From the NCBI GenBank assembly GCA_963669175.1, contig OY769902.1:192001-256000 (forward strand): 64,000 nucleotides of DNA, read 5' to 3'. Below are positions 1-64,000 of the stretch, one piece after another. Every line of letters starts with the position of its first letter. Positions within the stretch are counted from its first letter, which is position 1. The DNA comes from a bacterium (GTDB lineage Bacteria > Electryoneota > Electryoneia > Electryoneales > Electryoneaceae). Under the pieces are notes generated by a model. That model saw nothing but the letters and a program-made list of their open reading frames with translations, did no database searches and had not been told where the DNA came from. The position numbers and the translations under genes were made by a program.

Positions 1-899
1 CCATCATCCAAAGCACCGAATCGTCTAACCGTATTGAGGGAATTACTGCCCCACCCAGGCGTATTAAAGATATTGTTGCACAGAAGACACAACCGCAAGA
101 CCGAAGCGAACAGGAAATCGCTGGCTATAGAGATGTCCTCTCTACAATTCATACCAACCATGAAAACATCCAGCTTCGCCCCAACATCATCCTGCAGTTC
201 CACCGTGACCTGTACCAGTATGCTGGTGAAACCGGCGGTATGTGGAAATCTGTGGACAATGTCATATCAGAACGCGAACCAGACGGTCGAAAGGTGGTGC
301 GGTTCCAACCTGTTCCGGCCTGGCAGACACCGGACGCGATGGATCAACTCCACCAGGGATTCACGGCGGTGTGGCATTCGGGTAATGTCGACACAATGAT
401 CGTGGTCTCGGCCTTTGTGCTGGACTTTTTATGTATCCATCCGTTTCGCGATGGCAACGGCCGCATGGCTCGTTTGCTGACATTATTGCTGCTCTATCGT
501 GCCGGGTTACACGTTGGCCGGTTTATCAGTCTGGAAAAATTGGTGGAAGACTCGCGGAGAAGCTACTACGATGCCCTCTATAAATCCTCCCAGGGTTGGC
601 ATGAAGGCAAACATGACTTGATCCCCTGGACCGAGTACCTGCTTGGAATTATTCTACGGGCATACCGTGAACTGGAAACGCGCGTAGGGACGCTGACCGG
701 CGGACGTGGTGCGAAGACTGATATGGTGCTGCGGGCCATCCAGGCGGCGCACGGTGAGTTCTCTGTGGCTGAGTTGGCAGAGAAGTGCCCCACAGTCAGT
801 TTGGATATGATTCGACACATCCTTAGGCAGGAACGAGTCAAGGGCCTGGTAGAATGTACGGGCAGGGGGCAAGCTGCTCGCTGGAGGAAGATCATATAG
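1..899 (+). CDS. Fic family protein (class II AMPylase), 5' end outside window
   Basis: Frame is open from position 3 (IIQSTESSNRIEG...). Fic motif HPFRDGNGRMAR, N-terminal inhibitory motif SNRIEG, C-terminal wHTH-like tail. Confidence 0.92.
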   Translation, partial: IIQSTESSNRIEGITAPPRRIKDIVAQKTQPQDRSEQEIAGYRDVLSTIHTNHENIQLRPNIILQFHRDLYQYAGETGGMWKSVDNVISEREPDGRKVVRFQPVPAWQTPDAMDQLHQGFTAVWHSGNVDTMIVVSAFVLDFLCIHPFRDGNGRMARLLTLLLLYRAGLHVGRFISLEKLVEDSRRSYYDALYKSSQGWHEGKHDLIPWTEYLLGIILRAYRELETRVGTLTGGRGAKTDMVLRAIQAAHGEFSVAELAEKCPTVSLDMIRHILRQERVKGLVECTGRGQAARWRKII

Positions 900-1067
900 C
901 TGGGGCAATTATGCCAATCGAAATCGGTCCTCACTACAGGTTTTGCAGGATCAGGAGTGAATTATGTAACAACTCGTCCAATTGTGTAATGGAACGGCCT
1001 TGTTGCATAATTCCTGAGAAGGTACGTAGTAGAAGTGCAAACACCTATAACCAAAGCTCACTACCAC

Positions 1068-1108
1068 GTCATCCCGGAAACGCTGTCGTTTAGCGTTGTC
1101 CGGGATCT
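1068..1108 (+). repeat. GTCATCCCGG-type palindromic element
   Basis: gtcatcccggaaacgctgtcgtttagcgttgtccgggatc; near-identical copy at 38306-38346, related start at 60322. Confidence 0.8.
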
Positions 1109-1237
1109 ACTCCCTGGGACACTCTTTCTAGAACATGATATTGCATACCTATCTGTAGAACGGGTGTCCGATCCGCAAGTGACTATGCTTCCACCTTACC
1201 TGCACCAGAAATACTCTGTGAATACTTGACGAGAGCT

Positions 1238-1351
1238 CGTGTGGCCCGGCGTACTCGCACCCGGGCAGTTGTGCAGTGTCAGGCAGCTTACGGAGCAGAC
1301 CCCCGCGGCTGTGCTTCGCATTGCCCGGGTGCAAGCACGCCGGGCCACACG
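1238..1351. repeat. REP doublet (REPIN-like) between convergent genes
   Basis: 30-bp arms cgtgtggcccggcgtactcgcacccgggca and tgcccgggtgcaagcacgccgggccacacg are inverted repeats; a single copy lies at 23621-23650. Confidence 0.85.
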
Positions 1352-1444
1352 GATTATCTCTATTCTCACTGTTTCCTGTTGATAAAAAAGAGGAACAAAC
1401 CGTATGGGTCCGTCCCTCTTTCAACATACTCTGCAATTCACAAG

Positions 1445-3625
1445 TTAAAACCGAATCTGCGTCTCCACAGTCATGAAGTGATACGGTTCCTTGTTCTGGT
1501 ACACTGTCTTCCGGTCGAACACCAGCAGCACACCCTGCCCCAGCTCCATGCCAAGCCTGTAACCGATAGTAGTCCCGTTGGATTTGGTCTCAAAGGGATT
1601 TTCCGCCTGGGGCACGTAATAGTACGCTTCCGCCAATCCCAGCTTGGGAATGGGGTCCGTATTGATGGCGCCCCGTGCAAAGATCGATTGAATGACCTCG
1701 GAACCGCTGTCGTAGTCGTAGGTCATGTTGGTGTAGGCGCCGTACACATCCACCATGTTCATGATCAGGAATCCCGCATCCGCGTAGAACCCGTTGGCAG
1801 AGGGAATCCCGGCCAGACGTGATTTTTTAGTCAGGTAGATTGGCTGGCCGCTGCTTTCATCCAGAGTCACACGTTCGGTCTCATAACTCATATCGAAAAA
1901 TTCCGGCAGAAACTCTTTTGTGAACATACGGTATTCCGCGCCCGCTCGGAACGGCCCCATGGTAAAAGCCAGACCTGGAACAGTAATACCACTACCATAG
2001 GCGCTGTCTGAATCGAGCAGTTGTGCGAACTGCCCGTATAGCCAGAGTTGCATCGCCTTGTTCCGCATGATCGGGATGCCTGCATCGAAACCTATCGCGG
2101 CAATGTCTCCACCATCCATATCGCCTATACGTGGCGGCAGATTATTGATATCCGGCAAATCGCCCCAGGAAATCAGTTGGTCGATCACCGCGGGATCATT
2201 GATTGCCTGCCTGATCTCCTGCGCATGAGCATGATCATCCTTGTCCGGGAACATGTCCAGACCATCAGCGACTCCATCCTCGTCCGTATCTTCAGCGCCA
2301 AGATATTCGTTCCCGTCAACAACACCCGTAACACCGAAAACAACCGGAATACCGAGGCTCATTTCTACCGTCAACCGATCCCCGACAAGTCCGGGTTCAT
2401 CGATCTCACTGAAGTCGTTCAGGATACCTTCCCAGCCAAACCTGCCTACATTCAGTTGGGAATGCAATCCGATCCGCCGACGTTGTGGCCATTCCAGCGC
2501 ATTGGTGTACCGTTTCATGATAAGCCCGTAGCCGAGGGTCACATTTTCGAGCGCACCCACACGAGCGTAGAAGGTCTCCCCCGGCTGACCATAACGGACA
2601 TAATAAATCTTGTCCAGCACATCGTTTACATCGTTGAAATCCCAGTCCTCATCACGGAAGTTGCCATCGGCGTCAAAATACATGGGCAGGTCGAACCCGA
2701 CCCCGAATTTCCAGAAGCACAATTCCGGACGCATGCTGATATACTGGTACATCTGCCCATTGATCACCGCTGCCCCGGCAGCGCCATTCATGGAGAATCC
2801 GAACCCATCGCAACTGCTGCCGCCGCTACCGAACATGCCTCCGCTGCCCTTTGAACTTGCGGGTTCCGGTTCGGCTGTTTCTTCCACTGGTGACGCTTCC
2901 GATGGCGGAGCGGTTGGTGCAGGTTGATCTATAGCTCCTTCCTCATTTTCCTCTTCCAAAGGTACTTCTTCCGGCTGTTCGCTTCGCCAATCGTATTCCG
3001 GCATATCTTCGGGCCAGGTCGGAAGCTCCATTCCCGGCGGGATGGGTTCAACCGTAAGGTTTCCCTGCGGAGTTGAGGTACCGTACTGACCGGCCGGAAC
3101 ATCCATGCTCATGCTGCTCATGACATTGGACAGTTCGACAGTACCTTCGGTCGTGATCACCATGGTTCCGCCGGCATTGTCAACCAGTGTCCAGAACTGG
3201 GTTCCCTTAATCGCGGCAACTGAGGTCGGTGTTGATATTTCGTATCTGCCCTTGGGTTGCTGGGCATAGGTAAACAGGTTTCCCAGTTCCAGGGTCACTT
3301 TTTTGGAAACGCTGAAGTCTTTTTCTTTCCTGAACTGGAGAACGACCAGCGAATTGGGCCTGATTTTAACCTGGGTGCCGTCATTGACCAGAACCAGTGC
3401 GACAAACCCTTCGGCCCCGGTACGGACCTGGTCGCTGTCACCAAGAATGGCGCCAAACTCGAGGGTTTTCCACTCACCCTGGCCATGACGGGTATGACAA
3501 TCCCCTTGTACGGTTATTGCAACTGCCTGAAGCTCGTTCGGTTCCTGGGCCTTGATCGTGGTTGGAAATAGTGCGAGAAGGAAAATGCCGATCAAAACGC
3601 ATATACACATGTTACGAAACATCAT
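1445..3625 (-). CDS. Secreted FecR-domain protein fused via a Pro/Glu linker to a putative outer-membrane beta-barrel
   Basis: GGAGG RBS before the ATG at 3625; signal peptide; FecR motifs (DQVRTG, TPTSVAAIKGTQF, EGTV); acidic linker; aromatic beta-strand-rich C-half ending VETQIRF. Confidence 0.75.
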   Translation of the reverse strand: MMFRNMCICVLIGIFLLALFPTTIKAQEPNELQAVAITVQGDCHTRHGQGEWKTLEFGAILGDSDQVRTGAEGFVALVLVNDGTQVKIRPNSLVVLQFRKEKDFSVSKKVTLELGNLFTYAQQPKGRYEISTPTSVAAIKGTQFWTLVDNAGGTMVITTEGTVELSNVMSSMSMDVPAGQYGTSTPQGNLTVEPIPPGMELPTWPEDMPEYDWRSEQPEEVPLEEENEEGAIDQPAPTAPPSEASPVEETAEPEPASSKGSGGMFGSGGSSCDGFGFSMNGAAGAAVINGQMYQYISMRPELCFWKFGVGFDLPMYFDADGNFRDEDWDFNDVNDVLDKIYYVRYGQPGETFYARVGALENVTLGYGLIMKRYTNALEWPQRRRIGLHSQLNVGRFGWEGILNDFSEIDEPGLVGDRLTVEMSLGIPVVFGVTGVVDGNEYLGAEDTDEDGVADGLDMFPDKDDHAHAQEIRQAINDPAVIDQLISWGDLPDINNLPPRIGDMDGGDIAAIGFDAGIPIMRNKAMQLWLYGQFAQLLDSDSAYGSGITVPGLAFTMGPFRAGAEYRMFTKEFLPEFFDMSYETERVTLDESSGQPIYLTKKSRLAGIPSANGFYADAGFLIMNMVDVYGAYTNMTYDYDSGSEVIQSIFARGAINTDPIPKLGLAEAYYYVPQAENPFETKSNGTTIGYRLGMELGQGVLLVFDRKTVYQNKEPYHFMTVETQIRF

Positions 3626-3783
3626 CACGGCCTCCGTGATGTTAGCACCCCTGGATAGCCCCCCAGCGGGGTGGAGTCGAAACTGTTGCATTCTATCCAT
3701 TCAAGAATAGAAATTTGTTCATATATAATTGTTGCCACAAGTCACAGCATGATCACGAATTGCTTTTACGAGGAGGTTTGGTT

Positions 3784-4197
3784 TTGGAAGATTCGCAGAG
3801 AAAACTATCGGTTGAAATCGCGATTCAACCGAAAACGTACGATATTGACATTGCAGATCATGTCAACAATATCGTTTACGTGCAATGGATGGAAGACCTG
3901 CGCTTTGCCTGGCTGGAAGCCTATTACCCCCTGAAACCCCTCATGGAAAAGGATATTGCCCCGGTTATCCTTGAAACGAAGATCCGTTATCATCGAGCCA
4001 TTGAGCTTTTCGATGAAGTCAAGGGAATGATTTGGGTCTCGGGAATGAAAGGCGTTCGCTCCACGCTGGAATTTGAATTCACCGCCAACGGCCAGGTCGC
4101 TGCAACCGGAACTCAATTGGCTGCTTGGATAGATATCCCCAGCGGCAAACCGGTACGCCTCCCGGAAGGGCTCAAAGCGCTCTGGGGCAGGGAATAG
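3784..4197 (+). CDS. Acyl-CoA thioesterase (4HBT/YbgC hotdog fold)
   Basis: DIDIADHVNNIVYVQWMEDLR motif; AGGAGG at 3771-3776 supports a TTG start at 3784. Confidence 0.88.
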   Translation: MEDSQRKLSVEIAIQPKTYDIDIADHVNNIVYVQWMEDLRFAWLEAYYPLKPLMEKDIAPVILETKIRYHRAIELFDEVKGMIWVSGMKGVRSTLEFEFTANGQVAATGTQLAAWIDIPSGKPVRLPEGLKALWGRE

Positions 4198-4297
4198 TCA
4201 TATATTGAGTTGCGATTTTCTCGTGAAATGATTGTGTTGCGCGAAATGTTGCTCCTATTTTAGTGAAAATGATGCATACGAACGAGGGGATAGAATC

Positions 4298-6958
4298 ATG
4301 AGTACCTGGTTTGTCCGGAGTATCGGAATTCTGGCCGTTCTGCTTACCTGCACTGCCCTCTTTGCCACGCCCTATATTCCGGAAGAAATCCTTGATCAGC
4401 AGTACGAAGAACGGTTGCAGACTCAGCCTGACGGTCCGCAGGTACCACCGACACCTTTCCCGGAACGATCGCTTTTCGATGAACTGGACGAGTATGAAAA
4501 CGACTGGCTGCAATTGCTTGACTGGCAGATGGGAATGCAAGTATCTGATATCGGAGCCAACTTCGGCGGCCAGCGTGAAGGTGAGCAGGACTGGAACATC
4601 ATCCAGACCGACAACACCCAGGAAGTACTTCGCGATTGGGCACGTTATGGCTTCCTGACCGGAGATACAGCCACGTATTCCGAGTATATCCGGAACGCAT
4701 GGCAGTACTGCGAAGAATGGCCCGCCTGGGAAGAGGAAGGTGGTGGCAATCCAAACTATTACCGTGTGCATAATTCAGGATGGGGCTGTGTCGCGGCGAT
4801 GGAGTATTATCGCGCTTATGGTGACACAACCTGGCTCTGGTATGGCGATGCCTGCGCAGAATACCTGGACACCTACCGACTGACAGTAAATGTTACTACA
4901 ACAGGCACCAACCCTCTTTCAGCCGGTTTTGGCGCTGGCGCATTGTACCTGTACGGCTCATGGCGGGAAAACCAGGACTGGATGGATGCTGCACAGGAAA
5001 TCGCAGAAGATGTGCAGGCCTGGATCGAGTACAATCCTGACCGCTTAAACAATGCGGAATCATGGGCCATGTCCGGCGGAACCGCCATGTGGGGCGTGGT
5101 GACAGCGCTTTATACTGATGACCATGAAGCTGGCGCAGAGTGGATTCCCCAGTACACCGAATACATGGATCTCTATTCCGGGCCGGGAACCTGGAATAAT
5201 AGCTGGACTGTCTGGTATGCCCATGCCTGGAATGCAATTCATCGTGTGCTGGACGATGCGGAAAGCCTGGAGAACGTCATCTGGATAACCGACTGGCTGT
5301 TGTTGCAGGACGAACCGGACGATGATGGCGGCATCCCCGGGACGGAAGATCAATACAACAATGACCAGTCCTGGACCAGCGCCTATCTTGCCTGGTATAC
5401 CCTCGAATTACTGCTGGATGTCAGGCCGGATGCACAGGCATTGAATGTGACACATCCCGGCGTCGACTCGCTGTTAACCGGACAGCCGACCACACTCTAT
5501 GCTACCATCCGTAACGGCGGCATGGAGCCTCTGGATGGTGCACTGGTTTCTGTACAGATCGGTAATTATGCCGGCTTTGCCCTGATGGACCTTCCTCCTC
5601 TCACACATACAACCGCATCACTGACGCCAATGTGGATTCCGGATGAAATCGGTGAAACGGATATCCTGCTGACTGTCACTCATGCCAGCGATACAGTTTC
5701 CTTCAACGACTCGCTGGCGATCACCCAGGATGTCTATCCGGCCGCTTTTGTAAATGGGTATATCACATCCGGGGAGGATGAATCCCCCGTACAGGCCACT
5801 GTGCTCCTGTACAACGACCCGGAGATGGGCGGCCTTCACCAGGCAGCCAGAACAGATTCAACAGGTTTGTACAGCATTCGCCTTGCCAACTGCGAAGAAC
5901 ATATTCCCTTTGATCTTGAGGTATATCCGGAGGAAAGCCGGTTCGCAGCACAACAGTCCCTGAATCATACCTCAATGCCTTTAGGGCAGGAACGGGTTGA
6001 TATTGCCCTGGATACAGCGTCTGTGCTGCTGGTTCAGGAGGGTGACGGCAACATTTATGACAGCCCCATGTGTGAAACCCTGTTCTACCTGGGAGAAGCG
6101 TTTCATCCATGGGCGCCCTGGAGCGAACGTGGCTACCCGGATGAAGAAATGCTTTCCTTCCCGGTAACCATCTGGTCATGCGGGACCTATGAAACAGATA
6201 TTCTACCCGGTGAAGCACGTGTCGCTGTAGGGGATTATTTCGATGCCGGTGGAAGTCTACTGCTTCACGGAAGCGGGATACAAAACCTGTGGGGAGGTTT
6301 CTATTTCCTGCGAAACAGCTTCGGGGTTGATGCGGATTCAATGGATATTGGACGAGACGGTCTGAATTACAGGATGACAACAAGTGGTAGCTACGGAATT
6401 CTTGATGCCGGGTTTGCTTCGGTAGAAGGTGAAAGTATCGACGAAACTGTCCCGGTGAACGGTGGCATGGGCGTCATGGAACTGGATTCCTCCGGGATGT
6501 ATACGGCCGTGGCATTTGAATCCGCGGACCACCTGTACCGTACTATCCTCGCCGGTTTCGATGTTGACCGGATGTTTGATTATCATGGGACCGAGCTACC
6601 GGTTGAGCGTTCCACGTTTATAGAAGACGTCCTGACCTGGTTGCGTTGGGAAGTGGGCGTGTTTGATGATGATCCTGATGGGACAACGTCACTGCCTTCA
6701 GCATTTTCACTCAACGCCTATCCGAACCCGTTCAATCCTTCTCTCCAGGTGGAAATCGCATTACCGGAACAGGGTGTCTTGAAGGTTGACGTGTTTGATG
6801 TGCTTGGACGGCTGGTCTGCTCCTGGCATCCGGGGCAACTGCAAGCCGGTAATTATAGTTGGAGTTGGGATGCATCTGCATCGTCCAGTGGTGTATATTT
6901 CATCCGTGCTGCAGCCGGAAGACAGACAGCAACCCAGCGAGTGTTGCTGTTGAGATAA
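4298..6958 (+). CDS. Secreted T9SS-CTD protein with (alpha/alpha)6-barrel-like (GH76-like) domain, CARDB-like and carboxypeptidase-regulatory-like domains
   Basis: Signal peptide after RBS; Trp-rich helical repeats; C-terminal AYPNPFNP...DVLGR...SGVYF...LLLR. The hydrolase family is tentative. Confidence 0.75.
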   Translation: MSTWFVRSIGILAVLLTCTALFATPYIPEEILDQQYEERLQTQPDGPQVPPTPFPERSLFDELDEYENDWLQLLDWQMGMQVSDIGANFGGQREGEQDWNIIQTDNTQEVLRDWARYGFLTGDTATYSEYIRNAWQYCEEWPAWEEEGGGNPNYYRVHNSGWGCVAAMEYYRAYGDTTWLWYGDACAEYLDTYRLTVNVTTTGTNPLSAGFGAGALYLYGSWRENQDWMDAAQEIAEDVQAWIEYNPDRLNNAESWAMSGGTAMWGVVTALYTDDHEAGAEWIPQYTEYMDLYSGPGTWNNSWTVWYAHAWNAIHRVLDDAESLENVIWITDWLLLQDEPDDDGGIPGTEDQYNNDQSWTSAYLAWYTLELLLDVRPDAQALNVTHPGVDSLLTGQPTTLYATIRNGGMEPLDGALVSVQIGNYAGFALMDLPPLTHTTASLTPMWIPDEIGETDILLTVTHASDTVSFNDSLAITQDVYPAAFVNGYITSGEDESPVQATVLLYNDPEMGGLHQAARTDSTGLYSIRLANCEEHIPFDLEVYPEESRFAAQQSLNHTSMPLGQERVDIALDTASVLLVQEGDGNIYDSPMCETLFYLGEAFHPWAPWSERGYPDEEMLSFPVTIWSCGTYETDILPGEARVAVGDYFDAGGSLLLHGSGIQNLWGGFYFLRNSFGVDADSMDIGRDGLNYRMTTSGSYGILDAGFASVEGESIDETVPVNGGMGVMELDSSGMYTAVAFESADHLYRTILAGFDVDRMFDYHGTELPVERSTFIEDVLTWLRWEVGVFDDDPDGTTSLPSAFSLNAYPNPFNPSLQVEIALPEQGVLKVDVFDVLGRLVCSWHPGQLQAGNYSWSWDASASSSGVYFIRAAAGRQTATQRVLLLR

Positions 6959-6973
6959 ACGGGTGGAGGTCGG

Positions 6974-8626
6974 ATGACCTGGTTACCCTGGACGATATGT
7001 GTACTGTTAGCCATTGGTGTCGCTGTTGTATGGTTTATACAGCAACGGAAAATAAAGGCTCTTGAAGCGACCAGGGCGGAACTGGACCATGAGCTCCGTA
7101 TCCAGTCTGCCCACACGGAACAGATGGCCTGGCTCCGCGCGGTTGTCGAACAGATGGCCGAAGGGGTCATCGTTACCGATGGCGAGGGCTGCGTCGAATA
7201 CAGCAATGTCGGACTTGAACGGCTTGTCACTCCTTCACGTGAAGAGATCTGGGGCAAGTTCTTCCTCGAGGTATTCTCACCACGGCGACGTCGCGCGCTG
7301 GTTGAAGAGATGATGGGGACAGTGCGTGACGGCCAACCCTGGCGTGGACGTTTCCCGCATACCCGCCCTGATGGTGAAGCGATTGAGCTGGAAGCTTCCG
7401 TTATCCCGATTAAAAACGACTCCGGCAAAATCCTGCATTACCTGACTATCCTGTTTGACCTGACACATGAATCTCCGATGGGCGAACAGATGCGTCGCAG
7501 TCGAAGCCTTGAAGCGGCTGGTGTGGTAGCGACCGAGCTTGTACCATCGCTCAACAACGAGCTTTTCACCATGCTGGGACAGGCAGATGTGGCGCTGGCA
7601 CGTCTGGACGAGGAACACCCGGCGCGCAAACCGCAGGAATTGATCCTCGAGGCAGGACAACGTGCGCGTGACCTGGTGCGCCAGGTTGTCGCCTTCAGCC
7701 GTGAAGCGGAAGCGGAACGTGCTCCGATGGTTTTCCAGGATGTGGTGGAACAGACTCTGCGTATCCTGCTGAATGGTCTTCCGGACGCCATCGACTTGCA
7801 GAGTGACCTTGCAGCAACAAACCTGCAGGTAAAAACCTATCCAGCCCAGATCCACCAGTTGTTGTCCAACCTGTTTGCCAATTCCCAGGCTGCGTTGAAG
7901 AAAACCGGCGGCACTATCACGGTGCGGCTGAGACGTGTGCTATTGGAACAGCGAAGGTGCGAACTGGGATTGCGACCGGGTGACTATCTCTGTCTTACAG
8001 TTGAGGATAATGGTCCGGGCATCAGCGAAAAAGAACTGCTGAATGCGTTCGATCCCCTTTATGGCAGTGGGAATAAACGCAACAATCATGGCGGCATGGG
8101 TTTGACTGTCGTGAAGGGAATTGTCGAAAGCCACCGCGGGGGCATGGAGATTCAACCGCTTCCGGACAAAGGCACGGCGGTCCACCTGTATTTCCCGATC
8201 CTCCCCACAGGCGCTGTCAGCCAGGAAACAGAGGAGCCGCCGGAAGAAAGGCGCGGCCACGAACGTATCCTGGTGGTCGATGATGAGACCGCCGTGATGC
8301 AGGTGATCTGCGAAATGCTGCATAAGGGCGGTTACCAGACGGACGGTTTCATGGACAGCCAGCAGGCGCTCGCCAGCTTCCGTGAACGCCCGCGACATTA
8401 TGACATGATCATCACTGACTATATGATGCGACCACTTGATGGCGCTGCGTTCAGCCGTGAAGCGCTGGCTATTCGTTCCACTGTGCCTATCCTGATGATC
8501 ACAGCGTTCGGCCAGAACATCCGTAAGGATGAAATGACGACTATGGGGGTCAAGAAGGTACTGATGAAACCAGTTTTAACAGAGGATTTACTTGACGCGG
8601 TCGGCGGAATTTTGTCTGGGAATTGA
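6974..8626 (+). CDS. Membrane-anchored PAS hybrid sensor kinase (PAS-HisKA-HATPase-REC) lacking the phospho-His
   Basis: N-terminal TM, PAS, N/G1/G2 boxes (NLFANS, EDNGPG, GMGL), receiver VDDE...TD...KP; the H-box reads ELVPSLNN instead of GIAHDFNN. Confidence 0.88.
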   Translation: MTWLPWTICVLLAIGVAVVWFIQQRKIKALEATRAELDHELRIQSAHTEQMAWLRAVVEQMAEGVIVTDGEGCVEYSNVGLERLVTPSREEIWGKFFLEVFSPRRRRALVEEMMGTVRDGQPWRGRFPHTRPDGEAIELEASVIPIKNDSGKILHYLTILFDLTHESPMGEQMRRSRSLEAAGVVATELVPSLNNELFTMLGQADVALARLDEEHPARKPQELILEAGQRARDLVRQVVAFSREAEAERAPMVFQDVVEQTLRILLNGLPDAIDLQSDLAATNLQVKTYPAQIHQLLSNLFANSQAALKKTGGTITVRLRRVLLEQRRCELGLRPGDYLCLTVEDNGPGISEKELLNAFDPLYGSGNKRNNHGGMGLTVVKGIVESHRGGMEIQPLPDKGTAVHLYFPILPTGAVSQETEEPPEERRGHERILVVDDETAVMQVICEMLHKGGYQTDGFMDSQQALASFRERPRHYDMIITDYMMRPLDGAAFSREALAIRSTVPILMITAFGQNIRKDEMTTMGVKKVLMKPVLTEDLLDAVGGILSGN

Positions 8627-8643
8627 TACCCGGCAATTTACTA

Positions 8644-8706
8644 TTGGCCCCGCCGGCTTGAAACAAGCTGAAGCGAAGCGGAAGCGGTTGCCCTGCGGGG
8701 TTTATT
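8644..8706 (+). repeat. GCGAAGC-loop palindromic element
   Basis: ttggccccgccggcttgaaacaagctgaagcgaagcggaagcggttgccctgcggggtttatt; homologous copy at 54569-54632. Confidence 0.75.
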
Positions 8707-8928
8707 ATAAATGAGATTAAGAAGTTAATCCTCATTATCTGTACATCGTTTCCAGCCATCCCGACTTGCAAATACCGGCAACAAACATGCATCACTCTCG
8801 TTTATAGCCATTCCAGTTAGTAATCCACATTCATCACCAGCAAGTCGGCCATGTATTCAATCACATGTTTCAGCTTATATTACAATAAAAAGCGACCCAT
8901 GACTATGTATCATGAGCCGCTATTTTTG

Positions 8929-9005
8929 TGGTACCCGCGTCGGGATTCGAACCCAAGGCCTTCTGCTCCGGAGGCAGACGCTCTATCCAACTGAGCTACG
9001 CGGGC
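8929..9005 (-). tRNA. tRNA-Arg (CCG)
   Basis: Reverse complement GCCCGCGTAGCTCAGTTGGATAGAGCGTCTGCCTCCGGAGCAGAAGGCCTTGGGTTCGAATCCCGACGCGGGTACCA folds as a cloverleaf; anticodon CCG; encoded CCA. Confidence 0.97.
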
Positions 9006-9248
9006 ATATGTAAAAAATAAAGATAACCTGTTCTTTTCAGCTTTGCAAAAACCGTTTCTTCAGGCGGAGCCAAACCTAACCCTTTCCCATCACAAATGCA
9101 AGTGAATGCGTGTGCGAAAGAGGCAACGGATCAATTCCAAACGGATTACTACGAGGGCGACGTATCTGTTTCCTTTTGGGAATACACGTTTCACGTTGTA
9201 CTATTGAATACTATATTGATTCTGTTCGTAAAGAAATGAGGGGCGCTC

Positions 9249-10250
9249 ATGTTTGGATTGCGAAAGATGTTGGCTGCTGGACTGATTTTGCTTGTTCTGT
9301 CCGGTTCAACCTTTGCCTTCGAAAAGACCGGCACCACGGCAGCAGCGTTCCTTCAAATCCCGGTCGGCGCACGACTTTCCTCCATGAGCAAGGCAGGTGT
9401 AGCGCTACAGGGCGGGCCGGAAATGCTGGCGACCAACCCGGCCGCAGCCTGGTCCGAGAACATCAATTTGAATGTTACTTACCTGGACTGGTTCGCTGGT
9501 CTGCAACATCAGTCCGCCGCCATTACCATCCCCCATTTCAAGGATCTTGTCCTGGGGCTGCATGTGGTCTCGTTTGGTGGAGATGATTTCGAGCAGACTA
9601 CCTTGCAGGAGCAGGAAGGCGCCGGCGTGATGGTCAACTACAGCGATCTCGCAGTTGGTGGGTCTGTCATTGGCCGCCTGACAGACCGTTTCACCGTTGG
9701 CTTGACCGCGAAATACATCCGTCAGCAATTGTTCAACGAGACCGCTTCCACCTTCGCCTTTGATGTCGGCACCCATTTAACAACCGACCTGCGTGGCTTC
9801 TCCATCGGTATGGCTATGACCAATCTCGGTGGAGAAATGCAGTTATCCGGACGCGACCTGTATCTTGAAGACCCCGCAGGTTCACAATACGAGACCAGCA
9901 AATGGCCGCTACCTCTGAGCTTTCAGACCGGCATAGGTTGGAGGTTGCTGGGGCAGGACTGGGCATTTAAGCAGAACAATACGTATGGGCTTTCTGTTGC
10001 CGCAGACGCCCGTCACCTGAATGAAGGCACCACGACAGTCTGCTTCGGACTGGAAGGCGACTATCAGCGTTTCCTGTTCCTCCGCTCCGGGTATGAAATC
10101 GGCCATGACACCAATGATTTTACTTTTGGCGCCGGTGTTCGAGTGGTGCTATACAATGTGGAAGTGCTGGCGGACCTGGCCCTGGCCGAAATGGGCGATT
10201 TGGGGCAGGTGCAGTGGGTGGGCCTGACGATTGGTCAACGTGCACGATAA
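9249..10250 (+). CDS. PorV/PorQ family outer-membrane protein (T9SS shuttle-like)
   Basis: Signal peptide then GTTAAAFLQIPVGARLSSM...NPA, typical of PorV/FadL-like barrels; GLTAKYI, AFDVG, LRSGY. Confidence 0.85.
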   Translation: MFGLRKMLAAGLILLVLSGSTFAFEKTGTTAAAFLQIPVGARLSSMSKAGVALQGGPEMLATNPAAAWSENINLNVTYLDWFAGLQHQSAAITIPHFKDLVLGLHVVSFGGDDFEQTTLQEQEGAGVMVNYSDLAVGGSVIGRLTDRFTVGLTAKYIRQQLFNETASTFAFDVGTHLTTDLRGFSIGMAMTNLGGEMQLSGRDLYLEDPAGSQYETSKWPLPLSFQTGIGWRLLGQDWAFKQNNTYGLSVAADARHLNEGTTTVCFGLEGDYQRFLFLRSGYEIGHDTNDFTFGAGVRVVLYNVEVLADLALAEMGDLGQVQWVGLTIGQRAR

Positions 10251-10279
10251 CGGGACTTTTTCCAGGACAGGAGGCGCAG

Positions 10280-12424
10280 ATGAATCCCCGGCTGTATGCC
10301 GCTCGACGTGAAGAGGATTTGCCATTTGCTCTTGTCGGGTTGGTTCTCAGCCTGATTGTCGCGTTTGACCGTTTCCTTCCCTATTCCATGCCTGAACTGG
10401 CGATTATTCTTATTGTCATTCTCATTTTCATGCGGGTGCTGGCACGTCAGACAACTGTGCTTGTACAGGTGGGCATGTGGACAATCAAACGTCCCCTTCG
10501 CCCCCTGCTGTTATACCACGAAACCGAGCTTGCCAGTATCGAAGTGATTCGAAAAGGACGCTTCGGCAAACGGATTCGCCTGTTATTTCACCGGAATGAT
10601 GAATTGCAACCGGTTGACTTGCATATGGGATCGTTTGATCCGGTGCAATTTCTTTCTGATATACAAGCCGTCTACCCCGAAAAGCTGGATGAATCTGCCC
10701 AGGAATTTCTGGCGCTTAACACAGTAAGTCATCCCTCCCGGATCACCGGGTGGTTCGCCCTGCTGGGGGCGTCGATTCTTGGATTTGACCTGTTGTTACT
10801 GCACTGGCTTCCTTATACAACAAGCCGACCACAGGCTCACGGAATCCAGGTATTCAACAACCTCGCTCCGCTCCTGAGTTGTGCGCTCGCCATGCTGTCG
10901 ATGTACGTCCGTTTCTTTCGTGCAAGGTGGTCACGTCCCTCTGAAGCCTGGTCAACAGCAGCCATACTAATCCTGCTGTTTGTGACCTATCCAGTTGTGC
11001 AGGCCTGGTCTGGCGTCATCGCGCGTCCCCATATCGTGGAAGCCAGTATCGCTGCTCTTTGCCTTGTATTGATCGGCGCCGGTATTCATTCGCTCTTTTT
11101 TCCCGGATGGCGTGGCGCGGCTGTGGTTTACCTGTTGGCAGCTCTCAGTTTTGCCGGGGGACGACACTATGTACTCTCTGTCCCATTCCAGCTAAGCGGC
11201 ACGTTCGGCAGGCTGGACGGCAACCTCCTGGACTTCGGCTGGTGGGATGGGGAACACCCTTTCCTGTACAGCATTGAAAGCCCTGCGATTGATACGTTGA
11301 TCGCCACACGATACAGCGCCAGCGGCGAAACGCTGGACAGTATCCGCTTCGCTTTGCCGAAGAAAGAACATTCGTACTTGATGCAGTATCGCATGGGTAA
11401 GCTGCATCCGTTATGCAATGGTGACTGGGTAGAAACCGGTGGGGATTACCTGGCGATTCGATCATCAGGCAAGGATATTCCCGATACTCTCTGGCGTAAA
11501 TCTGGGGATGTGCTGGGAAAGCCTATCGAATTAGATCAGGCAATGGTTTCACCCAACGCAGATCGTTTTGTCTGGAAACCGCCCTCTCGTGAAGGAATCC
11601 TGTTCGGAAGACTGGAAACTTTGGAAACAGACAGTCTTCCCGGAACAGCCTGGAAAATCGACACGCTGCAATTGGAAGAACATGAAAGCGTACTCGGTAT
11701 CCTTGGCTGGCTTTCTAACGACAAACTGACGTATACCACCAGTGTAAGTAAAGCTTTTGAGCGGTCCTATGTCAGCTTGAATGAAGGCACAATGAACCTT
11801 GAAGTCTCACCTCCCGTTATCCAGCCAACTGAACTGTATCGTGATGAGAGAATCACCTGGCATGATATGAGTCTTTCGCAGTATGGGGTCGTCTTCTCTG
11901 GTGTCGGCCTGGACTCGAATGACAATCACATTCCCTACATCTTGTATCCGGGAAAATCGCCTGAGATAATACGACCGGATGAACAATCTGCATCAGCCTC
12001 ACCATGGGTGGCATTTGACACTCAGTGGATATCGGAAACCGAGACGTATCTGCTTATCAACGAGCAAAATCGAGAGGATTCAAAATATCATATCTGTGTT
12101 CATAGTCAAGGCTCGCTTGAAAAAGTGTACACGCTGAAGCAGGGGATACCAATCGACGTCTCCATAAACAATGGGAAGATTTTCCTCCTGATCCGCAAGT
12201 TATACCGTTATGAGTGGCTGGTTTTGGGAAAGGACGCTCATGGTCAATGGAAAGTGGACTTCACGGCGTGGACATTTGCCCTGTACAACAACCTTTCAAT
12301 TGGCACAACCACGATGCAGGGCAATCGGATTTTCGCTGATAATCACATGCACTTTATACTCCCTTACAAAACCATGCCGGACCTGACAGAAGAAAGCGAC
12401 TTCGCCATCTGGCGGATTAAATAG
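10280..12424 (+). CDS. Hypothetical multi-pass membrane protein with a large extracytoplasmic C-terminal domain
   Basis: AGGAGG RBS before the ATG at 10280; about 7 hydrophobic segments followed by a beta-rich soluble region. Confidence 0.7.
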   Translation: MNPRLYAARREEDLPFALVGLVLSLIVAFDRFLPYSMPELAIILIVILIFMRVLARQTTVLVQVGMWTIKRPLRPLLLYHETELASIEVIRKGRFGKRIRLLFHRNDELQPVDLHMGSFDPVQFLSDIQAVYPEKLDESAQEFLALNTVSHPSRITGWFALLGASILGFDLLLLHWLPYTTSRPQAHGIQVFNNLAPLLSCALAMLSMYVRFFRARWSRPSEAWSTAAILILLFVTYPVVQAWSGVIARPHIVEASIAALCLVLIGAGIHSLFFPGWRGAAVVYLLAALSFAGGRHYVLSVPFQLSGTFGRLDGNLLDFGWWDGEHPFLYSIESPAIDTLIATRYSASGETLDSIRFALPKKEHSYLMQYRMGKLHPLCNGDWVETGGDYLAIRSSGKDIPDTLWRKSGDVLGKPIELDQAMVSPNADRFVWKPPSREGILFGRLETLETDSLPGTAWKIDTLQLEEHESVLGILGWLSNDKLTYTTSVSKAFERSYVSLNEGTMNLEVSPPVIQPTELYRDERITWHDMSLSQYGVVFSGVGLDSNDNHIPYILYPGKSPEIIRPDEQSASASPWVAFDTQWISETETYLLINEQNREDSKYHICVHSQGSLEKVYTLKQGIPIDVSINNGKIFLLIRKLYRYEWLVLGKDAHGQWKVDFTAWTFALYNNLSIGTTTMQGNRIFADNHMHFILPYKTMPDLTEESDFAIWRIK

Positions 12425-12443
12425 AGGACAAGCGCCTCTTATT

Positions 12444-13241
12444 TTGAGGAAAACAGCGCTGCAACCCTTATCCAAAGCGATTCTTTTCACTACAGGTGAC
12501 AACCTCGCCCTGATCCGTCCCCTGGAGCTGGGTTTCATCAAGCACCTGCGCGGGCAGTTGAAACTTGAGATCTGCCGTCTTGGGCGGGTAGCATCCCTGT
12601 TTACCGCGTACCATGAGGCCGCTCTTCATTTTACAGATCCGGATACTCTGCTGATATTCTGTCATGAGGATATCCGTCCCCTGATCATGCCCGATTTACC
12701 GGCAAAACCCACAATAGGGTATACGCCAGAGACCGAATGGTTCAGACCGGCGATTGATCATCCGACCGCATGGGTTGAAGTCGTCAAGAATCTGGCAATG
12801 TGTAAGGATTCCGGCTGGATGGGTGTTGCCGGTTCACGTGGCATTACCAAAGGCTACCCGTGGTGGCAGTATCCTGATCTGTCCGGGAGTACGGTGCATG
12901 CCATGCCCAGGGGCCAAATAACCTTGAATACGTATGGCAACTGGGGACGTGCTGCCGTGCTGGATGGCATGTGCCTGATGATTCGCAGCAGCGCGTATCG
13001 GAAGCTGGCTCCGCCTGATCCTCGTTGGGGCGGTTTTCACTATTATGACATGGATATGTGCCTGCGAGCGCATGCCGTCGGGCTGAAGAATTGGACTGTT
13101 CCGCTGGTGCTGGTGCATGACCGGAGCGGGGCGCGAACCTCGCCCGGCAAAAAGGCTTTTCATGAGGGGCGTGAACTGTTTGAAACTATTCATGGAGACC
13201 AGCTTCCACTCATTGTTCCTTTTGAAACATTCCCCTTTTGA
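12444..13241 (+). CDS. Glycosyltransferase family 2-like protein
   Basis: LIFCHEDI, GVAG, VLDGMCLMI and GFHYYDMDMCLRA motifs. Confidence 0.78.
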   Translation: MRKTALQPLSKAILFTTGDNLALIRPLELGFIKHLRGQLKLEICRLGRVASLFTAYHEAALHFTDPDTLLIFCHEDIRPLIMPDLPAKPTIGYTPETEWFRPAIDHPTAWVEVVKNLAMCKDSGWMGVAGSRGITKGYPWWQYPDLSGSTVHAMPRGQITLNTYGNWGRAAVLDGMCLMIRSSAYRKLAPPDPRWGGFHYYDMDMCLRAHAVGLKNWTVPLVLVHDRSGARTSPGKKAFHEGRELFETIHGDQLPLIVPFETFPF

Positions 13242-13301
13242 ACTTGTGCCTTCCTTCATCCCTTCGTAGCTTCCGGGATAGTTATTATTGTGGAGAGTGT
13301 T

Positions 13302-13715
13302 GTGAGCAAAACACCAGACTGGGTGGAAGCAGTCGCACGTATCCTGTTGGGAGGGCTCTTCCTTCTGGAGGCCGGACGCGGGCTGATTCACCCGGGACAT
13401 GTGATGCGTGAATTGATCGCCGCTGGTGTGCCTGGAGTGCCTGCGACTTTTGTCGTTGGTTTGACATTGATCCTGATAGGCAGCCTGGGGTTGATTCTTG
13501 GATATCGTACCCGGACAGCATGCATCTCGCTCGGCATTGTTCTACTGGTACAGATTCTGTTTCTCTATCCTCCCTGGAATCTGACGGCCACGTCTGGAGT
13601 ACCCTTATTGTCCCGTGTCGGCATCTTGGGGGGGCTTCTCCTGATCCTCTTTCACGGCCCCGGTCCGATATCCTTTGATGCACACAAGCTGGTTCCTGTT
13701 CGTCGGAAACTATAA
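13302..13715 (+). CDS. DoxX family membrane protein
   Basis: ARILLGGLFL, LILGYRTR, GGLLLI...GPGPISFD. Confidence 0.85.
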   Translation: MSKTPDWVEAVARILLGGLFLLEAGRGLIHPGHVMRELIAAGVPGVPATFVVGLTLILIGSLGLILGYRTRTACISLGIVLLVQILFLYPPWNLTATSGVPLLSRVGILGGLLLILFHGPGPISFDAHKLVPVRRKL

Positions 13716-13798
13716 TTTACCTTCAGGTGTTTTATTTGGGGCTGGATCAATCCGATCCCGTCCAGTTGGCGTGCGATGCAAAGTAAGCGAGGATGCGG

Positions 13799-15691
13799 AT
13801 GGCATACCGATTCCTTGAACATATCCAACGGGGAGTGCTGCTGGGTGACGGTGCAATGGGCACCCAACTTTATGAACGTGGTGTATATGTAAACCGCAAC
13901 TATGACGACCTCAACCTCACCGACCCGCACCTGATCAAGGCTATTTACCGGGATTACGTCAGCGCCGGTTCACGCATCATCGAGACCAACACATTTGGCG
14001 CGAATCCCTTCAAACTTGGCAAACATGGTCTCGCGGACCGCACCTTCGATATCAACAAGAAAGGTGTTGAAATCGCCCGTCGTTGCGCAGAGGAAGGCGC
14101 AGGCGTGATGGTTGCCGGTTCTATCGGTCCCCTGGGAAAACCCATCGCACCCATTGGAAAAATCGGAAAAGCAGAAGCCTTTGACGCTTATCGTTCACAA
14201 GTCAAAGGCATCCTGGCTGGTGGTGGTGTTGATGTTTTCATGCTGGAAACCTTCCTTGATCTGCATGAGATTCAGCTTGCCATAGAAGCCATCCGTGAAC
14301 TATCGGATTTGCCGATTGCAGCCCTGATGACCATCGACAGCTCGGGCTTGACCGCCTATGGACGCACCCCGGAGCAAATCGCCGGCGCCCTTTCCGCTGA
14401 ACCGGTGGATGTAATCGGGTTGAACTGCTCCACCGGTCCGCTGGCCATTCTCGATGCCATTAAAAAAATGCGGGAAGTTACGGACAAACCGCTGGCGGCA
14501 TTCCCAAACGCCGGTGAACCGAAACTGGTTGAAGGCCGTATTCTGTACCTGTCCACCCCGGAATACTTTGCGGAGTATACCAAGCGGCTGATTCAACATG
14601 GTGTCACCTTTGTCGGCGGTTGCTGCGGAACAACCCCGAAACACATCAAGTTCATGGCGTCCGCGGTCCGCGCCCTGCAACCGGCGGAACAGAAGCTCCA
14701 GATTGCCGTATCACAGTTAGACAAGTCTACGGGTGATGACGATACCGAGCTGGAACTGGCGCCACGCGGCGAGCGTTCCGCCCTGGGAAAACTGCTCGAC
14801 GATGGTGTGTTCCCGGTTTCGGTGGAAGTACATCCGCCACGCAGCCCAAATCCGGCAAAAATCCTGGCTCAGGCGCAACAACTGAAAGAGGCCGGGATCA
14901 ATGTTGTCAACATCCCGGACGGCCCACGTGCTTCGGCACGCATGAGCCCGGTGGCGCTGGCGCATCTTATCTGCCAGAAAACCGGAATGGACACCATTCT
15001 GCATTACACTTGTCGTGACCGGAACATCCTGGGCATGCAATCAGACCTGCTTGGCGCGGAGGCGTTGTGCATCAGCAATATTCTCGTAGTGACCGGCGAT
15101 CCTCCCAAGTTGGGTGATTACCCCATGGCCAGCGCGGTGTTCGATGTGGATGCAATTGGTTTGCTCCGTATCGCCTCGAATCTTAATCGCGGACGTGATT
15201 TGGCGGGAAATCCAATTCCTCAGCCGACATCATTTTTCCTGGGCGCGGGATTTAATCCGGCTGCGATTGATCTGGCCCTGGAAGTGGATCGACTACATCA
15301 GAAAATAGAGGCTGGCGCTGAGTACATTCTTACCCAGCCTGTCTTTGACCAGGAAAAGCTGTTTTTCGCGTTTGAAAAGACCGGAAAGATTGATGTTCCG
15401 GTATTCGTTGGTATATTACCTCTTGCCAGTTTCCGTAACGCGGAATTCTTCCATAACGAAGTACCGGGTATGGAAGTGCCGAACGTCATTCGTGAACGGA
15501 TGCGTGTTGCCAGTGAAAAAGGCAAGGAGTATGCTTCGGCCGAGGGCATTGCCATCGCCCAGGAATCGTTGTGTGCGACACGAAAGCTGGTGCAGGGCGC
15601 CTACATTATGCCACCCTTCGGGAGGGTGGAACTGGCGATAGAGACAGTGAAGATTTTAGAGCTTAATCCGCAGAAATCATGCGGTGATTAG
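13799..15691 (+). CDS. yitJ: Bifunctional homocysteine S-methyltransferase / 5,10-methylenetetrahydrofolate reductase
   Basis: DGAMGT, TNTFGAN, GLNC and GGCCGTTP in the N-half; HYTCRDRN, TGDPPK and LTQPVF in the MTHFR half. Confidence 0.92.
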   Translation: MAYRFLEHIQRGVLLGDGAMGTQLYERGVYVNRNYDDLNLTDPHLIKAIYRDYVSAGSRIIETNTFGANPFKLGKHGLADRTFDINKKGVEIARRCAEEGAGVMVAGSIGPLGKPIAPIGKIGKAEAFDAYRSQVKGILAGGGVDVFMLETFLDLHEIQLAIEAIRELSDLPIAALMTIDSSGLTAYGRTPEQIAGALSAEPVDVIGLNCSTGPLAILDAIKKMREVTDKPLAAFPNAGEPKLVEGRILYLSTPEYFAEYTKRLIQHGVTFVGGCCGTTPKHIKFMASAVRALQPAEQKLQIAVSQLDKSTGDDDTELELAPRGERSALGKLLDDGVFPVSVEVHPPRSPNPAKILAQAQQLKEAGINVVNIPDGPRASARMSPVALAHLICQKTGMDTILHYTCRDRNILGMQSDLLGAEALCISNILVVTGDPPKLGDYPMASAVFDVDAIGLLRIASNLNRGRDLAGNPIPQPTSFFLGAGFNPAAIDLALEVDRLHQKIEAGAEYILTQPVFDQEKLFFAFEKTGKIDVPVFVGILPLASFRNAEFFHNEVPGMEVPNVIRERMRVASEKGKEYASAEGIAIAQESLCATRKLVQGAYIMPPFGRVELAIETVKILELNPQKSCGD

Positions 15692-15705
15692 TGGAGGAGT
15701 ACAGA

Positions 15706-16563
15706 ATGGCGCTTCAAAAGGGAGTCGTGTGGATTACCGGCGCCTCGGTTGGTATTGGGGCAGCAACTGCTCGGGTAATGGCAAAACGTGGCTGGGCGGT
15801 AGCAGCCAGCGCGCGCAATAAAGACCAGCTTGAAGCGCTTGCGAAGAAATACAGGAATATTCATCCCTACCCGCTCGATGTCGCCGATCCGGTGGCGCGC
15901 AGGGAAGTATACCGGAAAATTCGCGCTGATCTTGGCCCGATAGATGTACTGGTCAACAACGCCGGGTTCGGATTACGTGGCGCGGTGGAAGAAATCGAAT
16001 TCGCCCAGCTTCGCAACATGTATGATGTGAATATCTTCGCTCCCCTCGCCTTGACCAAGCTGGTCCTGCCGGACATGCGCAAACGTCGCGATGGTCGTAT
16101 TGTCATGGTCTCCAGCGTGGTTGGACGTGTCGCCAATCCTTTCAGTGGCGCCTATTCCTCCAGCAAATTCGCTCTTGAGGGGTTAAGCGATGCCCTGCGT
16201 CGTGAGGTTCGTCCCTGGGGGATCAAGGTTATCCTCGTGGAACCGGGGCCAATCGCGACCGAATTTGGCAAACGTGCTCGCAATGGTTCTGAATCAAAAC
16301 TGCTGAGCAAGGATAGCCCCTACGCTCCGTATTACGAAAAAGAACTGGACAAAACTGTCGTTCCGCCGAGGATGTTCTGGGGGCCATCGACTGTGGCAGA
16401 AGCCATTCGTGACGCTATCGAAAATAAAAAGCCCTGCACTCGTTACCCGGTCCACTGGGTTGCATGGTTGATGCCTTTCCTGGATCGTATCCTGCCCACA
16501 TCACTACTGGACAGGATCATGGGAATGCGGCATGGATTAAACAAGCCGGCAGTCTGGCAATAA
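15706..16563 (+). CDS. Short-chain dehydrogenase/reductase
   Basis: TGASVGIG, NNAG, YSSSK. Confidence 0.93.
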   Translation: MALQKGVVWITGASVGIGAATARVMAKRGWAVAASARNKDQLEALAKKYRNIHPYPLDVADPVARREVYRKIRADLGPIDVLVNNAGFGLRGAVEEIEFAQLRNMYDVNIFAPLALTKLVLPDMRKRRDGRIVMVSSVVGRVANPFSGAYSSSKFALEGLSDALRREVRPWGIKVILVEPGPIATEFGKRARNGSESKLLSKDSPYAPYYEKELDKTVVPPRMFWGPSTVAEAIRDAIENKKPCTRYPVHWVAWLMPFLDRILPTSLLDRIMGMRHGLNKPAVWQ

Positions 16564-16576
16564 CAGAAACACTCCC

Positions 16577-17293
16577 ATGGCAATTCAGAGACAAGAATAC
16601 ACAGCGGCGGCGATCCTGTTGGCTTCCCTGCCCGGTGAAGAACTGCATGCGCGTCGTCCCCTGGCGACCATTGAGCTTGACCACAAACCGATTTTCGTTC
16701 ACGGCGTTGACAGCTTGCTGGAATCAGGGCGTTTTCGCGAAGTCATCGTCCTGATGCACCGTTTCTGGATCATGCAGTCCGTGGAAATCGCCGACCAATG
16801 GCAACTGAAAGCCGTGCATCATATCCTCGCAGGCGAGGATCATGAGATCAATACACTGAAACGTGGCCTGTCTGTAGTACACAAAGCGTACGATGTGGTC
16901 GGGGTACATGACGGCTCGCGTCCCCTTCCCCCTTCCGACCTGGTCGGCCGGGTCATGGATACTGCCCATGTGCAGGGATTGGCTGCGCTGGTCAGGGAAC
17001 TGGGGCCGGGGGAACAACCGGTTGATCGTGATCGTATGTTTACCTTCGAGGGTAAAACATATTCGTTTCAGAGTCCGGTCGGTTTTCGGCTCGATGTGCT
17101 GAAGAAGCTGGTAGAGACCATAGAACCGGAAGTAGATTCTTTTGACCACTGGGTGATCTCGCTGATTGAACAGGGGATTCCTGTCGATCTGATACCATCC
17201 GGTGAGAATAACCCGCGAATATGTACGCCGGATGACCTGGAGCGATGCCAGGATCATATCAAGTACCTGGCAAAACAACGAAAGATGGGGTAG
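16577..17293 (+). CDS. IspD/TarI-like cytidylyltransferase-fold protein, degenerate
   Basis: VHDGSRP, QSPVGF and NPRICTPDDL match IspD, but the AAGxGxR...PK loop is replaced by ASLPGEELHARRPL. Confidence 0.7.
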   Translation: MAIQRQEYTAAAILLASLPGEELHARRPLATIELDHKPIFVHGVDSLLESGRFREVIVLMHRFWIMQSVEIADQWQLKAVHHILAGEDHEINTLKRGLSVVHKAYDVVGVHDGSRPLPPSDLVGRVMDTAHVQGLAALVRELGPGEQPVDRDRMFTFEGKTYSFQSPVGFRLDVLKKLVETIEPEVDSFDHWVISLIEQGIPVDLIPSGENNPRICTPDDLERCQDHIKYLAKQRKMG

Positions 17294-17354
17294 ACGGGGA
17301 GATAACTTTCAGGATGTTGGGGACTCGGGAGAATCAGTTCGGGAGGATACCGCT

Positions 17355-20174
17355 TTGAAGAAGCGTACTCTCCTGATAGGGTTGATCATCGTGGTGGTTG
17401 CGGTGGTGACCAGCCAGCTTGCTTCCGGGATAAAGGCAAACCCGCTTACTTCTCTCCTGGTTGATGCGTTCTTCTTTACCCTCGCTTACGTCCTTCTGGG
17501 CAAAGTTCCCGCCGCAGAGAATACCGGACGTGAAACCACACGTTTTGCCCTTGGTGGACTGGTATTCCTGGTTTCTCTGCAATCCTATACTCTTGTAGTC
17601 TGGCTGCTGGGCAATGCGGATGACAGCGCAACCGTTCTCCTGTGGTTATACCTTGCACGACTGGGGCCGATCCTGGGCGCGACCTGGAGTATACGCTCCC
17701 TCCTGCGGCTGGGGGGAGATTACTGGCAACACAGACGAAAACGCATTGTCACCTTCGGTGTAATCCTTGTTTTTCTCGTTCTGAGTTCCGCGCCATTACC
17801 ACTCAGTGTGATCGTATCTGTCCTTGTTTCCCTTTTTGTCATACCGGGAAAATGGCTGGAGGAGCTGGAAGAGGGCTACCGGTGGTGGCTGCCACTACTG
17901 TTTTTTATCGCCCCGGTTGTAGCGATCATCTTTTTGGGACAACTGAGTCCGGAATTCCTGAATAACCTGCAAATCAATGATCCGGAGTTGCAGGAATCCT
18001 TCGAAGAAATCCTGAAATCACGGCACCTCTTCCAGGAAAACTGGGAAAACATTGAATCCGGCGCAACCCTGCTTACACAGGCATGCCTGATCCTGTCCAT
18101 TTACTGGATGCTGCTTCCGGTTCGCATTCTGCTGGGCGCTATTCAGGGAACACTGGGATTACGTATTCCCATCTGGACGAAAATGTCCTTTACCTACATC
18201 TTTAGCACCATCATTCCCACTGTATTGCTGCTGGCGCTGGTAAGCGTCGCCATTTACGCCGGTATGGGAATTATGCGTTCACGCATGGTTCGAACGCTTG
18301 TCTTCGAAGATCTGAATACCCTGGGGCAGATCGCACGCGAGGAGAGTTGTGCAAAAATTTCCCTGCTCGACTCGGTCGCCCTGGGGGTGTACGAACGATC
18401 CGTGCCAAGACAGTCTGTACCTTCCAGTATGCCGCCAAGTATGTTGCCCTATGGCGATCACCTGTCCATGGTGGGACCGGGCATGGATCGTTTTGGCAAT
18501 ACGCAGCCACAGCCAAGCCTCGCTACGCAACCTGAAAGCCCGGATTTCACTTTTCCGGGACTGATTGGTTTGACCAGCCTGATGTCACTTGATGAACATT
18601 CAGGCGACTTCTGGGTCTGCCGTAAAAAGTTGTCTACAACATGGGAAGTACCGGACACCCTTTCCGAGATACCGGGCTGGACGGATTCCACACGCTATCG
18701 CACTGCGATTCTGCCCCTGGAAAACAATAACGCGACCTATGCCGCAGCAGCAGCCTTTGACGACAATCCCAACATGATCCGGGTTGCCTTACGCAGGCTG
18801 ACACCACATGTGTTGAAAAAATACAAGAAAGTTGTGCGAACCGATATCACCATTCTTCCCACAATAGGGATTATCGGGAAAACGGATGGTGGCGAAGTGG
18901 ACAATGAGCTGCGCATTGGCAGTAACAACGATGCGCCAGCCGTTACCATGACCGGCGAGAAAGTGCTGACACTGAGCGCAGTATCCACACTGGATGAAAG
19001 TGCAGATTCTGCTGTTTCTCTTCTGAGACGCTCCATGTATCATGGCGTATCCGAACTTGTTTCCGAAGAAGCGGATGGCGAAACCGGCCATTTTTACGGC
19101 CTCATCACCGTTCACAGTTCTATCGGACAGGTGGTTTCTACCCTGTTCGGTCCCGAAGGTCTCAGCATTGTAATTCTCTGGCTGCTTGGCGCACTTACCT
19201 TGTTGCTGTTGCTTGCAGTCATTATTTCAAGTGTGTTGGGCCTGGGAATCAGCCGTTCCATTACCAATGCAGTCAAACGCTTGCGTGTCGGAACCGAACA
19301 GCTTAGAAAAGGTGATCTCACCACACGCATTCAAGTTAGAAGCCGGGATGAGCTGGGCGAACTGGCGGTCAGCTTCAACCGGATGACCGCCGATCTGAGC
19401 CGGATGCTGCTGGAAATGAAAGAAAAGGAACGGCTCGAGCAGGAAATGCAGATCGCCCGCTCAATTCAGCTTAATCTTTTGCCCAAAGCATTACCACGCC
19501 TTCCTGAATATGAGTTCGCCGCTACTAGTGAACCGGCGCTCGAAGTGGCGGGAGATTATTACGATTGCCTGCAACTTGAAGACGGCAAAATCCTGCTTGC
19601 GGTTGGCGATGTAACGGGCAAAGGCGCTGCGGCGGCCATGCTGATGAGTAACTTGCAGGCCTCACTGCGTGTCTTGATCAGTGCGGACCTGGATCTCCCC
19701 GCGATCTCCAAACGCCTGAACCATATCATTTATCAGAATTCAACGCCCGATATGTTCATCACGTTTTTCGTCGCATTGCTTGATCCGGAAGAAAACAGCC
19801 TCACATTTGTAAATTGCGGACACGACTATCCTCTTTTACTGCAGAATGGCGAGTTGAACCGCTTGACCTCGGGCGGACTTATGCTGGGAGCGTTGCCATC
19901 GGCTGATTACGAAGTCGGGTCCATGACGCTCGCGCAAGGTGACATTTTCCTGGCCTATTCCGATGGTCTTACAGAAGCGATGAACCTGGAAGAAGAGGAA
20001 TTCGGCGAAACGCGTTTGATCGAATCCTTGAAGAAATACGCCTTCATGTCTGCCAACGATATCAAGCGACGCATCCTGCAGGAAGTACGTGCTTTTGCCG
20101 GACGAGAACGTGCGGCGGCTGATGACCTGACCCTCCTGATTATGAAACGATCCAACAGGGAGGATGGTTCGTGA
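17355..20174 (+). CDS. Multi-TM HAMP + SpoIIE/RsbU PP2C phosphatase
   Basis: GGAGG at 17342 supports a TTG start at 17355; many TM helices, HAMP (DELGELAVSFNRM), intact AGDYYD, GDVTGKG, SDGLTEA and DDLT. Confidence 0.9.
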   Translation: MKKRTLLIGLIIVVVAVVTSQLASGIKANPLTSLLVDAFFFTLAYVLLGKVPAAENTGRETTRFALGGLVFLVSLQSYTLVVWLLGNADDSATVLLWLYLARLGPILGATWSIRSLLRLGGDYWQHRRKRIVTFGVILVFLVLSSAPLPLSVIVSVLVSLFVIPGKWLEELEEGYRWWLPLLFFIAPVVAIIFLGQLSPEFLNNLQINDPELQESFEEILKSRHLFQENWENIESGATLLTQACLILSIYWMLLPVRILLGAIQGTLGLRIPIWTKMSFTYIFSTIIPTVLLLALVSVAIYAGMGIMRSRMVRTLVFEDLNTLGQIAREESCAKISLLDSVALGVYERSVPRQSVPSSMPPSMLPYGDHLSMVGPGMDRFGNTQPQPSLATQPESPDFTFPGLIGLTSLMSLDEHSGDFWVCRKKLSTTWEVPDTLSEIPGWTDSTRYRTAILPLENNNATYAAAAAFDDNPNMIRVALRRLTPHVLKKYKKVVRTDITILPTIGIIGKTDGGEVDNELRIGSNNDAPAVTMTGEKVLTLSAVSTLDESADSAVSLLRRSMYHGVSELVSEEADGETGHFYGLITVHSSIGQVVSTLFGPEGLSIVILWLLGALTLLLLLAVIISSVLGLGISRSITNAVKRLRVGTEQLRKGDLTTRIQVRSRDELGELAVSFNRMTADLSRMLLEMKEKERLEQEMQIARSIQLNLLPKALPRLPEYEFAATSEPALEVAGDYYDCLQLEDGKILLAVGDVTGKGAAAAMLMSNLQASLRVLISADLDLPAISKRLNHIIYQNSTPDMFITFFVALLDPEENSLTFVNCGHDYPLLLQNGELNRLTSGGLMLGALPSADYEVGSMTLAQGDIFLAYSDGLTEAMNLEEEEFGETRLIESLKKYAFMSANDIKRRILQEVRAFAGRERAAADDLTLLIMKRSNREDGS

Positions 20175-21355
20175 GTTTAGCCAAGTATGACGTGGTTATC
20201 ACTGGCGCTGGTCCCGCAGGTTCGTTTCTTTCCCTCTTATTGGTCCGTCAAGGTGTAAAAGTTCTTCTCCTGGATAAAGCACGCTTCCCACGCTACAAAG
20301 TTTGCGGCGGCGGCTTGACCCCGAAGTCGTTCCGTCTGCTGGCCAAACAGGGTATCCGTCTTGACGGTATCGAAGAAATCCCTATCACAGGAGCGTGGAA
20401 CACTTTCCGTAACCGTGATTGGGTTCGGGTAGACCGTCCCAAACCGGCCAAGGTCGTGATGCGTGATTACCTTGACGCCCTGCTGGTCAATCGTGCCGCA
20501 GAAGCCGGGGTGGATTTCCTGGATGAAACACAGGTCCGGTCAATCGAGTGGAGTGATCAGTGGACCATCCGGACGAAAGCCGCTAGCTATCAGGCGCAGA
20601 TTATCGTCGGCGCGGATGGTGCGACCGGGATGATCCGCAAACAGCTTGGCCTGCCCCCACGATTTCATGTCACTCGCGGACTTGAGGTCGAGTTGGAAGT
20701 CCCGGATGCAGCGCGTGAAGAACTGGGAGGTTATGCCGTGTTTGACTGGGGCGCATGTCCGCAGGGATACGGCTGGATCTTTCCCAAGCAAGACCATTTG
20801 TCCATCGGTGTGTACAGCTTTGATCCAACCGTAAAGTTGAAACCCTGGCTGAACCGCTTCCGCAGCTCGTATGCCCTGTTGCGAGTCGGCCAGATGATCA
20901 AGAGCAAATCCCACCCCCTGATCATCGGCGGGACACCGGTTCCGGTCTGTACCGACAACGCTCTGCTGGTGGGCGATGCGGCGGGGGTATGCGACGCTTT
21001 CTTTGCCGAGGGCATCAGCTATTCGCTCTGGACTGCGCTGAAAGCATCAAAATACATTATCCCCCACCTTGCCGAATCGCGCTATACCCTGCACGGTTAC
21101 CAGGATGAGTATAACCGTTTGTGTGAACGATATTTCGAACCCGCCCTGCAATTGTCACAGTGGTTTTATGCTTCTCCGCAAATCGCTTTTTCCCTTCTCG
21201 CCAGGAACCGGTATTCCTCGGACCAGTTCGCCGGAGTTCTCTTCGGGGAACAAAGTTTTGCGAACGCAATGGCGCATGTGGCTCGAAACCCTCACAAGTT
21301 CATGCTCGCCCGCTGGCAAAAGGACGGCCCTGGGAAACGACCGGCGTTTGCCTGA
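20171..21355 (+). CDS. Geranylgeranyl reductase family FAD oxidoreductase
   Basis: GAGPAG, FPRYKVCGGG, GADG, GYGWIFP, VGDAAG...EGI. Confidence 0.9.
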   Translation: MSLAKYDVVITGAGPAGSFLSLLLVRQGVKVLLLDKARFPRYKVCGGGLTPKSFRLLAKQGIRLDGIEEIPITGAWNTFRNRDWVRVDRPKPAKVVMRDYLDALLVNRAAEAGVDFLDETQVRSIEWSDQWTIRTKAASYQAQIIVGADGATGMIRKQLGLPPRFHVTRGLEVELEVPDAAREELGGYAVFDWGACPQGYGWIFPKQDHLSIGVYSFDPTVKLKPWLNRFRSSYALLRVGQMIKSKSHPLIIGGTPVPVCTDNALLVGDAAGVCDAFFAEGISYSLWTALKASKYIIPHLAESRYTLHGYQDEYNRLCERYFEPALQLSQWFYASPQIAFSLLARNRYSSDQFAGVLFGEQSFANAMAHVARNPHKFMLARWQKDGPGKRPAFA

Positions 21356-21369
21356 TCTTCTTCACTGGT

Positions 21370-21451
21370 AAAAGGGTACAGTCACCTTTTCAATTCTCTA
21401 CATCACACAATATTTCATCTTGACTCGTTGAAAAGGAAACAGTCCCCTTTT
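21370..21451. repeat. Pair of AAAAGG-N9-CCTTTT palindromes (half element)
   Basis: aaaagggtacagtcacctttt and aaaaggaaacagtcccctttt, identical to units at 26728 and 26788. Confidence 0.85.
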
Positions 21452-21589
21452 GCTGCCAGTTTTTTCATTGCCGTTACAATCCACCCCCGAGCGTTTTATT
21501 CTAACGTTCGAAGCCGTACCTTGTGGGCGCGGAACCAATAGACCTTTACTGAGTTGAACAGGCAACACGAGTAACAGGAACAGCGCCCC

Positions 21590-22822
21590 TTGGCCCACTA
21601 CACCTTATTCATCGCGAACCGATACCTGCGTTCCAAGCGCCGTACCGGGTTCATTTCCCTGATCACCTACATCTCCGCTGCGGGAGTAATGCTGGGAACG
21701 ATGACGCTTGTGATTGTCCTCTCCATCGCCAATGGGTTCGAGCATGAGGTGCGTGGACGCATCATCGGATTGGATGCCCATATCCGGGTTACCAGCTTCG
21801 ATGAGTTGGGAAGTGGCGGTTGGGAAAAGGCCATTGACACGTTAAAAACGATCAATCACATCGAAGCGGCCAGTCCCTTTGTCATGCAGAAGGGCATGAT
21901 CCGAAACCGGAAACACAACGATGGCTGCCTGATCCGTGGTATTGATCCCGCCACGGTTGGCGAGGTGAACAACCTGCCGGAACTGCTGGTAGCCGGTAGC
22001 CTGGATTCACTGGAAGCCCTGGACGGCAACATGCCCGGCATCATTGTTGGACGCTACATGTCCGAGATGCTGTATGCGGTCCCCGGCGACACCATCTTCC
22101 TGTTCAACCCCACCACCTCCGGCGCGTTCAGCCAACCCAAGGTCGGGCAATACCGTCTGGTAGGTGTGTTTGAATCCGGTCTGGCAGAATTTGACCAGGT
22201 TTTTGTCTATATCAGCTTGAAAGAAGCACAGAGCCTTTTCAACATGGGCAACAAGGTCAATGGCATCGATATCCGTTTGAGCAAGACGGATAATATTCTG
22301 GCCGACAAGGTCAAGCTTGAAATCAAGGACAAGGTCGGCTATCCCTGGTACGCTCGTACGTGGTTCGAAATGCGGAAAAACCTGTTTGTCTGGATGAAAC
22401 TGGAGAAATGGGCGTTCTTCATTGTGTTGAGCCTTATTGTCCTGGTAGCGGCTTTCAATATCATATCCACGCTGGTCATGATTACCATGGAAAAACGCAA
22501 GGAAATCGGTATCCTTGTTGCCATGGGCGCTACCAGCAAGGATATCAGTCGCATCTTCATTTTGCAGGGACTGGTGGTCGGTGTTATCGGCACCGCCAGC
22601 GGCCTGTTCATTGGCTGGCTGGTGCTGTTCATACAACAGACATTCCACATCCTGAGGCTTCCGCCCGAAGTGTACCTGCTGGAAGAATTTCCGGTCCTGA
22701 TGAATCCGATGGATTTTCTATATGTGGGCATTGTAGGGGTGTTGTTATGCCTGCTGGCTGCGGTATACCCGGCACGTCAGGCGTCACGGCTTGACCCGGT
22801 GGAGGCGATCCGCTATGAATAA
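21590..22822 (+). CDS. lolE: Lipoprotein-releasing ABC transporter permease LolC/E
   Basis: FIANRYLRSKRRTGFIS, MacB/FtsX architecture, [31 protein letters not shown]. Confidence 0.9.
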   Translation: MAHYTLFIANRYLRSKRRTGFISLITYISAAGVMLGTMTLVIVLSIANGFEHEVRGRIIGLDAHIRVTSFDELGSGGWEKAIDTLKTINHIEAASPFVMQKGMIRNRKHNDGCLIRGIDPATVGEVNNLPELLVAGSLDSLEALDGNMPGIIVGRYMSEMLYAVPGDTIFLFNPTTSGAFSQPKVGQYRLVGVFESGLAEFDQVFVYISLKEAQSLFNMGNKVNGIDIRLSKTDNILADKVKLEIKDKVGYPWYARTWFEMRKNLFVWMKLEKWAFFIVLSLIVLVAAFNIISTLVMITMEKRKEIGILVAMGATSKDISRIFILQGLVVGVIGTASGLFIGWLVLFIQQTFHILRLPPEVYLLEEFPVLMNPMDFLYVGIVGVLLCLLAAVYPARQASRLDPVEAIRYE

Positions 22823-23495
22823 CGCTTCCCCACTGCTCCAGGCCCATGACGTTACCAAGTCGTATACCCTTGGCGAACGCACCATCGAAGTTCTCAAAGG
22901 CGTGAATCTTGAAGCCTTCCCCGGCGAGTTTCTCTCGATCATCGGGCCTTCCGGCGCTGGCAAGAGTACGCTGCTTCATATCCTGGGCACACTTGAACAA
23001 CCGACTTCAGGCAACGTTCAGATCAATGGACACCCGTTCGAAGGATTGGATGAGCAAACACGCGCCTATTTGCGTCGCAACGAGATCGGTTTTGTCTTCC
23101 AGTTTCATCACCTGCTTCCCGGCTTCACCGCGCTGGAAAACATCATGATGCCAGCCTTGATCCTGGGCAAGGACAAAAAAGAAGCGGAAAAACCGGCAAC
23201 TGAGCTGGCGGAAATGCTGGGGCTGTCCCACCGTTTGGAAAACAAACCGGTGGAGTTGTCCGGCGGCGAACAACAACGTGTTGCGGTAGCACGCGCCCTG
23301 ATCAATAATCCCTCGCTGGTCTTGGCCGATGAACCGTCCGGCAACCTGGACCGTGTGATCGGAACCTCCCTCGAAAACGACCTGGTTCAGTTCGCACGGG
23401 ATCGTGGCTCTGCGGTGATCGTGGTGACGCATAACGAAGACTGGGCCCATCGCGCAGATCGTGTGCTGACACTGGTTGATGGGCATTTGGAGTAG
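22815..23495 (+). CDS. lolD: Lipoprotein-releasing ABC transporter ATPase
   Basis: [38 protein letters not shown]; overlaps the permease stop. Confidence 0.93.
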
Positions 23496-23517
23496 CCCGG
23501 CGCATGCCTGGCCGGGA
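23492..23517 (+). repeat. GTAG-type REP hairpin
   Basis: gtagcccggcgcatgcctggccggga overlaps the lolD stop; inverted copy at 27115-27140. Confidence 0.75.
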
Positions 23518-23620
23518 TAAAGCTGGAACCCTTCCCGGCTTGCTTACCAAGAACAGTGCAGGCGAAAAAGCAGCCATCATAGCCATTACCTCAACAATGT
23601 CAATTTCACTTCCGGCAAGT

Positions 23621-23650
23621 CGCGTGGCCCGGCGTGCTCGCACCCGGGTA
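23621..23650 (+). repeat. GTGG-type REP singlet
   Basis: cgcgtggcccggcgtgctcgcacccgggta matches the arms at 1238-1351. Confidence 0.8.
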
Positions 23651-23938
23651 GTTCCACACCTGCAATCCATGAAGACTGAAATTGAAAGAGCTTAACTCAA
23701 CGCCCAGCAGTTCCGTACTATCCCATCTTTTCAAATAGCCGACTGACAAGCAATCAGGCCTAACAACCCGTAATCCCCGCCATAACCTCTTGATACTCCT
23801 ATCCCTCCTGTGCGTCCCCAAGCGAGAAGGGCATTTGTACTTTGCCTGAAACAACCATACCTTACTTGTGGTGTAATCGTTGAGCAGTAACTGTAGTCAG
23901 TTATTCGCTACTGATAGACCAGAGACAACGAGAGTGGC

Positions 23939-26425
23939 ATGACCAACAAATTTTCTTTTCGCGTTCAACAGGCGATTCAGTACGCTCGTGAGGAGGCGTT
24001 GCGTCTGGGGCATGACTCCATCGCAACAGAACACCTCCTGCTGGGCCTGATTCACCTGGGTGAAGGATCTGCAATCCGCATTTTACAGAATCTTGGTGTG
24101 GACCTGGAAGAGGTCCGTGAAACCATTGAAGAAGCAATTGAATCCCCTTCCACTACGCTGAAGATGGGAAACATCCCCTTCACCAAGCGTGCGGAGAAAG
24201 TCCTGAAGATGTCCTATTCCGAGGGCAAGAACCTGGCCTCGGAAAACATCGGCACATCCCACCTGTTGCTGGCCCTGCTGAAGGATGAAGAGGGACTGGC
24301 GGCGCAGGTGTTGATGAGTTATAACATCAGCTACGAAGCAGTCCGTTCCGAGATGGAAGGCATGCGTGCCGAAGAACCGGAAGGCCCGAAGGAGTTGAGC
24401 ATTCCCAAGCCATCCGGCAAGAGCAAAACCCCGATGCTGGACCATTTCGGACGCGACCTGACCAAGCTGGCGCGTGAAAACCGGCTCGACCCGATCATCG
24501 GACGCGAATCCGAGATCGAACGTGTCGCACAGATCCTGTCCCGTCGCAAGAAAAACAACCCGGTCCTGATCGGTGAACCTGGCGTGGGCAAGACAGCGAT
24601 TGTGGAAGGTCTGGCCTTGCGTATCATCAAGCAGCAGGTCAGCCCGGCCCTGTTCAACAAGCGTGTTATTGCGCTGGACCTGGGCTCAATGGTCGCCGGC
24701 ACCAAGTACCGTGGTCAGTTCGAGGAACGGGTCAAGGGTGTGCTGGTCGAAATCGAAAAGAATCCAGATACGATCATTTTTATTGACGAGCTTCATACCA
24801 TCGTCGGCGCAGGTTCCGCTTCCGGCAGCCTGGACGCTTCGAACATGTTCAAACCGGCGCTGGCGCGTGGCGAACTTCAGTGCATCGGCGCGACAACGTT
24901 GAACGAATACCGTGAGAACATAGAGAAGGACGGCGCGTTGGAACGTCGTTTCCAGAAGCTCATGGTCGAACCGCCAAGCGCACTGGAAACCATCGAGATT
25001 CTCCAGGGACTGAAGAAAAACTACGAAGAACATCACGGTGTCACGTACACCGCCGAAGCCCTTCGCCAGGCGGTTCTGCTGGCGGACCGCTATATATCCG
25101 ACCGTTTCCTGCCTGACAAGGCCATCGATGTTCTGGACGAGGTCGGCAGCCGCCTGCGTTTGAAAAACCTGGTCGTCCCTGATTCCATCCTGAAAATGGA
25201 GCAGAAGATAGAAAGCCTCCAGCAGGAAAAGGACGAGCTGGTCAAGGCGCAGGAATATGAAAAAGCAGCCGAGATCCGTGATACCAAGAATAAGGTAGAG
25301 ATAGAACTCGAGCAGGCGCGCAAGGAGTGGGAGCAGAATGAACACGCCGCCCCGATCGAGGTGTCGGAAGACAATGTCGCGGAAGTCGTGTCCATGATGA
25401 CCGGCATCCCGGTAAGCCGTGTGGCGGTAAGTGAATCCGAACGTCTGCTCCAGATGAAGGAAACGCTCAAGAAGCATATCGTTGGGCAGGATGACGCCAT
25501 CGAAGCGCTGGCCAAGGCGATCCGACGCAGCCGTACCGGCCTGAAAAGCCCGGACCGCCCGATTGGGTCGTTCATCTTCCTCGGCCCGACCGGCGTTGGC
25601 AAGACAGAATTAGCCAAAGTGCTGGCGGAATACCTGTTCGAAGATAAAAACGCCCTGATCCGTGTGGACATGTCCGAGTTTATGGAGAAGTTCAACGTCA
25701 GCCGTCTGATCGGCGCGCCTCCGGGATATGTCGGCTATGATGAAGGCGGCCAGCTTTCAGAAAAGGTCCGCCGGAAACCGTACAGCGTTGTTCTGCTGGA
25801 CGAAGTGGAAAAAGCGCACCAGGACATCTTTAACATCATGCTGCAGGTGCTGGACAGCGGTGAACTTACCGATGGCAGCAACCGTAAGATCGACTTCCGG
25901 AACACGATTATCATCATGACCTCCAACCTGGGATCACGTGAATCGAAGAAGGGCGCGCTTGGTTTCGGTGACACCGAAGGCAAGACCGACTACGATCACA
26001 TGAAAACCAAGATGACCCAGGCGGCCAAGGATATGTTCCGTCCCGAATTCCTGAACCGGATCGACGAGACTATCGTCTTCCGTAAGCTGGAAAAGGAACA
26101 TATCCTGTCCATCGAAGATCTTTACCTGGAAGACATCAACACACGCCTGATCGAGAAGGGTCTGAAGCTGGAAGTTACCGACCCGGCCAAAGACTTCCTC
26201 GCCGATATGGGCTTCAGTGATCAGACCGGCGCACGTACCCTGCGGCGTATCGTGGAACGTCACTTGGAAGATCCCCTCGCCGAGGAGATCCTGAAAGGTT
26301 CCGTCAAGCACGGCGATACGGTGAAAGTGCGGGTCCGCGAAGAAAAACTGATCTTCGAGACCATCGAACGGAACAACGATAGCGCCGATAAATCCGGCAA
26401 AAAGGAAGCGAAATCAGAGAAGTAA
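23939..26425 (+). CDS. clpC: ATP-dependent Clp protease ATP-binding subunit ClpC
   Basis: Two Clp-N repeats, GEPGVGKT and GPTGVGKT Walker A motifs, UVR coiled coil, LGF ClpP-docking loop. Confidence 0.96.
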
Positions 26426-26570
26426 GCTGGTTTTAGCTTGTGATAGATTTTGAAAGCCAACTCGAAAGGGTTGGCTTTAATAGTTGGCCAAGACTGTGTT
26501 ACTGAAATTGTTTCTCGCCCTTTTTCACTTTTTTCACTGACTACTTTTTTCACTTCAAGATTCCAGGCTA

Positions 26571-27121
26571 CTTCGCTGATCTCCCACGAAAAGGGGACGG
26601 AATCCTTTTCCTCGAAACATATAAAGAATTCTCTTGCTGAACCTTATGGAAAAGGAAGCTGTACCCTTTTCGCAGTAATGAAACCTGATAGCAGGAAAAG
26701 CCAGGAGCGTGGTACTTCATCCCAGGCAAAAGGGTACAGTCACCTTTTCGATATACTCTTCACACAGTATCCAATCTCAGCGCGACGAAAAGGAAACAGT
26801 CCCCTTTTGCTGCCGTCTTGTGTACTGACTTGTCTCTTCCCCCGGCTTCGCTGATCTCACAACGAAAAGGGGACGGAATCCTTTTCCTCGAATCATATAA
26901 AGAATTCTATTGCTGAACCTTATGGAAAAGGAAGCTGTACCCTTTTCGCAGTAATGAAACCTGATAGCAGGAAAAGCCAGGAGCGTGGTACTTCATCACA
27001 GGCAAAAGGGTACAGTCACCTTTTCGATATACTCTTCACACAGTATCCAATCTCAGCGCGACGAAAAGGAAACAGTCCCCTTTTGCTGCTGATTTGTGTA
27101 CTGTCCTGTCTCTTTCCCCGG
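26571..27121. repeat. Tandem duplication of a ~275-bp four-palindrome element
   Basis: 26571-26845 and 26846-27121 are nearly identical; each holds four AAAAGG-N9-CCTTTT units. Confidence 0.92.
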
Positions 27122-27259
27122 CCAGGCATGGCCGGGCTACTCGACTTTCAGTAGTCTTCTTGCAAATTCTTCTCATTCGGGGCACATTCACTGATAACAG
27201 TCGCTTCCGTGCGCTGGAGTGTGTATATTTAGCGATTGTGAGAAAAAGGAGGGGAACGG

Positions 27260-28429
27260 TTGCAGGCTACAGACTGGATGGCGCTGGCCTTTGAACGGTT
27301 TCAGAGTGCGGTTCGCACTGTCCGCTTGACTCTGCCGCCCGGACGTCATGCCGAATTCTGGTCCCGCCTGCTGGAGCTAGCCCAACTGAAGCGTCGCGGC
27401 CTGGTAATCACTGTCCTGATTGATGATGACCTGATCAACGAAGACGCCATTCGTATTGCCCTCCAAACCATCCCTGAACTTGACCAGTGTGGCCATGAGA
27501 TCAGTTGGGTTATCGCTGAGACTCTTCCCTATCGTCTGTTTATTGTGGACGACGCCTGGGCGCTGGTAGTCTGCGGCGATCCGGACGATCCCAATGATGG
27601 CGCCTTTGCCCGTTTGACAGATAATGCGGATGAAGCGACGCGCCTGCGTGAAGCGTTCGACCGTCGCGCCGGGTCCGGACAGTGGGATGTGGCTCCTGGT
27701 TCGTGGCTGGAATGGCTGGACAAAGCGCCGCACCGTCCCCCGACAAAATCCGCCCTGGCTGCGTTGCATCGTCATTCCTATCGTCTGCATCGCGCGGTTG
27801 TCCGCAGCCTCAAGCAGATGCCCAAACGATCCTGTTGGCTGCTGAAGCCACGGGACAGCGCCTACGGCATTCCTGAACCGCCCGGTGGTCACCAATGGCT
27901 GGAATGGCGTGAACATAATCTGATGGCTTTGGGCTGGCCCTTATTGGTTGAGCCGCTTGGCCTGCCTAAAATGCCATCACGACGAGCGTTCGTTTCAAAG
28001 TTTTCTTCCATATACCATCATCAACAGAATACGATTCGCGCTTACGCCACGATCCGTCATTTCGTGGAAGATATGCGCGTCGGAGATCGTGCTGTCGCTG
28101 TTGAAGGCTGGACTGCTCACCAGAACACTCCTGTACGCTTTCACGGCTGGACTCATATTGAAGGCGCCCCGGAGATTAACCGGCAGGCATCCGAATGGCC
28201 CCTGGTACGCCGCGCAGACTGGCGACGATATGAACTGGACTTGCCGATTGAAGCCGTTCGCGCGGCCACGGGTCTTGAATCAGCCACCTATCCCTTGCAT
28301 AAACTTGAGACCGGCGCGTTCAGACGGTTGGTTGCCCTGGCGGAAGAGGTCAGGAGGAACAAAGGGGATAGTCAACTCCTGCTTGACCTGGCATTAATGA
28401 ATCACACTCCCGCTCCGTTCAAAGAATAG
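27260..28429 (+). CDS. Degenerate PLD-like domain fused to an EVE/PUA-like domain
   Basis: AGGAGG RBS; RRGLVITVL and LPYRLFIVDD (PLD-like, no HxK); WLLKP...ALGW...FVEDMRVGD...RRADW resembles McrB/Mrr N-terminal reader domains. Confidence 0.62.
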   Translation: MQATDWMALAFERFQSAVRTVRLTLPPGRHAEFWSRLLELAQLKRRGLVITVLIDDDLINEDAIRIALQTIPELDQCGHEISWVIAETLPYRLFIVDDAWALVVCGDPDDPNDGAFARLTDNADEATRLREAFDRRAGSGQWDVAPGSWLEWLDKAPHRPPTKSALAALHRHSYRLHRAVVRSLKQMPKRSCWLLKPRDSAYGIPEPPGGHQWLEWREHNLMALGWPLLVEPLGLPKMPSRRAFVSKFSSIYHHQQNTIRAYATIRHFVEDMRVGDRAVAVEGWTAHQNTPVRFHGWTHIEGAPEINRQASEWPLVRRADWRRYELDLPIEAVRAATGLESATYPLHKLETGAFRRLVALAEEVRRNKGDSQLLLDLALMNHTPAPFKE

Positions 28430-28810
28430 GAGCGCTCCAAGGCATTTGCGCGTCAGCAATTCCCTGTTCACATTGAAGTTTGAACATTTTTTTCCAAATG
28501 GCTCTAATTGCTCCCATGTCTCCGTTTTTTTTCTTTATGCTATCGATCAACGTGGATAATACATGTATTTCTTTGTAAATTAAGAGGATCTACTGGCCTC
28601 AGTAACAAAGTGCTTGACAAGCTTGACGTTTTCCCATTACCTCGGTGAGGCCATTCCTACCATACGATAGGTAGTGCTGGATACTGAGAAAGGGTTGTGC
28701 ATAGGGTGCCTACTTGCCGGAAAGAAATTCACTACAGGATGTGAAAGACCACAATTGATTCCGCTTGCCTCGGCTGGCATTGCCTTTGCTTGTTTTTGTT
28801 TGGAGTTTCT

Positions 28811-28838
28811 TTGACATCTCTGAAGAAAAGGTTACAGT
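28811..28838 (+). promoter_or_regulatory. Possible sigma70 promoter of the C25 gene
   Basis: TTGACA-16 bp-TACAGT, about 30 bp upstream of the ATG at 28870. Confidence 0.35.
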
Positions 28839-28869
28839 GATACTACATCCCCGTGTTGGAGGTACCTTC

Positions 28870-31800
28870 ATGAAGCGCTTTTTGTGCACGTTTTTACTCG
28901 TAAGCCTGCTTGCCTGCTCTGCTTTCTCGGCACAGCTTGCTGAACAGACCGCAAACAATCTGGACGCGATTAAAGTAGAACAGCGTCAATTGCGGGATGA
29001 TGGCGCAACTCTGGTTCTTGGCATTGACGAGCCGACCTGGTCAATTGCCGGATCAGAAAACAACCCGCTTGAAGTTGTTGAATTTGCACTGAGTGGTTTG
29101 CTCGGTGTCGAAGGAAACCCGGCTGTGCCGGTAACGGGTGCGATGTTCCGTATTCCCGCGCGCAGTGGCGTTGTTGTTGAAGTAATCGAAACCGAATATA
29201 CTACCTATACAGATGTTGATTATGCCGCGTTCTACGGTTCCGGTGAGTTGGACGAATTAGGTCCGCCGCAGGAAATCATAGACCAGTGGTATCCCGGGAC
29301 TCTCGCTGAAGCTGGCGAACCTGCAATCTTCGGAGATTTCCGCGTTTCCAACCTCTTGACTTACCCGATCCAGGTCAACACTGCCCGTCGTGAAGTGCGC
29401 GTTTACAACCGCATTACTGTTGACATTCGTTACGAAGGCGTGGATGAGACCAACGCCCTCGAGCATTGGCCGACACATATCAGTGAGGCACGTTTGCCCT
29501 TCTATCGTCAGTTCATGGACTGGGACGACGAGGAATTGGATGAGTACGTGCTGTATCGTGGCAATGTCGTTGTCGTCATGCAGGATGATGGTGCGTTATG
29601 GACATTGCTTGAACCCTGGCTGGAGTGGAAGCGTCAAAAGGGGTGGACTTTTGAGTTTCTTACGGACAGCGATGTAAACTGGAGCGCAAGTTCTATCCGG
29701 AGCGCACTCCAGGACATGTGGGACGACGCGGAAATCAAGTACGACTATATCGCCATTATCGGTGACGACCAGGGTTCCTGGCCGGTTCCGGCAGGTTCAG
29801 GCGGTTCCGGCACCAGCCACGGCGACCACCTCTATTCCTGCGTAGCAGGTAATGACAACCTTGCCGACGTCGGCCTGGGGCGTATTTCAGTGGAAAACAA
29901 TACGCACCTGACTGCCTACGAATACAAGGTGTTCAACTACGAAAAAGAACCGTACATGGAAGAGACGGACTGGTATCTGCGTGGCGCAGTGAACCGGTCA
30001 GACAACCATGCCGGTATTTCCAAGATTATCATGTTGCGTTGGTGGCGTAATATCATGTTGGGGCAGCTTGGCTTTACCCAGGTTGATACATCCTGGGGCA
30101 TTGGAAACAACATAGCCCGCAATGCGATTAACAACGGCGTCATTTTCTACGGTGCTCGTGGCTACATCAGCACCGGCCTGCAATGCGGTGATATCAACAG
30201 TCTGACCAACGACTACAAGACACCGATGGTCATTGATGTTACGTGTTACACGGGCAACTGGTCCGGTGGTGACGGCATCAACGAATGCTACATGCGCGCC
30301 GGTACAGCAGCCGTACCTCGTGGCGGTATTGGCGGCATGTCCATGGCAACCTCCGCTACACGTCCTGACTTCAACCACGTCCTGTCCGGCGCTGCCGGCT
30401 GGGCCTTGTTGCGTTTGCAGATGCCACACATGGGTGACATGATGCTGGCAGCCAAGATTAACGGCTGGAAGAACTACCATGGCCATGACGATGGCAACCT
30501 GAACAGCTTCAATCAGTGGTTCAACCAGATGGGTGACCCGACTGTTCTTCTGTACACAGGTCTTCCCCAGGAGATGGATGCAGACGTTGAAACAGAAATT
30601 GAAGTCGGCAACAACAGCTATGCGGTGACAGTCACGGATGATGAAGGTCCAGTCGAAGGCGCTTGGGTAACCTTCTACAAGGTTGATGATGACGAAGAAG
30701 TCATCGCCACCAAGGTGACAGATGAAAATGGTGAAGTTATTCTGGAAATCCCGGTCCGTTATGCCGGCGACGCGACTTTGACAGTTACGTGTCAGCATTA
30801 TATCCCGGAAATCATTGACGTTGAAGTAAATAATCCGGACGCACGTGTGGGTTATGTCGATGTCACCTATCTTGATAGTGGTGCAAGCGGTACTGATGGC
30901 GATGGCGATGGTATCCCGGAAGCCGGTGAAACTGTCGGTCTGATGATTACTGCCAAGAACTTTGGTACCGGGACTGAAACCGGAGTATCCATTACGGGTT
31001 CGGTTGATGATGAATGGATTAGTGATGTATCCGGTGAAGCTACGATCAATTCACTTCCCAGTGGTGGCCAGCAACTCGCTTCTGGTGTTGTCCTGATAGA
31101 GATCGAGTCCAATGCACAGAATGACTGGATCGTCAACCTGAACCTGGATATTGAATCGGATGATGGTGGTTGGAGTGATGTTCTCCAGATGACTATCGGC
31201 GCGCCTGATTTCGCCCTGGTCGATGCCGCTGTTTCAGGCACGTTGAATCCCGGTGACACACGCAACATTGACATTGATATCATGAATGTCGGCGCTGATG
31301 CATTCAGCGGTGGCACGGGCACACTGATCAGCCGTGATCCCTACGTGCATGTCATCAACGAATCCGATACCTACAACGGTATCGCAGTCAACGGTTCCGG
31401 TAGTGGCACCTTCTCGATTCAAGCCCATGAAAATGCACTGCCAGGATACAGTACGACTATTAAGCTGGCGATAGATGGCACTAATGGCACCACAGATACC
31501 GTTATGGTGCCGGTAACTGTCGGCAACCGCGTCTCTACCGATCCCGCAGGGCCGGATCGTTACGGCTACTTCGCTTTTGACAATACCGATACAGCCTACG
31601 AAGATTATGTCCCAACCTACGACTGGGTTGAGATCAATCCCGATGTAAACGGCAATGATTACGACGGCACTTCGTTCAACCTGAGCGATCCTTCTGAAAA
31701 TTCTGATGAAGGAACATGGGTTGAGCTACCCTTTACCATTCAGTACTACGGTCACGAGTTCGATACTATTACCGTCTGCACCAACGGTTTCATCGCCATG

Positions 31801-33900
31801 AGCGATCAGTCAACAGTCGCCAGTAACCGTAACTGGACCATTCCGGCGCCGATCGGACCGAACTTCATGATCGCCCCTTACTGGGATGAACTCCGGACAA
31901 CAAACAATTCTGACATCCTGTACTACCACGATCAGGCGAATGGCCGCTTCATCGTGGAATGGTACGAGGTTACACATGGCACCGGATCGCCCTGTACCTT
32001 CCAGGTTATCTTCTACAGCCAGGAAGCGCGTCCAACATGGACCGGTGACAACGATATCCTGTTCCAGTACAACGAGATGTACCATTACGGCGGCAGCGCG
32101 ATGTCCTACGATGTACCTTACTGGACAACCGGCATTGAAAACGGTGATCAGACAGACGGCATCCTGATCGCTTATTGGAACGACTATGCTCCAGGTGCGG
32201 CAACCATTGCAGAAGGTTCCGCCATCCTGTTTACCACCAACATCCCGCAGATCGTTGGGCATGTCCGTGGCCAGGTAACCAGCCTTGCTTCCGGCAATCC
32301 TATTGCCGGCGCGGAAGTTCATACCCCCGACTACCTGTTCGAAGCTGTTACAGATGTGAACGGTAACTACTTCATCGAAAACTTCGTAATCGGTGACTGG
32401 GTGCTGGATGTGCTTGCTGATTGTTACAATGATCAGTACAGCATTGATATCTCGGTTGTTGAAGCCGAAACCCTGACCGTCAACTTACAGATGACTCACC
32501 CGGAATTCGATATTGGTCCGGAGGTTGTTGATGATGAACTGGTTGATGACGACGAGGTTACACATACCCTGACCATTCGGAACCCCGGCGACGGTGTCAT
32601 TTCTTTCTCGACACGCGTTGGTTACCAGGATCCTGAAGAGCGGCCACTGGTGTTTGATTATTCCGGTGTTGTCCAGGATGGCGTAGACATGATCTGGGAG
32701 CCGATGTATTCCATGGCGCTGGAAGATTATGAATCGCACCATCGTGGTATCGCTTTTGATGGCGAGTATTTCTGGGTAAGCGGCTCCAACAACTATGATC
32801 AGGATGGCTACAACCTCCTGTACCAGTATACCTTTGATGGACAATACCTGGCGACTTTCAACCAGCCGGTACCATCGGAAGCCAGAAGCCCACAAGGTTT
32901 CTACGGCCTGCACTGGGACGGTGAATACCTGTACGGTGCGGATGAGAGCATTGTATACAAGATGGAATTCCGTAAGGACCAGAACGAGTGGGAAGTCGTA
33001 GAAACTTACGAATTCCCGGTCAATCCACCTTTCCGTTACCTGACTGTCGACCCCGAAACCAACACATTCTACGTTGGCGATTACGGCACGGAAATTCGTG
33101 TGTGCCACCCCGACAGCGCGGATATCATTGCTGAATTCGGGCAGGATTTCCATCCCCGTGGCGCGGCTTGGGTCGCGGATGATCCTGATGGATACAACCT
33201 GTACATGGTCGGCCGTGTCATGAACGACGATTTCGGCCAGATTGTCAAGGTTGATCCAGACAATGGTAACTACATGGTTATCGCTACTTTCGACAACTCA
33301 TTCGTACCGGCCGGCGCATGTATTACCAATGCGTGGAACCCCCAGGTCTGGTCACTGGTTTCTGTCCTCGATGGTGTTGACATGGATGGTATTCAGCTCT
33401 GGAATGCCGGCATCAACGAACGATGGATGGAAATCGCTGATCCGGAAGGCTTCATTCCCGGTGGCGATTCGTTGTCATACGATATCACCATGTATGCCAA
33501 CCAGATGTCATCACGCGATTACCAGATGTACATCTACTTCGACCATACAGCGTGTATCGAACACAATGCTTCCGTACATGTGACCCTCTCCATCCCGAAC
33601 GTCATTGGTGAAGAGGAAAACCTGGAAGCCATGCCGTTGGAATGGGCGTTTGACGGTGCGTACCCGAACCCGTTCAACCCCTCAACCAATATCGCCTTCA
33701 CCTTGAAGGAAGCGACATCCGTACAGTTGCGTGTATACAACCTCCTGGGTCAGCAGGTGACCGTCCTGGCCGACCGCACCATGCGCGCCGGACAACACCA
33801 GCTTACGTTCGACGGTCATGATCTGGCCAGCGGCTTGTACTTCATCCGCTTCGATGCAGGGCCGATCCATGAAACACGCAAGGTCGTCCTGATGAAATAA
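28870..33900 (+). CDS. Gingipain-like C25 family protein (propeptide, C25 domain, Ig-like, carboxypeptidase-regulatory-like, propeller-like, T9SS CTD)
   Basis: GGAGG RBS; signal peptide; WKRQKG, IIGD, GRIS, DVTCYTG, MGDP; GPDRYGY domain; C-terminal AYPNPFNP...KVVLMK. Confidence 0.9.
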   Translation: MKRFLCTFLLVSLLACSAFSAQLAEQTANNLDAIKVEQRQLRDDGATLVLGIDEPTWSIAGSENNPLEVVEFALSGLLGVEGNPAVPVTGAMFRIPARSGVVVEVIETEYTTYTDVDYAAFYGSGELDELGPPQEIIDQWYPGTLAEAGEPAIFGDFRVSNLLTYPIQVNTARREVRVYNRITVDIRYEGVDETNALEHWPTHISEARLPFYRQFMDWDDEELDEYVLYRGNVVVVMQDDGALWTLLEPWLEWKRQKGWTFEFLTDSDVNWSASSIRSALQDMWDDAEIKYDYIAIIGDDQGSWPVPAGSGGSGTSHGDHLYSCVAGNDNLADVGLGRISVENNTHLTAYEYKVFNYEKEPYMEETDWYLRGAVNRSDNHAGISKIIMLRWWRNIMLGQLGFTQVDTSWGIGNNIARNAINNGVIFYGARGYISTGLQCGDINSLTNDYKTPMVIDVTCYTGNWSGGDGINECYMRAGTAAVPRGGIGGMSMATSATRPDFNHVLSGAAGWALLRLQMPHMGDMMLAAKINGWKNYHGHDDGNLNSFNQWFNQMGDPTVLLYTGLPQEMDADVETEIEVGNNSYAVTVTDDEGPVEGAWVTFYKVDDDEEVIATKVTDENGEVILEIPVRYAGDATLTVTCQHYIPEIIDVEVNNPDARVGYVDVTYLDSGASGTDGDGDGIPEAGETVGLMITAKNFGTGTETGVSITGSVDDEWISDVSGEATINSLPSGGQQLASGVVLIEIESNAQNDWIVNLNLDIESDDGGWSDVLQMTIGAPDFALVDAAVSGTLNPGDTRNIDIDIMNVGADAFSGGTGTLISRDPYVHVINESDTYNGIAVNGSGSGTFSIQAHENALPGYSTTIKLAIDGTNGTTDTVMVPVTVGNRVSTDPAGPDRYGYFAFDNTDTAYEDYVPTYDWVEINPDVNGNDYDGTSFNLSDPSENSDEGTWVELPFTIQYYGHEFDTITVCTNGFIAMSDQSTVASNRNWTIPAPIGPNFMIAPYWDELRTTNNSDILYYHDQANGRFIVEWYEVTHGTGSPCTFQVIFYSQEARPTWTGDNDILFQYNEMYHYGGSAMSYDVPYWTTGIENGDQTDGILIAYWNDYAPGAATIAEGSAILFTTNIPQIVGHVRGQVTSLASGNPIAGAEVHTPDYLFEAVTDVNGNYFIENFVIGDWVLDVLADCYNDQYSIDISVVEAETLTVNLQMTHPEFDIGPEVVDDELVDDDEVTHTLTIRNPGDGVISFSTRVGYQDPEERPLVFDYSGVVQDGVDMIWEPMYSMALEDYESHHRGIAFDGEYFWVSGSNNYDQDGYNLLYQYTFDGQYLATFNQPVPSEARSPQGFYGLHWDGEYLYGADESIVYKMEFRKDQNEWEVVETYEFPVNPPFRYLTVDPETNTFYVGDYGTEIRVCHPDSADIIAEFGQDFHPRGAAWVADDPDGYNLYMVGRVMNDDFGQIVKVDPDNGNYMVIATFDNSFVPAGACITNAWNPQVWSLVSVLDGVDMDGIQLWNAGINERWMEIADPEGFIPGGDSLSYDITMYANQMSSRDYQMYIYFDHTACIEHNASVHVTLSIPNVIGEEENLEAMPLEWAFDGAYPNPFNPSTNIAFTLKEATSVQLRVYNLLGQQVTVLADRTMRAGQHQLTFDGHDLASGLYFIRFDAGPIHETRKVVLMK

Positions 33901-33936
33901 GTGTCCTGACAACTCTCACGGCATGAACGCCGTTTT

Positions 33937-33971
33937 ATCCCCGAACCCGGATTGGGTTCGGGGATTTTCTT
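33937..33971 (+). terminator. Rho-independent terminator
   Basis: atccccgaaccc-ggatt-gggttcggggat perfect 12-bp stem followed by a T-rich tail. Confidence 0.85.
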
Positions 33972-34122
33972 AGTCGTGGAGTATTATGCTTGACGCCGAC
34001 ATGGACATATCATCGTATATCTGCTATGTATATAAGTGTTCTCGAATTTATAGTGAGTATCGAAAGTATTGTCGCATCCACAGCAGGCGAAATACTGAGG
34101 TGATCGCCGAGATGTTATAATG

Positions 34123-34265
34123 AGATTGCCGGGAAAAGGGGACGGGATCCTTTTCCTCGCACTCATACTGAATACGCTTCCAGCATTCATGGAAAAGGAA
34201 ACTGTCACCTTTTCCGTGTGATTCCTGCCTGCTCGCAAGAAAAAGGATACAGTCACCTTTCCCGA
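34123..34265. repeat. Diverged copy of the AAAAGG-palindrome composite element
   Basis: agattgccgggaaaaggggacgggatccttttcctcgc...cctgcctgctcgcaagaaaaagg matches 51837-51980. Confidence 0.85.
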
Positions 34266-34453
34266 ACCATCTACACTGCGGTTGGGTGGCCCGATTCACA
34301 AGTGATAAATCTTCCGTTGTGGTTGCAGTTTGAATACTGTGATGCTGTTTTGACTCATGACGCAACTTCGAGTGAGTCGGGATTGAGGCATGGAAAGGAA
34401 ACTGTACCCTGAAACAATCTTGAAACTCCATGGTATGCTGGCCCAGCGGAAGG

Positions 34454-34990
34454 TTACTGCAAGGTATCTGCGGGTGCGTTCTCATCTGCCTCAGGAGGAA
34501 GAAGCGTTTCAAGTTTTTCAGTGAGTGTTGCTCCATAGGGCGCCTGGTAGCCAATCGTCCGGTATACTTCATTCGCGTTACCATCAAGGATAACAATCGT
34601 CGGCGGCGCCAGTACACCCCAGCTCAAAGAGGCCTGGGCGGTTGGATCGCTGAGTACCGGAAACTGTACATCATGAGCATGCAGCCAGTTTTTGACACGT
34701 TGCAGCCTTTTGCTGCGGTCCACGTTGATACCCAGTACGCCAATACGGTTTCCATACTGTGCCTGAGCGTCAACGATCCAGCGTGACGCATGTTCTGCCG
34801 GGGAACAGCAGGCTTTGAAAACAAAAATAATCCAGGGACGGCCGTCCGTCGGCAGCACATCAGGCTCAACACTGCCGGGAACAGGGGATAATAAATGAAG
34901 TTGTTCGATGAGGCTGGAGCGATCCTGCGCCAGCCCTTCATGGATTGTGACTACCAGGAGAAAGAGAAGCAAACCCTTTATTCTGCGCAT
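34454..34990 (-). CDS. TlpA/ResA-like thioredoxin-fold periplasmic protein with atypical active site
   Basis: Signal peptide; VLGINVD, FPVLSD, PTIVILD; active site reads ACCSPA instead of WCxxC. Confidence 0.8.
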   Translation of the reverse strand: MRRIKGLLLFLLVVTIHEGLAQDRSSLIEQLHLLSPVPGSVEPDVLPTDGRPWIIFVFKACCSPAEHASRWIVDAQAQYGNRIGVLGINVDRSKRLQRVKNWLHAHDVQFPVLSDPTAQASLSWGVLAPPTIVILDGNANEVYRTIGYQAPYGATLTEKLETLLPPEADENAPADTLQ

Positions 34991-34991
34991 G

Positions 34992-35675
34992 TCAAAATCC
35001 GCCGTTTATATAGATTATGTAGGCACCGGCAAACATCATCAGCACGCCAAATACTCTCTTCGACCAGACAGAAAAATTCATGGCGCCTTTGCTGGCGGCG
35101 AATTTCTGGACAAAACCCGCTGAAATCCCGGCGACGATAATCAGCGCCACATGACCAATAGCATAAACAAAAAGCAGCAGAATGCCGTAAAGAACTTTGC
35201 CCTGGGAAGCTACAAAGGTGAGGATGACAACCAGCACAGGAGTAGCACAGGGCGATGATGCAACACCGAACAGAAGCCCCAGAAGGAAAGCTCCAATAGC
35301 GCCGCGAGTCTTGGGTTGCAGTTTGCCCGGCATTGGGATTCGAACATCATACAGCCCGATCATTGATAGCCCCATCGCAATGACAAGGATGCCAACAATC
35401 CAGTACCACGCGGTACCAACCTGTCCGAACAGCCGCCCGAAGATGGCAGCAATCGCGCCAAGAATGGTAAAGGTGATGGACAAGCCAAGCGCAAACAGGA
35501 GAGAATACAGGACAGACTTCTTCTGATCCCCTTCGCTCGCGCCGCCTACGTACCCGATGACCAGGGGTAGAATAGCCAGCACGCAAGGTGAGCTGGCAGA
35601 GAGAAGCCCTCCCAGGAGAACAGCGCCTATTGCCAGCAACGGATTTCCCTGTACCGCCTCAAGCAGTCCTTCCAT
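34992..35675 (-). CDS. ccdA: Cytochrome c biogenesis protein CcdA (DsbD TM domain)
   Basis: SPCVLAILP and SSPCATP redox cysteines; six TM helices. Confidence 0.9.
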   Translation of the reverse strand: MEGLLEAVQGNPLLAIGAVLLGGLLSASSPCVLAILPLVIGYVGGASEGDQKKSVLYSLLFALGLSITFTILGAIAAIFGRLFGQVGTAWYWIVGILVIAMGLSMIGLYDVRIPMPGKLQPKTRGAIGAFLLGLLFGVASSPCATPVLVVILTFVASQGKVLYGILLLFVYAIGHVALIIVAGISAGFVQKFAASKGAMNFSVWSKRVFGVLMMFAGAYIIYINGGF

Positions 35676-36094
35676 CAGAAGGTCACTCCCATGTCCTGGA
35701 ATACCTTTTCAATTTCTTCTTTGGGAAAGAATCCCTCATGACGGAAGAACTCGGTCCCGTCAGCTTTCAGGAAAACCTGGGTAGGGATAAGACGAATCTG
35801 GAATTTCTTCGCCATGTCAGGAAGCTTCTTTACATCATAGAACCTGATCTCGATTTTATCAGCATGCTCTTCACGCAATGCTTCCATAACCGGAACCATT
35901 TTCTGGCAGGGAATACAGGTCTCGCTTCCCAATTCAATCATTGTTGGAAGTGTATAGCTCTCTTCCGTCGCCACCCTCTGTTCAGAACCTTCCTGATCCT
36001 TTGCTTGTGCTTCACTTTTCTCGCCAGAACAGGAAACAGCCATTCCCAGGCTTGCGACCAGCACGATCAGTATCAACCAACGCCACAACTTCAT
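35675..36094 (-). CDS. Thioredoxin-family lipoprotein
   Basis: Lipobox MAVSC; ELGSETCIPC; IPTQVF...RHEGF. Confidence 0.88.
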   Translation of the reverse strand: MKLWRWLILIVLVASLGMAVSCSGEKSEAQAKDQEGSEQRVATEESYTLPTMIELGSETCIPCQKMVPVMEALREEHADKIEIRFYDVKKLPDMAKKFQIRLIPTQVFLKADGTEFFRHEGFFPKEEIEKVFQDMGVTF

Positions 36095-36171
36095 CAAATC
36101 CCCCAACTGTAAAGTTCACGTCTCCAGGGAGAAACAAGCTTCATCTTGATTTCGTAGAATCAGCCTGATAA

Positions 36172-36193
36172 TTTATGCACAGTCATGCATAAA
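36172..36193. promoter_or_regulatory. ArsR-type operator in the divergent promoter
   Basis: Inverted repeat TTTATGCA-cagtca-TGCATAAA. Confidence 0.75.
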
Positions 36194-36221
36194 AGCAAGA
36201 AATGTGGACTACGGAGTCAAC

Positions 36222-36545
36222 ATGATCGACAACAAGAAAACGGAATCGGAAGCCCAGCTCCTCTCGCTATTGGGTCAGCCCACGCGTTTGAAGCTTCTCT
36301 ATTTTCTTCGATTCGGAGAGAAATGCGTATGCGAAATCCACCCCCAAATGAAAGAAGATCAATCAGTTATCAGTCGTCATTTAATTAAATTGCGGGATAT
36401 GGGTATTCTGGGGTGGCGAAAAGAAGGTGTCTCTGTCTATTACTGGATTGCCGAACCTCGTGTTTTCCGCATATTGGAGATGGCGGACGCTATTGTCCAT
36501 GACTTCACGCAAAAGAAGGCAAAGGATGTAAAAGAAGCGCTGTAG
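36222..36545 (+). CDS. ArsR/SmtB family repressor
   Basis: LGQPTRLKLL, CVCEI metal site, SVISRHLIKL, VYY wing. Confidence 0.93.
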   Translation: MIDNKKTESEAQLLSLLGQPTRLKLLYFLRFGEKCVCEIHPQMKEDQSVISRHLIKLRDMGILGWRKEGVSVYYWIAEPRVFRILEMADAIVHDFTQKKAKDVKEAL

Positions 36546-36558
36546 TATTCAGGAAGAT

Positions 36559-36580
36559 TTCATGCGTTCTTGTGCATAAA
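36559..36580. promoter_or_regulatory. Second operator copy upstream of the permease
   Basis: Reverse complement TTTATGCACAAGAACGCATGAA matches the 36172 site. Confidence 0.6.
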
Positions 36581-36590
36581 GGTTTTACCG

Positions 36591-37694
36591 ATGATTGTAG
36601 ATTTACTTTTATCCGGATGGCACGCTCTCACTGAGTATTTATCGGCTCATGTCCTGACGTGTCTTATCCCGGCCTTTTTTATTGCCGGGGCGATTGCCGT
36701 TTTTGTCAGCCAGTCGGCAATAATCAAATACTTCGGGCCTGAAGCAAAAAAATGGCTTTCTTACAGTATCGCATCGGTATCAGGTGCGATACTGGCGGTC
36801 TGTTCCTGTACCATCCTGCCGTTGTTTGCGGGAATCCGGCAACGAGGGGCCGGGCTGGGACCGGCGGTAACATTTCTGTATTCCGGCCCTGCAATTAACG
36901 TCTTGGCTATTATCTATTCCGCCCAGTTGCTGGGGTTTGACCTGGGGATAGCGCGTGCGGTTGGAGCAATCGTTTTTTCGGTTCTGATCGGTTTAATTAT
37001 GGCGTTGATTTTCAAAAAACAGGAAGCTGCGCTGTTTCAGGAGAAGGGTGAATGGTCGTTTTCGTCCGACGATGATGACTTACATCCATTCAAACAGCTT
37101 ATCCCCTATTTCGCGGCGATGGTCCTTTTACTCGTAGCAGCTTCTTCCATCGGCCTGGTGATTGGCCTGGCATCCGGTGAAGAGGGCCGAATGACCCTCA
37201 TCATGGATGGCAAACCAATTCCTGCAGCGCTTTCGCTGGTTCTTCTTGCTGCAATTTTGTTCATGGCGTTTCGCTGGTACAACCATGATGAACTGGTCCA
37301 GTGGATGGAAGAAACCTGGAAACTGATGAAGAAGATCATCCCAGTTCTTCTGCTGGGTGTTTTCATTGCCGGAATTATTCGTGTGTTACTGCCTGAGTCC
37401 GTTGTGCAAACTTGGGTAGGCGGAAACAGTATCTGGAACAACCTGTTGGCAAGTGTTTTTGGCGCACTGATGTACTTCTCCACCCTGACAGAAGTACCGA
37501 TTGTACGTGCGCTGATGGACCTCGGCATGGGCAAAGGCCCGGCCCTGACTCTGCTGCTGGCAGGTCCATCGTTGAGTTTACCGAACATGATTGTAATAGG
37601 ACGCGTTATGGGTGTAAAACGAACAGCCGTATACGTTGCCCTGGTGATAGTACTTTCCACTGCTGTGGGAATGCTTTTTGGTCAGTTGAACTGA
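36591..37694 (+). CDS. ArsP/DUF318-family permease
   Basis: HVLTCLIPAFFIAGAI, AVCSCTILPLF, YFSTLTEVP, LLAGPSLSLP. Confidence 0.9.
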   Translation: MIVDLLLSGWHALTEYLSAHVLTCLIPAFFIAGAIAVFVSQSAIIKYFGPEAKKWLSYSIASVSGAILAVCSCTILPLFAGIRQRGAGLGPAVTFLYSGPAINVLAIIYSAQLLGFDLGIARAVGAIVFSVLIGLIMALIFKKQEAALFQEKGEWSFSSDDDDLHPFKQLIPYFAAMVLLLVAASSIGLVIGLASGEEGRMTLIMDGKPIPAALSLVLLAAILFMAFRWYNHDELVQWMEETWKLMKKIIPVLLLGVFIAGIIRVLLPESVVQTWVGGNSIWNNLLASVFGALMYFSTLTEVPIVRALMDLGMGKGPALTLLLAGPSLSLPNMIVIGRVMGVKRTAVYVALVIVLSTAVGMLFGQLN

Positions 37695-37706
37695 AGGAGT
37701 TTGATC

Positions 37707-37949
37707 ATGAAGAAAATAGAAGTACTCGGTATCGGTTGCCCGAACTGTAAAAAGACAGAAGCGATTATCCGAAAAGTCCTGGACAAAAAGGGCTGGAAAG
37801 AAGGAACGGAATTCAGTATTGAGAAAGTTACCGATCCCTCAGACATTGCCGCGCGTGGTGTCCTGGCAACTCCTGGTGTGGTGATTGATGGTGAGATTAT
37901 TTCACGCGGCAAAGTGCCCTCCGCAAGCACAGTTGAAGGCTGGTTCTGA
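37707..37949 (+). CDS. MTH895-family small redox-active disulfide protein
   Basis: IEVLGIGCPNC, GVLATPGVVIDG. Confidence 0.92.
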   Translation: MKKIEVLGIGCPNCKKTEAIIRKVLDKKGWKEGTEFSIEKVTDPSDIAARGVLATPGVVIDGEIISRGKVPSASTVEGWF

Positions 37950-37950
37950 T

Positions 37951-38028
37951 TCATCTCCGGATATGGTTACATTTGCAGTGTTCGAAGATCCGGAAGGCAA
38001 CAAGGTTGGCCTGGTGGAAGACATGTAA
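37951..38028 (+). pseudogene. C-terminal remnant of a VOC/glyoxalase-family gene
   Basis: Translates SSPDMVTFAVFEDPEGNKVGLVEDM*, carrying the VOC FxDPEGNxxxL signature; N-terminal part missing. Confidence 0.7.
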
Positions 38029-38053
38029 AATAGCGGAATATTACTATTCGCCA

Positions 38054-38297
38054 GAAAATCGGGACTGCTACTCTTTTCTGCTGGAGACATTTTCTGAACA
38101 CAGGGTTATGACGAGTTGACCAGATGAATACTGGCCTTCATAGCGTAAATAAGTAGCAGAAAAGGTAGCTGTACCAGGATTTTCGGCGGATCTCGAACAA
38201 CATGCTTGCGAAAAATCCGGTACAGCTACCTTTCGGAAACTCTTGATTCAAAATCCTGATTTGATAACAATGAAAAGTAGCAGTCCCATTTTTCGCC
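38054..38297. repeat. Four-palindrome element, subfamily 2
   Basis: gaaaatcgggactgctac...gaaaaggtagctgt...ggtacagctacc...gaaaagtagcagtcccatttttcgcc; direct copy at 41605-41843. Confidence 0.85.
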
Positions 38298-38305
38298 GCC
38301 ACTCT

Positions 38306-38346
38306 GTCATCCCGGAAACGCTGTCGTTTAGTGTTATTCGGGATCC
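38306..38346 (+). repeat. GTCATCCCGG-type palindromic element
   Basis: Near-identical to 1068-1108. Confidence 0.8.
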
Positions 38347-38504
38347 ACTACGAATCCGTCTCCGGCTAATAAACTGAAAAAACTAGTATTTCCTTGTTCC
38401 CGGTCATCCTCTATATTGTAAGATTGGAGCTGGGGGTTCCTGCCCGTAAAAATCACATGGAGTATACACTTCGTGTGTGTTTTGATTGCCGGATGGAGGT
38501 GTTT

Positions 38505-41372
38505 ATGAGGGGTGTTGGGGTTGTGTTGTTAGTGCTGGCCATAGTCTGTTCTGCCGGAATGGTTTATACGCTTGGCAGCGAAGTGCCGGGCACGTATAAA
38601 AATCAGGTAGGCATACAGCATTTGGCAAAAGAAATGCAAATCATGTCCTATCATGTGAAAGGCAAGCAGGGCCATCGCAAGCATCATGAATGGTTGTTAT
38701 TGCGTAACCCGGAAACCGGACGCATCCCACGTGCGATTCGTTCACGCGAGCTCCAGTTTGCCCAGTCGTTGCCTGTAGCCGGACAATCCACTGCCAAAGC
38801 AAACGCCCGAACAGTCAGCACCCAGAATTGGACACCTCGCGGCCCGTGGAATGTGGGCGGACGCACCCGTGCCCTGCAATTGGACGTTTCCAACCCGGAC
38901 CGTGTTCTGGCCGGTGGCGCCAGTGGGGGATTGTGGGTAAGCGAGGATGGTGGCGCCACCTGGACACGTACCTCTTCCATGGCCGCTACTCCCAGCGCGA
39001 CCTGCCTGGCCCAGGATATTCGTGAAGGACACACCGACACCTGGTATTACGGGACCGGTGAATATTACGGCAGCGGCACCCACTCCATGAACGGAGAATG
39101 GTGGCATTTCTGGGGTGAAGGCATTTTCAAGTCAGAAGATGGTGGTGAATCGTGGAATCGTCTCGAATCCACCTCCAGCGACTCGGCAACCTTCACATCT
39201 CCTTTTGATGTGGTTTTCCGCATTATTACCAACCATACCAACGAAGACCAGGATGAAGTCCTCGCAGCGTTATACGGCTGCATTCAGCGCAGTGTGGATG
39301 GCGGCGAGACCTGGGAAACGGTGGTGGGCAGCTTTAATCCTGGGCCGGACGGACAGCTCTGGGGTAACATGGCCTGGACTGATATTGATATCGGCCCCAA
39401 CGGCACCATGTACGCCACGGTTGCCAACAGCCAGACAGGACGTGGCATCTGGCGTTCCACCGATGGCGTCACCTGGGAGAACATTCTTCCGCCAAACTTC
39501 CCCACAGCGTACCAGCGAATTGTGCTGGATGTTTCACCCCAAAGTGACAGCCTGGTTTATTTTCTCGGGGTCACCCCGGGATTTGGGTTTACTGAAGGAA
39601 GCGACGGCGGCATTAGTTTGTTCAAGCTTGAGGTCACTGTTGTGGGTGATATCTGGACCGATTTGTCTCAGAACCTGCCCAACATGAGCGATGTCTACCC
39701 GAATGGTTCGGGGTCCAGATTTACGACACAGGGCGGCTACGACATGCTGGTTAACGTCCACCCGGACGATCCCACAGCTATCTTTGTGGGCGGCAGCAAC
39801 CTCTTCCGTAGCGATGATGGCTTCGAATCCGATGATTCTACATACTGGATCGCCGGGTACAATCCGACCTGGACGAATATCTATGATCCCGGATCCATGG
39901 TGTATCCCGGTAATCACCCGGATGTTCACAAGATGGTATTCGACCCACGTAATTCCGGGACCATGTATCTTTCCAGTGACGGTGGCGTATCGCGTACCGA
40001 TGAATGCCTTTTGCAACCAGGTGTGAATGACTATATGACCTGGACACAGGCTGATGGATACCTGACGACACAATTCTACTGGGTTGCAGTCAATCCACTG
40101 GAAGATAACAACCACGAGATCAGTGGCGGCATGCAGGACAACAGCACCTGGCTTTCCTTTGACAATGATGTCGAAGCTCTTTGGACCATCATTGGCCCGG
40201 GTGACGGCATGGCTTGCGCGATTGGCGCTGCGGAACAACCTGACTGGACATCCTATTTTTCATCCATGCAGTATGGAAACGCCATCGTCCGTGTTACCAT
40301 GGACAATGAGGACCATAACTTGCAGGGAATTTCAATCGTCAATCCACCCAATGCCAATTTCGGTTTATGGATCACACCTTACCATCTTGATCCCTACGAT
40401 TGGAAATCGTTGTACGTTGCGGACAGTCGTTACATCTGGGTTAATGAAGATATTACGGGCAATACAACCTGGCGCATCATGCCGAACTTCAGCATCAACA
40501 CCGGCAACATCAGCGCCTTTGATGTGAGTTATGAACCTGCGCATGTGGCCTACATTGCGGTCAGTCCCTCATCCGGAAGTACCGCACGTCCAACGATCTA
40601 CCATGTTGACAATATCCTGTCCACCGAGCCGGTGATAACCCCCAGCGAAACTGACATCTTCCCTCGCGGCGCCTGGTGTCATTCCATCGCGATTGACCCG
40701 GCTGATGCGGACCGTGCCCTGGTCACCTTCACCAACTACGGTATCCAGTCCCTGTTTTACACCTCGGACGGCGGCGCAACCTGGACCCATGTCAGCGGTA
40801 ATCTGGAAGAGAACGAGGATGGCAGCGGGGATGGCCCGGCGGTGTACTGGGTTGAGATTACACGCTACCAGGGAACCCGTCCCCTCTTCCTGGCAGGCAC
40901 AAGTGTAGGCCTGTATTCCAGTGAGCGCCTGAACGGTTCGGAAACTGTGTGGGTACAGGAAGGCGCGGAGACGATTGGTCACATGATGGTGAGTTCGATG
41001 GATATTCGCCAGAGTGATGGCTATATCGGGATTGGCACGCATGGCGGTGGCACCTATACCGCCGAGCTGTTCCTGGATAGTCCGGAAGAAGCTATCGCAG
41101 AGATGCCTGCGGAATTCGCAATTGAACAGGCCTATCCCAATCCGTTCAACAGTACGGTACGCTTGACGGTTGCGCTTCCGCGCAATGCCAAGGCAACCCT
41201 GACCATTCATGACCTGCTGGGCAGGAAGGTCGCCACGCTCGCCAGTGAGGAACTCACGGCGGGACGACATGCGTTTACCTGGAACGCCGAGAACCATGCG
41301 TCAGGCAACTACTTCGCTACCCTGGAAGCAGAGGGGCAGGTTTCAACGGTACGGTTGTCACTGGTGAAATAG
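38505..41372 (+). CDS. Secreted BNR/Asp-box (VPS10-like) beta-propeller protein with T9SS CTD
   Basis: GPWNVGGRTRA, repeated SxDGGxTW boxes, HPDVH, GGMQDN, GTHGGG; C-terminal AYPNPFN...LSLVK. Confidence 0.88.
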   Translation: MRGVGVVLLVLAIVCSAGMVYTLGSEVPGTYKNQVGIQHLAKEMQIMSYHVKGKQGHRKHHEWLLLRNPETGRIPRAIRSRELQFAQSLPVAGQSTAKANARTVSTQNWTPRGPWNVGGRTRALQLDVSNPDRVLAGGASGGLWVSEDGGATWTRTSSMAATPSATCLAQDIREGHTDTWYYGTGEYYGSGTHSMNGEWWHFWGEGIFKSEDGGESWNRLESTSSDSATFTSPFDVVFRIITNHTNEDQDEVLAALYGCIQRSVDGGETWETVVGSFNPGPDGQLWGNMAWTDIDIGPNGTMYATVANSQTGRGIWRSTDGVTWENILPPNFPTAYQRIVLDVSPQSDSLVYFLGVTPGFGFTEGSDGGISLFKLEVTVVGDIWTDLSQNLPNMSDVYPNGSGSRFTTQGGYDMLVNVHPDDPTAIFVGGSNLFRSDDGFESDDSTYWIAGYNPTWTNIYDPGSMVYPGNHPDVHKMVFDPRNSGTMYLSSDGGVSRTDECLLQPGVNDYMTWTQADGYLTTQFYWVAVNPLEDNNHEISGGMQDNSTWLSFDNDVEALWTIIGPGDGMACAIGAAEQPDWTSYFSSMQYGNAIVRVTMDNEDHNLQGISIVNPPNANFGLWITPYHLDPYDWKSLYVADSRYIWVNEDITGNTTWRIMPNFSINTGNISAFDVSYEPAHVAYIAVSPSSGSTARPTIYHVDNILSTEPVITPSETDIFPRGAWCHSIAIDPADADRALVTFTNYGIQSLFYTSDGGATWTHVSGNLEENEDGSGDGPAVYWVEITRYQGTRPLFLAGTSVGLYSSERLNGSETVWVQEGAETIGHMMVSSMDIRQSDGYIGIGTHGGGTYTAELFLDSPEEAIAEMPAEFAIEQAYPNPFNSTVRLTVALPRNAKATLTIHDLLGRKVATLASEELTAGRHAFTWNAENHASGNYFATLEAEGQVSTVRLSLVK

Positions 41373-41604
41373 TCTCAGTGTGACAGCGTTATCAGTATCA
41401 CAGTTTATTGTGAGGTAAAGAACTGTAGTTAGATATTGACGTTGATAGTTCAGTTTGACAATACGCTTACCCTTATCCCCGAAAGTACACTCATGTTGCT
41501 TTCGGGGATTTTTCCTCCCTGTTTTATATTGATCATCAGTGTTTTGTCGATACTCTGTCCACCGAAGGTGGGCCACGTGAATAGCTACACAATCAGATTC
41601 AATG

Positions 41605-41843
41605 GAAAATCGGGACTGCTACACTTTTCTGCCAGAGACGTTACCTGAATACAGGAAAAACTGGTTGAACAGGGAATCCTGGTCTTCAAGATAAAAACTG
41701 CAGAAAAGGTAGCTGTCCCTGGATTTTCCTGTTGATCTCGTATGATTACAGGCGAAAAATTTGGTACAGTCACCTTTTCATCACCCCGGGTTAGGCTGTT
41801 TTGCCTTTGCGAACATGAAAAGGTGACAGTCCCATTTTTCGCC
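41605..41843. repeat. Four-palindrome element, subfamily 2
   Basis: Direct, diverged copy of 38054-38297. Confidence 0.85.
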
Positions 41844-41957
41844 ACACTGCTTGCTTTCCTTTCTGACAATTGATCTTAAATCTACCTGGAACCTTGCTTC
41901 GACAGGCGGTTCCGCCATACGTTTATACAGTCAGGAGCCGAACGGGAGGGAAGTGTG

Positions 41958-44042
41958 ATGAAACGATGTGTCTTGTTTGTTCTGTTTGTGTGTATGATTC
42001 TACTTGCCTCGATGCTTTACGCCGAGGTGTTATCACCGGTCGCCCCGGCGTCGATCAGTTATCCCTGTATCGGGGATGCCGAAGTTGACGTGCCGGACAA
42101 CATTCCTCCTTTCCTGCCCGCCGACAACGAACTGGATATGATGGGCGATACGATTATCGTAGGCTATACCTATTGGGAATCACAGCACAACGGCACCATC
42201 GGACACATGATCGGCTGGGACAATGATTCGGAAACAGCATCCATGATCTGGACCTGCCTGGAAAGCGGCGCGGAAGCGTCAACCCGCCATGTCCGTTTTA
42301 ATCGAATCGACTTTTCCGGCGGAACACCTTCTGTAGAAGTAGCTTCCGGATCTATTGTTGACGCCAACGAACGTGCCGGCTACGCCACTCTCCCTTTCCA
42401 TGACGGCATTGCATTGCCAGTCTACCATTACCGTGGCGGCAACCAGGAAACGTATCACCCGGTCTGTGCGGCTGAATGGACCGTGTTTCCCGGCGTGTTT
42501 AACGAAACAATCATGCCTCAGTACGAAGACCTCATCTGGTGGTGGCCACACGGCGCCTATGCGGAATACAACGATGAGCATATCCTGCATATGGTCGCTA
42601 CGGAATGGCGCGAGGATAATGCCGGCCTGCAGCAGGTGATCTATGTCCGCAACCAGTTTGATACCGAAAACGAGAGAATTATTGCTGGCGACTGGGAAAC
42701 TGTCACCGAATATGGCATGAACATCTCCGCTGATATTGGAGCGTCAAACGATGGTGCGCGTGTCGCTATCGCAGCAACCGTATCCCGTGACTACCTCTAT
42801 CACCCGGAAGATGATCCCACGCAGTACAACAACGATCTCTGGTTGTGGATCAGCGAGGACGGCGGCGAAACCTGGGACTGGGAAAACCCGATTGATATCA
42901 CTGATTTTGCCATGCCAAACCCGGACATGTTCCCGGACTCACTGGCGGCAGATACAGACACCCTGCGCGCTTACACAGATTGTGATATCTATTTCGATTA
43001 TGATGATGTGCTGCATGTCGCTTTTACCGTGAGTGGATTTTTCTATTACGAAGGCACAATCACTTACACCTCCATGATTTATCATTGGGACGAGAAAAGC
43101 GGATACTGCACCGTGATTGCCGATGGCAGGTTCTGGAATTATACGATGCCTGGAGCATGGCATCGTGTCGCGAACAGGCCAAGCATGGTACAGGATCAGG
43201 ATAGCCGTATCCTGTATTGTGTTTATGAACAGCTCGGAATGCCGGGCGAATTCACGGACAATGGCGATAACACTGTTACACCGTGGGATGTATCCGATGA
43301 TGGCTTTGGCTGTTTTGAGGTCATGATTTCCGCAAGCCCAGGCTATGAGTATTATTACAACACCATACCGGGAAAGATGTGGACCGCTCCGGTAAACATT
43401 ACAGATTCCCGTGCCGCTGAAGGCGAATACCCCAACGGCATGCAGGCGGGACACTGCCAAAGCGAACGTGAACCCAGTGTCGCTCTGAACACCGAAGGCG
43501 ACTACCTCCACATCTTCTACATTATGGACACCGATGCCGGGTTTGTTATCCAGGAAGAAGGCGAGTTCACCAATAATCCTGCTGTCTATCATCGTGTATC
43601 CAAAGAATCCATCATGGACCAGATTTATGCAAATGGGGAATGGGTGGAGAATTATCCTTTACACACGGATAGTACGGGGTTCTATCTGGACTAACATGAT
43701 TGGGTGTGGGACAGCGAATTGTGGGATGATCCATTCTACCGTCTCGGGGTTATTGAAGATCAGCCGGAACTGCAACCCGCACAATTCCACCTGGCTCAAA
43801 ATCATCCCAACCCTTTCAACCCCACCACACAGCTCCAGTACACGCTTGATGTGCAGGGGGTTGTCAAGCTGACCGTATACGACTTGCTGGGACGAGAAGT
43901 GCAGGTGTTGAACAACCGTGTCATGCAGGCGGGAACACATGCGGTCCTGTTTGATGCATCCGAACTTCCCAGCGGTGTCTATTTCGTGAAACTATCCAGT
44001 GGCAACGCTTCACAGGTGATCAAGATGACGCTGGTAAAATAG
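41958..44042 (+). pseudogene. Secreted T9SS-CTD protein interrupted by an in-frame TAA at 43692-43694
   Basis: ORFs 41955-43694 and 43704-44042 share a frame; reads GFYLD*HDWVWDSEL...NHPNPFNP...MTLVK; one Asp-box (SEDGGETW). Confidence 0.8.
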
Positions 44043-44069
44043 CCACCTTGTTTGATTGGACACTTCTTC

Positions 44070-44098
44070 AAGCGCCCGGCTTGCGGGCGCTTTTTTTT
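44070..44098 (+). terminator. Rho-independent terminator
   Basis: aagcgcccg-gcttg-cgggcgctt followed by poly-T. Confidence 0.9.
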
Positions 44099-44278
44099 AT
44101 GGTTCCTCACAAGAATTTGTGCGTTGACTAATGTTGTGGCAGGTCTTGGCGCGACTGTATTTCATGCAACTTTGTTTGTTGTATAGAGATTACCATTCGG
44201 TTGCATGCGCTTTGTTTGCGATTTTGACTGGTCGCGTTGTGACCTGCCACGTAATTGGGAGAAATGTATTGTTAATCC

Positions 44279-44678
44279 GTCATTGGGTAATGTGCAATAT
44301 CAGTGCAAGATCCTTGATATGGTCGAAAGAAAGGATATGGAAAAAGGGGACTGCCTCCTTTCCCTGGGATAAAGCCTTCCCGTAGCGAACACGGACGGGG
44401 AAAGGTGGCTGTACCTTTTTTCTTGGGCACAAGCAGAAATTACGCGGAAAAGGGGACAGTTTCCTTTCCCTGGGGCAAAGCCTTCCCGCTGTGAGCAAGG
44501 ACCGGGAAAGGTGGCTGTACCCTTTTTCTTGAGAGCAGGCAGGACGTACACGGAAAAGGGTACAGTTTCCTTTTCCACAAGTTCGGCGAGAGTGTTTCAT
44601 ATGCGCGCGAGGAAAAGGATCCCGTCCCCTTTTCCCGGCAATCTCTATTATGACGGAATGAAATCGAGAACAGCTATA
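44279..44678 (-). repeat. Composite AAAAGG-palindrome element (six units)
   Basis: Near-identical inverted partner at 51802-52101; contains an internal duplication of two units. Confidence 0.9.
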
Positions 44679-44980
44679 TGCGGGTAATAACTGAAAACAA
44701 CGATGTTATCGTGTTCGAAGAAGGCAGCTATGACAAGCATTCAGGCCTGGTGAACTATAAAACGACTGAGTATCCTGAAATTATCTGCAAACTCAATTCT
44801 TTGCATGCATCTTCTACAGATAGCCCGAAACACTGGCTCAATATTTCATACGGCGTTTTGCTGGGTTTCCTGGCGCTATCATCACTTTGGATGTATAAAC
44901 CGAGTACAAGGATGTTCAGGCGAGGTATTGTTTTATCCGTAGCCGGCCTTGTCCTTACAGCTATCATTGTAGTGCTTTAA
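44678..44980 (+). pseudogene. Probable C-terminal fragment of a PepSY-associated TM protein
   Basis: LNSLH...W...YGVLLGFLALSSLWMY...GIVLSVAG; begins at the repeat boundary with no RBS and no N-terminal TM. Confidence 0.55.
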
Positions 44981-45207
44981 CATAGAGTGCAGGTCGCTTT
45001 TGTACTGCGCCTGAGCTGCCAAATCCGCCGATTGGAAGGTTTATTATTCGACGCGATTTGGCAGCTATTCTTTTCCACCATTTTCCGCTGATCACCGTAC
45101 AATCAGGCAAGAGTCACGACTCGCTGTGACCTCCTTCCTTTTCTGCCTGAATTCTACGGGTTATATTGCCCGGGTCAATCGCTATACCAACAGGGAGACG
45201 GCGGACG

Positions 45208-46089
45208 ATGAAAGGTATTATCCTCGCAGGCGGCAGCGGGACAAGGCTCTATCCTTCTACCCGCAGTATTGTAAAACAGTTACTCCCCATTTATGACAAG
45301 CCGATGGTATACTACCCGCTTTCGGTGTTGATGCTTGCCAATATTCGGGAAATCCTGATCATCTCCACCCCCGCAGACACAGAGCGCTTTGAACAGCTCT
45401 TCGGCGATGGCTCCCAGCTTGGGATGGAAATCAGCTATGTCGTCCAGCCCAAGCCGGAAGGACTGGCCCAGGCGTTTATCCTGGGTGAAGAATTCCTGGA
45501 TGGCGATGATGCCTGTCTAATCCTTGGCGATAACATTTTTTACGGTCACGGCACAGCCGCGATGCTCACTGATGCGCGCAAGCGTGTCGAAGAAGACCAA
45601 AAGGCTGTCGTGTTCGGCTATTATGTGGATCAACCCCAGCGTTACGGTGTCGTGGAGTTCGCTGAAAACGGCCGCGTATTGTCCATTGAAGAAAAACCGC
45701 AGCAACCCAAAAGCAACTATGCTGTTGTAGGGTTGTATTTCTATCCTAACGATGTTGTGCAGGTGGCCAAATCGATCAAACCGTCGGCACGAGGTGAACT
45801 CGAAATCACCGATGTCAACCGTACCTACCTGGAACGCGACGAACTGGATGTCAAGCTAATGGGCCGTGGCTACGCATGGCTGGACACCGGCACACACAGC
45901 GATCTGCTTGCCGCCTCCCAGTTTGTCGAGATGATCGAAAAACGCCAGGGTTTGAAAATCGCCTGTATCGAAGAGATTGCATGGCGGCAAGGATTCATCG
46001 ACAAGGCTCAACTGCAACGCCTGTATGCACAGCTTGAAAAGAGCGAATATGGAATTTACCTGGAAAAACTGTTGATGTCCATGAAGTAG
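45208..46089 (+). CDS. rfbA: Glucose-1-phosphate thymidylyltransferase
   Basis: [53 protein letters not shown]. Confidence 0.97.
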
Positions 46090-46566
46090 GCTGGTCAAGA
46101 AATTTCGTAGAAACATTGTAGTTCCTGAAAATCATTCTAATTCGAAAACAATCAGCAGGAATCATCTTTCTGGGGCCGTGATACACGAAAGATGTTCTGC
46201 GTGAGGAAGAACTTTCGAAGAATACTGTACCGTTAAAATGAATACCCGGAAAGGACAAGTCTGCACGAATCGTGAAGCGACATGCAATGCTGGTCTCTCG
46301 CGGCTCTCCTCAAATCCTTACCAGTAGCAACTTTGAGGACTTTGAATAGTCTTTGAAACCGACAGTACTGTTTTGAGATAGTGGTGTTGAACTGCAATAA
46401 TTTCCACGTTATGAATTTTGATGCCAATACTGGGACATATCCTTTTCGCACTTCCTATGATTGATTCTCTTGTTTCTTCTGTTTATCTAATACTATGGGG
46501 ATGTTGAAAAGGTGAGTTGTTTCACCGGCAATGGGAGGGAGAGTATAGAAATGCCTGGAGTCTTTC

Positions 46567-48222
46567 ATGATTTGGCGCAAGAACAGCAACGAGAAAGACA
46601 GCGTGAACATTCCTTCTGCTGCAACGATATACGAACAGATGCTCGACCGCCTGCCTGTTGCGGTTCTTCAAATTGATTTATCCTATCGCATTGTCTATGC
46701 GAATAAAAAGGCTTCCGACTTGTTGGAAACACCTTCTGATTCTCTTATTGGATTGAATGTTTTCTCTGCATTTTCTCTACCTGATCACCATTCTCCTGAA
46801 AGCAGTATCCGCAAAGCGATCGAATACGGGAAATCTTCGGAACACCAGGCTTTGCTGAATCATTTGCAGACGGTTCATGTTTCGACGAATCCGTTGTTCG
46901 ATGATGGTGAACATCTCACCGGGGCGATGATTACTATCGAACCTCGCATCTCCTGGGACAATTTCAACACTACGTTGCGTGATCTTACCGGTGTCCTGCG
47001 TAAAGGGAAATTGAAAGTTCGCACCAACGATACCGCAGCACAAAAAAGTGATCAGTTGCCGCTTTCTCTGATAAACGAAGCCCTTGATGCGGCGCTCAAT
47101 CCCCTGCATCACCTGGTAGAAAGGCTGGAATCTCTTGCCGAAGGCGATCTGACGGCCACGATTCAACAACCTGCTTATGGTGATCATGCACGCGCCAACC
47201 AGGCATTCATGGCGCTGCGTAATAAACTGAACAATGCCTTCGCCAGGATAGTGCAACTGGCCGTGGAAACAAATGTGATCGCAAAACAGGTTGACCAGTT
47301 TACGCAAAGCGGCCAAAATTTATTTGATAATCAAATGCGCTGTATCAACAGGATGGAAGAACGATGCGAACCCATACTGAACGACATCTCAAGTTCTGTA
47401 CAGGCGGAAATGCAAACCCTGCTCGTCGGAAAACAATTTGAGCAATCCATAGGACGTCTGATCAAGGAAGCTGAAAAGCAGAAAGAGTTGATCGCTTCTG
47501 TGTCTGAGCTTGTGGCAAACCCCGAGACTTTGCTGGATGCATCCAAACACCTGTTCGATGTCATGCAACAGACTGTAATTCGTCAGGCAGCGAGCGATGA
47601 AGACATCTCTGGGGTGGATGAATCAACCCAGGCCATTATACGGGAAACTCTCGGATTTATTCACGATCAGACCAGTGTTGTAAAAGAATCCAAACGTATT
47701 CACTCACAAATTGCTATCTCGCTGATTAGCAGCAGTGAATCCCTGGAAACATTAAAAAACCAGGCATCCCAGTTTACAGATATGCTCGAAGCTTCAACGT
47801 CAAGAACACGCGCCAATTTCGCCAGCATAAACTTCATAACATCGAATGTCAAACGTCTTCATTCACTGATTGAAGCGCAATCGGTTCGTATTCAGATGAT
47901 CGCTTCACTGTCGGAAAAGATATCGAATCTTTCACGAAATGTCCTGTCAACAACAGCCGGCTTCAGACACGCCGGTAATACCAACCATTTGCTGAAAAGC
48001 TTGCGCCGTGACAAGAAACTAGCCGATCCAACAGAAGAAAACACTGATATTAATGAACTCAGCCTGAAACTGGAACAGATTTCAGATGATCTTGACGAAC
48101 TCCTCTTACCGCTTTCTGATAGTACACCTGAAGAAGAAATGAATGATTTTCTGACAAGTCTGCGGAAACTGATTGACAAAGACCCTGGACAGGAACCTCC
48201 ATCCTCATCCTCCAGGGAGTAA
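46567..48222 (+). CDS. Cytoplasmic PAS-HAMP protein with degenerate MCP-like coiled coil
   Basis: PAS (LPVAVLQIDLSYRIVYAN), HAMP (LAEGDLT...YGDH), heptad coiled coil; no QTNLLALNA/GRGFAVVA tip. Confidence 0.65.
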   Translation: MIWRKNSNEKDSVNIPSAATIYEQMLDRLPVAVLQIDLSYRIVYANKKASDLLETPSDSLIGLNVFSAFSLPDHHSPESSIRKAIEYGKSSEHQALLNHLQTVHVSTNPLFDDGEHLTGAMITIEPRISWDNFNTTLRDLTGVLRKGKLKVRTNDTAAQKSDQLPLSLINEALDAALNPLHHLVERLESLAEGDLTATIQQPAYGDHARANQAFMALRNKLNNAFARIVQLAVETNVIAKQVDQFTQSGQNLFDNQMRCINRMEERCEPILNDISSSVQAEMQTLLVGKQFEQSIGRLIKEAEKQKELIASVSELVANPETLLDASKHLFDVMQQTVIRQAASDEDISGVDESTQAIIRETLGFIHDQTSVVKESKRIHSQIAISLISSSESLETLKNQASQFTDMLEASTSRTRANFASINFITSNVKRLHSLIEAQSVRIQMIASLSEKISNLSRNVLSTTAGFRHAGNTNHLLKSLRRDKKLADPTEENTDINELSLKLEQISDDLDELLLPLSDSTPEEEMNDFLTSLRKLIDKDPGQEPPSSSSRE

Positions 48223-48444
48223 CCGGACTCCCTGGAAGCTCTTGCGATACTGGCCATTCGCTATCTTTAACATCTTAATTAGTTTGCATATAATTAAAGC
48301 ACTCATCGTACTTTTTGTGAAGTTGTGCCAGATTTTACCCTCTTTCTCAGGCCACTGATTTATTGAATTCCTTTGCTTCACATCACTCCTTTGTGGAAAA
48401 TCATGCTATATTATTCTAGGGTCCAAAGAGGGGACGCTCCCACA

Positions 48445-49674
48445 ATGGCGTCAAAACAAAACAGAACGAAAAAAGCAATTTCACCTGTGCGCTTGAAGAT
48501 CTTTCGCAGAGAATTCAGGCTACTTCCAGCCATTATTGCATCTTCTTTAATCCTTGTATTCCTTAGTGTTAGCATTCTTTACAGTAGTTTTGGCAATGAA
48601 GTGGGACGCCTCCAGCGCCAGGCAATTGAAGTGTTGAATCACGACCTTGCGCTTAACCAGCCTGTATGTACATCCCTGACAATTGAAGCGCTCATCATTC
48701 CCGGATTGTACCGCGCAGCGGGAGCCTGGGAAGACGGTTCACAGCACATTGTGTTTATCCGTACAGATGGCAAGCGAGTTCAAGCAATTGTTGAATCCCC
48801 GCAGAAAGTCTTTACGTCAGATCGCTACACAACAAACCTGGAATCCCTGCAACGGATCGTCGATCTGAATCCGGAATCCATCTCCGGGCATACTGCGCTC
48901 GGGTTGACAGCCTATTACAGCAGTGATTTTCAGACAGCAATCACGCACTTCGAAACCGCGTTCAACCTCGATTTGAGATCTCATCACCATGCCGAGAATA
49001 CAAATTACAGCATAAGCGGCCTTCCCGTACAGGCAATGATGCTGCTTACCGGCGTATCCTATGGCATGCTGGATCAATACAACTCCGCATTGGAGTATCT
49101 GAACCAGTCGCTTGAACTAGTCCCCACATCCTCATCGGCATTGTTTGCCAAGAGCCTTTTTATCTGTGAAATGGGCTCGCCTGAGCTGGCAAAACCGACT
49201 ATAGAACTATTGATGACACAATCGAGTGATTCGCCCACTACCCTGCACGCTCTCAGCTTGTATCACCGGGCCAAGAATAACCGGAAACCCTGCTTGGAAT
49301 TATTGAATCGTGTGATAGATCTGGACGAGGGGCAAACTGCCAGCTACCTTGCTACAAAATCGGAAACACTGCTGGAATGGGGACAACCGGAAGCCGCCCT
49401 GAAAGCCATCGAACAAGCTTTGATGATAACGAAAGATCCACAGTTTTATGTCCTCCTGGGACGTTGTTATGTGGCACAGGAGAAATACACGGCAGCGGAG
49501 CTCTCATTCAAGCAAGCTTTCAACATGGCGCCAAATTACGCTGAAGGGTATTACGAACTGGGGAAAATGTACGAGAAGTTGGGACGTCTGGAATTCGCAC
49601 AGGATAATATAGCGCACAGCCGTGAGCTGGGATTCCGCCACCCCTTTACACAATTGGCGCACGTTTCATTTTAG
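48445..49674 (+). CDS. Membrane-anchored TPR protein
   Basis: One TM followed by multiple TPR motifs (LGRCY...A...F...A...P..AEGYYELG). Confidence 0.85.
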   Translation: MASKQNRTKKAISPVRLKIFRREFRLLPAIIASSLILVFLSVSILYSSFGNEVGRLQRQAIEVLNHDLALNQPVCTSLTIEALIIPGLYRAAGAWEDGSQHIVFIRTDGKRVQAIVESPQKVFTSDRYTTNLESLQRIVDLNPESISGHTALGLTAYYSSDFQTAITHFETAFNLDLRSHHHAENTNYSISGLPVQAMMLLTGVSYGMLDQYNSALEYLNQSLELVPTSSSALFAKSLFICEMGSPELAKPTIELLMTQSSDSPTTLHALSLYHRAKNNRKPCLELLNRVIDLDEGQTASYLATKSETLLEWGQPEAALKAIEQALMITKDPQFYVLLGRCYVAQEKYTAAELSFKQAFNMAPNYAEGYYELGKMYEKLGRLEFAQDNIAHSRELGFRHPFTQLAHVSF

Positions 49675-49686
49675 AACACTACCAGA

Positions 49687-51615
49687 TTATCCCTTACTTT
49701 CTGTCTGAACATCCTCTGCTACCTGCAGCTTCCCATTGCCGTTACTCAGGCTTTTTAACTTCATAATGAACAGGGTCATATCATCAAACTGGGGCATGCC
49801 TTTCTGGTAGGCTTTAACATCTTTAACCAGTCGTTGCACCATCTCTTTAGCCGTCAGGCCGCTGTACTTTTCGAGCTGCTTTGCCAGACGTTCCTCGCCA
49901 TACTCCTCCCCTTCCTGGTTGATAGCTTCCGTCATGCCATCCGTGTACAGGACAAGGGTGTCATTATCACGGCGGAGATGGATATGCTCCAACCCCATCG
50001 TCATGCCTTCCATCATGCCGGCTACCATGGTTTCCATGGTTGGCAGCATCTGGAACGTGTTTTCCCTGCCACGCGGCCCGGAGATATAAGGCATGTTGTG
50101 GCCTGCGGTGGAATACGTCAGGATGCGGGTTTCCAGGTTGAACACGCCGAAGAACATGGTGATGAACATGTTCGTGCCCTGGTCCATTTCCACCAGACGG
50201 TCATTGAACTCAACCAGCACTTCAGACGGGCTCTTCTCTTTGGTTGCCAGAATTCGGAACAGGGTTCGGCTGACAGCCATGAACAGCGCGGCCGGAATGC
50301 CCTTACCGGACACATCGCCGATAACCATGCCGAATTGCTTTTCCCCGATCATGAAGACATCAAAGTAATCGCCGCCCACTTCACGAGCCGATTCACAGGT
50401 GCCGAATACGTCCAGTTCTTCGAACTGGGGGAACTTCTTCGGCAGGAAACTCTGCTGGATTTCCTGCGCCAGCATGAGTTCCGCATCCGCACGTTCCTTG
50501 GCCTTCGTGGTCTCGGTCAGCTTGTCGATGTACAGGTTCAGGTCGTCAACCATTTGGTTGAACGCACCACTCAACTGGCCGATTTCATCTTTTCGGTTGC
50601 TACCTTCCGTCCGCTTGGAAAGATTCCCCGACGCCACTTCCTTTGCCGCGGTCATGAGCTTGCGTATGGGCTTGGTCAGCGAAACAGACAGCCAGATCGC
50701 CCCGATGAAAGCAATAAAAATCCCGACAGCGATCCAGATAACCATTTGGCTGACCATGTCGGACACCGCCAGGTAGGCTTCTGAAAGTGGCTTTTCAACG
50801 ATGATTGCCCAATTGAAGGAGTTCGGGAACGCATAGGCGCCCAGCATGCTTTCGCCATCCGGGTTGACTGAATGCAGCACGCCATTAGAACGGTTGCCCT
50901 CAGCGAGCAGCGATGTGGCGGTTTTAACGATAGCTTGTTCAGCAACCGCTACGGTATCGGTGTCAAACAGCCTGGCGCCTTTTTCATCGACCAGGGTGAT
51001 ACTGCCGCTACGGTTGGAGCGGACTTCATCGATACGCGCCTTCAGATGCGACAGGTTAATCTGAGCGGAAAGCGCAGCGGGACGTCCGAAGGTTTCCATG
51101 CTGAGCGGAAGCATGATCGGCAGCAACCAGGTTTCCGCGCCTTCCACGAATACCGGCTCGCCGAGGATCATGGAATCCATGCCTCCGGCGTTTTCAATCC
51201 GGCCGGGGTCAAGCTGGAGAAGCTGGATAGGATCGAGATCGGTCTGCTGGCGTAAGGTCTGGCTGAAGGTGTCCTGGGTAATCAGCAACGGACGCGAAAT
51301 TCCCTGCACGGAGATCTGCATGGCGACAAAATCTTCCACATTGCTGACCGCTTCCGTCATCAGGGAAAGCTTTTCATTCACGCCCAGGTTGGGGCTTTCC
51401 ACAGATGCCTTAACCAGCGTAATCGGGGCCAGCCAGGCGGACTGGTAAAACGCATCAATATCACCGGCAACCCGTTGCGCTGTAGCCAGCAAATCATCAT
51501 TCGCAGCGCTTTTCAGCTCATCCTGCGTAATGCGAATCAGGTTGCGCCCCGCCAATCCCAACGGGATCAAGGCAAGAAACAGAGATAAAATCAGCAGCTT
51601 TGCACGCAAACTCAT
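49687..51615 (-). CDS. Cache-HAMP-SpoIIE PP2C sensor phosphatase
   Basis: Two TMs around a Cache-like domain (LGAYA...WAIIVE), HAMP, intact GGDYFD, GDVSGKG, TDGMTEA and DDMT. Confidence 0.92.
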   Translation of the reverse strand: MSLRAKLLILSLFLALIPLGLAGRNLIRITQDELKSAANDDLLATAQRVAGDIDAFYQSAWLAPITLVKASVESPNLGVNEKLSLMTEAVSNVEDFVAMQISVQGISRPLLITQDTFSQTLRQQTDLDPIQLLQLDPGRIENAGGMDSMILGEPVFVEGAETWLLPIMLPLSMETFGRPAALSAQINLSHLKARIDEVRSNRSGSITLVDEKGARLFDTDTVAVAEQAIVKTATSLLAEGNRSNGVLHSVNPDGESMLGAYAFPNSFNWAIIVEKPLSEAYLAVSDMVSQMVIWIAVGIFIAFIGAIWLSVSLTKPIRKLMTAAKEVASGNLSKRTEGSNRKDEIGQLSGAFNQMVDDLNLYIDKLTETTKAKERADAELMLAQEIQQSFLPKKFPQFEELDVFGTCESAREVGGDYFDVFMIGEKQFGMVIGDVSGKGIPAALFMAVSRTLFRILATKEKSPSEVLVEFNDRLVEMDQGTNMFITMFFGVFNLETRILTYSTAGHNMPYISGPRGRENTFQMLPTMETMVAGMMEGMTMGLEHIHLRRDNDTLVLYTDGMTEAINQEGEEYGEERLAKQLEKYSGLTAKEMVQRLVKDVKAYQKGMPQFDDMTLFIMKLKSLSNGNGKLQVAEDVQTESKG

Positions 51616-51801
51616 GAAGGATCCCCGACAGTCCGATCATCCCAATCCAAGTGAAACCCGTTGCGGATTCACCCTTTGGGATATTTGGTTAATGTCGTAT
51701 TTCCCACGCGCCGGAGCAAGCGAGAGTGTCCTCTATCCTGCGATTGTTACTCTTTGCGGATATGGAGATCAAATGACTCTCCCCAACAGGAATATCCAGA
51801 A

Positions 51802-52101
51802 ATATTGCTGTTCTCGATTTTATTCCGACATAATAAAGATTGCCGGGAAAAGGGGACGGGATCCTTTTCCTCGCGCGCATATGAAACACTCTCGCCGAAC
51901 TTGTGGAAAAGGAAACTGTACCCTTTTCCGTGTACGTCCTGCCTGCTCTCAAGAAAAAGGGTACAGCCACCTTTCCCGGTCCATGCTCACAGCGGGAATG
52001 CTTTGCCCCAGGGAAAGGAAACTGTCCCCTTTTTCCATATCCTTATCCTTTATTCCAACCATATGGTTGACCTTTCACTGATCTGGCACATGACCACATG
52101 A
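51802..52101 (+). repeat. Composite AAAAGG-palindrome element (four units)
   Basis: Reverse complement of 44279-44678 over most of its length. Confidence 0.9.
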
Positions 52102-52216
52102 CGGAATAATAATGGGAATCGCTATTATTTCAAAAATCGAGATTTTGAACTTGTATAGCAGAAAGATATATATCATCTTACAAGTGGCCACCATAAAAAC
52201 AGCACGGAATAATCAA

Positions 52217-54385
52217 ATGAATGCACGGGTTACTCTGTTACGTTTGATAATCCTCAACCTTTTGGGATTCTTCCTTTCATTTGCTCCTGTTTCAGCCCAG
52301 CAAATCGAATGGCAGTGGCGCAGTCCTTTCCCCGCCGGAAACAAACTGACTTGCATCTGGAATTTTGACGGTAACCATGTCATAGCAGCGGGTGAGTATG
52401 GCGTTTACCTGGAAACCTTCGATAGTGGCGAATCCTGGGATGTGGACTACCTGCCCTTTGCCCGGGAATGCAAATACCTTCACTTCTTTGGCGACCAACG
52501 GGGGATCATGCTCACCTGGTGCAGAGATAATCTGTTCAGGTTATACGCCACGGATGATTGCGGACAGACCTGGGAAGAAAGTTATACGTTTGACTTCTTC
52601 TATGTTGATGCCAGTTTTATATCGCCGGATACTGGTTGGGTAACTACTCGCATGTTTCAGACGCCTGGAACCTACTTTACGATGCGAACCTGTGACGGTG
52701 GCCGAAACTGGACTACCCTGCCCACAGATACTCTCGAATTCCAGAAACACCATTTTGTCAATGGAAGTGAAGGGTGGGCTGTGCTTGACAACCAAACGGT
52801 TGCCCAGACAGTCGATCGCGGTGACACCTGGACGATCATGGAATTGGATGGTTTCAGTTTCTTGAATACACCGGACCTCTATTTCAGCAGCATGGATTAC
52901 GGTATGGTGGTAGGATATTTCACCATTGCTGTTACTCAGGATAGAGGGGGGACTTGGGATGTTGCTTATGTCATGAATGATTTTACAAGACAAGGCATTG
53001 TTGATCAAGGTAACCTATTCATAGTAAGTGATTCTGGATATATCTACGCTTCCCGAGATAGCGGCTCAACCTGGACAAACGATCATTATCCCATTCCCAC
53101 TCTATTTCCTACGCAACTCAATCTTTATGATATCCACGGTAGCACTGATGTCGGATACTGGGCTTGTGGCAATTTTGGGCAGTTGTTAAAGCTTTCTGCT
53201 GGCGGTGAAGAATGGGAGCTGATCTGTGAATCTGAATACTTCAATTGTACTGGTGTTAGTTTCCCAAACGATTCTCTTGGATTCCTTGTCGGGAACTTTA
53301 GGTATAATGCGGTTTCTGAAGATGGCGGAATAACCTGGACCAGAGATTATTCAGTACAATATAGGGAACGTCAAACCCCATTGGATGTATTCTTTCTTAA
53401 CGACTCTCTCGGTTGGATCTGCGGGACAGGCCACTTATTAGTCCGTACACACGATGGAGGTGTTACGTGGGAACACATTGAAATTGACGAGTCAACACTA
53501 GCGACAATACACTTCATTGATGAACAACATGGCTTTTTATCAAGTTATTATGGCGCACTTTACGAAAGCCATAATTCAGGCTATTCCTGGGATTTAGTAC
53601 ATGGTGAGTTTTGTGATTATGTTTCCGATCTCTCTTTTTTTGACAATTTGGGATTTCTTCCTGGATCCTCCAATTCTTTAGTAACGCATGATCTTGGCGC
53701 TTCATGGCATATTGTTAACGAAGGATTCCTAAAGATTATTTCTATAGGTGATATTTGTTATGGATTACGTAGAGTAGAGGTAGGGCCTTATACAGATGAA
53801 TCCTATCTTCACGTTTCTTATGACCAAGGTTTGACCTGGGAATACCGTTCCTACATCTGCGAATCCTACCCGCATGATATGTATTTCTTTTCCGAAACAT
53901 ATGGACTTGTTGTTGGCGGGGATGGCTCATGTTACCTAACCCATGATGGTGGAGAAAGCTGGGAGTGGTTGGATTTAAGGACAGATGTAGACTTCATGAG
54001 AATTTCAGTACACGATGATGGCAGAGTAATGCTGTATGGCGCAGAAAGTGCCATCATTGAACTTATCAACATGCTTGATATTGAAGAACAGCAAACATCT
54101 GAAACGTGCGATAGTGATGTTTTGGAAGTATCGTTGTTTCCCAACCCGACCAACGGTTCTCTGACAATTGATTTGCAGAATATAGGATCAGAATCCTGTT
54201 TCTTATCCATCTACAATTTATTGGGGCAACAGGTTTATAACAGACATTTTCAACCCTCTTCTGGTGGGTTCAGAAGGTGGTCATTAAATCTTGATCATGA
54301 GCTTTCCTGTTCTGGATACTACTTTGTTGCAGTGGAAGATGCATCCGGTGCGAGAAGTGTGTCCAAGGTTTTGTACTTGAAATGA
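52217..54385 (+). CDS. YCF48-like BNR-repeat beta-propeller protein with T9SS CTD
   Basis: Signal peptide; more than 10 TxDGGxTW-like boxes; FPNPTNG...YNLLGQ...SGYYF...LYLK. Confidence 0.88.
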   Translation: MNARVTLLRLIILNLLGFFLSFAPVSAQQIEWQWRSPFPAGNKLTCIWNFDGNHVIAAGEYGVYLETFDSGESWDVDYLPFARECKYLHFFGDQRGIMLTWCRDNLFRLYATDDCGQTWEESYTFDFFYVDASFISPDTGWVTTRMFQTPGTYFTMRTCDGGRNWTTLPTDTLEFQKHHFVNGSEGWAVLDNQTVAQTVDRGDTWTIMELDGFSFLNTPDLYFSSMDYGMVVGYFTIAVTQDRGGTWDVAYVMNDFTRQGIVDQGNLFIVSDSGYIYASRDSGSTWTNDHYPIPTLFPTQLNLYDIHGSTDVGYWACGNFGQLLKLSAGGEEWELICESEYFNCTGVSFPNDSLGFLVGNFRYNAVSEDGGITWTRDYSVQYRERQTPLDVFFLNDSLGWICGTGHLLVRTHDGGVTWEHIEIDESTLATIHFIDEQHGFLSSYYGALYESHNSGYSWDLVHGEFCDYVSDLSFFDNLGFLPGSSNSLVTHDLGASWHIVNEGFLKIISIGDICYGLRRVEVGPYTDESYLHVSYDQGLTWEYRSYICESYPHDMYFFSETYGLVVGGDGSCYLTHDGGESWEWLDLRTDVDFMRISVHDDGRVMLYGAESAIIELINMLDIEEQQTSETCDSDVLEVSLFPNPTNGSLTIDLQNIGSESCFLSIYNLLGQQVYNRHFQPSSGGFRRWSLNLDHELSCSGYYFVAVEDASGARSVSKVLYLK

Positions 54386-54449
54386 GGGTTTTAACCCGAC
54401 AGCAAGCAGTCGGGCCAAGCAGGAAAGCGCGGTGCGATCTCACAGGCAC

Positions 54450-54725
54450 AAGGGGACAGTCACCTTTTCGAAACATTTGTCACGAAGTACCTGACCTCCG
54501 CGCGACGAAAAGGAAACAGTCACCTTTTGCTGCTGGATTCCTTTTGGCCCCGTCCGGCTTGTCCCCTTTTGGCCCCGTCCGGCTTGAAACAGTCCGAAGC
54601 GAAGCGAAGGCTGTTGTCCGGCGGGGTTTATTTTAATTCATTTCAAGAAGTTAGTCCTTCAGTTGTTGTCCATACAAAAGGGGGAGGTGGAATCCTTTTC
54701 CGCGCGCCATATCATAAACACTCTC
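54450..54725. repeat. Nested repeats: AAAAGG palindromes, 25-bp tandem duplication, GCGAAGC element
   Basis: Units at 54450 and 54508; cttttggccccgtccggcttg at 54541 and 54566; homology to 8644-8706; a further unit at 54676. Confidence 0.8.
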
Positions 54726-54740
54726 GATACACTGTTGGAA

Positions 54741-54947
54741 TTAGCCTGCTTCAGCAGGCTCTTTTTAGCACCCGGCTTTAGCCGGGGTGGAAAGATCCGG
54801 TCGAGCAGTCAGAGCGCGCTTTAGCGTGCTTGCCAGTAACAAATTCTGATTCCGGAAAGCACCCTGAAAGGCACTCGCCTTTTCTTTTACATCACGAACA
54901 CCCCGGCTGAAGCCGGGTGCTAAGAAGAGCAGGCTAAAGCCTGCTAA
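54741..54947. repeat. TTAG-flanked six-hairpin element (IS200/IS605-end or REP-like)
   Basis: ttagcctgcttcagcaggct, cccggctttagccggg ... cccggctgaagccggg, agcaggctaaagcctgctaa; inverted partner at 60477-60681. Confidence 0.88.
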
Positions 54948-54973
54948 TACAAAATGTTGCTAATAACTCTCCA

Positions 54974-57900
54974 CTAATCCCTCGACTTCACCTCAACCGT
55001 AACTGAGGTCCACACCACCCCCGCCTCGGTGCCGGTGCCATCATCCACCTTGAGCTGAACCGTGTACGTTCCCGGTGTATCATAGGTATGCAGCACTTTC
55101 GGCCCGGTCGCGGTGATCTCGTCCCCGAAATCCCAGTAGAAGGTCAGGGGATCGCCATCAGGATCGGAGGAACCGGTCGCGTCAAACAGAACCGCGTCGT
55201 GCGCGCCACCGGCAAAAGCTTCACGATCCCCGCCTGCATTCGCGATGGGCGGCGTATTCACACGAACTTTGATCGATTCGCTCTGAATCCCGCAGGGTGT
55301 CCCGGAATCATCATGAACGGTTAACGTGACATCATAGGTGCCCGGCGTACTCCAGGCATGGACCGTTTCCGCATCCGGCGAACTCATGCCGTCACCGAAG
55401 TTCCATTCATAACGTGCTATCCATCCGTCCGGATCTTCAGAACCGGTCGCATCGAAGCTGACATCCGTATTCGGTGAAACGATTCTGTCATGTCCCGGGT
55501 CGGGAATCGGGGGCGCGTTTACCTTGACTGTCATGGTTTCCTGGGCACGGCTGTTGCCGACTCCCATTCCGTCATCCACGGTCAGCGTCACTTCGTAACG
55601 GCCCGGCGTTGCGAACGTGTGCGTGATCTCCTTACCGCTGGCTGTCCCGCCATCGCCGAATATCCAGGAATAGTTGATGTTCGATTCATCCTTCTTGGAA
55701 GCCGAACCTCGCAAACTCATTTCCACACCCGCGCAGACCACGGAATCCGCATAGATCACCGGAACCGGCGCATCGTTCACTGTCACTGTCAGGGTATCGT
55801 AAGCGAAGTTGTTGGCAAGTTGAGTATTATCCAACACATGCAGGACAACCTCATAGATTCCAGACGCTTCATATTGGTGACGCGGCTGAACCCCGACACC
55901 ACGGCTACCGTCGCCGAAATCCCAGTCATACATGGTAATCGCGCCATCCGGATCGGAAGATCCCAGCCCGTTCAACGAAACCACCTGGTTCACCCCGGCC
56001 AGCACGTCCTCACCCGCTTTGGCAACCGGGGCGGCGTTGATGATGACCAGGTTCTGAGCGCTGGTACGGTTACAATCAGTATCGGTGTCGGAACGCACCG
56101 TCAGCGTGACCATGTACTTGCCCGGCTTTTCGTAGGTGTGATTGACGATCTCACCCTGCCCGGCCTGTCCGTCCCCGAAGTTCCACGCGAATTCGCTGAT
56201 CGCCGCGCCGCCGCCTTCGGAAGCGCCTGCGTTGAACGTAATCGGCTCACCCAACCCGGCATGGGTCACACAGGTGAAGGTAGCCAATGGCGCTTCGTAT
56301 ACGGTAACCGTCATATCATCAGCGCCTGTGTTATCGCAGTCACCGATACGGTCGCCGGTAATCATCAGCGTTACACGGTACGAACCCGGCATCGTATAAA
56401 CGTGCGTCGGAGTCGGTCCGCCGCCGACACCACCATCACCGAAGTCCCACTGATAGCTGTTCACCAGTCCGTCCACGTCGGTGGATTTGGACCCGTCAAA
56501 GACAACGGTCGTATTTGCGCACACGGTCTGGTCCTCACCAGCATCCGCGACAGGGGATTCCGCTACACGCACTACGATCTGGTCCGTGCTGGTGGTGCCT
56601 TCGTTCAAGCCGGAATCGTCTTCCACGCGAAGCGTTACCAGGTAAACACCGCCGGTATCGTATATCTTGGTCGGGTTCACGCCCATCATGTCGGAACCAT
56701 CGCCGAAATCCCAATAGTACTTCAGCAGGCCGCCTTCGGGATCGATGGATGCGCTGCCGTCAAAGATGACCACTTCCCCGGCGCATACGGTCATGTCTTC
56801 CCCGGCATCTGCCACTGGAGCTTCGTTGATCTGGACCGTAATTGCTGCCGTCGCGGTAGCATTGTCCAATCCGCTGCCGTCATCCACAGTCAGGATCACC
56901 GGGTAACTGCCGCCCTGCTTGTAGGTATACTGAACGGTCTTGCCCTTGAGCGGCTTGCTGCCGTCGCCCGGGTCCCAGGTGAAGAAGAGACGGTCGCCAT
57001 CGGCATCGCTGGATGCACTGCCGTCGAGGGTGATGGTGCGGCCGGCTACATGCTGGTTCTTGCCTGCGTCTGCGACAGGCTGATGGTTGACCTTGATCAG
57101 CACACGTTCCTGCGCGGTAGAGTTTTCCACCATCGCATCATCGGTTACGGTCAAGGTGGCGACATACACACCCGCTTCATCAAAAATTCGGGTTGCTTTT
57201 TTGTCGTGAATGGTTTCGTATCCGTCGCTGAAATCCCAGGCAAAGGCTACGATTTTGCCGTCGGGATCGTAAGAACGCTTTCCGTTCAGCTTCACCTTGT
57301 CGCCCGGCGCGACTCGCACCTCATGGCCCGCAACCGCAACCGGCGCTTCGTTGATCGTAATCTGCGCCTGGTCATAACTCAATGCGGAAGCATGCCCGGT
57401 ATTGTCGTAAACTGTCAGCAGTGTATTATACACGCCCGGTTTTTCGAAAGCATGCAGAACAGTCATGCCGTTGTCCGATTTACCGTCACCGAATTCCCAG
57501 ATATACTGGTTCACGGTACCGTCCGGGTCGAACGAGCCGCTTCCGTCAAAGGTGAGCGCAACACCTGGCGCGCCAACCATATCCGGCCCGGCATCGGCAA
57601 TCGGCAGGTGGTTTACGATCACCTGCATCTCGTCAGAAACGCTCTGTGTAGAGGTCTTGGAATCGTCGGTTACGGTCAGGACAACAGTGTACGTCCCGGG
57701 ATTGGCGAACACATGCACCGGCGTAGGACCGTCGCCTTCGTAGCCATCCCCGAAATCCCAGTGATACTCGGTGATGATGCCGTCTTCATCGCTGGAACCG
57801 GACCCGTCAAACTGAACGTCACTGCTGGTCACCCACTGGTCTTCCCCGGCATTGGGCACCGGCGGGTAGTTGATGATCACATAGGCGGAATCGATGTTCG

Positions 57901-59851
57901 TGTCTGTCGTGGAACGGGAATCGTCCTGAACTTCCAGGATCACCCAATATGTCCCGGAGCTGACATAGCTGTGGCGAACAACCTCACCGTTTTCCTTCGC
58001 CGTGCCATCACCGAAATCCCAGGTATAACGAATCAGGGTATTGTCGTTATCGTAAGAATCTGTACCGTCAAACGTGATGACTTCCGCAGTTGCAACCCTG
58101 TGATCCGGTCCGGCTTCCGCGACTGGAGGATCGTTGACATAGACATTCAACCGGTCATTCGCACCGCTGTTACGTGCTCCGGAATTATCCGCAATATCGA
58201 GGATCACGGTATACGTGCCCGGGGCTGTGTACGAGTGGGTGACTGTCATTCCCTGCAAGGTTGTTCCATCACCCATATCCCAGGTAAACGCTGTAATGCC
58301 GCCGTCACTGTCACGGCTGTTCTCGCCGCTGATAGCGACTTCTTCCCCTACCGATGCGATGATATCATTCCCGATCTCAACCACCGGGGCAGCGTTGACC
58401 CATACTTCCAAATCATCGGTATCGAAGCTGCACGGGGTGCCTGAATTGTCCTCGACACGCAGGGTAACCGTGTAGAAATCCGGTTTGTCATACCGATGAT
58501 TCACCACCGGCCCCTGTGCCTTGAGACCATCGCCGAAATCCCAGAAGAAGCTGGTTACTTCGCCATCAGAATCGAATGAACCCGAACCGTCGAAGGTGAG
58601 CATTTCACCCGGCGTACAAGTGATATCCGGCCCCGCTTCCGCTTGAGGCGGACTGTTTACCAGCACGGTCATGGTCTTGAGAATACCGTTGCAGACCCGT
58701 CCCGAGGCTTCCTCGATAATGCAGGTGATCTCGTAGTTACCCGGCTCGGCATAGGTATGAGCGGTACGGCTTCCGGTTCCGGTCTGATCATCACCGAAAT
58801 ACCAGGTAAAGGTCAGCGCATCGCCATCGGGATCAGTGGTCCGGGAAGCGTCGAACAGCACGGTCTTGCAATCCGCCAGGAGTTCTGTTCCGAGTACGGG
58901 TGTCGGCGGTGTATTGGGACGTTGAATGTAAATCGGCAGATCGATTGCCAGCAGATTGCCCTTGTCATCGGAAACGTAAAAACCGCCGTCATTCGGCATT
59001 TCCTTGCCGCCCTCAAAACGCAAGGCACACAAGCGACCCACTTCAATCGGATCAAGACGGACCGAACTGGTCGCCCATTCGTTCTGACCGCCCGTTGAAA
59101 CGGGCAGATTGGAACGAAATGCGGTTTCCACACCGATGGTCGCGCCGGTTACATCGAAACCATGAACAGCTATCTCACGAATATTCTCCGGTACAAAGAA
59201 TCGCATTTCCGCGAACACACCGGGATTGGGCAAACGTATAGTCGGGGCATAGGTAAAGAGCTGTGCGCCAGCCGGGGGAAGGTTACGCTGGGCTACACGG
59301 CTGGGTTCCACGAGAAAAATATTGCCATCATCACCGGGGCCGCCTTCGACCACCAGCTTGAAATAATAGTTACTGTCAACCGGTTCACCCTGCGACGGGG
59401 CTACATGCGCAAGGTTAAACCACTGGTTGTCTTTGAAGGCATCTTCACCGACTGTCAGTTCTGCGAGAAGCTCGCCAGTGCCTCGCGCTCCAGCGCCCGG
59501 TGAAGGGCTGCGAAGACCGGAATTGGTAAACGCTCCGACGCCGCCATACAGCTTGAAGGATGTGGTGGTGTTGAAAACGCCACGGTAGCGGGCGTCATGC
59601 TGGCCGCCGCAGTCCGCGTCAAAGATGCGCACATACAACGAATCGCCCAATGTTGCCGGCACCTTCAGGAATATCACCTGCACAAAATCGTCGTCACCTT
59701 CATCCGTGTTGGAATCAGTGCCGTACGTGATCATGTAGGTACTTTGCTGGGCGAACACCAGAACCGGAAACAACAACAGGCCAACAAACAGGGTTCTCCC
59801 GTTCAGCCCGCGCAATATCGATGAAAACCAACTACGTTTCGAGGAACTCAC
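54974..59851 (-). CDS. Secreted protein with an uncharacterised N-terminal domain and 15 PKD repeats
   Basis: Signal peptide; 15 WxFGDG-type motifs counted; no T9SS CTD. Confidence 0.92.
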   Translation of the reverse strand: MSSSKRSWFSSILRGLNGRTLFVGLLLFPVLVFAQQSTYMITYGTDSNTDEGDDDFVQVIFLKVPATLGDSLYVRIFDADCGGQHDARYRGVFNTTTSFKLYGGVGAFTNSGLRSPSPGAGARGTGELLAELTVGEDAFKDNQWFNLAHVAPSQGEPVDSNYYFKLVVEGGPGDDGNIFLVEPSRVAQRNLPPAGAQLFTYAPTIRLPNPGVFAEMRFFVPENIREIAVHGFDVTGATIGVETAFRSNLPVSTGGQNEWATSSVRLDPIEVGRLCALRFEGGKEMPNDGGFYVSDDKGNLLAIDLPIYIQRPNTPPTPVLGTELLADCKTVLFDASRTTDPDGDALTFTWYFGDDQTGTGSRTAHTYAEPGNYEITCIIEEASGRVCNGILKTMTVLVNSPPQAEAGPDITCTPGEMLTFDGSGSFDSDGEVTSFFWDFGDGLKAQGPVVNHRYDKPDFYTVTLRVEDNSGTPCSFDTDDLEVWVNAAPVVEIGNDIIASVGEEVAISGENSRDSDGGITAFTWDMGDGTTLQGMTVTHSYTAPGTYTVILDIADNSGARNSGANDRLNVYVNDPPVAEAGPDHRVATAEVITFDGTDSYDNDNTLIRYTWDFGDGTAKENGEVVRHSYVSSGTYWVILEVQDDSRSTTDTNIDSAYVIINYPPVPNAGEDQWVTSSDVQFDGSGSSDEDGIITEYHWDFGDGYEGDGPTPVHVFANPGTYTVVLTVTDDSKTSTQSVSDEMQVIVNHLPIADAGPDMVGAPGVALTFDGSGSFDPDGTVNQYIWEFGDGKSDNGMTVLHAFEKPGVYNTLLTVYDNTGHASALSYDQAQITINEAPVAVAGHEVRVAPGDKVKLNGKRSYDPDGKIVAFAWDFSDGYETIHDKKATRIFDEAGVYVATLTVTDDAMVENSTAQERVLIKVNHQPVADAGKNQHVAGRTITLDGSASSDADGDRLFFTWDPGDGSKPLKGKTVQYTYKQGGSYPVILTVDDGSGLDNATATAAITVQINEAPVADAGEDMTVCAGEVVIFDGSASIDPEGGLLKYYWDFGDGSDMMGVNPTKIYDTGGVYLVTLRVEDDSGLNEGTTSTDQIVVRVAESPVADAGEDQTVCANTTVVFDGSKSTDVDGLVNSYQWDFGDGGVGGGPTPTHVYTMPGSYRVTLMITGDRIGDCDNTGADDMTVTVYEAPLATFTCVTHAGLGEPITFNAGASEGGGAAISEFAWNFGDGQAGQGEIVNHTYEKPGKYMVTLTVRSDTDTDCNRTSAQNLVIINAAPVAKAGEDVLAGVNQVVSLNGLGSSDPDGAITMYDWDFGDGSRGVGVQPRHQYEASGIYEVVLHVLDNTQLANNFAYDTLTVTVNDAPVPVIYADSVVCAGVEMSLRGSASKKDESNINYSWIFGDGGTASGKEITHTFATPGRYEVTLTVDDGMGVGNSRAQETMTVKVNAPPIPDPGHDRIVSPNTDVSFDATGSEDPDGWIARYEWNFGDGMSSPDAETVHAWSTPGTYDVTLTVHDDSGTPCGIQSESIKVRVNTPPIANAGGDREAFAGGAHDAVLFDATGSSDPDGDPLTFYWDFGDEITATGPKVLHTYDTPGTYTVQLKVDDGTGTEAGVVWTSVTVEVKSRD

Positions 59852-60476
59852 TGACTCACCCTCCCTGACCCTCTACCCCGTTGGATGTCATACTGAGAAG
59901 CGATAGTACTGTGAAATTGTGAGCAACTCAGGTGCCAGAAAAACAACAAGTAGGCTTCCAGAGCCACAACAGGGTAACAGAAACAAACACTTAGCCTCAA
60001 ACTACTAATAAAACTCGACTTAGCCTATCATTATCGGCTTGATCGCACATCTTCGCAACCCTATGAGAATTCTCCACTTCCAGCAACTATATAGAAAAAG
60101 AACCCCGCCCCGGAAAAAATGCTCAGGGGCTATAGATACATTCTCTATTGGCCTGAACTTCATGTCACACGAATCAAATAGCAAATGCGCAAGATTTGAT
60201 GGAACTCTGAATGTGTCAATTAACAGCTATGTAAGATTTGGCGGAATATAAAAAGGACACCCACTGAACTGATCCCACAAGAAAAGTGAACTATAGTATG
60301 TTTAAAAAAATGTCCCATCATGTCATCCCCGGCTTGAACCGTAGCGAATCGAAGCTTGCGGTGTGCGAAGCACAGCCGTGAACAGAACGGTGATCTCGCA
60401 GTTATTCTATTCCATGGGACATTAGTTTTACAACCTACTGTATTTCCATACGAAAAGTGTACAAAGATTCTGAATC

Positions 60477-60681
60477 TTAGCAGGCTTTAGCCTGCTCCTC
60501 TTAGCCCCCGGCTTCAGCCGGGGGAACAGATACGACAGGCATTCCGAGCGCCCTTAAGGGTGCTTTCCCAGGCAATGACGTCTATTACCTGAAAGCACGC
60601 TAAAGCGCGCTCATATATAAGGTTATCTTCACACACCCGGCTAAAGCCGGGTGCTAAGAGGAGCCTGCTGAAGCAGGCTAA
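60477..60681. repeat. TTAG-flanked six-hairpin element
   Basis: Same hairpin series as 54741-54947 in reverse order, with different spacers. Confidence 0.88.
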
Positions 60682-60746
60682 TTGCTATTGAAACGGTAGA
60701 ACTTCCGCGAAACAATATTCTAGACAACACCTATACCGATATTTAG

Positions 60747-60787
60747 AAGACTGGGTATTCAATTATTTAAAAGACTGGGTATTCAAT
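60747..60787. repeat. 17-bp direct repeat, 24-bp period
   Basis: aagactgggtattcaat at 60747 and 60771. Confidence 0.8.
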
Positions 60788-60872
60788 GAGATATAAGCAT
60801 ATCCAAAATCCCGACCTACCATAATCCCTGTTTGCTGCACCCTTTTCAGTACACGTATTCCAAATTGGACCA

Positions 60873-63209
60873 CTAAAACGTAAACGTCTTCGCGTTACCC
60901 AAACGATCAGTCAGGGTAACTTCATCCAACTGCACCGCGCCGGATTTGTTCTGTGGCACCTGGAAGCTGCCGGTATAGGCTGTCCCGGCTTCGTTCAACA
61001 GCAGCACACCCTGGTACGTAAAATCACCGATGTGTACCTTGAAAGGCGCGGCTTTCACCAGGCCGCCCGGATCTTTGCACTCGATGGTAATTTCGACACG
61101 CTCGCCGCCATTGGCCGTCCTCGGATTCACACGGCTTCCGGTAATGGATGGCGCGTCAGGATCGTACAGCACTTCCGCTTCCTGAATCCCCACATTCCGA
61201 GCATCATCAACCGCCTCAAAACGCAGTGCGTTTTTCCCTTTGGACAGCTCGACGGTTGCGATGAATTCACCGCTCATCACGGTCAGGGGCTTACCGTTCA
61301 GCGTGAGCTTCTCCCCGCCGCTCAGGGTGCCGTGGATCTCCAATGAAGAGTTCGCCACGGATACGGGAATCGGACGTGTGAAACTGATAACCGGTGGTTC
61401 GGTATCCACTTCCGCAGTGAAATTCTCCTGGTGTGTCGCCCCGGTCTGTGTGGTAACCGTAACCGAAAACTCATCGGCCTCGGTCAGCAGCGGCAGGCTC
61501 GCCTGGAAACGCCCGTCAGCGTCCGACTGCGTGTGTATCTCAAAACCGCCGGTAATGCTTTTGAATGCCAGATTGCACTGCGGGGTGGTGGTTCCGCTTA
61601 TAGCCAAAGCGCCGCCTGTCGCCACAAAACGGTTGGTGCCGAGGGTCGGCAATGATGGATCAAAGGTGATTACGATTTCACCTTCACGCACCAGCTTGAC
61701 AGTACGTTCGATAACCGTCTCGTTGCCTGCCCTATCTGTCGCGACAATCGCAATCACATTATCACCGGGCATAAGTCCGATGACCAAATTGTACTCACCG
61801 GCCGGGTTCACATTAGCTGAATGTCCGGCAACTCGCACCGTCGCTTCCGGTTCCGTAGCCCCGTTCACCTGTATCGAATCCGACGTCACCAGGATACCGT
61901 CTTCCGGGGAATGAACCACCAGGAACGGCGGGTTTTCATCGAGAATGATGGAAAAGGATGCGCCACGCCCCATCCGGCCAGCAAGGTTATCCGGCGTATA
62001 GGCCAGCACACGCCAGTAGTAGGCGCCATTGGTCAGGTCATCCGGTATCGGGAAACTGGTGGAACGCTGCTTTGCCGTGTGTAGAATACGTGAGAATTGC
62101 GCATCTTCTGCAATCTCGATCTTGTAGGAGCCAGCCCCATCCACACCGTTCCAGACCAGCTCACCTTCGGTATCGTAAAGCTCTGTGCCGTTCGCAGGCG
62201 TCACCAATTCCGGTGTGGGCAACAGGTTCTGCGGTTCACTCGGCGCCTGATTGCGTCGCACGACCGAGCCCTGGTTTTCTTCCAGCACAACACGGCTGCC
62301 TGCAGCGGCAATCGCCAGCTCGCCCTGGTAATTGGCAAAACTGGCCGCTTCGGTGGATTTGTTGACACGAAATGCCTGTGAATTGATTTCCGTCTCCACG
62401 CCTTCTACCTGGAAATCAAAAGCTTCCGTAGCCTTGCCACCGCCAAGCAATGCCAGCACATCGCCCTCGATCAGGCTTACACTGGCCTGTTCGCTGTTGG
62501 TCAGGCGGTTTTCACGCATGGACTGGATCAACGCCTGCGAGTTTTCCTGCAACTGGATACGGCTGTTGTTCTTGAACAGGATTTCAGCATAGGAGTTGGA
62601 CAACGTGCGAACCTTTTCCTTCTCCACGAAGCTGTCCTTCACCTGGCGTTCATACCAGGTATTGTCCGATGGTTTACGGCTCTGGACACTGCCACGCTTG
62701 AAGTGCAGCACTGCTTCGCTGGCGACGTCCTGCTGTTTCACGCTTGCATTCAGCGCGGTTTGGGCATGTTGGATCGATTGTTTGGCAAGCGAGGTGCATT
62801 CGGACCATTCGCCAGCCTTCCGGTGAACGATAGCCTGCTCACGGAAGTCGATAGCCGCCTGGATTTCATCGGCCGCGAACATCTTGGCGCCGGCACGGGT
62901 TGCTTCCTGGATAAGCTCTGTGCTTTTGTTGACGTTGTTATTGGCGTCGGTAATCGCTTTGACCGGGATTTTCAGTTTGGTTCCGGGACGCACCTGGTCC
63001 GGTGAAGTCAGCTCGTTGGCACGGAGAATATCCTCCCAAAGGTTTGGGTCTCCCAGGTACTGCTCCGCAATGGCTCGAATGCTCTGGTTGGGTTCAACCG
63101 TAATCACAACTTCCCTGCCCTGGGCGTGTGCATTCCCTCCCCAGACCATGCACACAAGCAGGAATAATAACGCGAACCCACTCCCGATTCTCCCCGGTCG
63201 TGCTATCAT
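60873..63209 (-). CDS. Secreted LysM + FecR + Fn3/Ig-like domain protein
   Basis: AAGGA RBS before the ATG at 63209; LysM (IAEQYLGDPNLWEDILRAN...PGTKLKIP); FecR (KVRTLSNSYAEILF); GAYYWRV; Ig-like ATDRAGN repeats. Confidence 0.88.
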   Translation of the reverse strand: MIARPGRIGSGFALLFLLVCMVWGGNAHAQGREVVITVEPNQSIRAIAEQYLGDPNLWEDILRANELTSPDQVRPGTKLKIPVKAITDANNNVNKSTELIQEATRAGAKMFAADEIQAAIDFREQAIVHRKAGEWSECTSLAKQSIQHAQTALNASVKQQDVASEAVLHFKRGSVQSRKPSDNTWYERQVKDSFVEKEKVRTLSNSYAEILFKNNSRIQLQENSQALIQSMRENRLTNSEQASVSLIEGDVLALLGGGKATEAFDFQVEGVETEINSQAFRVNKSTEAASFANYQGELAIAAAGSRVVLEENQGSVVRRNQAPSEPQNLLPTPELVTPANGTELYDTEGELVWNGVDGAGSYKIEIAEDAQFSRILHTAKQRSTSFPIPDDLTNGAYYWRVLAYTPDNLAGRMGRGASFSIILDENPPFLVVHSPEDGILVTSDSIQVNGATEPEATVRVAGHSANVNPAGEYNLVIGLMPGDNVIAIVATDRAGNETVIERTVKLVREGEIVITFDPSLPTLGTNRFVATGGALAISGTTTPQCNLAFKSITGGFEIHTQSDADGRFQASLPLLTEADEFSVTVTTQTGATHQENFTAEVDTEPPVISFTRPIPVSVANSSLEIHGTLSGGEKLTLNGKPLTVMSGEFIATVELSKGKNALRFEAVDDARNVGIQEAEVLYDPDAPSITGSRVNPRTANGGERVEITIECKDPGGLVKAAPFKVHIGDFTYQGVLLLNEAGTAYTGSFQVPQNKSGAVQLDEVTLTDRLGNAKTFTF

Positions 63210-63792
63210 TTTCCGTCCTTGTCCTGAACAATACTGATCCGCACCAGCCTTCATAGCAAGATACAATGAGAAATGTACTCAAATGAAAGGCGCTTCGTTG
63301 GCTATCATGCCTCTCTTTTGAACAGAGTACCACTATTCACTCAATCGGTAAGTTTCTGGGAATAGTTTATGAAAGGGAGAGATGAATGCGTGTTTCGCAG
63401 TAGTGAATCAACTATTGGTGACAGATGACCCGATGCACACGCAAGGACGAGTAGCCCGATGCACTCGTGAGAGTAATAATGTTTCTGTTGATGAACGGGT
63501 ACTATGAGACGGCCCTGATCTGCGACGCAACCAGGCGTGGATCGGGATGGCGGGTGGCCCGATTTGCCGGAAGTGCGACATGATTCTTTAAAATGTTGAC
63601 AACACTTGTGAGTCGTTGTCCTGTGATGCGGACGATGAGCAAGTCAGGATCGCGCAAGGGTTCAACATCCAAAATCAGGATAGATTTTTTACTTGTGTCA
63701 CTATCCCAACTTTGCCCATCAGCGCCGATATAAAAGGAAGTCCTGTTTCCGTATCATGCGCGGCATTGGTATCACCATCATCACAGGGCTAA

Positions 63793-63812
63793 ATCGGGCC
63801 ACCCGACCTACA
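63793..63812 (-). repeat. GTAG-type REP hairpin
   Basis: Reverse complement gtaggtcgggtggcccgatt; core gggtggcccgatt also at 63552 and 34284. Confidence 0.6.
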
Positions 63813-63844
63813 CCCTTCCCTGGACTGATCTTTCTCTGATACAA

Positions 63845-64000
63845 TCACAACGGATCAGGAACAACATCCTCGCGCCAGGCGACAATATCGAACATGGCAG
63901 CGCCGTTGCCATCAATCGCATTGACGAAGCATGGCGGCGCACTATCATCCAAACGGATATCGTAGAGGTAATTCTTTGCATACCCGGTGCCACCGCAATT
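63845..64000 (-). CDS. C-terminus of a gene entering from the right edge (PilX/DUF4900-like tail)
   Basis: Open frame NCGGTGYAKNYLYDIRLDDSAPPCF...DPL*; the TGYxKxYxYDxRL...PPxF ending resembles PilX-N/DUF4900-type proteins. Confidence 0.55.
   Translation of the reverse strand, partial: NCGGTGYAKNYLYDIRLDDSAPPCFVNAIDGNGAAMFDIVAWREDVVPDPL

Follow-up and report, generated by a model that had tools for sequence, protein, structure and literature searches.

The gingipains of Porphyromonas gingivalis (RgpB, RgpA and Kgp; MEROPS family C25) are the closest described relatives of the system considered here. The accessible text of PMC4357240 describes the family as Arg- or Lys-specific, and the available part of PMC9559808 assigns the base of the RgpB S1 pocket to Thr209 and its lid to Trp284. 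Regarding the catalytic His of clan CD, PMC10088814 reports that His237 mutants of caspase-1 retain some activity, that the His has no proton-transfer role in simulation, and that H237A raises the simulated barrier by 6.8 kcal/mol. Pseudo-orthocaspases are marked by a His-to-Tyr change and have also lost the Cys (PMC6426788, in the part available).

We analysed a window of 64,000 nucleotides (the whole stretch of contig OY769902.1 under study) from an uncultured bacterium of the phylum Electryoneota, in which a first-pass annotation had noticed the tripeptide ELD at the propeptide junctions of three secreted proteins. Our best explanation, to which we give an even chance, is that ELD(E) is a lineage-specific tag at the ends of the leaders and linkers of type IX cargo, and that it marks a cut after Asp, which a C25 clade with Arg209 (RgpB numbering) would make at the cell surface. 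The sequence-level support consists of the enrichment of the motif, its junction position, the replacement of Arg229 by Asp in RgpB-like orthologues, the changes in the pocket, and one genus in which motif and clade were lost together.

Motif sites in the window and in the genome

The features of the window are listed below; signal peptides were judged by hydrophobicity only.

4298..6958, + strand: CTD protein 1, with signal peptide, Pro-rich leader, probable alpha/alpha-toroid domain and CTD (PF18962)
4481..4492, + strand: ELDE where leader and domain of protein 1 meet (in-frame reading)
28870..33900, + strand: C25 (gingipain-fold) protein of the Arg209 clade, with propeptide, catalytic-type domain, accessory domains and CTD (PF08126, PF01364, PF18962, RgpB match)
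29245..29256, + strand: ELDE in a propeptide loop aligned to the inhibitory loop of RgpB (Arg126; profile alignment to 4ief_A)
29533..29544, + strand: ELDE in the propeptide/catalytic-domain linker, which holds Arg229 in RgpB (in-frame reading, RgpB alignment)
30022..30024, + strand: Lys at the position of RgpB Asp163, the S1 charge anchor (RgpB alignment)
30157..30159, + strand: Arg at the position of RgpB Thr209, the S1 base (RgpB alignment; role of Thr209 from the available part of PMC9559808)
30163..30165, + strand: Tyr at the position of the catalytic His211 (RgpB alignment)
30244..30246, + strand: Cys at the position of the catalytic Cys244 (RgpB alignment)
41955..44042, + strand: CTD protein 3, broken by a TAA at 43692-43694, with the CTD in frame behind it (reading frame, homologues)
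42129..42137, + strand: ELD, not followed by Glu, where leader and domain of protein 3 meet (in-frame reading)

The pentapeptides first reported, DELDE (4478-4492), GELDE (29242-29256), EELDE (29530-29544) and NELDM (42126-42140), are all in frame on the + strand. Their carriers had been taken as three T9SS-CTD proteins, and this holds for proteins 1 and 2 (the C25 protein), which have a signal peptide and PF18962, but not for protein 3, whose reading frame (41955-43694) lacks the CTD in this assembly. The codon at 43692-43694 is TAA in one contig and GAA in the other (run X2), the two being runs of one sample, so an intact allele of protein 3 exists. It has full-length homologues (~650-750 aa) with PF18962; of the 35 homologues parsed, 13 carry ELDE, 5 carry ELD without the Glu, and 31 have an Asp 2-4 residues ahead of the domain start. 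Protein 1 has 113 homologues, most of the nearest of which keep its ELDE, while distant ones have RRD, LTD, xLD or nothing; its Atlas look-alikes, at 0.84-0.87, are GH127/GH88-like, which is a lead only. Of the two propeller proteins described as free of the motif, the one at 38394-41372 has none and the one at 52112-54385 has a single internal ELDG, off any junction. The first-pass annotation had cautioned that ELD is found in cytoplasmic proteins as well, and this is so within the window. Three sites within one window are little proof, and it is the genome-wide data that carry the case.

Across the genome, 86 of the 322 CTD proteins with at least 200 aa (about a quarter) carry ELDE, usually at the point where a leader or linker gives way to a folded domain. 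The motif is present 158 times in them, against 9.8 occurrences expected after local shuffling of the sequences. The corresponding values are 15 against 7.4 in 622 signal-peptide proteins without a CTD and 28 against 19.8 in 1058 cytoplasmic proteins, the classes being assigned by a hydrophobicity rule. The secretome enrichment that had been proposed as a check is therefore present, with the excess confined to CTD proteins. ELDE is also the top 4-mer of their N-terminal region (43 proteins, 1.08 expected). All four letters contribute, since the excess of the full motif is 20-fold and that of its nearest variants 1.5-5.8-fold (just 2.3-fold for ELDD). Rearranged words show no excess in these proteins (DLE[ED], 18 against 19.2; EDL[ED], 20 against 19.4). 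Disorder upstream of the motif is found at 68% of 147 sites, which is only slightly above the 64% of 85 sites for other acidic Leu words; for LD without a following Glu it is 51% of 1738.

It could be argued that acidic secreted proteins and the expansion of paralogues make ELD look common, given its presence in cytoplasmic proteins, the one module family that accounts for 42 of the 184 ELD[ED] sites, and the ~20 of these sites expected by chance. We see virtually no prospect for this explanation: the 184 sites precede 50 unrelated downstream groups (19 of them with at least 2 members), ELDE is encoded by 39 different codon spellings, and the motif is lost at the homologous sites of genome G009. 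The diversity of downstream groups, together with the 16-fold enrichment over shuffles with flat rearranged controls, refutes it.

Junction position and the register of the proposed cut

The proposed location of ELD at pro-mature junctions is borne out beyond the window, with ELDE at the known zymogen junctions of families C25, S8, C1, M14, C10 and M1. In 9 of 20 hand-picked genes (three S8, and one each of C1, M14, C10, M1, arylsulfotransferase and Cleaved_Adhesin), the first Pfam catalytic or module match begins 2-31 residues past the Asp, and in one subtilase the Asp is at most one residue away from where mature subtilisin BPN' begins. Pro-mature and inter-domain junctions share one Asp-centred signature, as in a gingipain-type maturation system.

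The RgpB-like orthologues, all of which keep the Arg of the loop, bear on the register. Their junction reads LD|Y in three proteins of G005, R|Y in G043, G058 and P0111, and K|Y in P0112. Asp is the likely P1 residue because it stands exactly where the other orthologues have Arg or Lys, and because it is constant across the phylum while the neighbouring residues vary: the junction word is ELD[ED] in family f1, LD[ED] in f5 and f6, LD and RD in f7, RD in f3, and AD[ED]L in f2. The ELDE tag is likely to mark a cut after Asp, and we consider it quite probable that some enzyme makes this cut.

The Arg209 clade and the rival explanations

The window C25 protein has the C25 fold and propeptide and matches both the mature and the pro chain of RgpB; the model of a paralogue matches 1cvr and 4ief (Foldseek E 1.2e-26 to 1cvr). 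Its dyad is incomplete, with Tyr for His211 and Cys244 kept, and in place of Asp163 and the Arg/Lys autoprocessing sites of gingipains it has Lys163, Arg209 and ELDE at both sites. Judged by its residues, it is a gingipain-fold protein and no canonical gingipain. It is more likely a target than the cutting enzyme, because it has lost its catalytic His and also the clade's second conserved His, and we regard it as a likely substrate or degenerate paralogue.

The pocket changes of the clade are as follows: Asp163 becomes Lys, Ser or Thr, Thr209 becomes Arg, and His211 becomes aromatic. Arg209 and Cys244 without His211 are found in 169 of 236 C25 domains, 117 of which have a His in the L5 loop, compared with 1 of 37 His211/Cys244 domains without Arg209. 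This L5 His falls at the Trp284 lid position of RgpB (ungapped alignment, AlphaFold model), which we take to be where the L3 Arg of caspases lies. In the low-copy core of the clade the Cys is kept in 46 of 46 members and the L5 His in 43 of 46. The pattern of Arg209 and L5 His is that of a single clade and counts as one event. His211 is absent from 20 of the 22 C25-like ORFs of our genome, and the His-Cys pair is kept only in C1:3259808, whose own loop carries Arg, and in the PorU-like C1:1039270 (named from its architecture and called PorU below). A PorV-like match at 9249-10250 is below the cut-off. Visual reading of 8 regions from 5 genomes showed no conserved gene neighbourhood for the two low-copy C25 types.

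The comparison between genomes bears on the co-occurrence of motif and clade. PorU is the sole C25 of G009 and G051. In 48 CTD proteins of G009 there are 2 ELD[ED], where 1.5 would be expected, and visual inspection of 15 homologous junctions revealed none; G051 has 0 against 0.3 in 17 CTD proteins, a sample too small and truncated to carry weight. G019, with PorU and three His211-less C25s, has 11 against 2.4 in 45 CTD proteins; a His211-type enzyme could be unassembled there, because the genome is 96% complete in 170 contigs. The 1905938-type orthologue is present in 14 of 16 family genomes and missing only from G009 and G051. This loss control comprises one genus only, whose cargo set is smaller and different, and another co-lost protease would also fit. 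The whole-genome DNA word count is lowest in G051 and G009 (20.0 and 20.3 per Mb; 23.6-53.6 in the other family genomes, n=16), a noisy measure that follows GC and cargo number and deserves little weight. A single universal C25 orthologue was rejected: the 1905938-type query has no match in 18 of 61 phylum genomes, including G046 and G011, yet the C25s of these two carry LD[ED]. The suggestion that the motif swaps together with the C25 S1 residues did not hold up as a one-to-one match, since some proteins with Arg-Asp junctions belong to the Arg209 clade too, and the clade is found beside Arg-type junctions in other phyla.

In the mechanism that we propose, cargo would be exported and anchored via PorU, and a low-copy conserved Arg209 member (candidates here are C1:1905938, 1697724, 1562673 and 75438) would make the cut. 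Arg209, an Asn at the Met288 position and the His placed at the Trp284 lid would together bind the P1 Asp. Leaders and propeptides would be removed and polyproteins split into modules, as with the Arg/Lys gingipains in Porphyromonas, while the many expanded paralogues, including the window C25, would be degenerate copies or serve as substrates. That the Arg209 clade makes the cut after Asp stands at about an even chance. Somewhat short of that we place the wider proposal of a widespread C25 clade that, without the canonical His, uses Cys244, Arg209 and the S1-lid His to cut after Asp as master maturase of the secretome, the P2 residue (Leu, Arg, Ala, Thr) changing from lineage to lineage like a private code; if true, Asp specificity arose independently in clan CD. 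In a bolder form, the His-less acyl-enzyme may be resolved by an amine, leading to ligation of cargo, as PorU does.

Were the cut made after Asp by another enzyme, either a His211-type C25 (C1:3259808) or a non-C25 protease, all Arg209 C25s would be dead cargo. This is unlikely, though it accords with the restriction of His-Cys to PorU and 3259808, with a loss control that a co-lost protease would also explain, and with the analogy that loss of His211 normally means a dead enzyme, which counts against an active Arg209 C25. The 3259808 type, however, is not among the C25 matches of G019, G035 and G003, and has Arg in its loop; PorU was rejected as the cutter, being present in motif-less G009. 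The idea of an Asp-specific protease survives in the likely P1 Asp and in a C25 S1 pocket where Asp163 has gone and a basic residue has been acquired, but the caspase identity given to it does not: the genome (95.9% complete) has two C14 matches, both without a CTD, and no C13 or C11 match, the window proteins have no PF00656 match, and caspase, legumain and clostripain were discarded. An AspN-like metzincin was likewise rejected, HExxHxxGxxH occurring in 0 of 322 CTD proteins and once in a non-CTD protein.

ELDE could also be a docking site that is never cut: a short, N-capped acidic helix to which catalytically dead C25 domains, or some other receptor, would bind in order to hold or gate cargo at the surface. 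The weight of all four positions suits this reading, as do the residues before the motif (mostly D/N/G/S, typical N-cap residues), the AlphaFold model of a paralogue, in which the junction ELDE lies in a short helix (residues 167-173) and not in an extended strand, and a few proteins in which ELDE directly follows the signal peptide, leaving nothing to remove. We nevertheless find it distinctly unlikely: Asp occupies the exact place of Arg229/Lys in RgpB-like orthologues and lies at the mature start of subtilisin, the family of protein 3 can do without the Glu after Asp, and Cys244 is invariant in the core clade. It is improbable that the site is cut elsewhere, behind the final Glu (ELDE|) or ahead of Asp. 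RgpB Arg126 does align with the last Glu, adjoining a gap, and not with Asp. Among the 13 parsed orthologues of the 1905938 type, 5 have Asp and 5 have Glu at the G+4 position of the loop. The words at GGPD-module junctions, sampled across phyla in 140 loci and 150 proteins, are mixed (LG, RG, LD, RD, EG, PT) and single out no P1 or register. Against such an alternative register stand LD|Y versus R|Y in orthologues, the 5 of 35 protein 3 homologues with ELD and no Glu, and Asp as the constant letter across families.

Relation to known systems

We found no literature on an ELD(E) motif or on Asp-specific or His-less C25 peptidases, subscription journals being mostly outside the coverage. What appears new is Asp as the likely P1, with a candidate reader in the C25 clade that has Arg209 and Cys244 and lacks His211. 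If true, an Asp-directed His-less C25 would open a second way to caspase-like specificity and would naturally put to the test whether, as has been proposed, the clan CD His is no proton shuttle; mature N-termini would become predictable for hundreds of uncharacterised secreted Electryoneota proteins, and a protease with four-residue specificity could serve as a tag-removal tool. It also calls for caution, since most "gingipains" counted in such genomes are without the catalytic His.

Gingipains share with our system the C25 fold, the T9SS CTD, the two autoprocessing regions (Arg126 loop and Arg229 linker; PMC4357240 and PMC5445135, in the parts available) at which the motif lies here, and sites at the junctions of modular cargo, with a Cleaved_Adhesin module as one example. 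They differ in that the tag here is centred on Asp instead of Arg/Lys and is common to dozens of unrelated cargo families, and in that Asp163 is lost, Arg209 present and His211 mostly absent. PorU, the T9SS C25 sortase, has the same fold and acts in trans on many surface cargo proteins, but it cuts at the CTD with loose specificity (PMC5445135, accessible part) and keeps His-Cys. In pseudo-orthocaspases (His-to-Tyr, Cys-to-Ser) the His of the clan CD dyad likewise gives way to an aromatic residue; here, by contrast, the Cys is kept and the pocket rebuilt towards basic residues, while the Cys is lost there (PMC6426788, available part). Caspases (C14A) and legumain (C13) have the clan CD fold in common with the Arg209 clade, in which basic residues are predicted to hold the P1 Asp; compared with caspases, ours belongs to another family, is extracellular, takes its Arg from position 209 and lacks the His-Cys dyad, and where caspases need xExD, the tag has Leu at P2 and Glu at P3 and P1'.

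A junction motif across the secretome

All four ELD motifs of the first-pass annotation are in frame: DELDE (4478-4492), GELDE (29242), EELDE (29530-29544) and NELDM (42126-42140). The window belongs to a 5.45 Mb, single-contig genome, and the closest named homologues of its gingipain-fold C25 (PF01364; 28870-33900) come from Candidatus Electryonea clarkiae, which makes an Electryoneota the likely host. The carriers had been described as three proteins with a type IX secretion C-terminal domain (CTD). Pfam finds PF18962 at the C-terminus of the first protein (4298-6958) and of the C25; in the third (41955-44042), a stop codon precedes the CTD.

43692-43694, + strand: in-frame TAA where the third ORF ends; the CTD continues downstream in the same frame
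9249-10250, + strand: PorV-like outer-membrane protein, scoring under the Pfam cut-off
44100-44700: repeat-like stretch between genes, also seen in compared loci L440 and L441; short ORF-like translations resembling it recur near other CTD genes
54974-59851, - strand: 1625-aa protein with 15 PKD domains and without a CTD, adjoining a LysM/FecR/Ig protein (60873-63266)

Two runs of one sample, possibly the source of this assembly, give TAA (X1 contig) and GAA (X2 contig) at 43692-43694; the difference reflects either variation within the population or a mistake in assembly.

The genome-wide enrichment proposed as a check was found. Our own ORF calls include 331 that end in a CTD; 322 of these are at least 200 aa long. 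No 4-mer is more enriched than ELDE in the N-terminal regions of the 322 (43 proteins; 1.08 expected), and over whole proteins it occurs 158 times in 86 of the 322, against 9.8 expected after shuffling within 30-residue blocks. By shuffling, signal-peptide proteins without a CTD have 15 occurrences (7.4 expected) and cytoplasmic proteins 28 (19.8 expected), and rearranged words of the motif show no excess in CTD proteins. The 184 ELD[ED] sites, of which about 20 are expected by chance, have 39 codon spellings and form 50 groups by downstream sequence, the biggest with 42 sites, indicating a signal at the protein level that is not caused by paralogy. Judged from sequence, ELD(E) is a real junction code across the secretome.

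Other loci of this genome (C1 coordinates) deserve mention. Two adjacent non-CTD exported proteins (371258 and 373905) carry ELDE in repeated contexts and are possibly cargo using another sorting signal. An 11,593-aa CTD protein (4826820-4861601) has seven ELD[ED] sites. Five near-identical lone CTD fragments (4741323, 491301, 1367264, 166852, 1367649), with common upstream DNA and no protein body, have the appearance of relics left by a repeated element or by recombination.

Placement of the motif and the P1 residue

The proposed location at pro/mature junctions was borne out by Pfam starts and by alignments to subtilisin and RgpB. Among 20 genes that we selected for an early site, 16 had Pfam matches; in nine, the first catalytic or module match begins 2-31 residues past the Asp (three S8, and C1, M14, C10, M1, arylsulfotransferase and Cleaved_Adhesin), and in the remaining seven it lies farther downstream of the motif. 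When one subtilase is aligned to subtilisin BPN', its Trp189 matches residue 6 of the mature enzyme, so that the motif's Asp185 falls at the mature start. A profile of 18 C25 paralogues against RgpB places one ELDE on the inhibitory loop and the other in the Arg229-bearing linker, described in PMC4357240 as its two autoprocessing sites. The region upstream is more disorder-prone than that downstream at 68% of 147 motif sites (51% for plain LD), a weak test because other acidic Leu words also give 64%.

Asp as the P1 residue, also suggested earlier, is adopted here. RgpB-like orthologues across the phylum keep the loop Arg; their junctions (hyphen) read LD-Y in three from genome G005, R-Y in protein P0111 and in three from G043/G058, and K-Y in P0112. 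Among families of the phylum, each represented by one or few genomes, the junction words are ELD[ED] (f1), LD[ED] (f5, f6), LD/RD (f7), RD (f3) and AD[ED]L (f2), of which Asp is the invariant letter. Homologues of the third protein number 39; of the 35 parsed, 31 have Asp 2-4 residues ahead of the domain, 13 with ELDE and five with ELD without Glu. Against this assignment, Arg126 of RgpB aligns with the motif's final Glu, beside a gap, and GGPD-module junctions of other phyla show no common register. We consider Asp the likely P1, and the ELD(E) site is probably cut after it by some enzyme.

The Arg209 clade of C25 proteins as candidate enzymes

The genome has 23 PF01364 matches, one partial. 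Only the PorU-like protein (PorU is the T9SS sortase) and C1:3259808 keep His-Cys; in all other C25s, among them the window's, His211 (RgpB numbering) is replaced by an aromatic or different residue, Thr209 is mostly Arg, Asp163 is Lys/Ser/Thr, and Cys244 is mostly kept. As Thr209, Trp284 and Asp163 are base, lid and anchor of the RgpB S1 pocket (PMC9559808), we infer from the changes at 163 and 209 a pocket rebuilt towards an acidic P1. In our tree, domains with Arg209 and Cys244 and without His211 form one clade. A His stands in loop L5 in 117 of 169 such domains but in only 1 of the 37 ordinary ones with His-Cys; the 236 C25 domains compared are a biased sample, weighted towards this phylum. 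The low-copy core has Cys in 46/46 and the L5 His in 43/46. The AlphaFold model of one low-copy paralogue (C1:1562673; pLDDT 84.6), structurally closest to RgpB, starts a helix immediately past this His, in agreement with its ungapped alignment to Trp284. The window's C25 is a member of an expanded branch whose sequences drift, and it lacks the L5 His, which makes it a likelier substrate than cutter.

Activity without His211 is plausible: caspase-1 His237 mutants retain 9-15% output in cells, and simulations in the same source assign the caspase His to hydrogen bonding only, proposed clan-wide, with a barrier 6.8 kcal/mol higher in the His mutant (PMC10088814), to be weighed against orthocaspases with His-to-Tyr and Cys-to-Ser changes, presumed dead in PMC6426788.

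Six tandem Arg209-clade paralogues with drifting active sites occupy C1:651071-681682, the 666357 copy ending without a CTD. An expanded branch in G013 (L057-L064, L067) has lost the catalytic Cys and kept an RDD junction word. L043 (G013), L090 (G005), P0098 and P0119 combine Arg209, His211 and Cys244, an intact dyad that makes them the easiest candidates regarding acid specificity; L043 has Asp at the loop's Arg126 register.

Loss of the motif bears on the enzyme's identity. PorU is the sole C25 of two genomes from a single genus, G009 (94% complete) and G051 (92%). ELD[ED] occurs twice in 48 CTD proteins of G009 (1.5 expected; from 62 matches, some incomplete), and of 15 homologous junctions alignable by eye none has ELD, one having SLD nearby. 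G019, with PorU and three His211-less C25s, keeps the motif: the 45 CTD proteins analysed, out of 65, have 11 ELD[ED] sites (2.4 expected), and several of these coincide with orthologous junctions. This pattern excludes PorU as the cutter, since it is present in G009 where the motif shows no excess, and points to the Arg209 clade. This is a single loss event, the G009-side cargo differs, and another protease lost together with the clade in that genus would fit equally. An orthologue of the low-copy C1:1905938 occurs in 14 of 16 family genomes, missing only from G009 and G051. A single universal orthologue was rejected: this query matches 43 of 61 phylum genomes at cut-off, and in G046 and G011 LD[ED] persists alongside different clade members. 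The annotation's idea that motif and S1 residues swap together was not upheld, because the clade also accompanies Arg-Asp junctions elsewhere. Less probably, ELDE may instead be a docking motif: AlphaFold models the junction ELDE as a short helix, and the residue ahead of it is mostly D/N/G/S. Cleavage after Asp by Arg209-clade C25s has, in our estimate, an even chance of being correct.

Relation to known maturation systems

Our literature search for the ELDE motif or an Asp-specific C25 found none. Of the caspase-like, Asp-specific maturation first envisaged, the likely Asp at P1 and the secretome-wide junctions stand; identity with a caspase is rejected. So is a canonical gingipain, from which the candidate Arg209-clade C25s differ by loss of His211 and a changed S1 pocket. 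In its mode of action the ELD(E) code would resemble the gingipain-dependent maturation of cargo, with Asp as the likely P1 residue.
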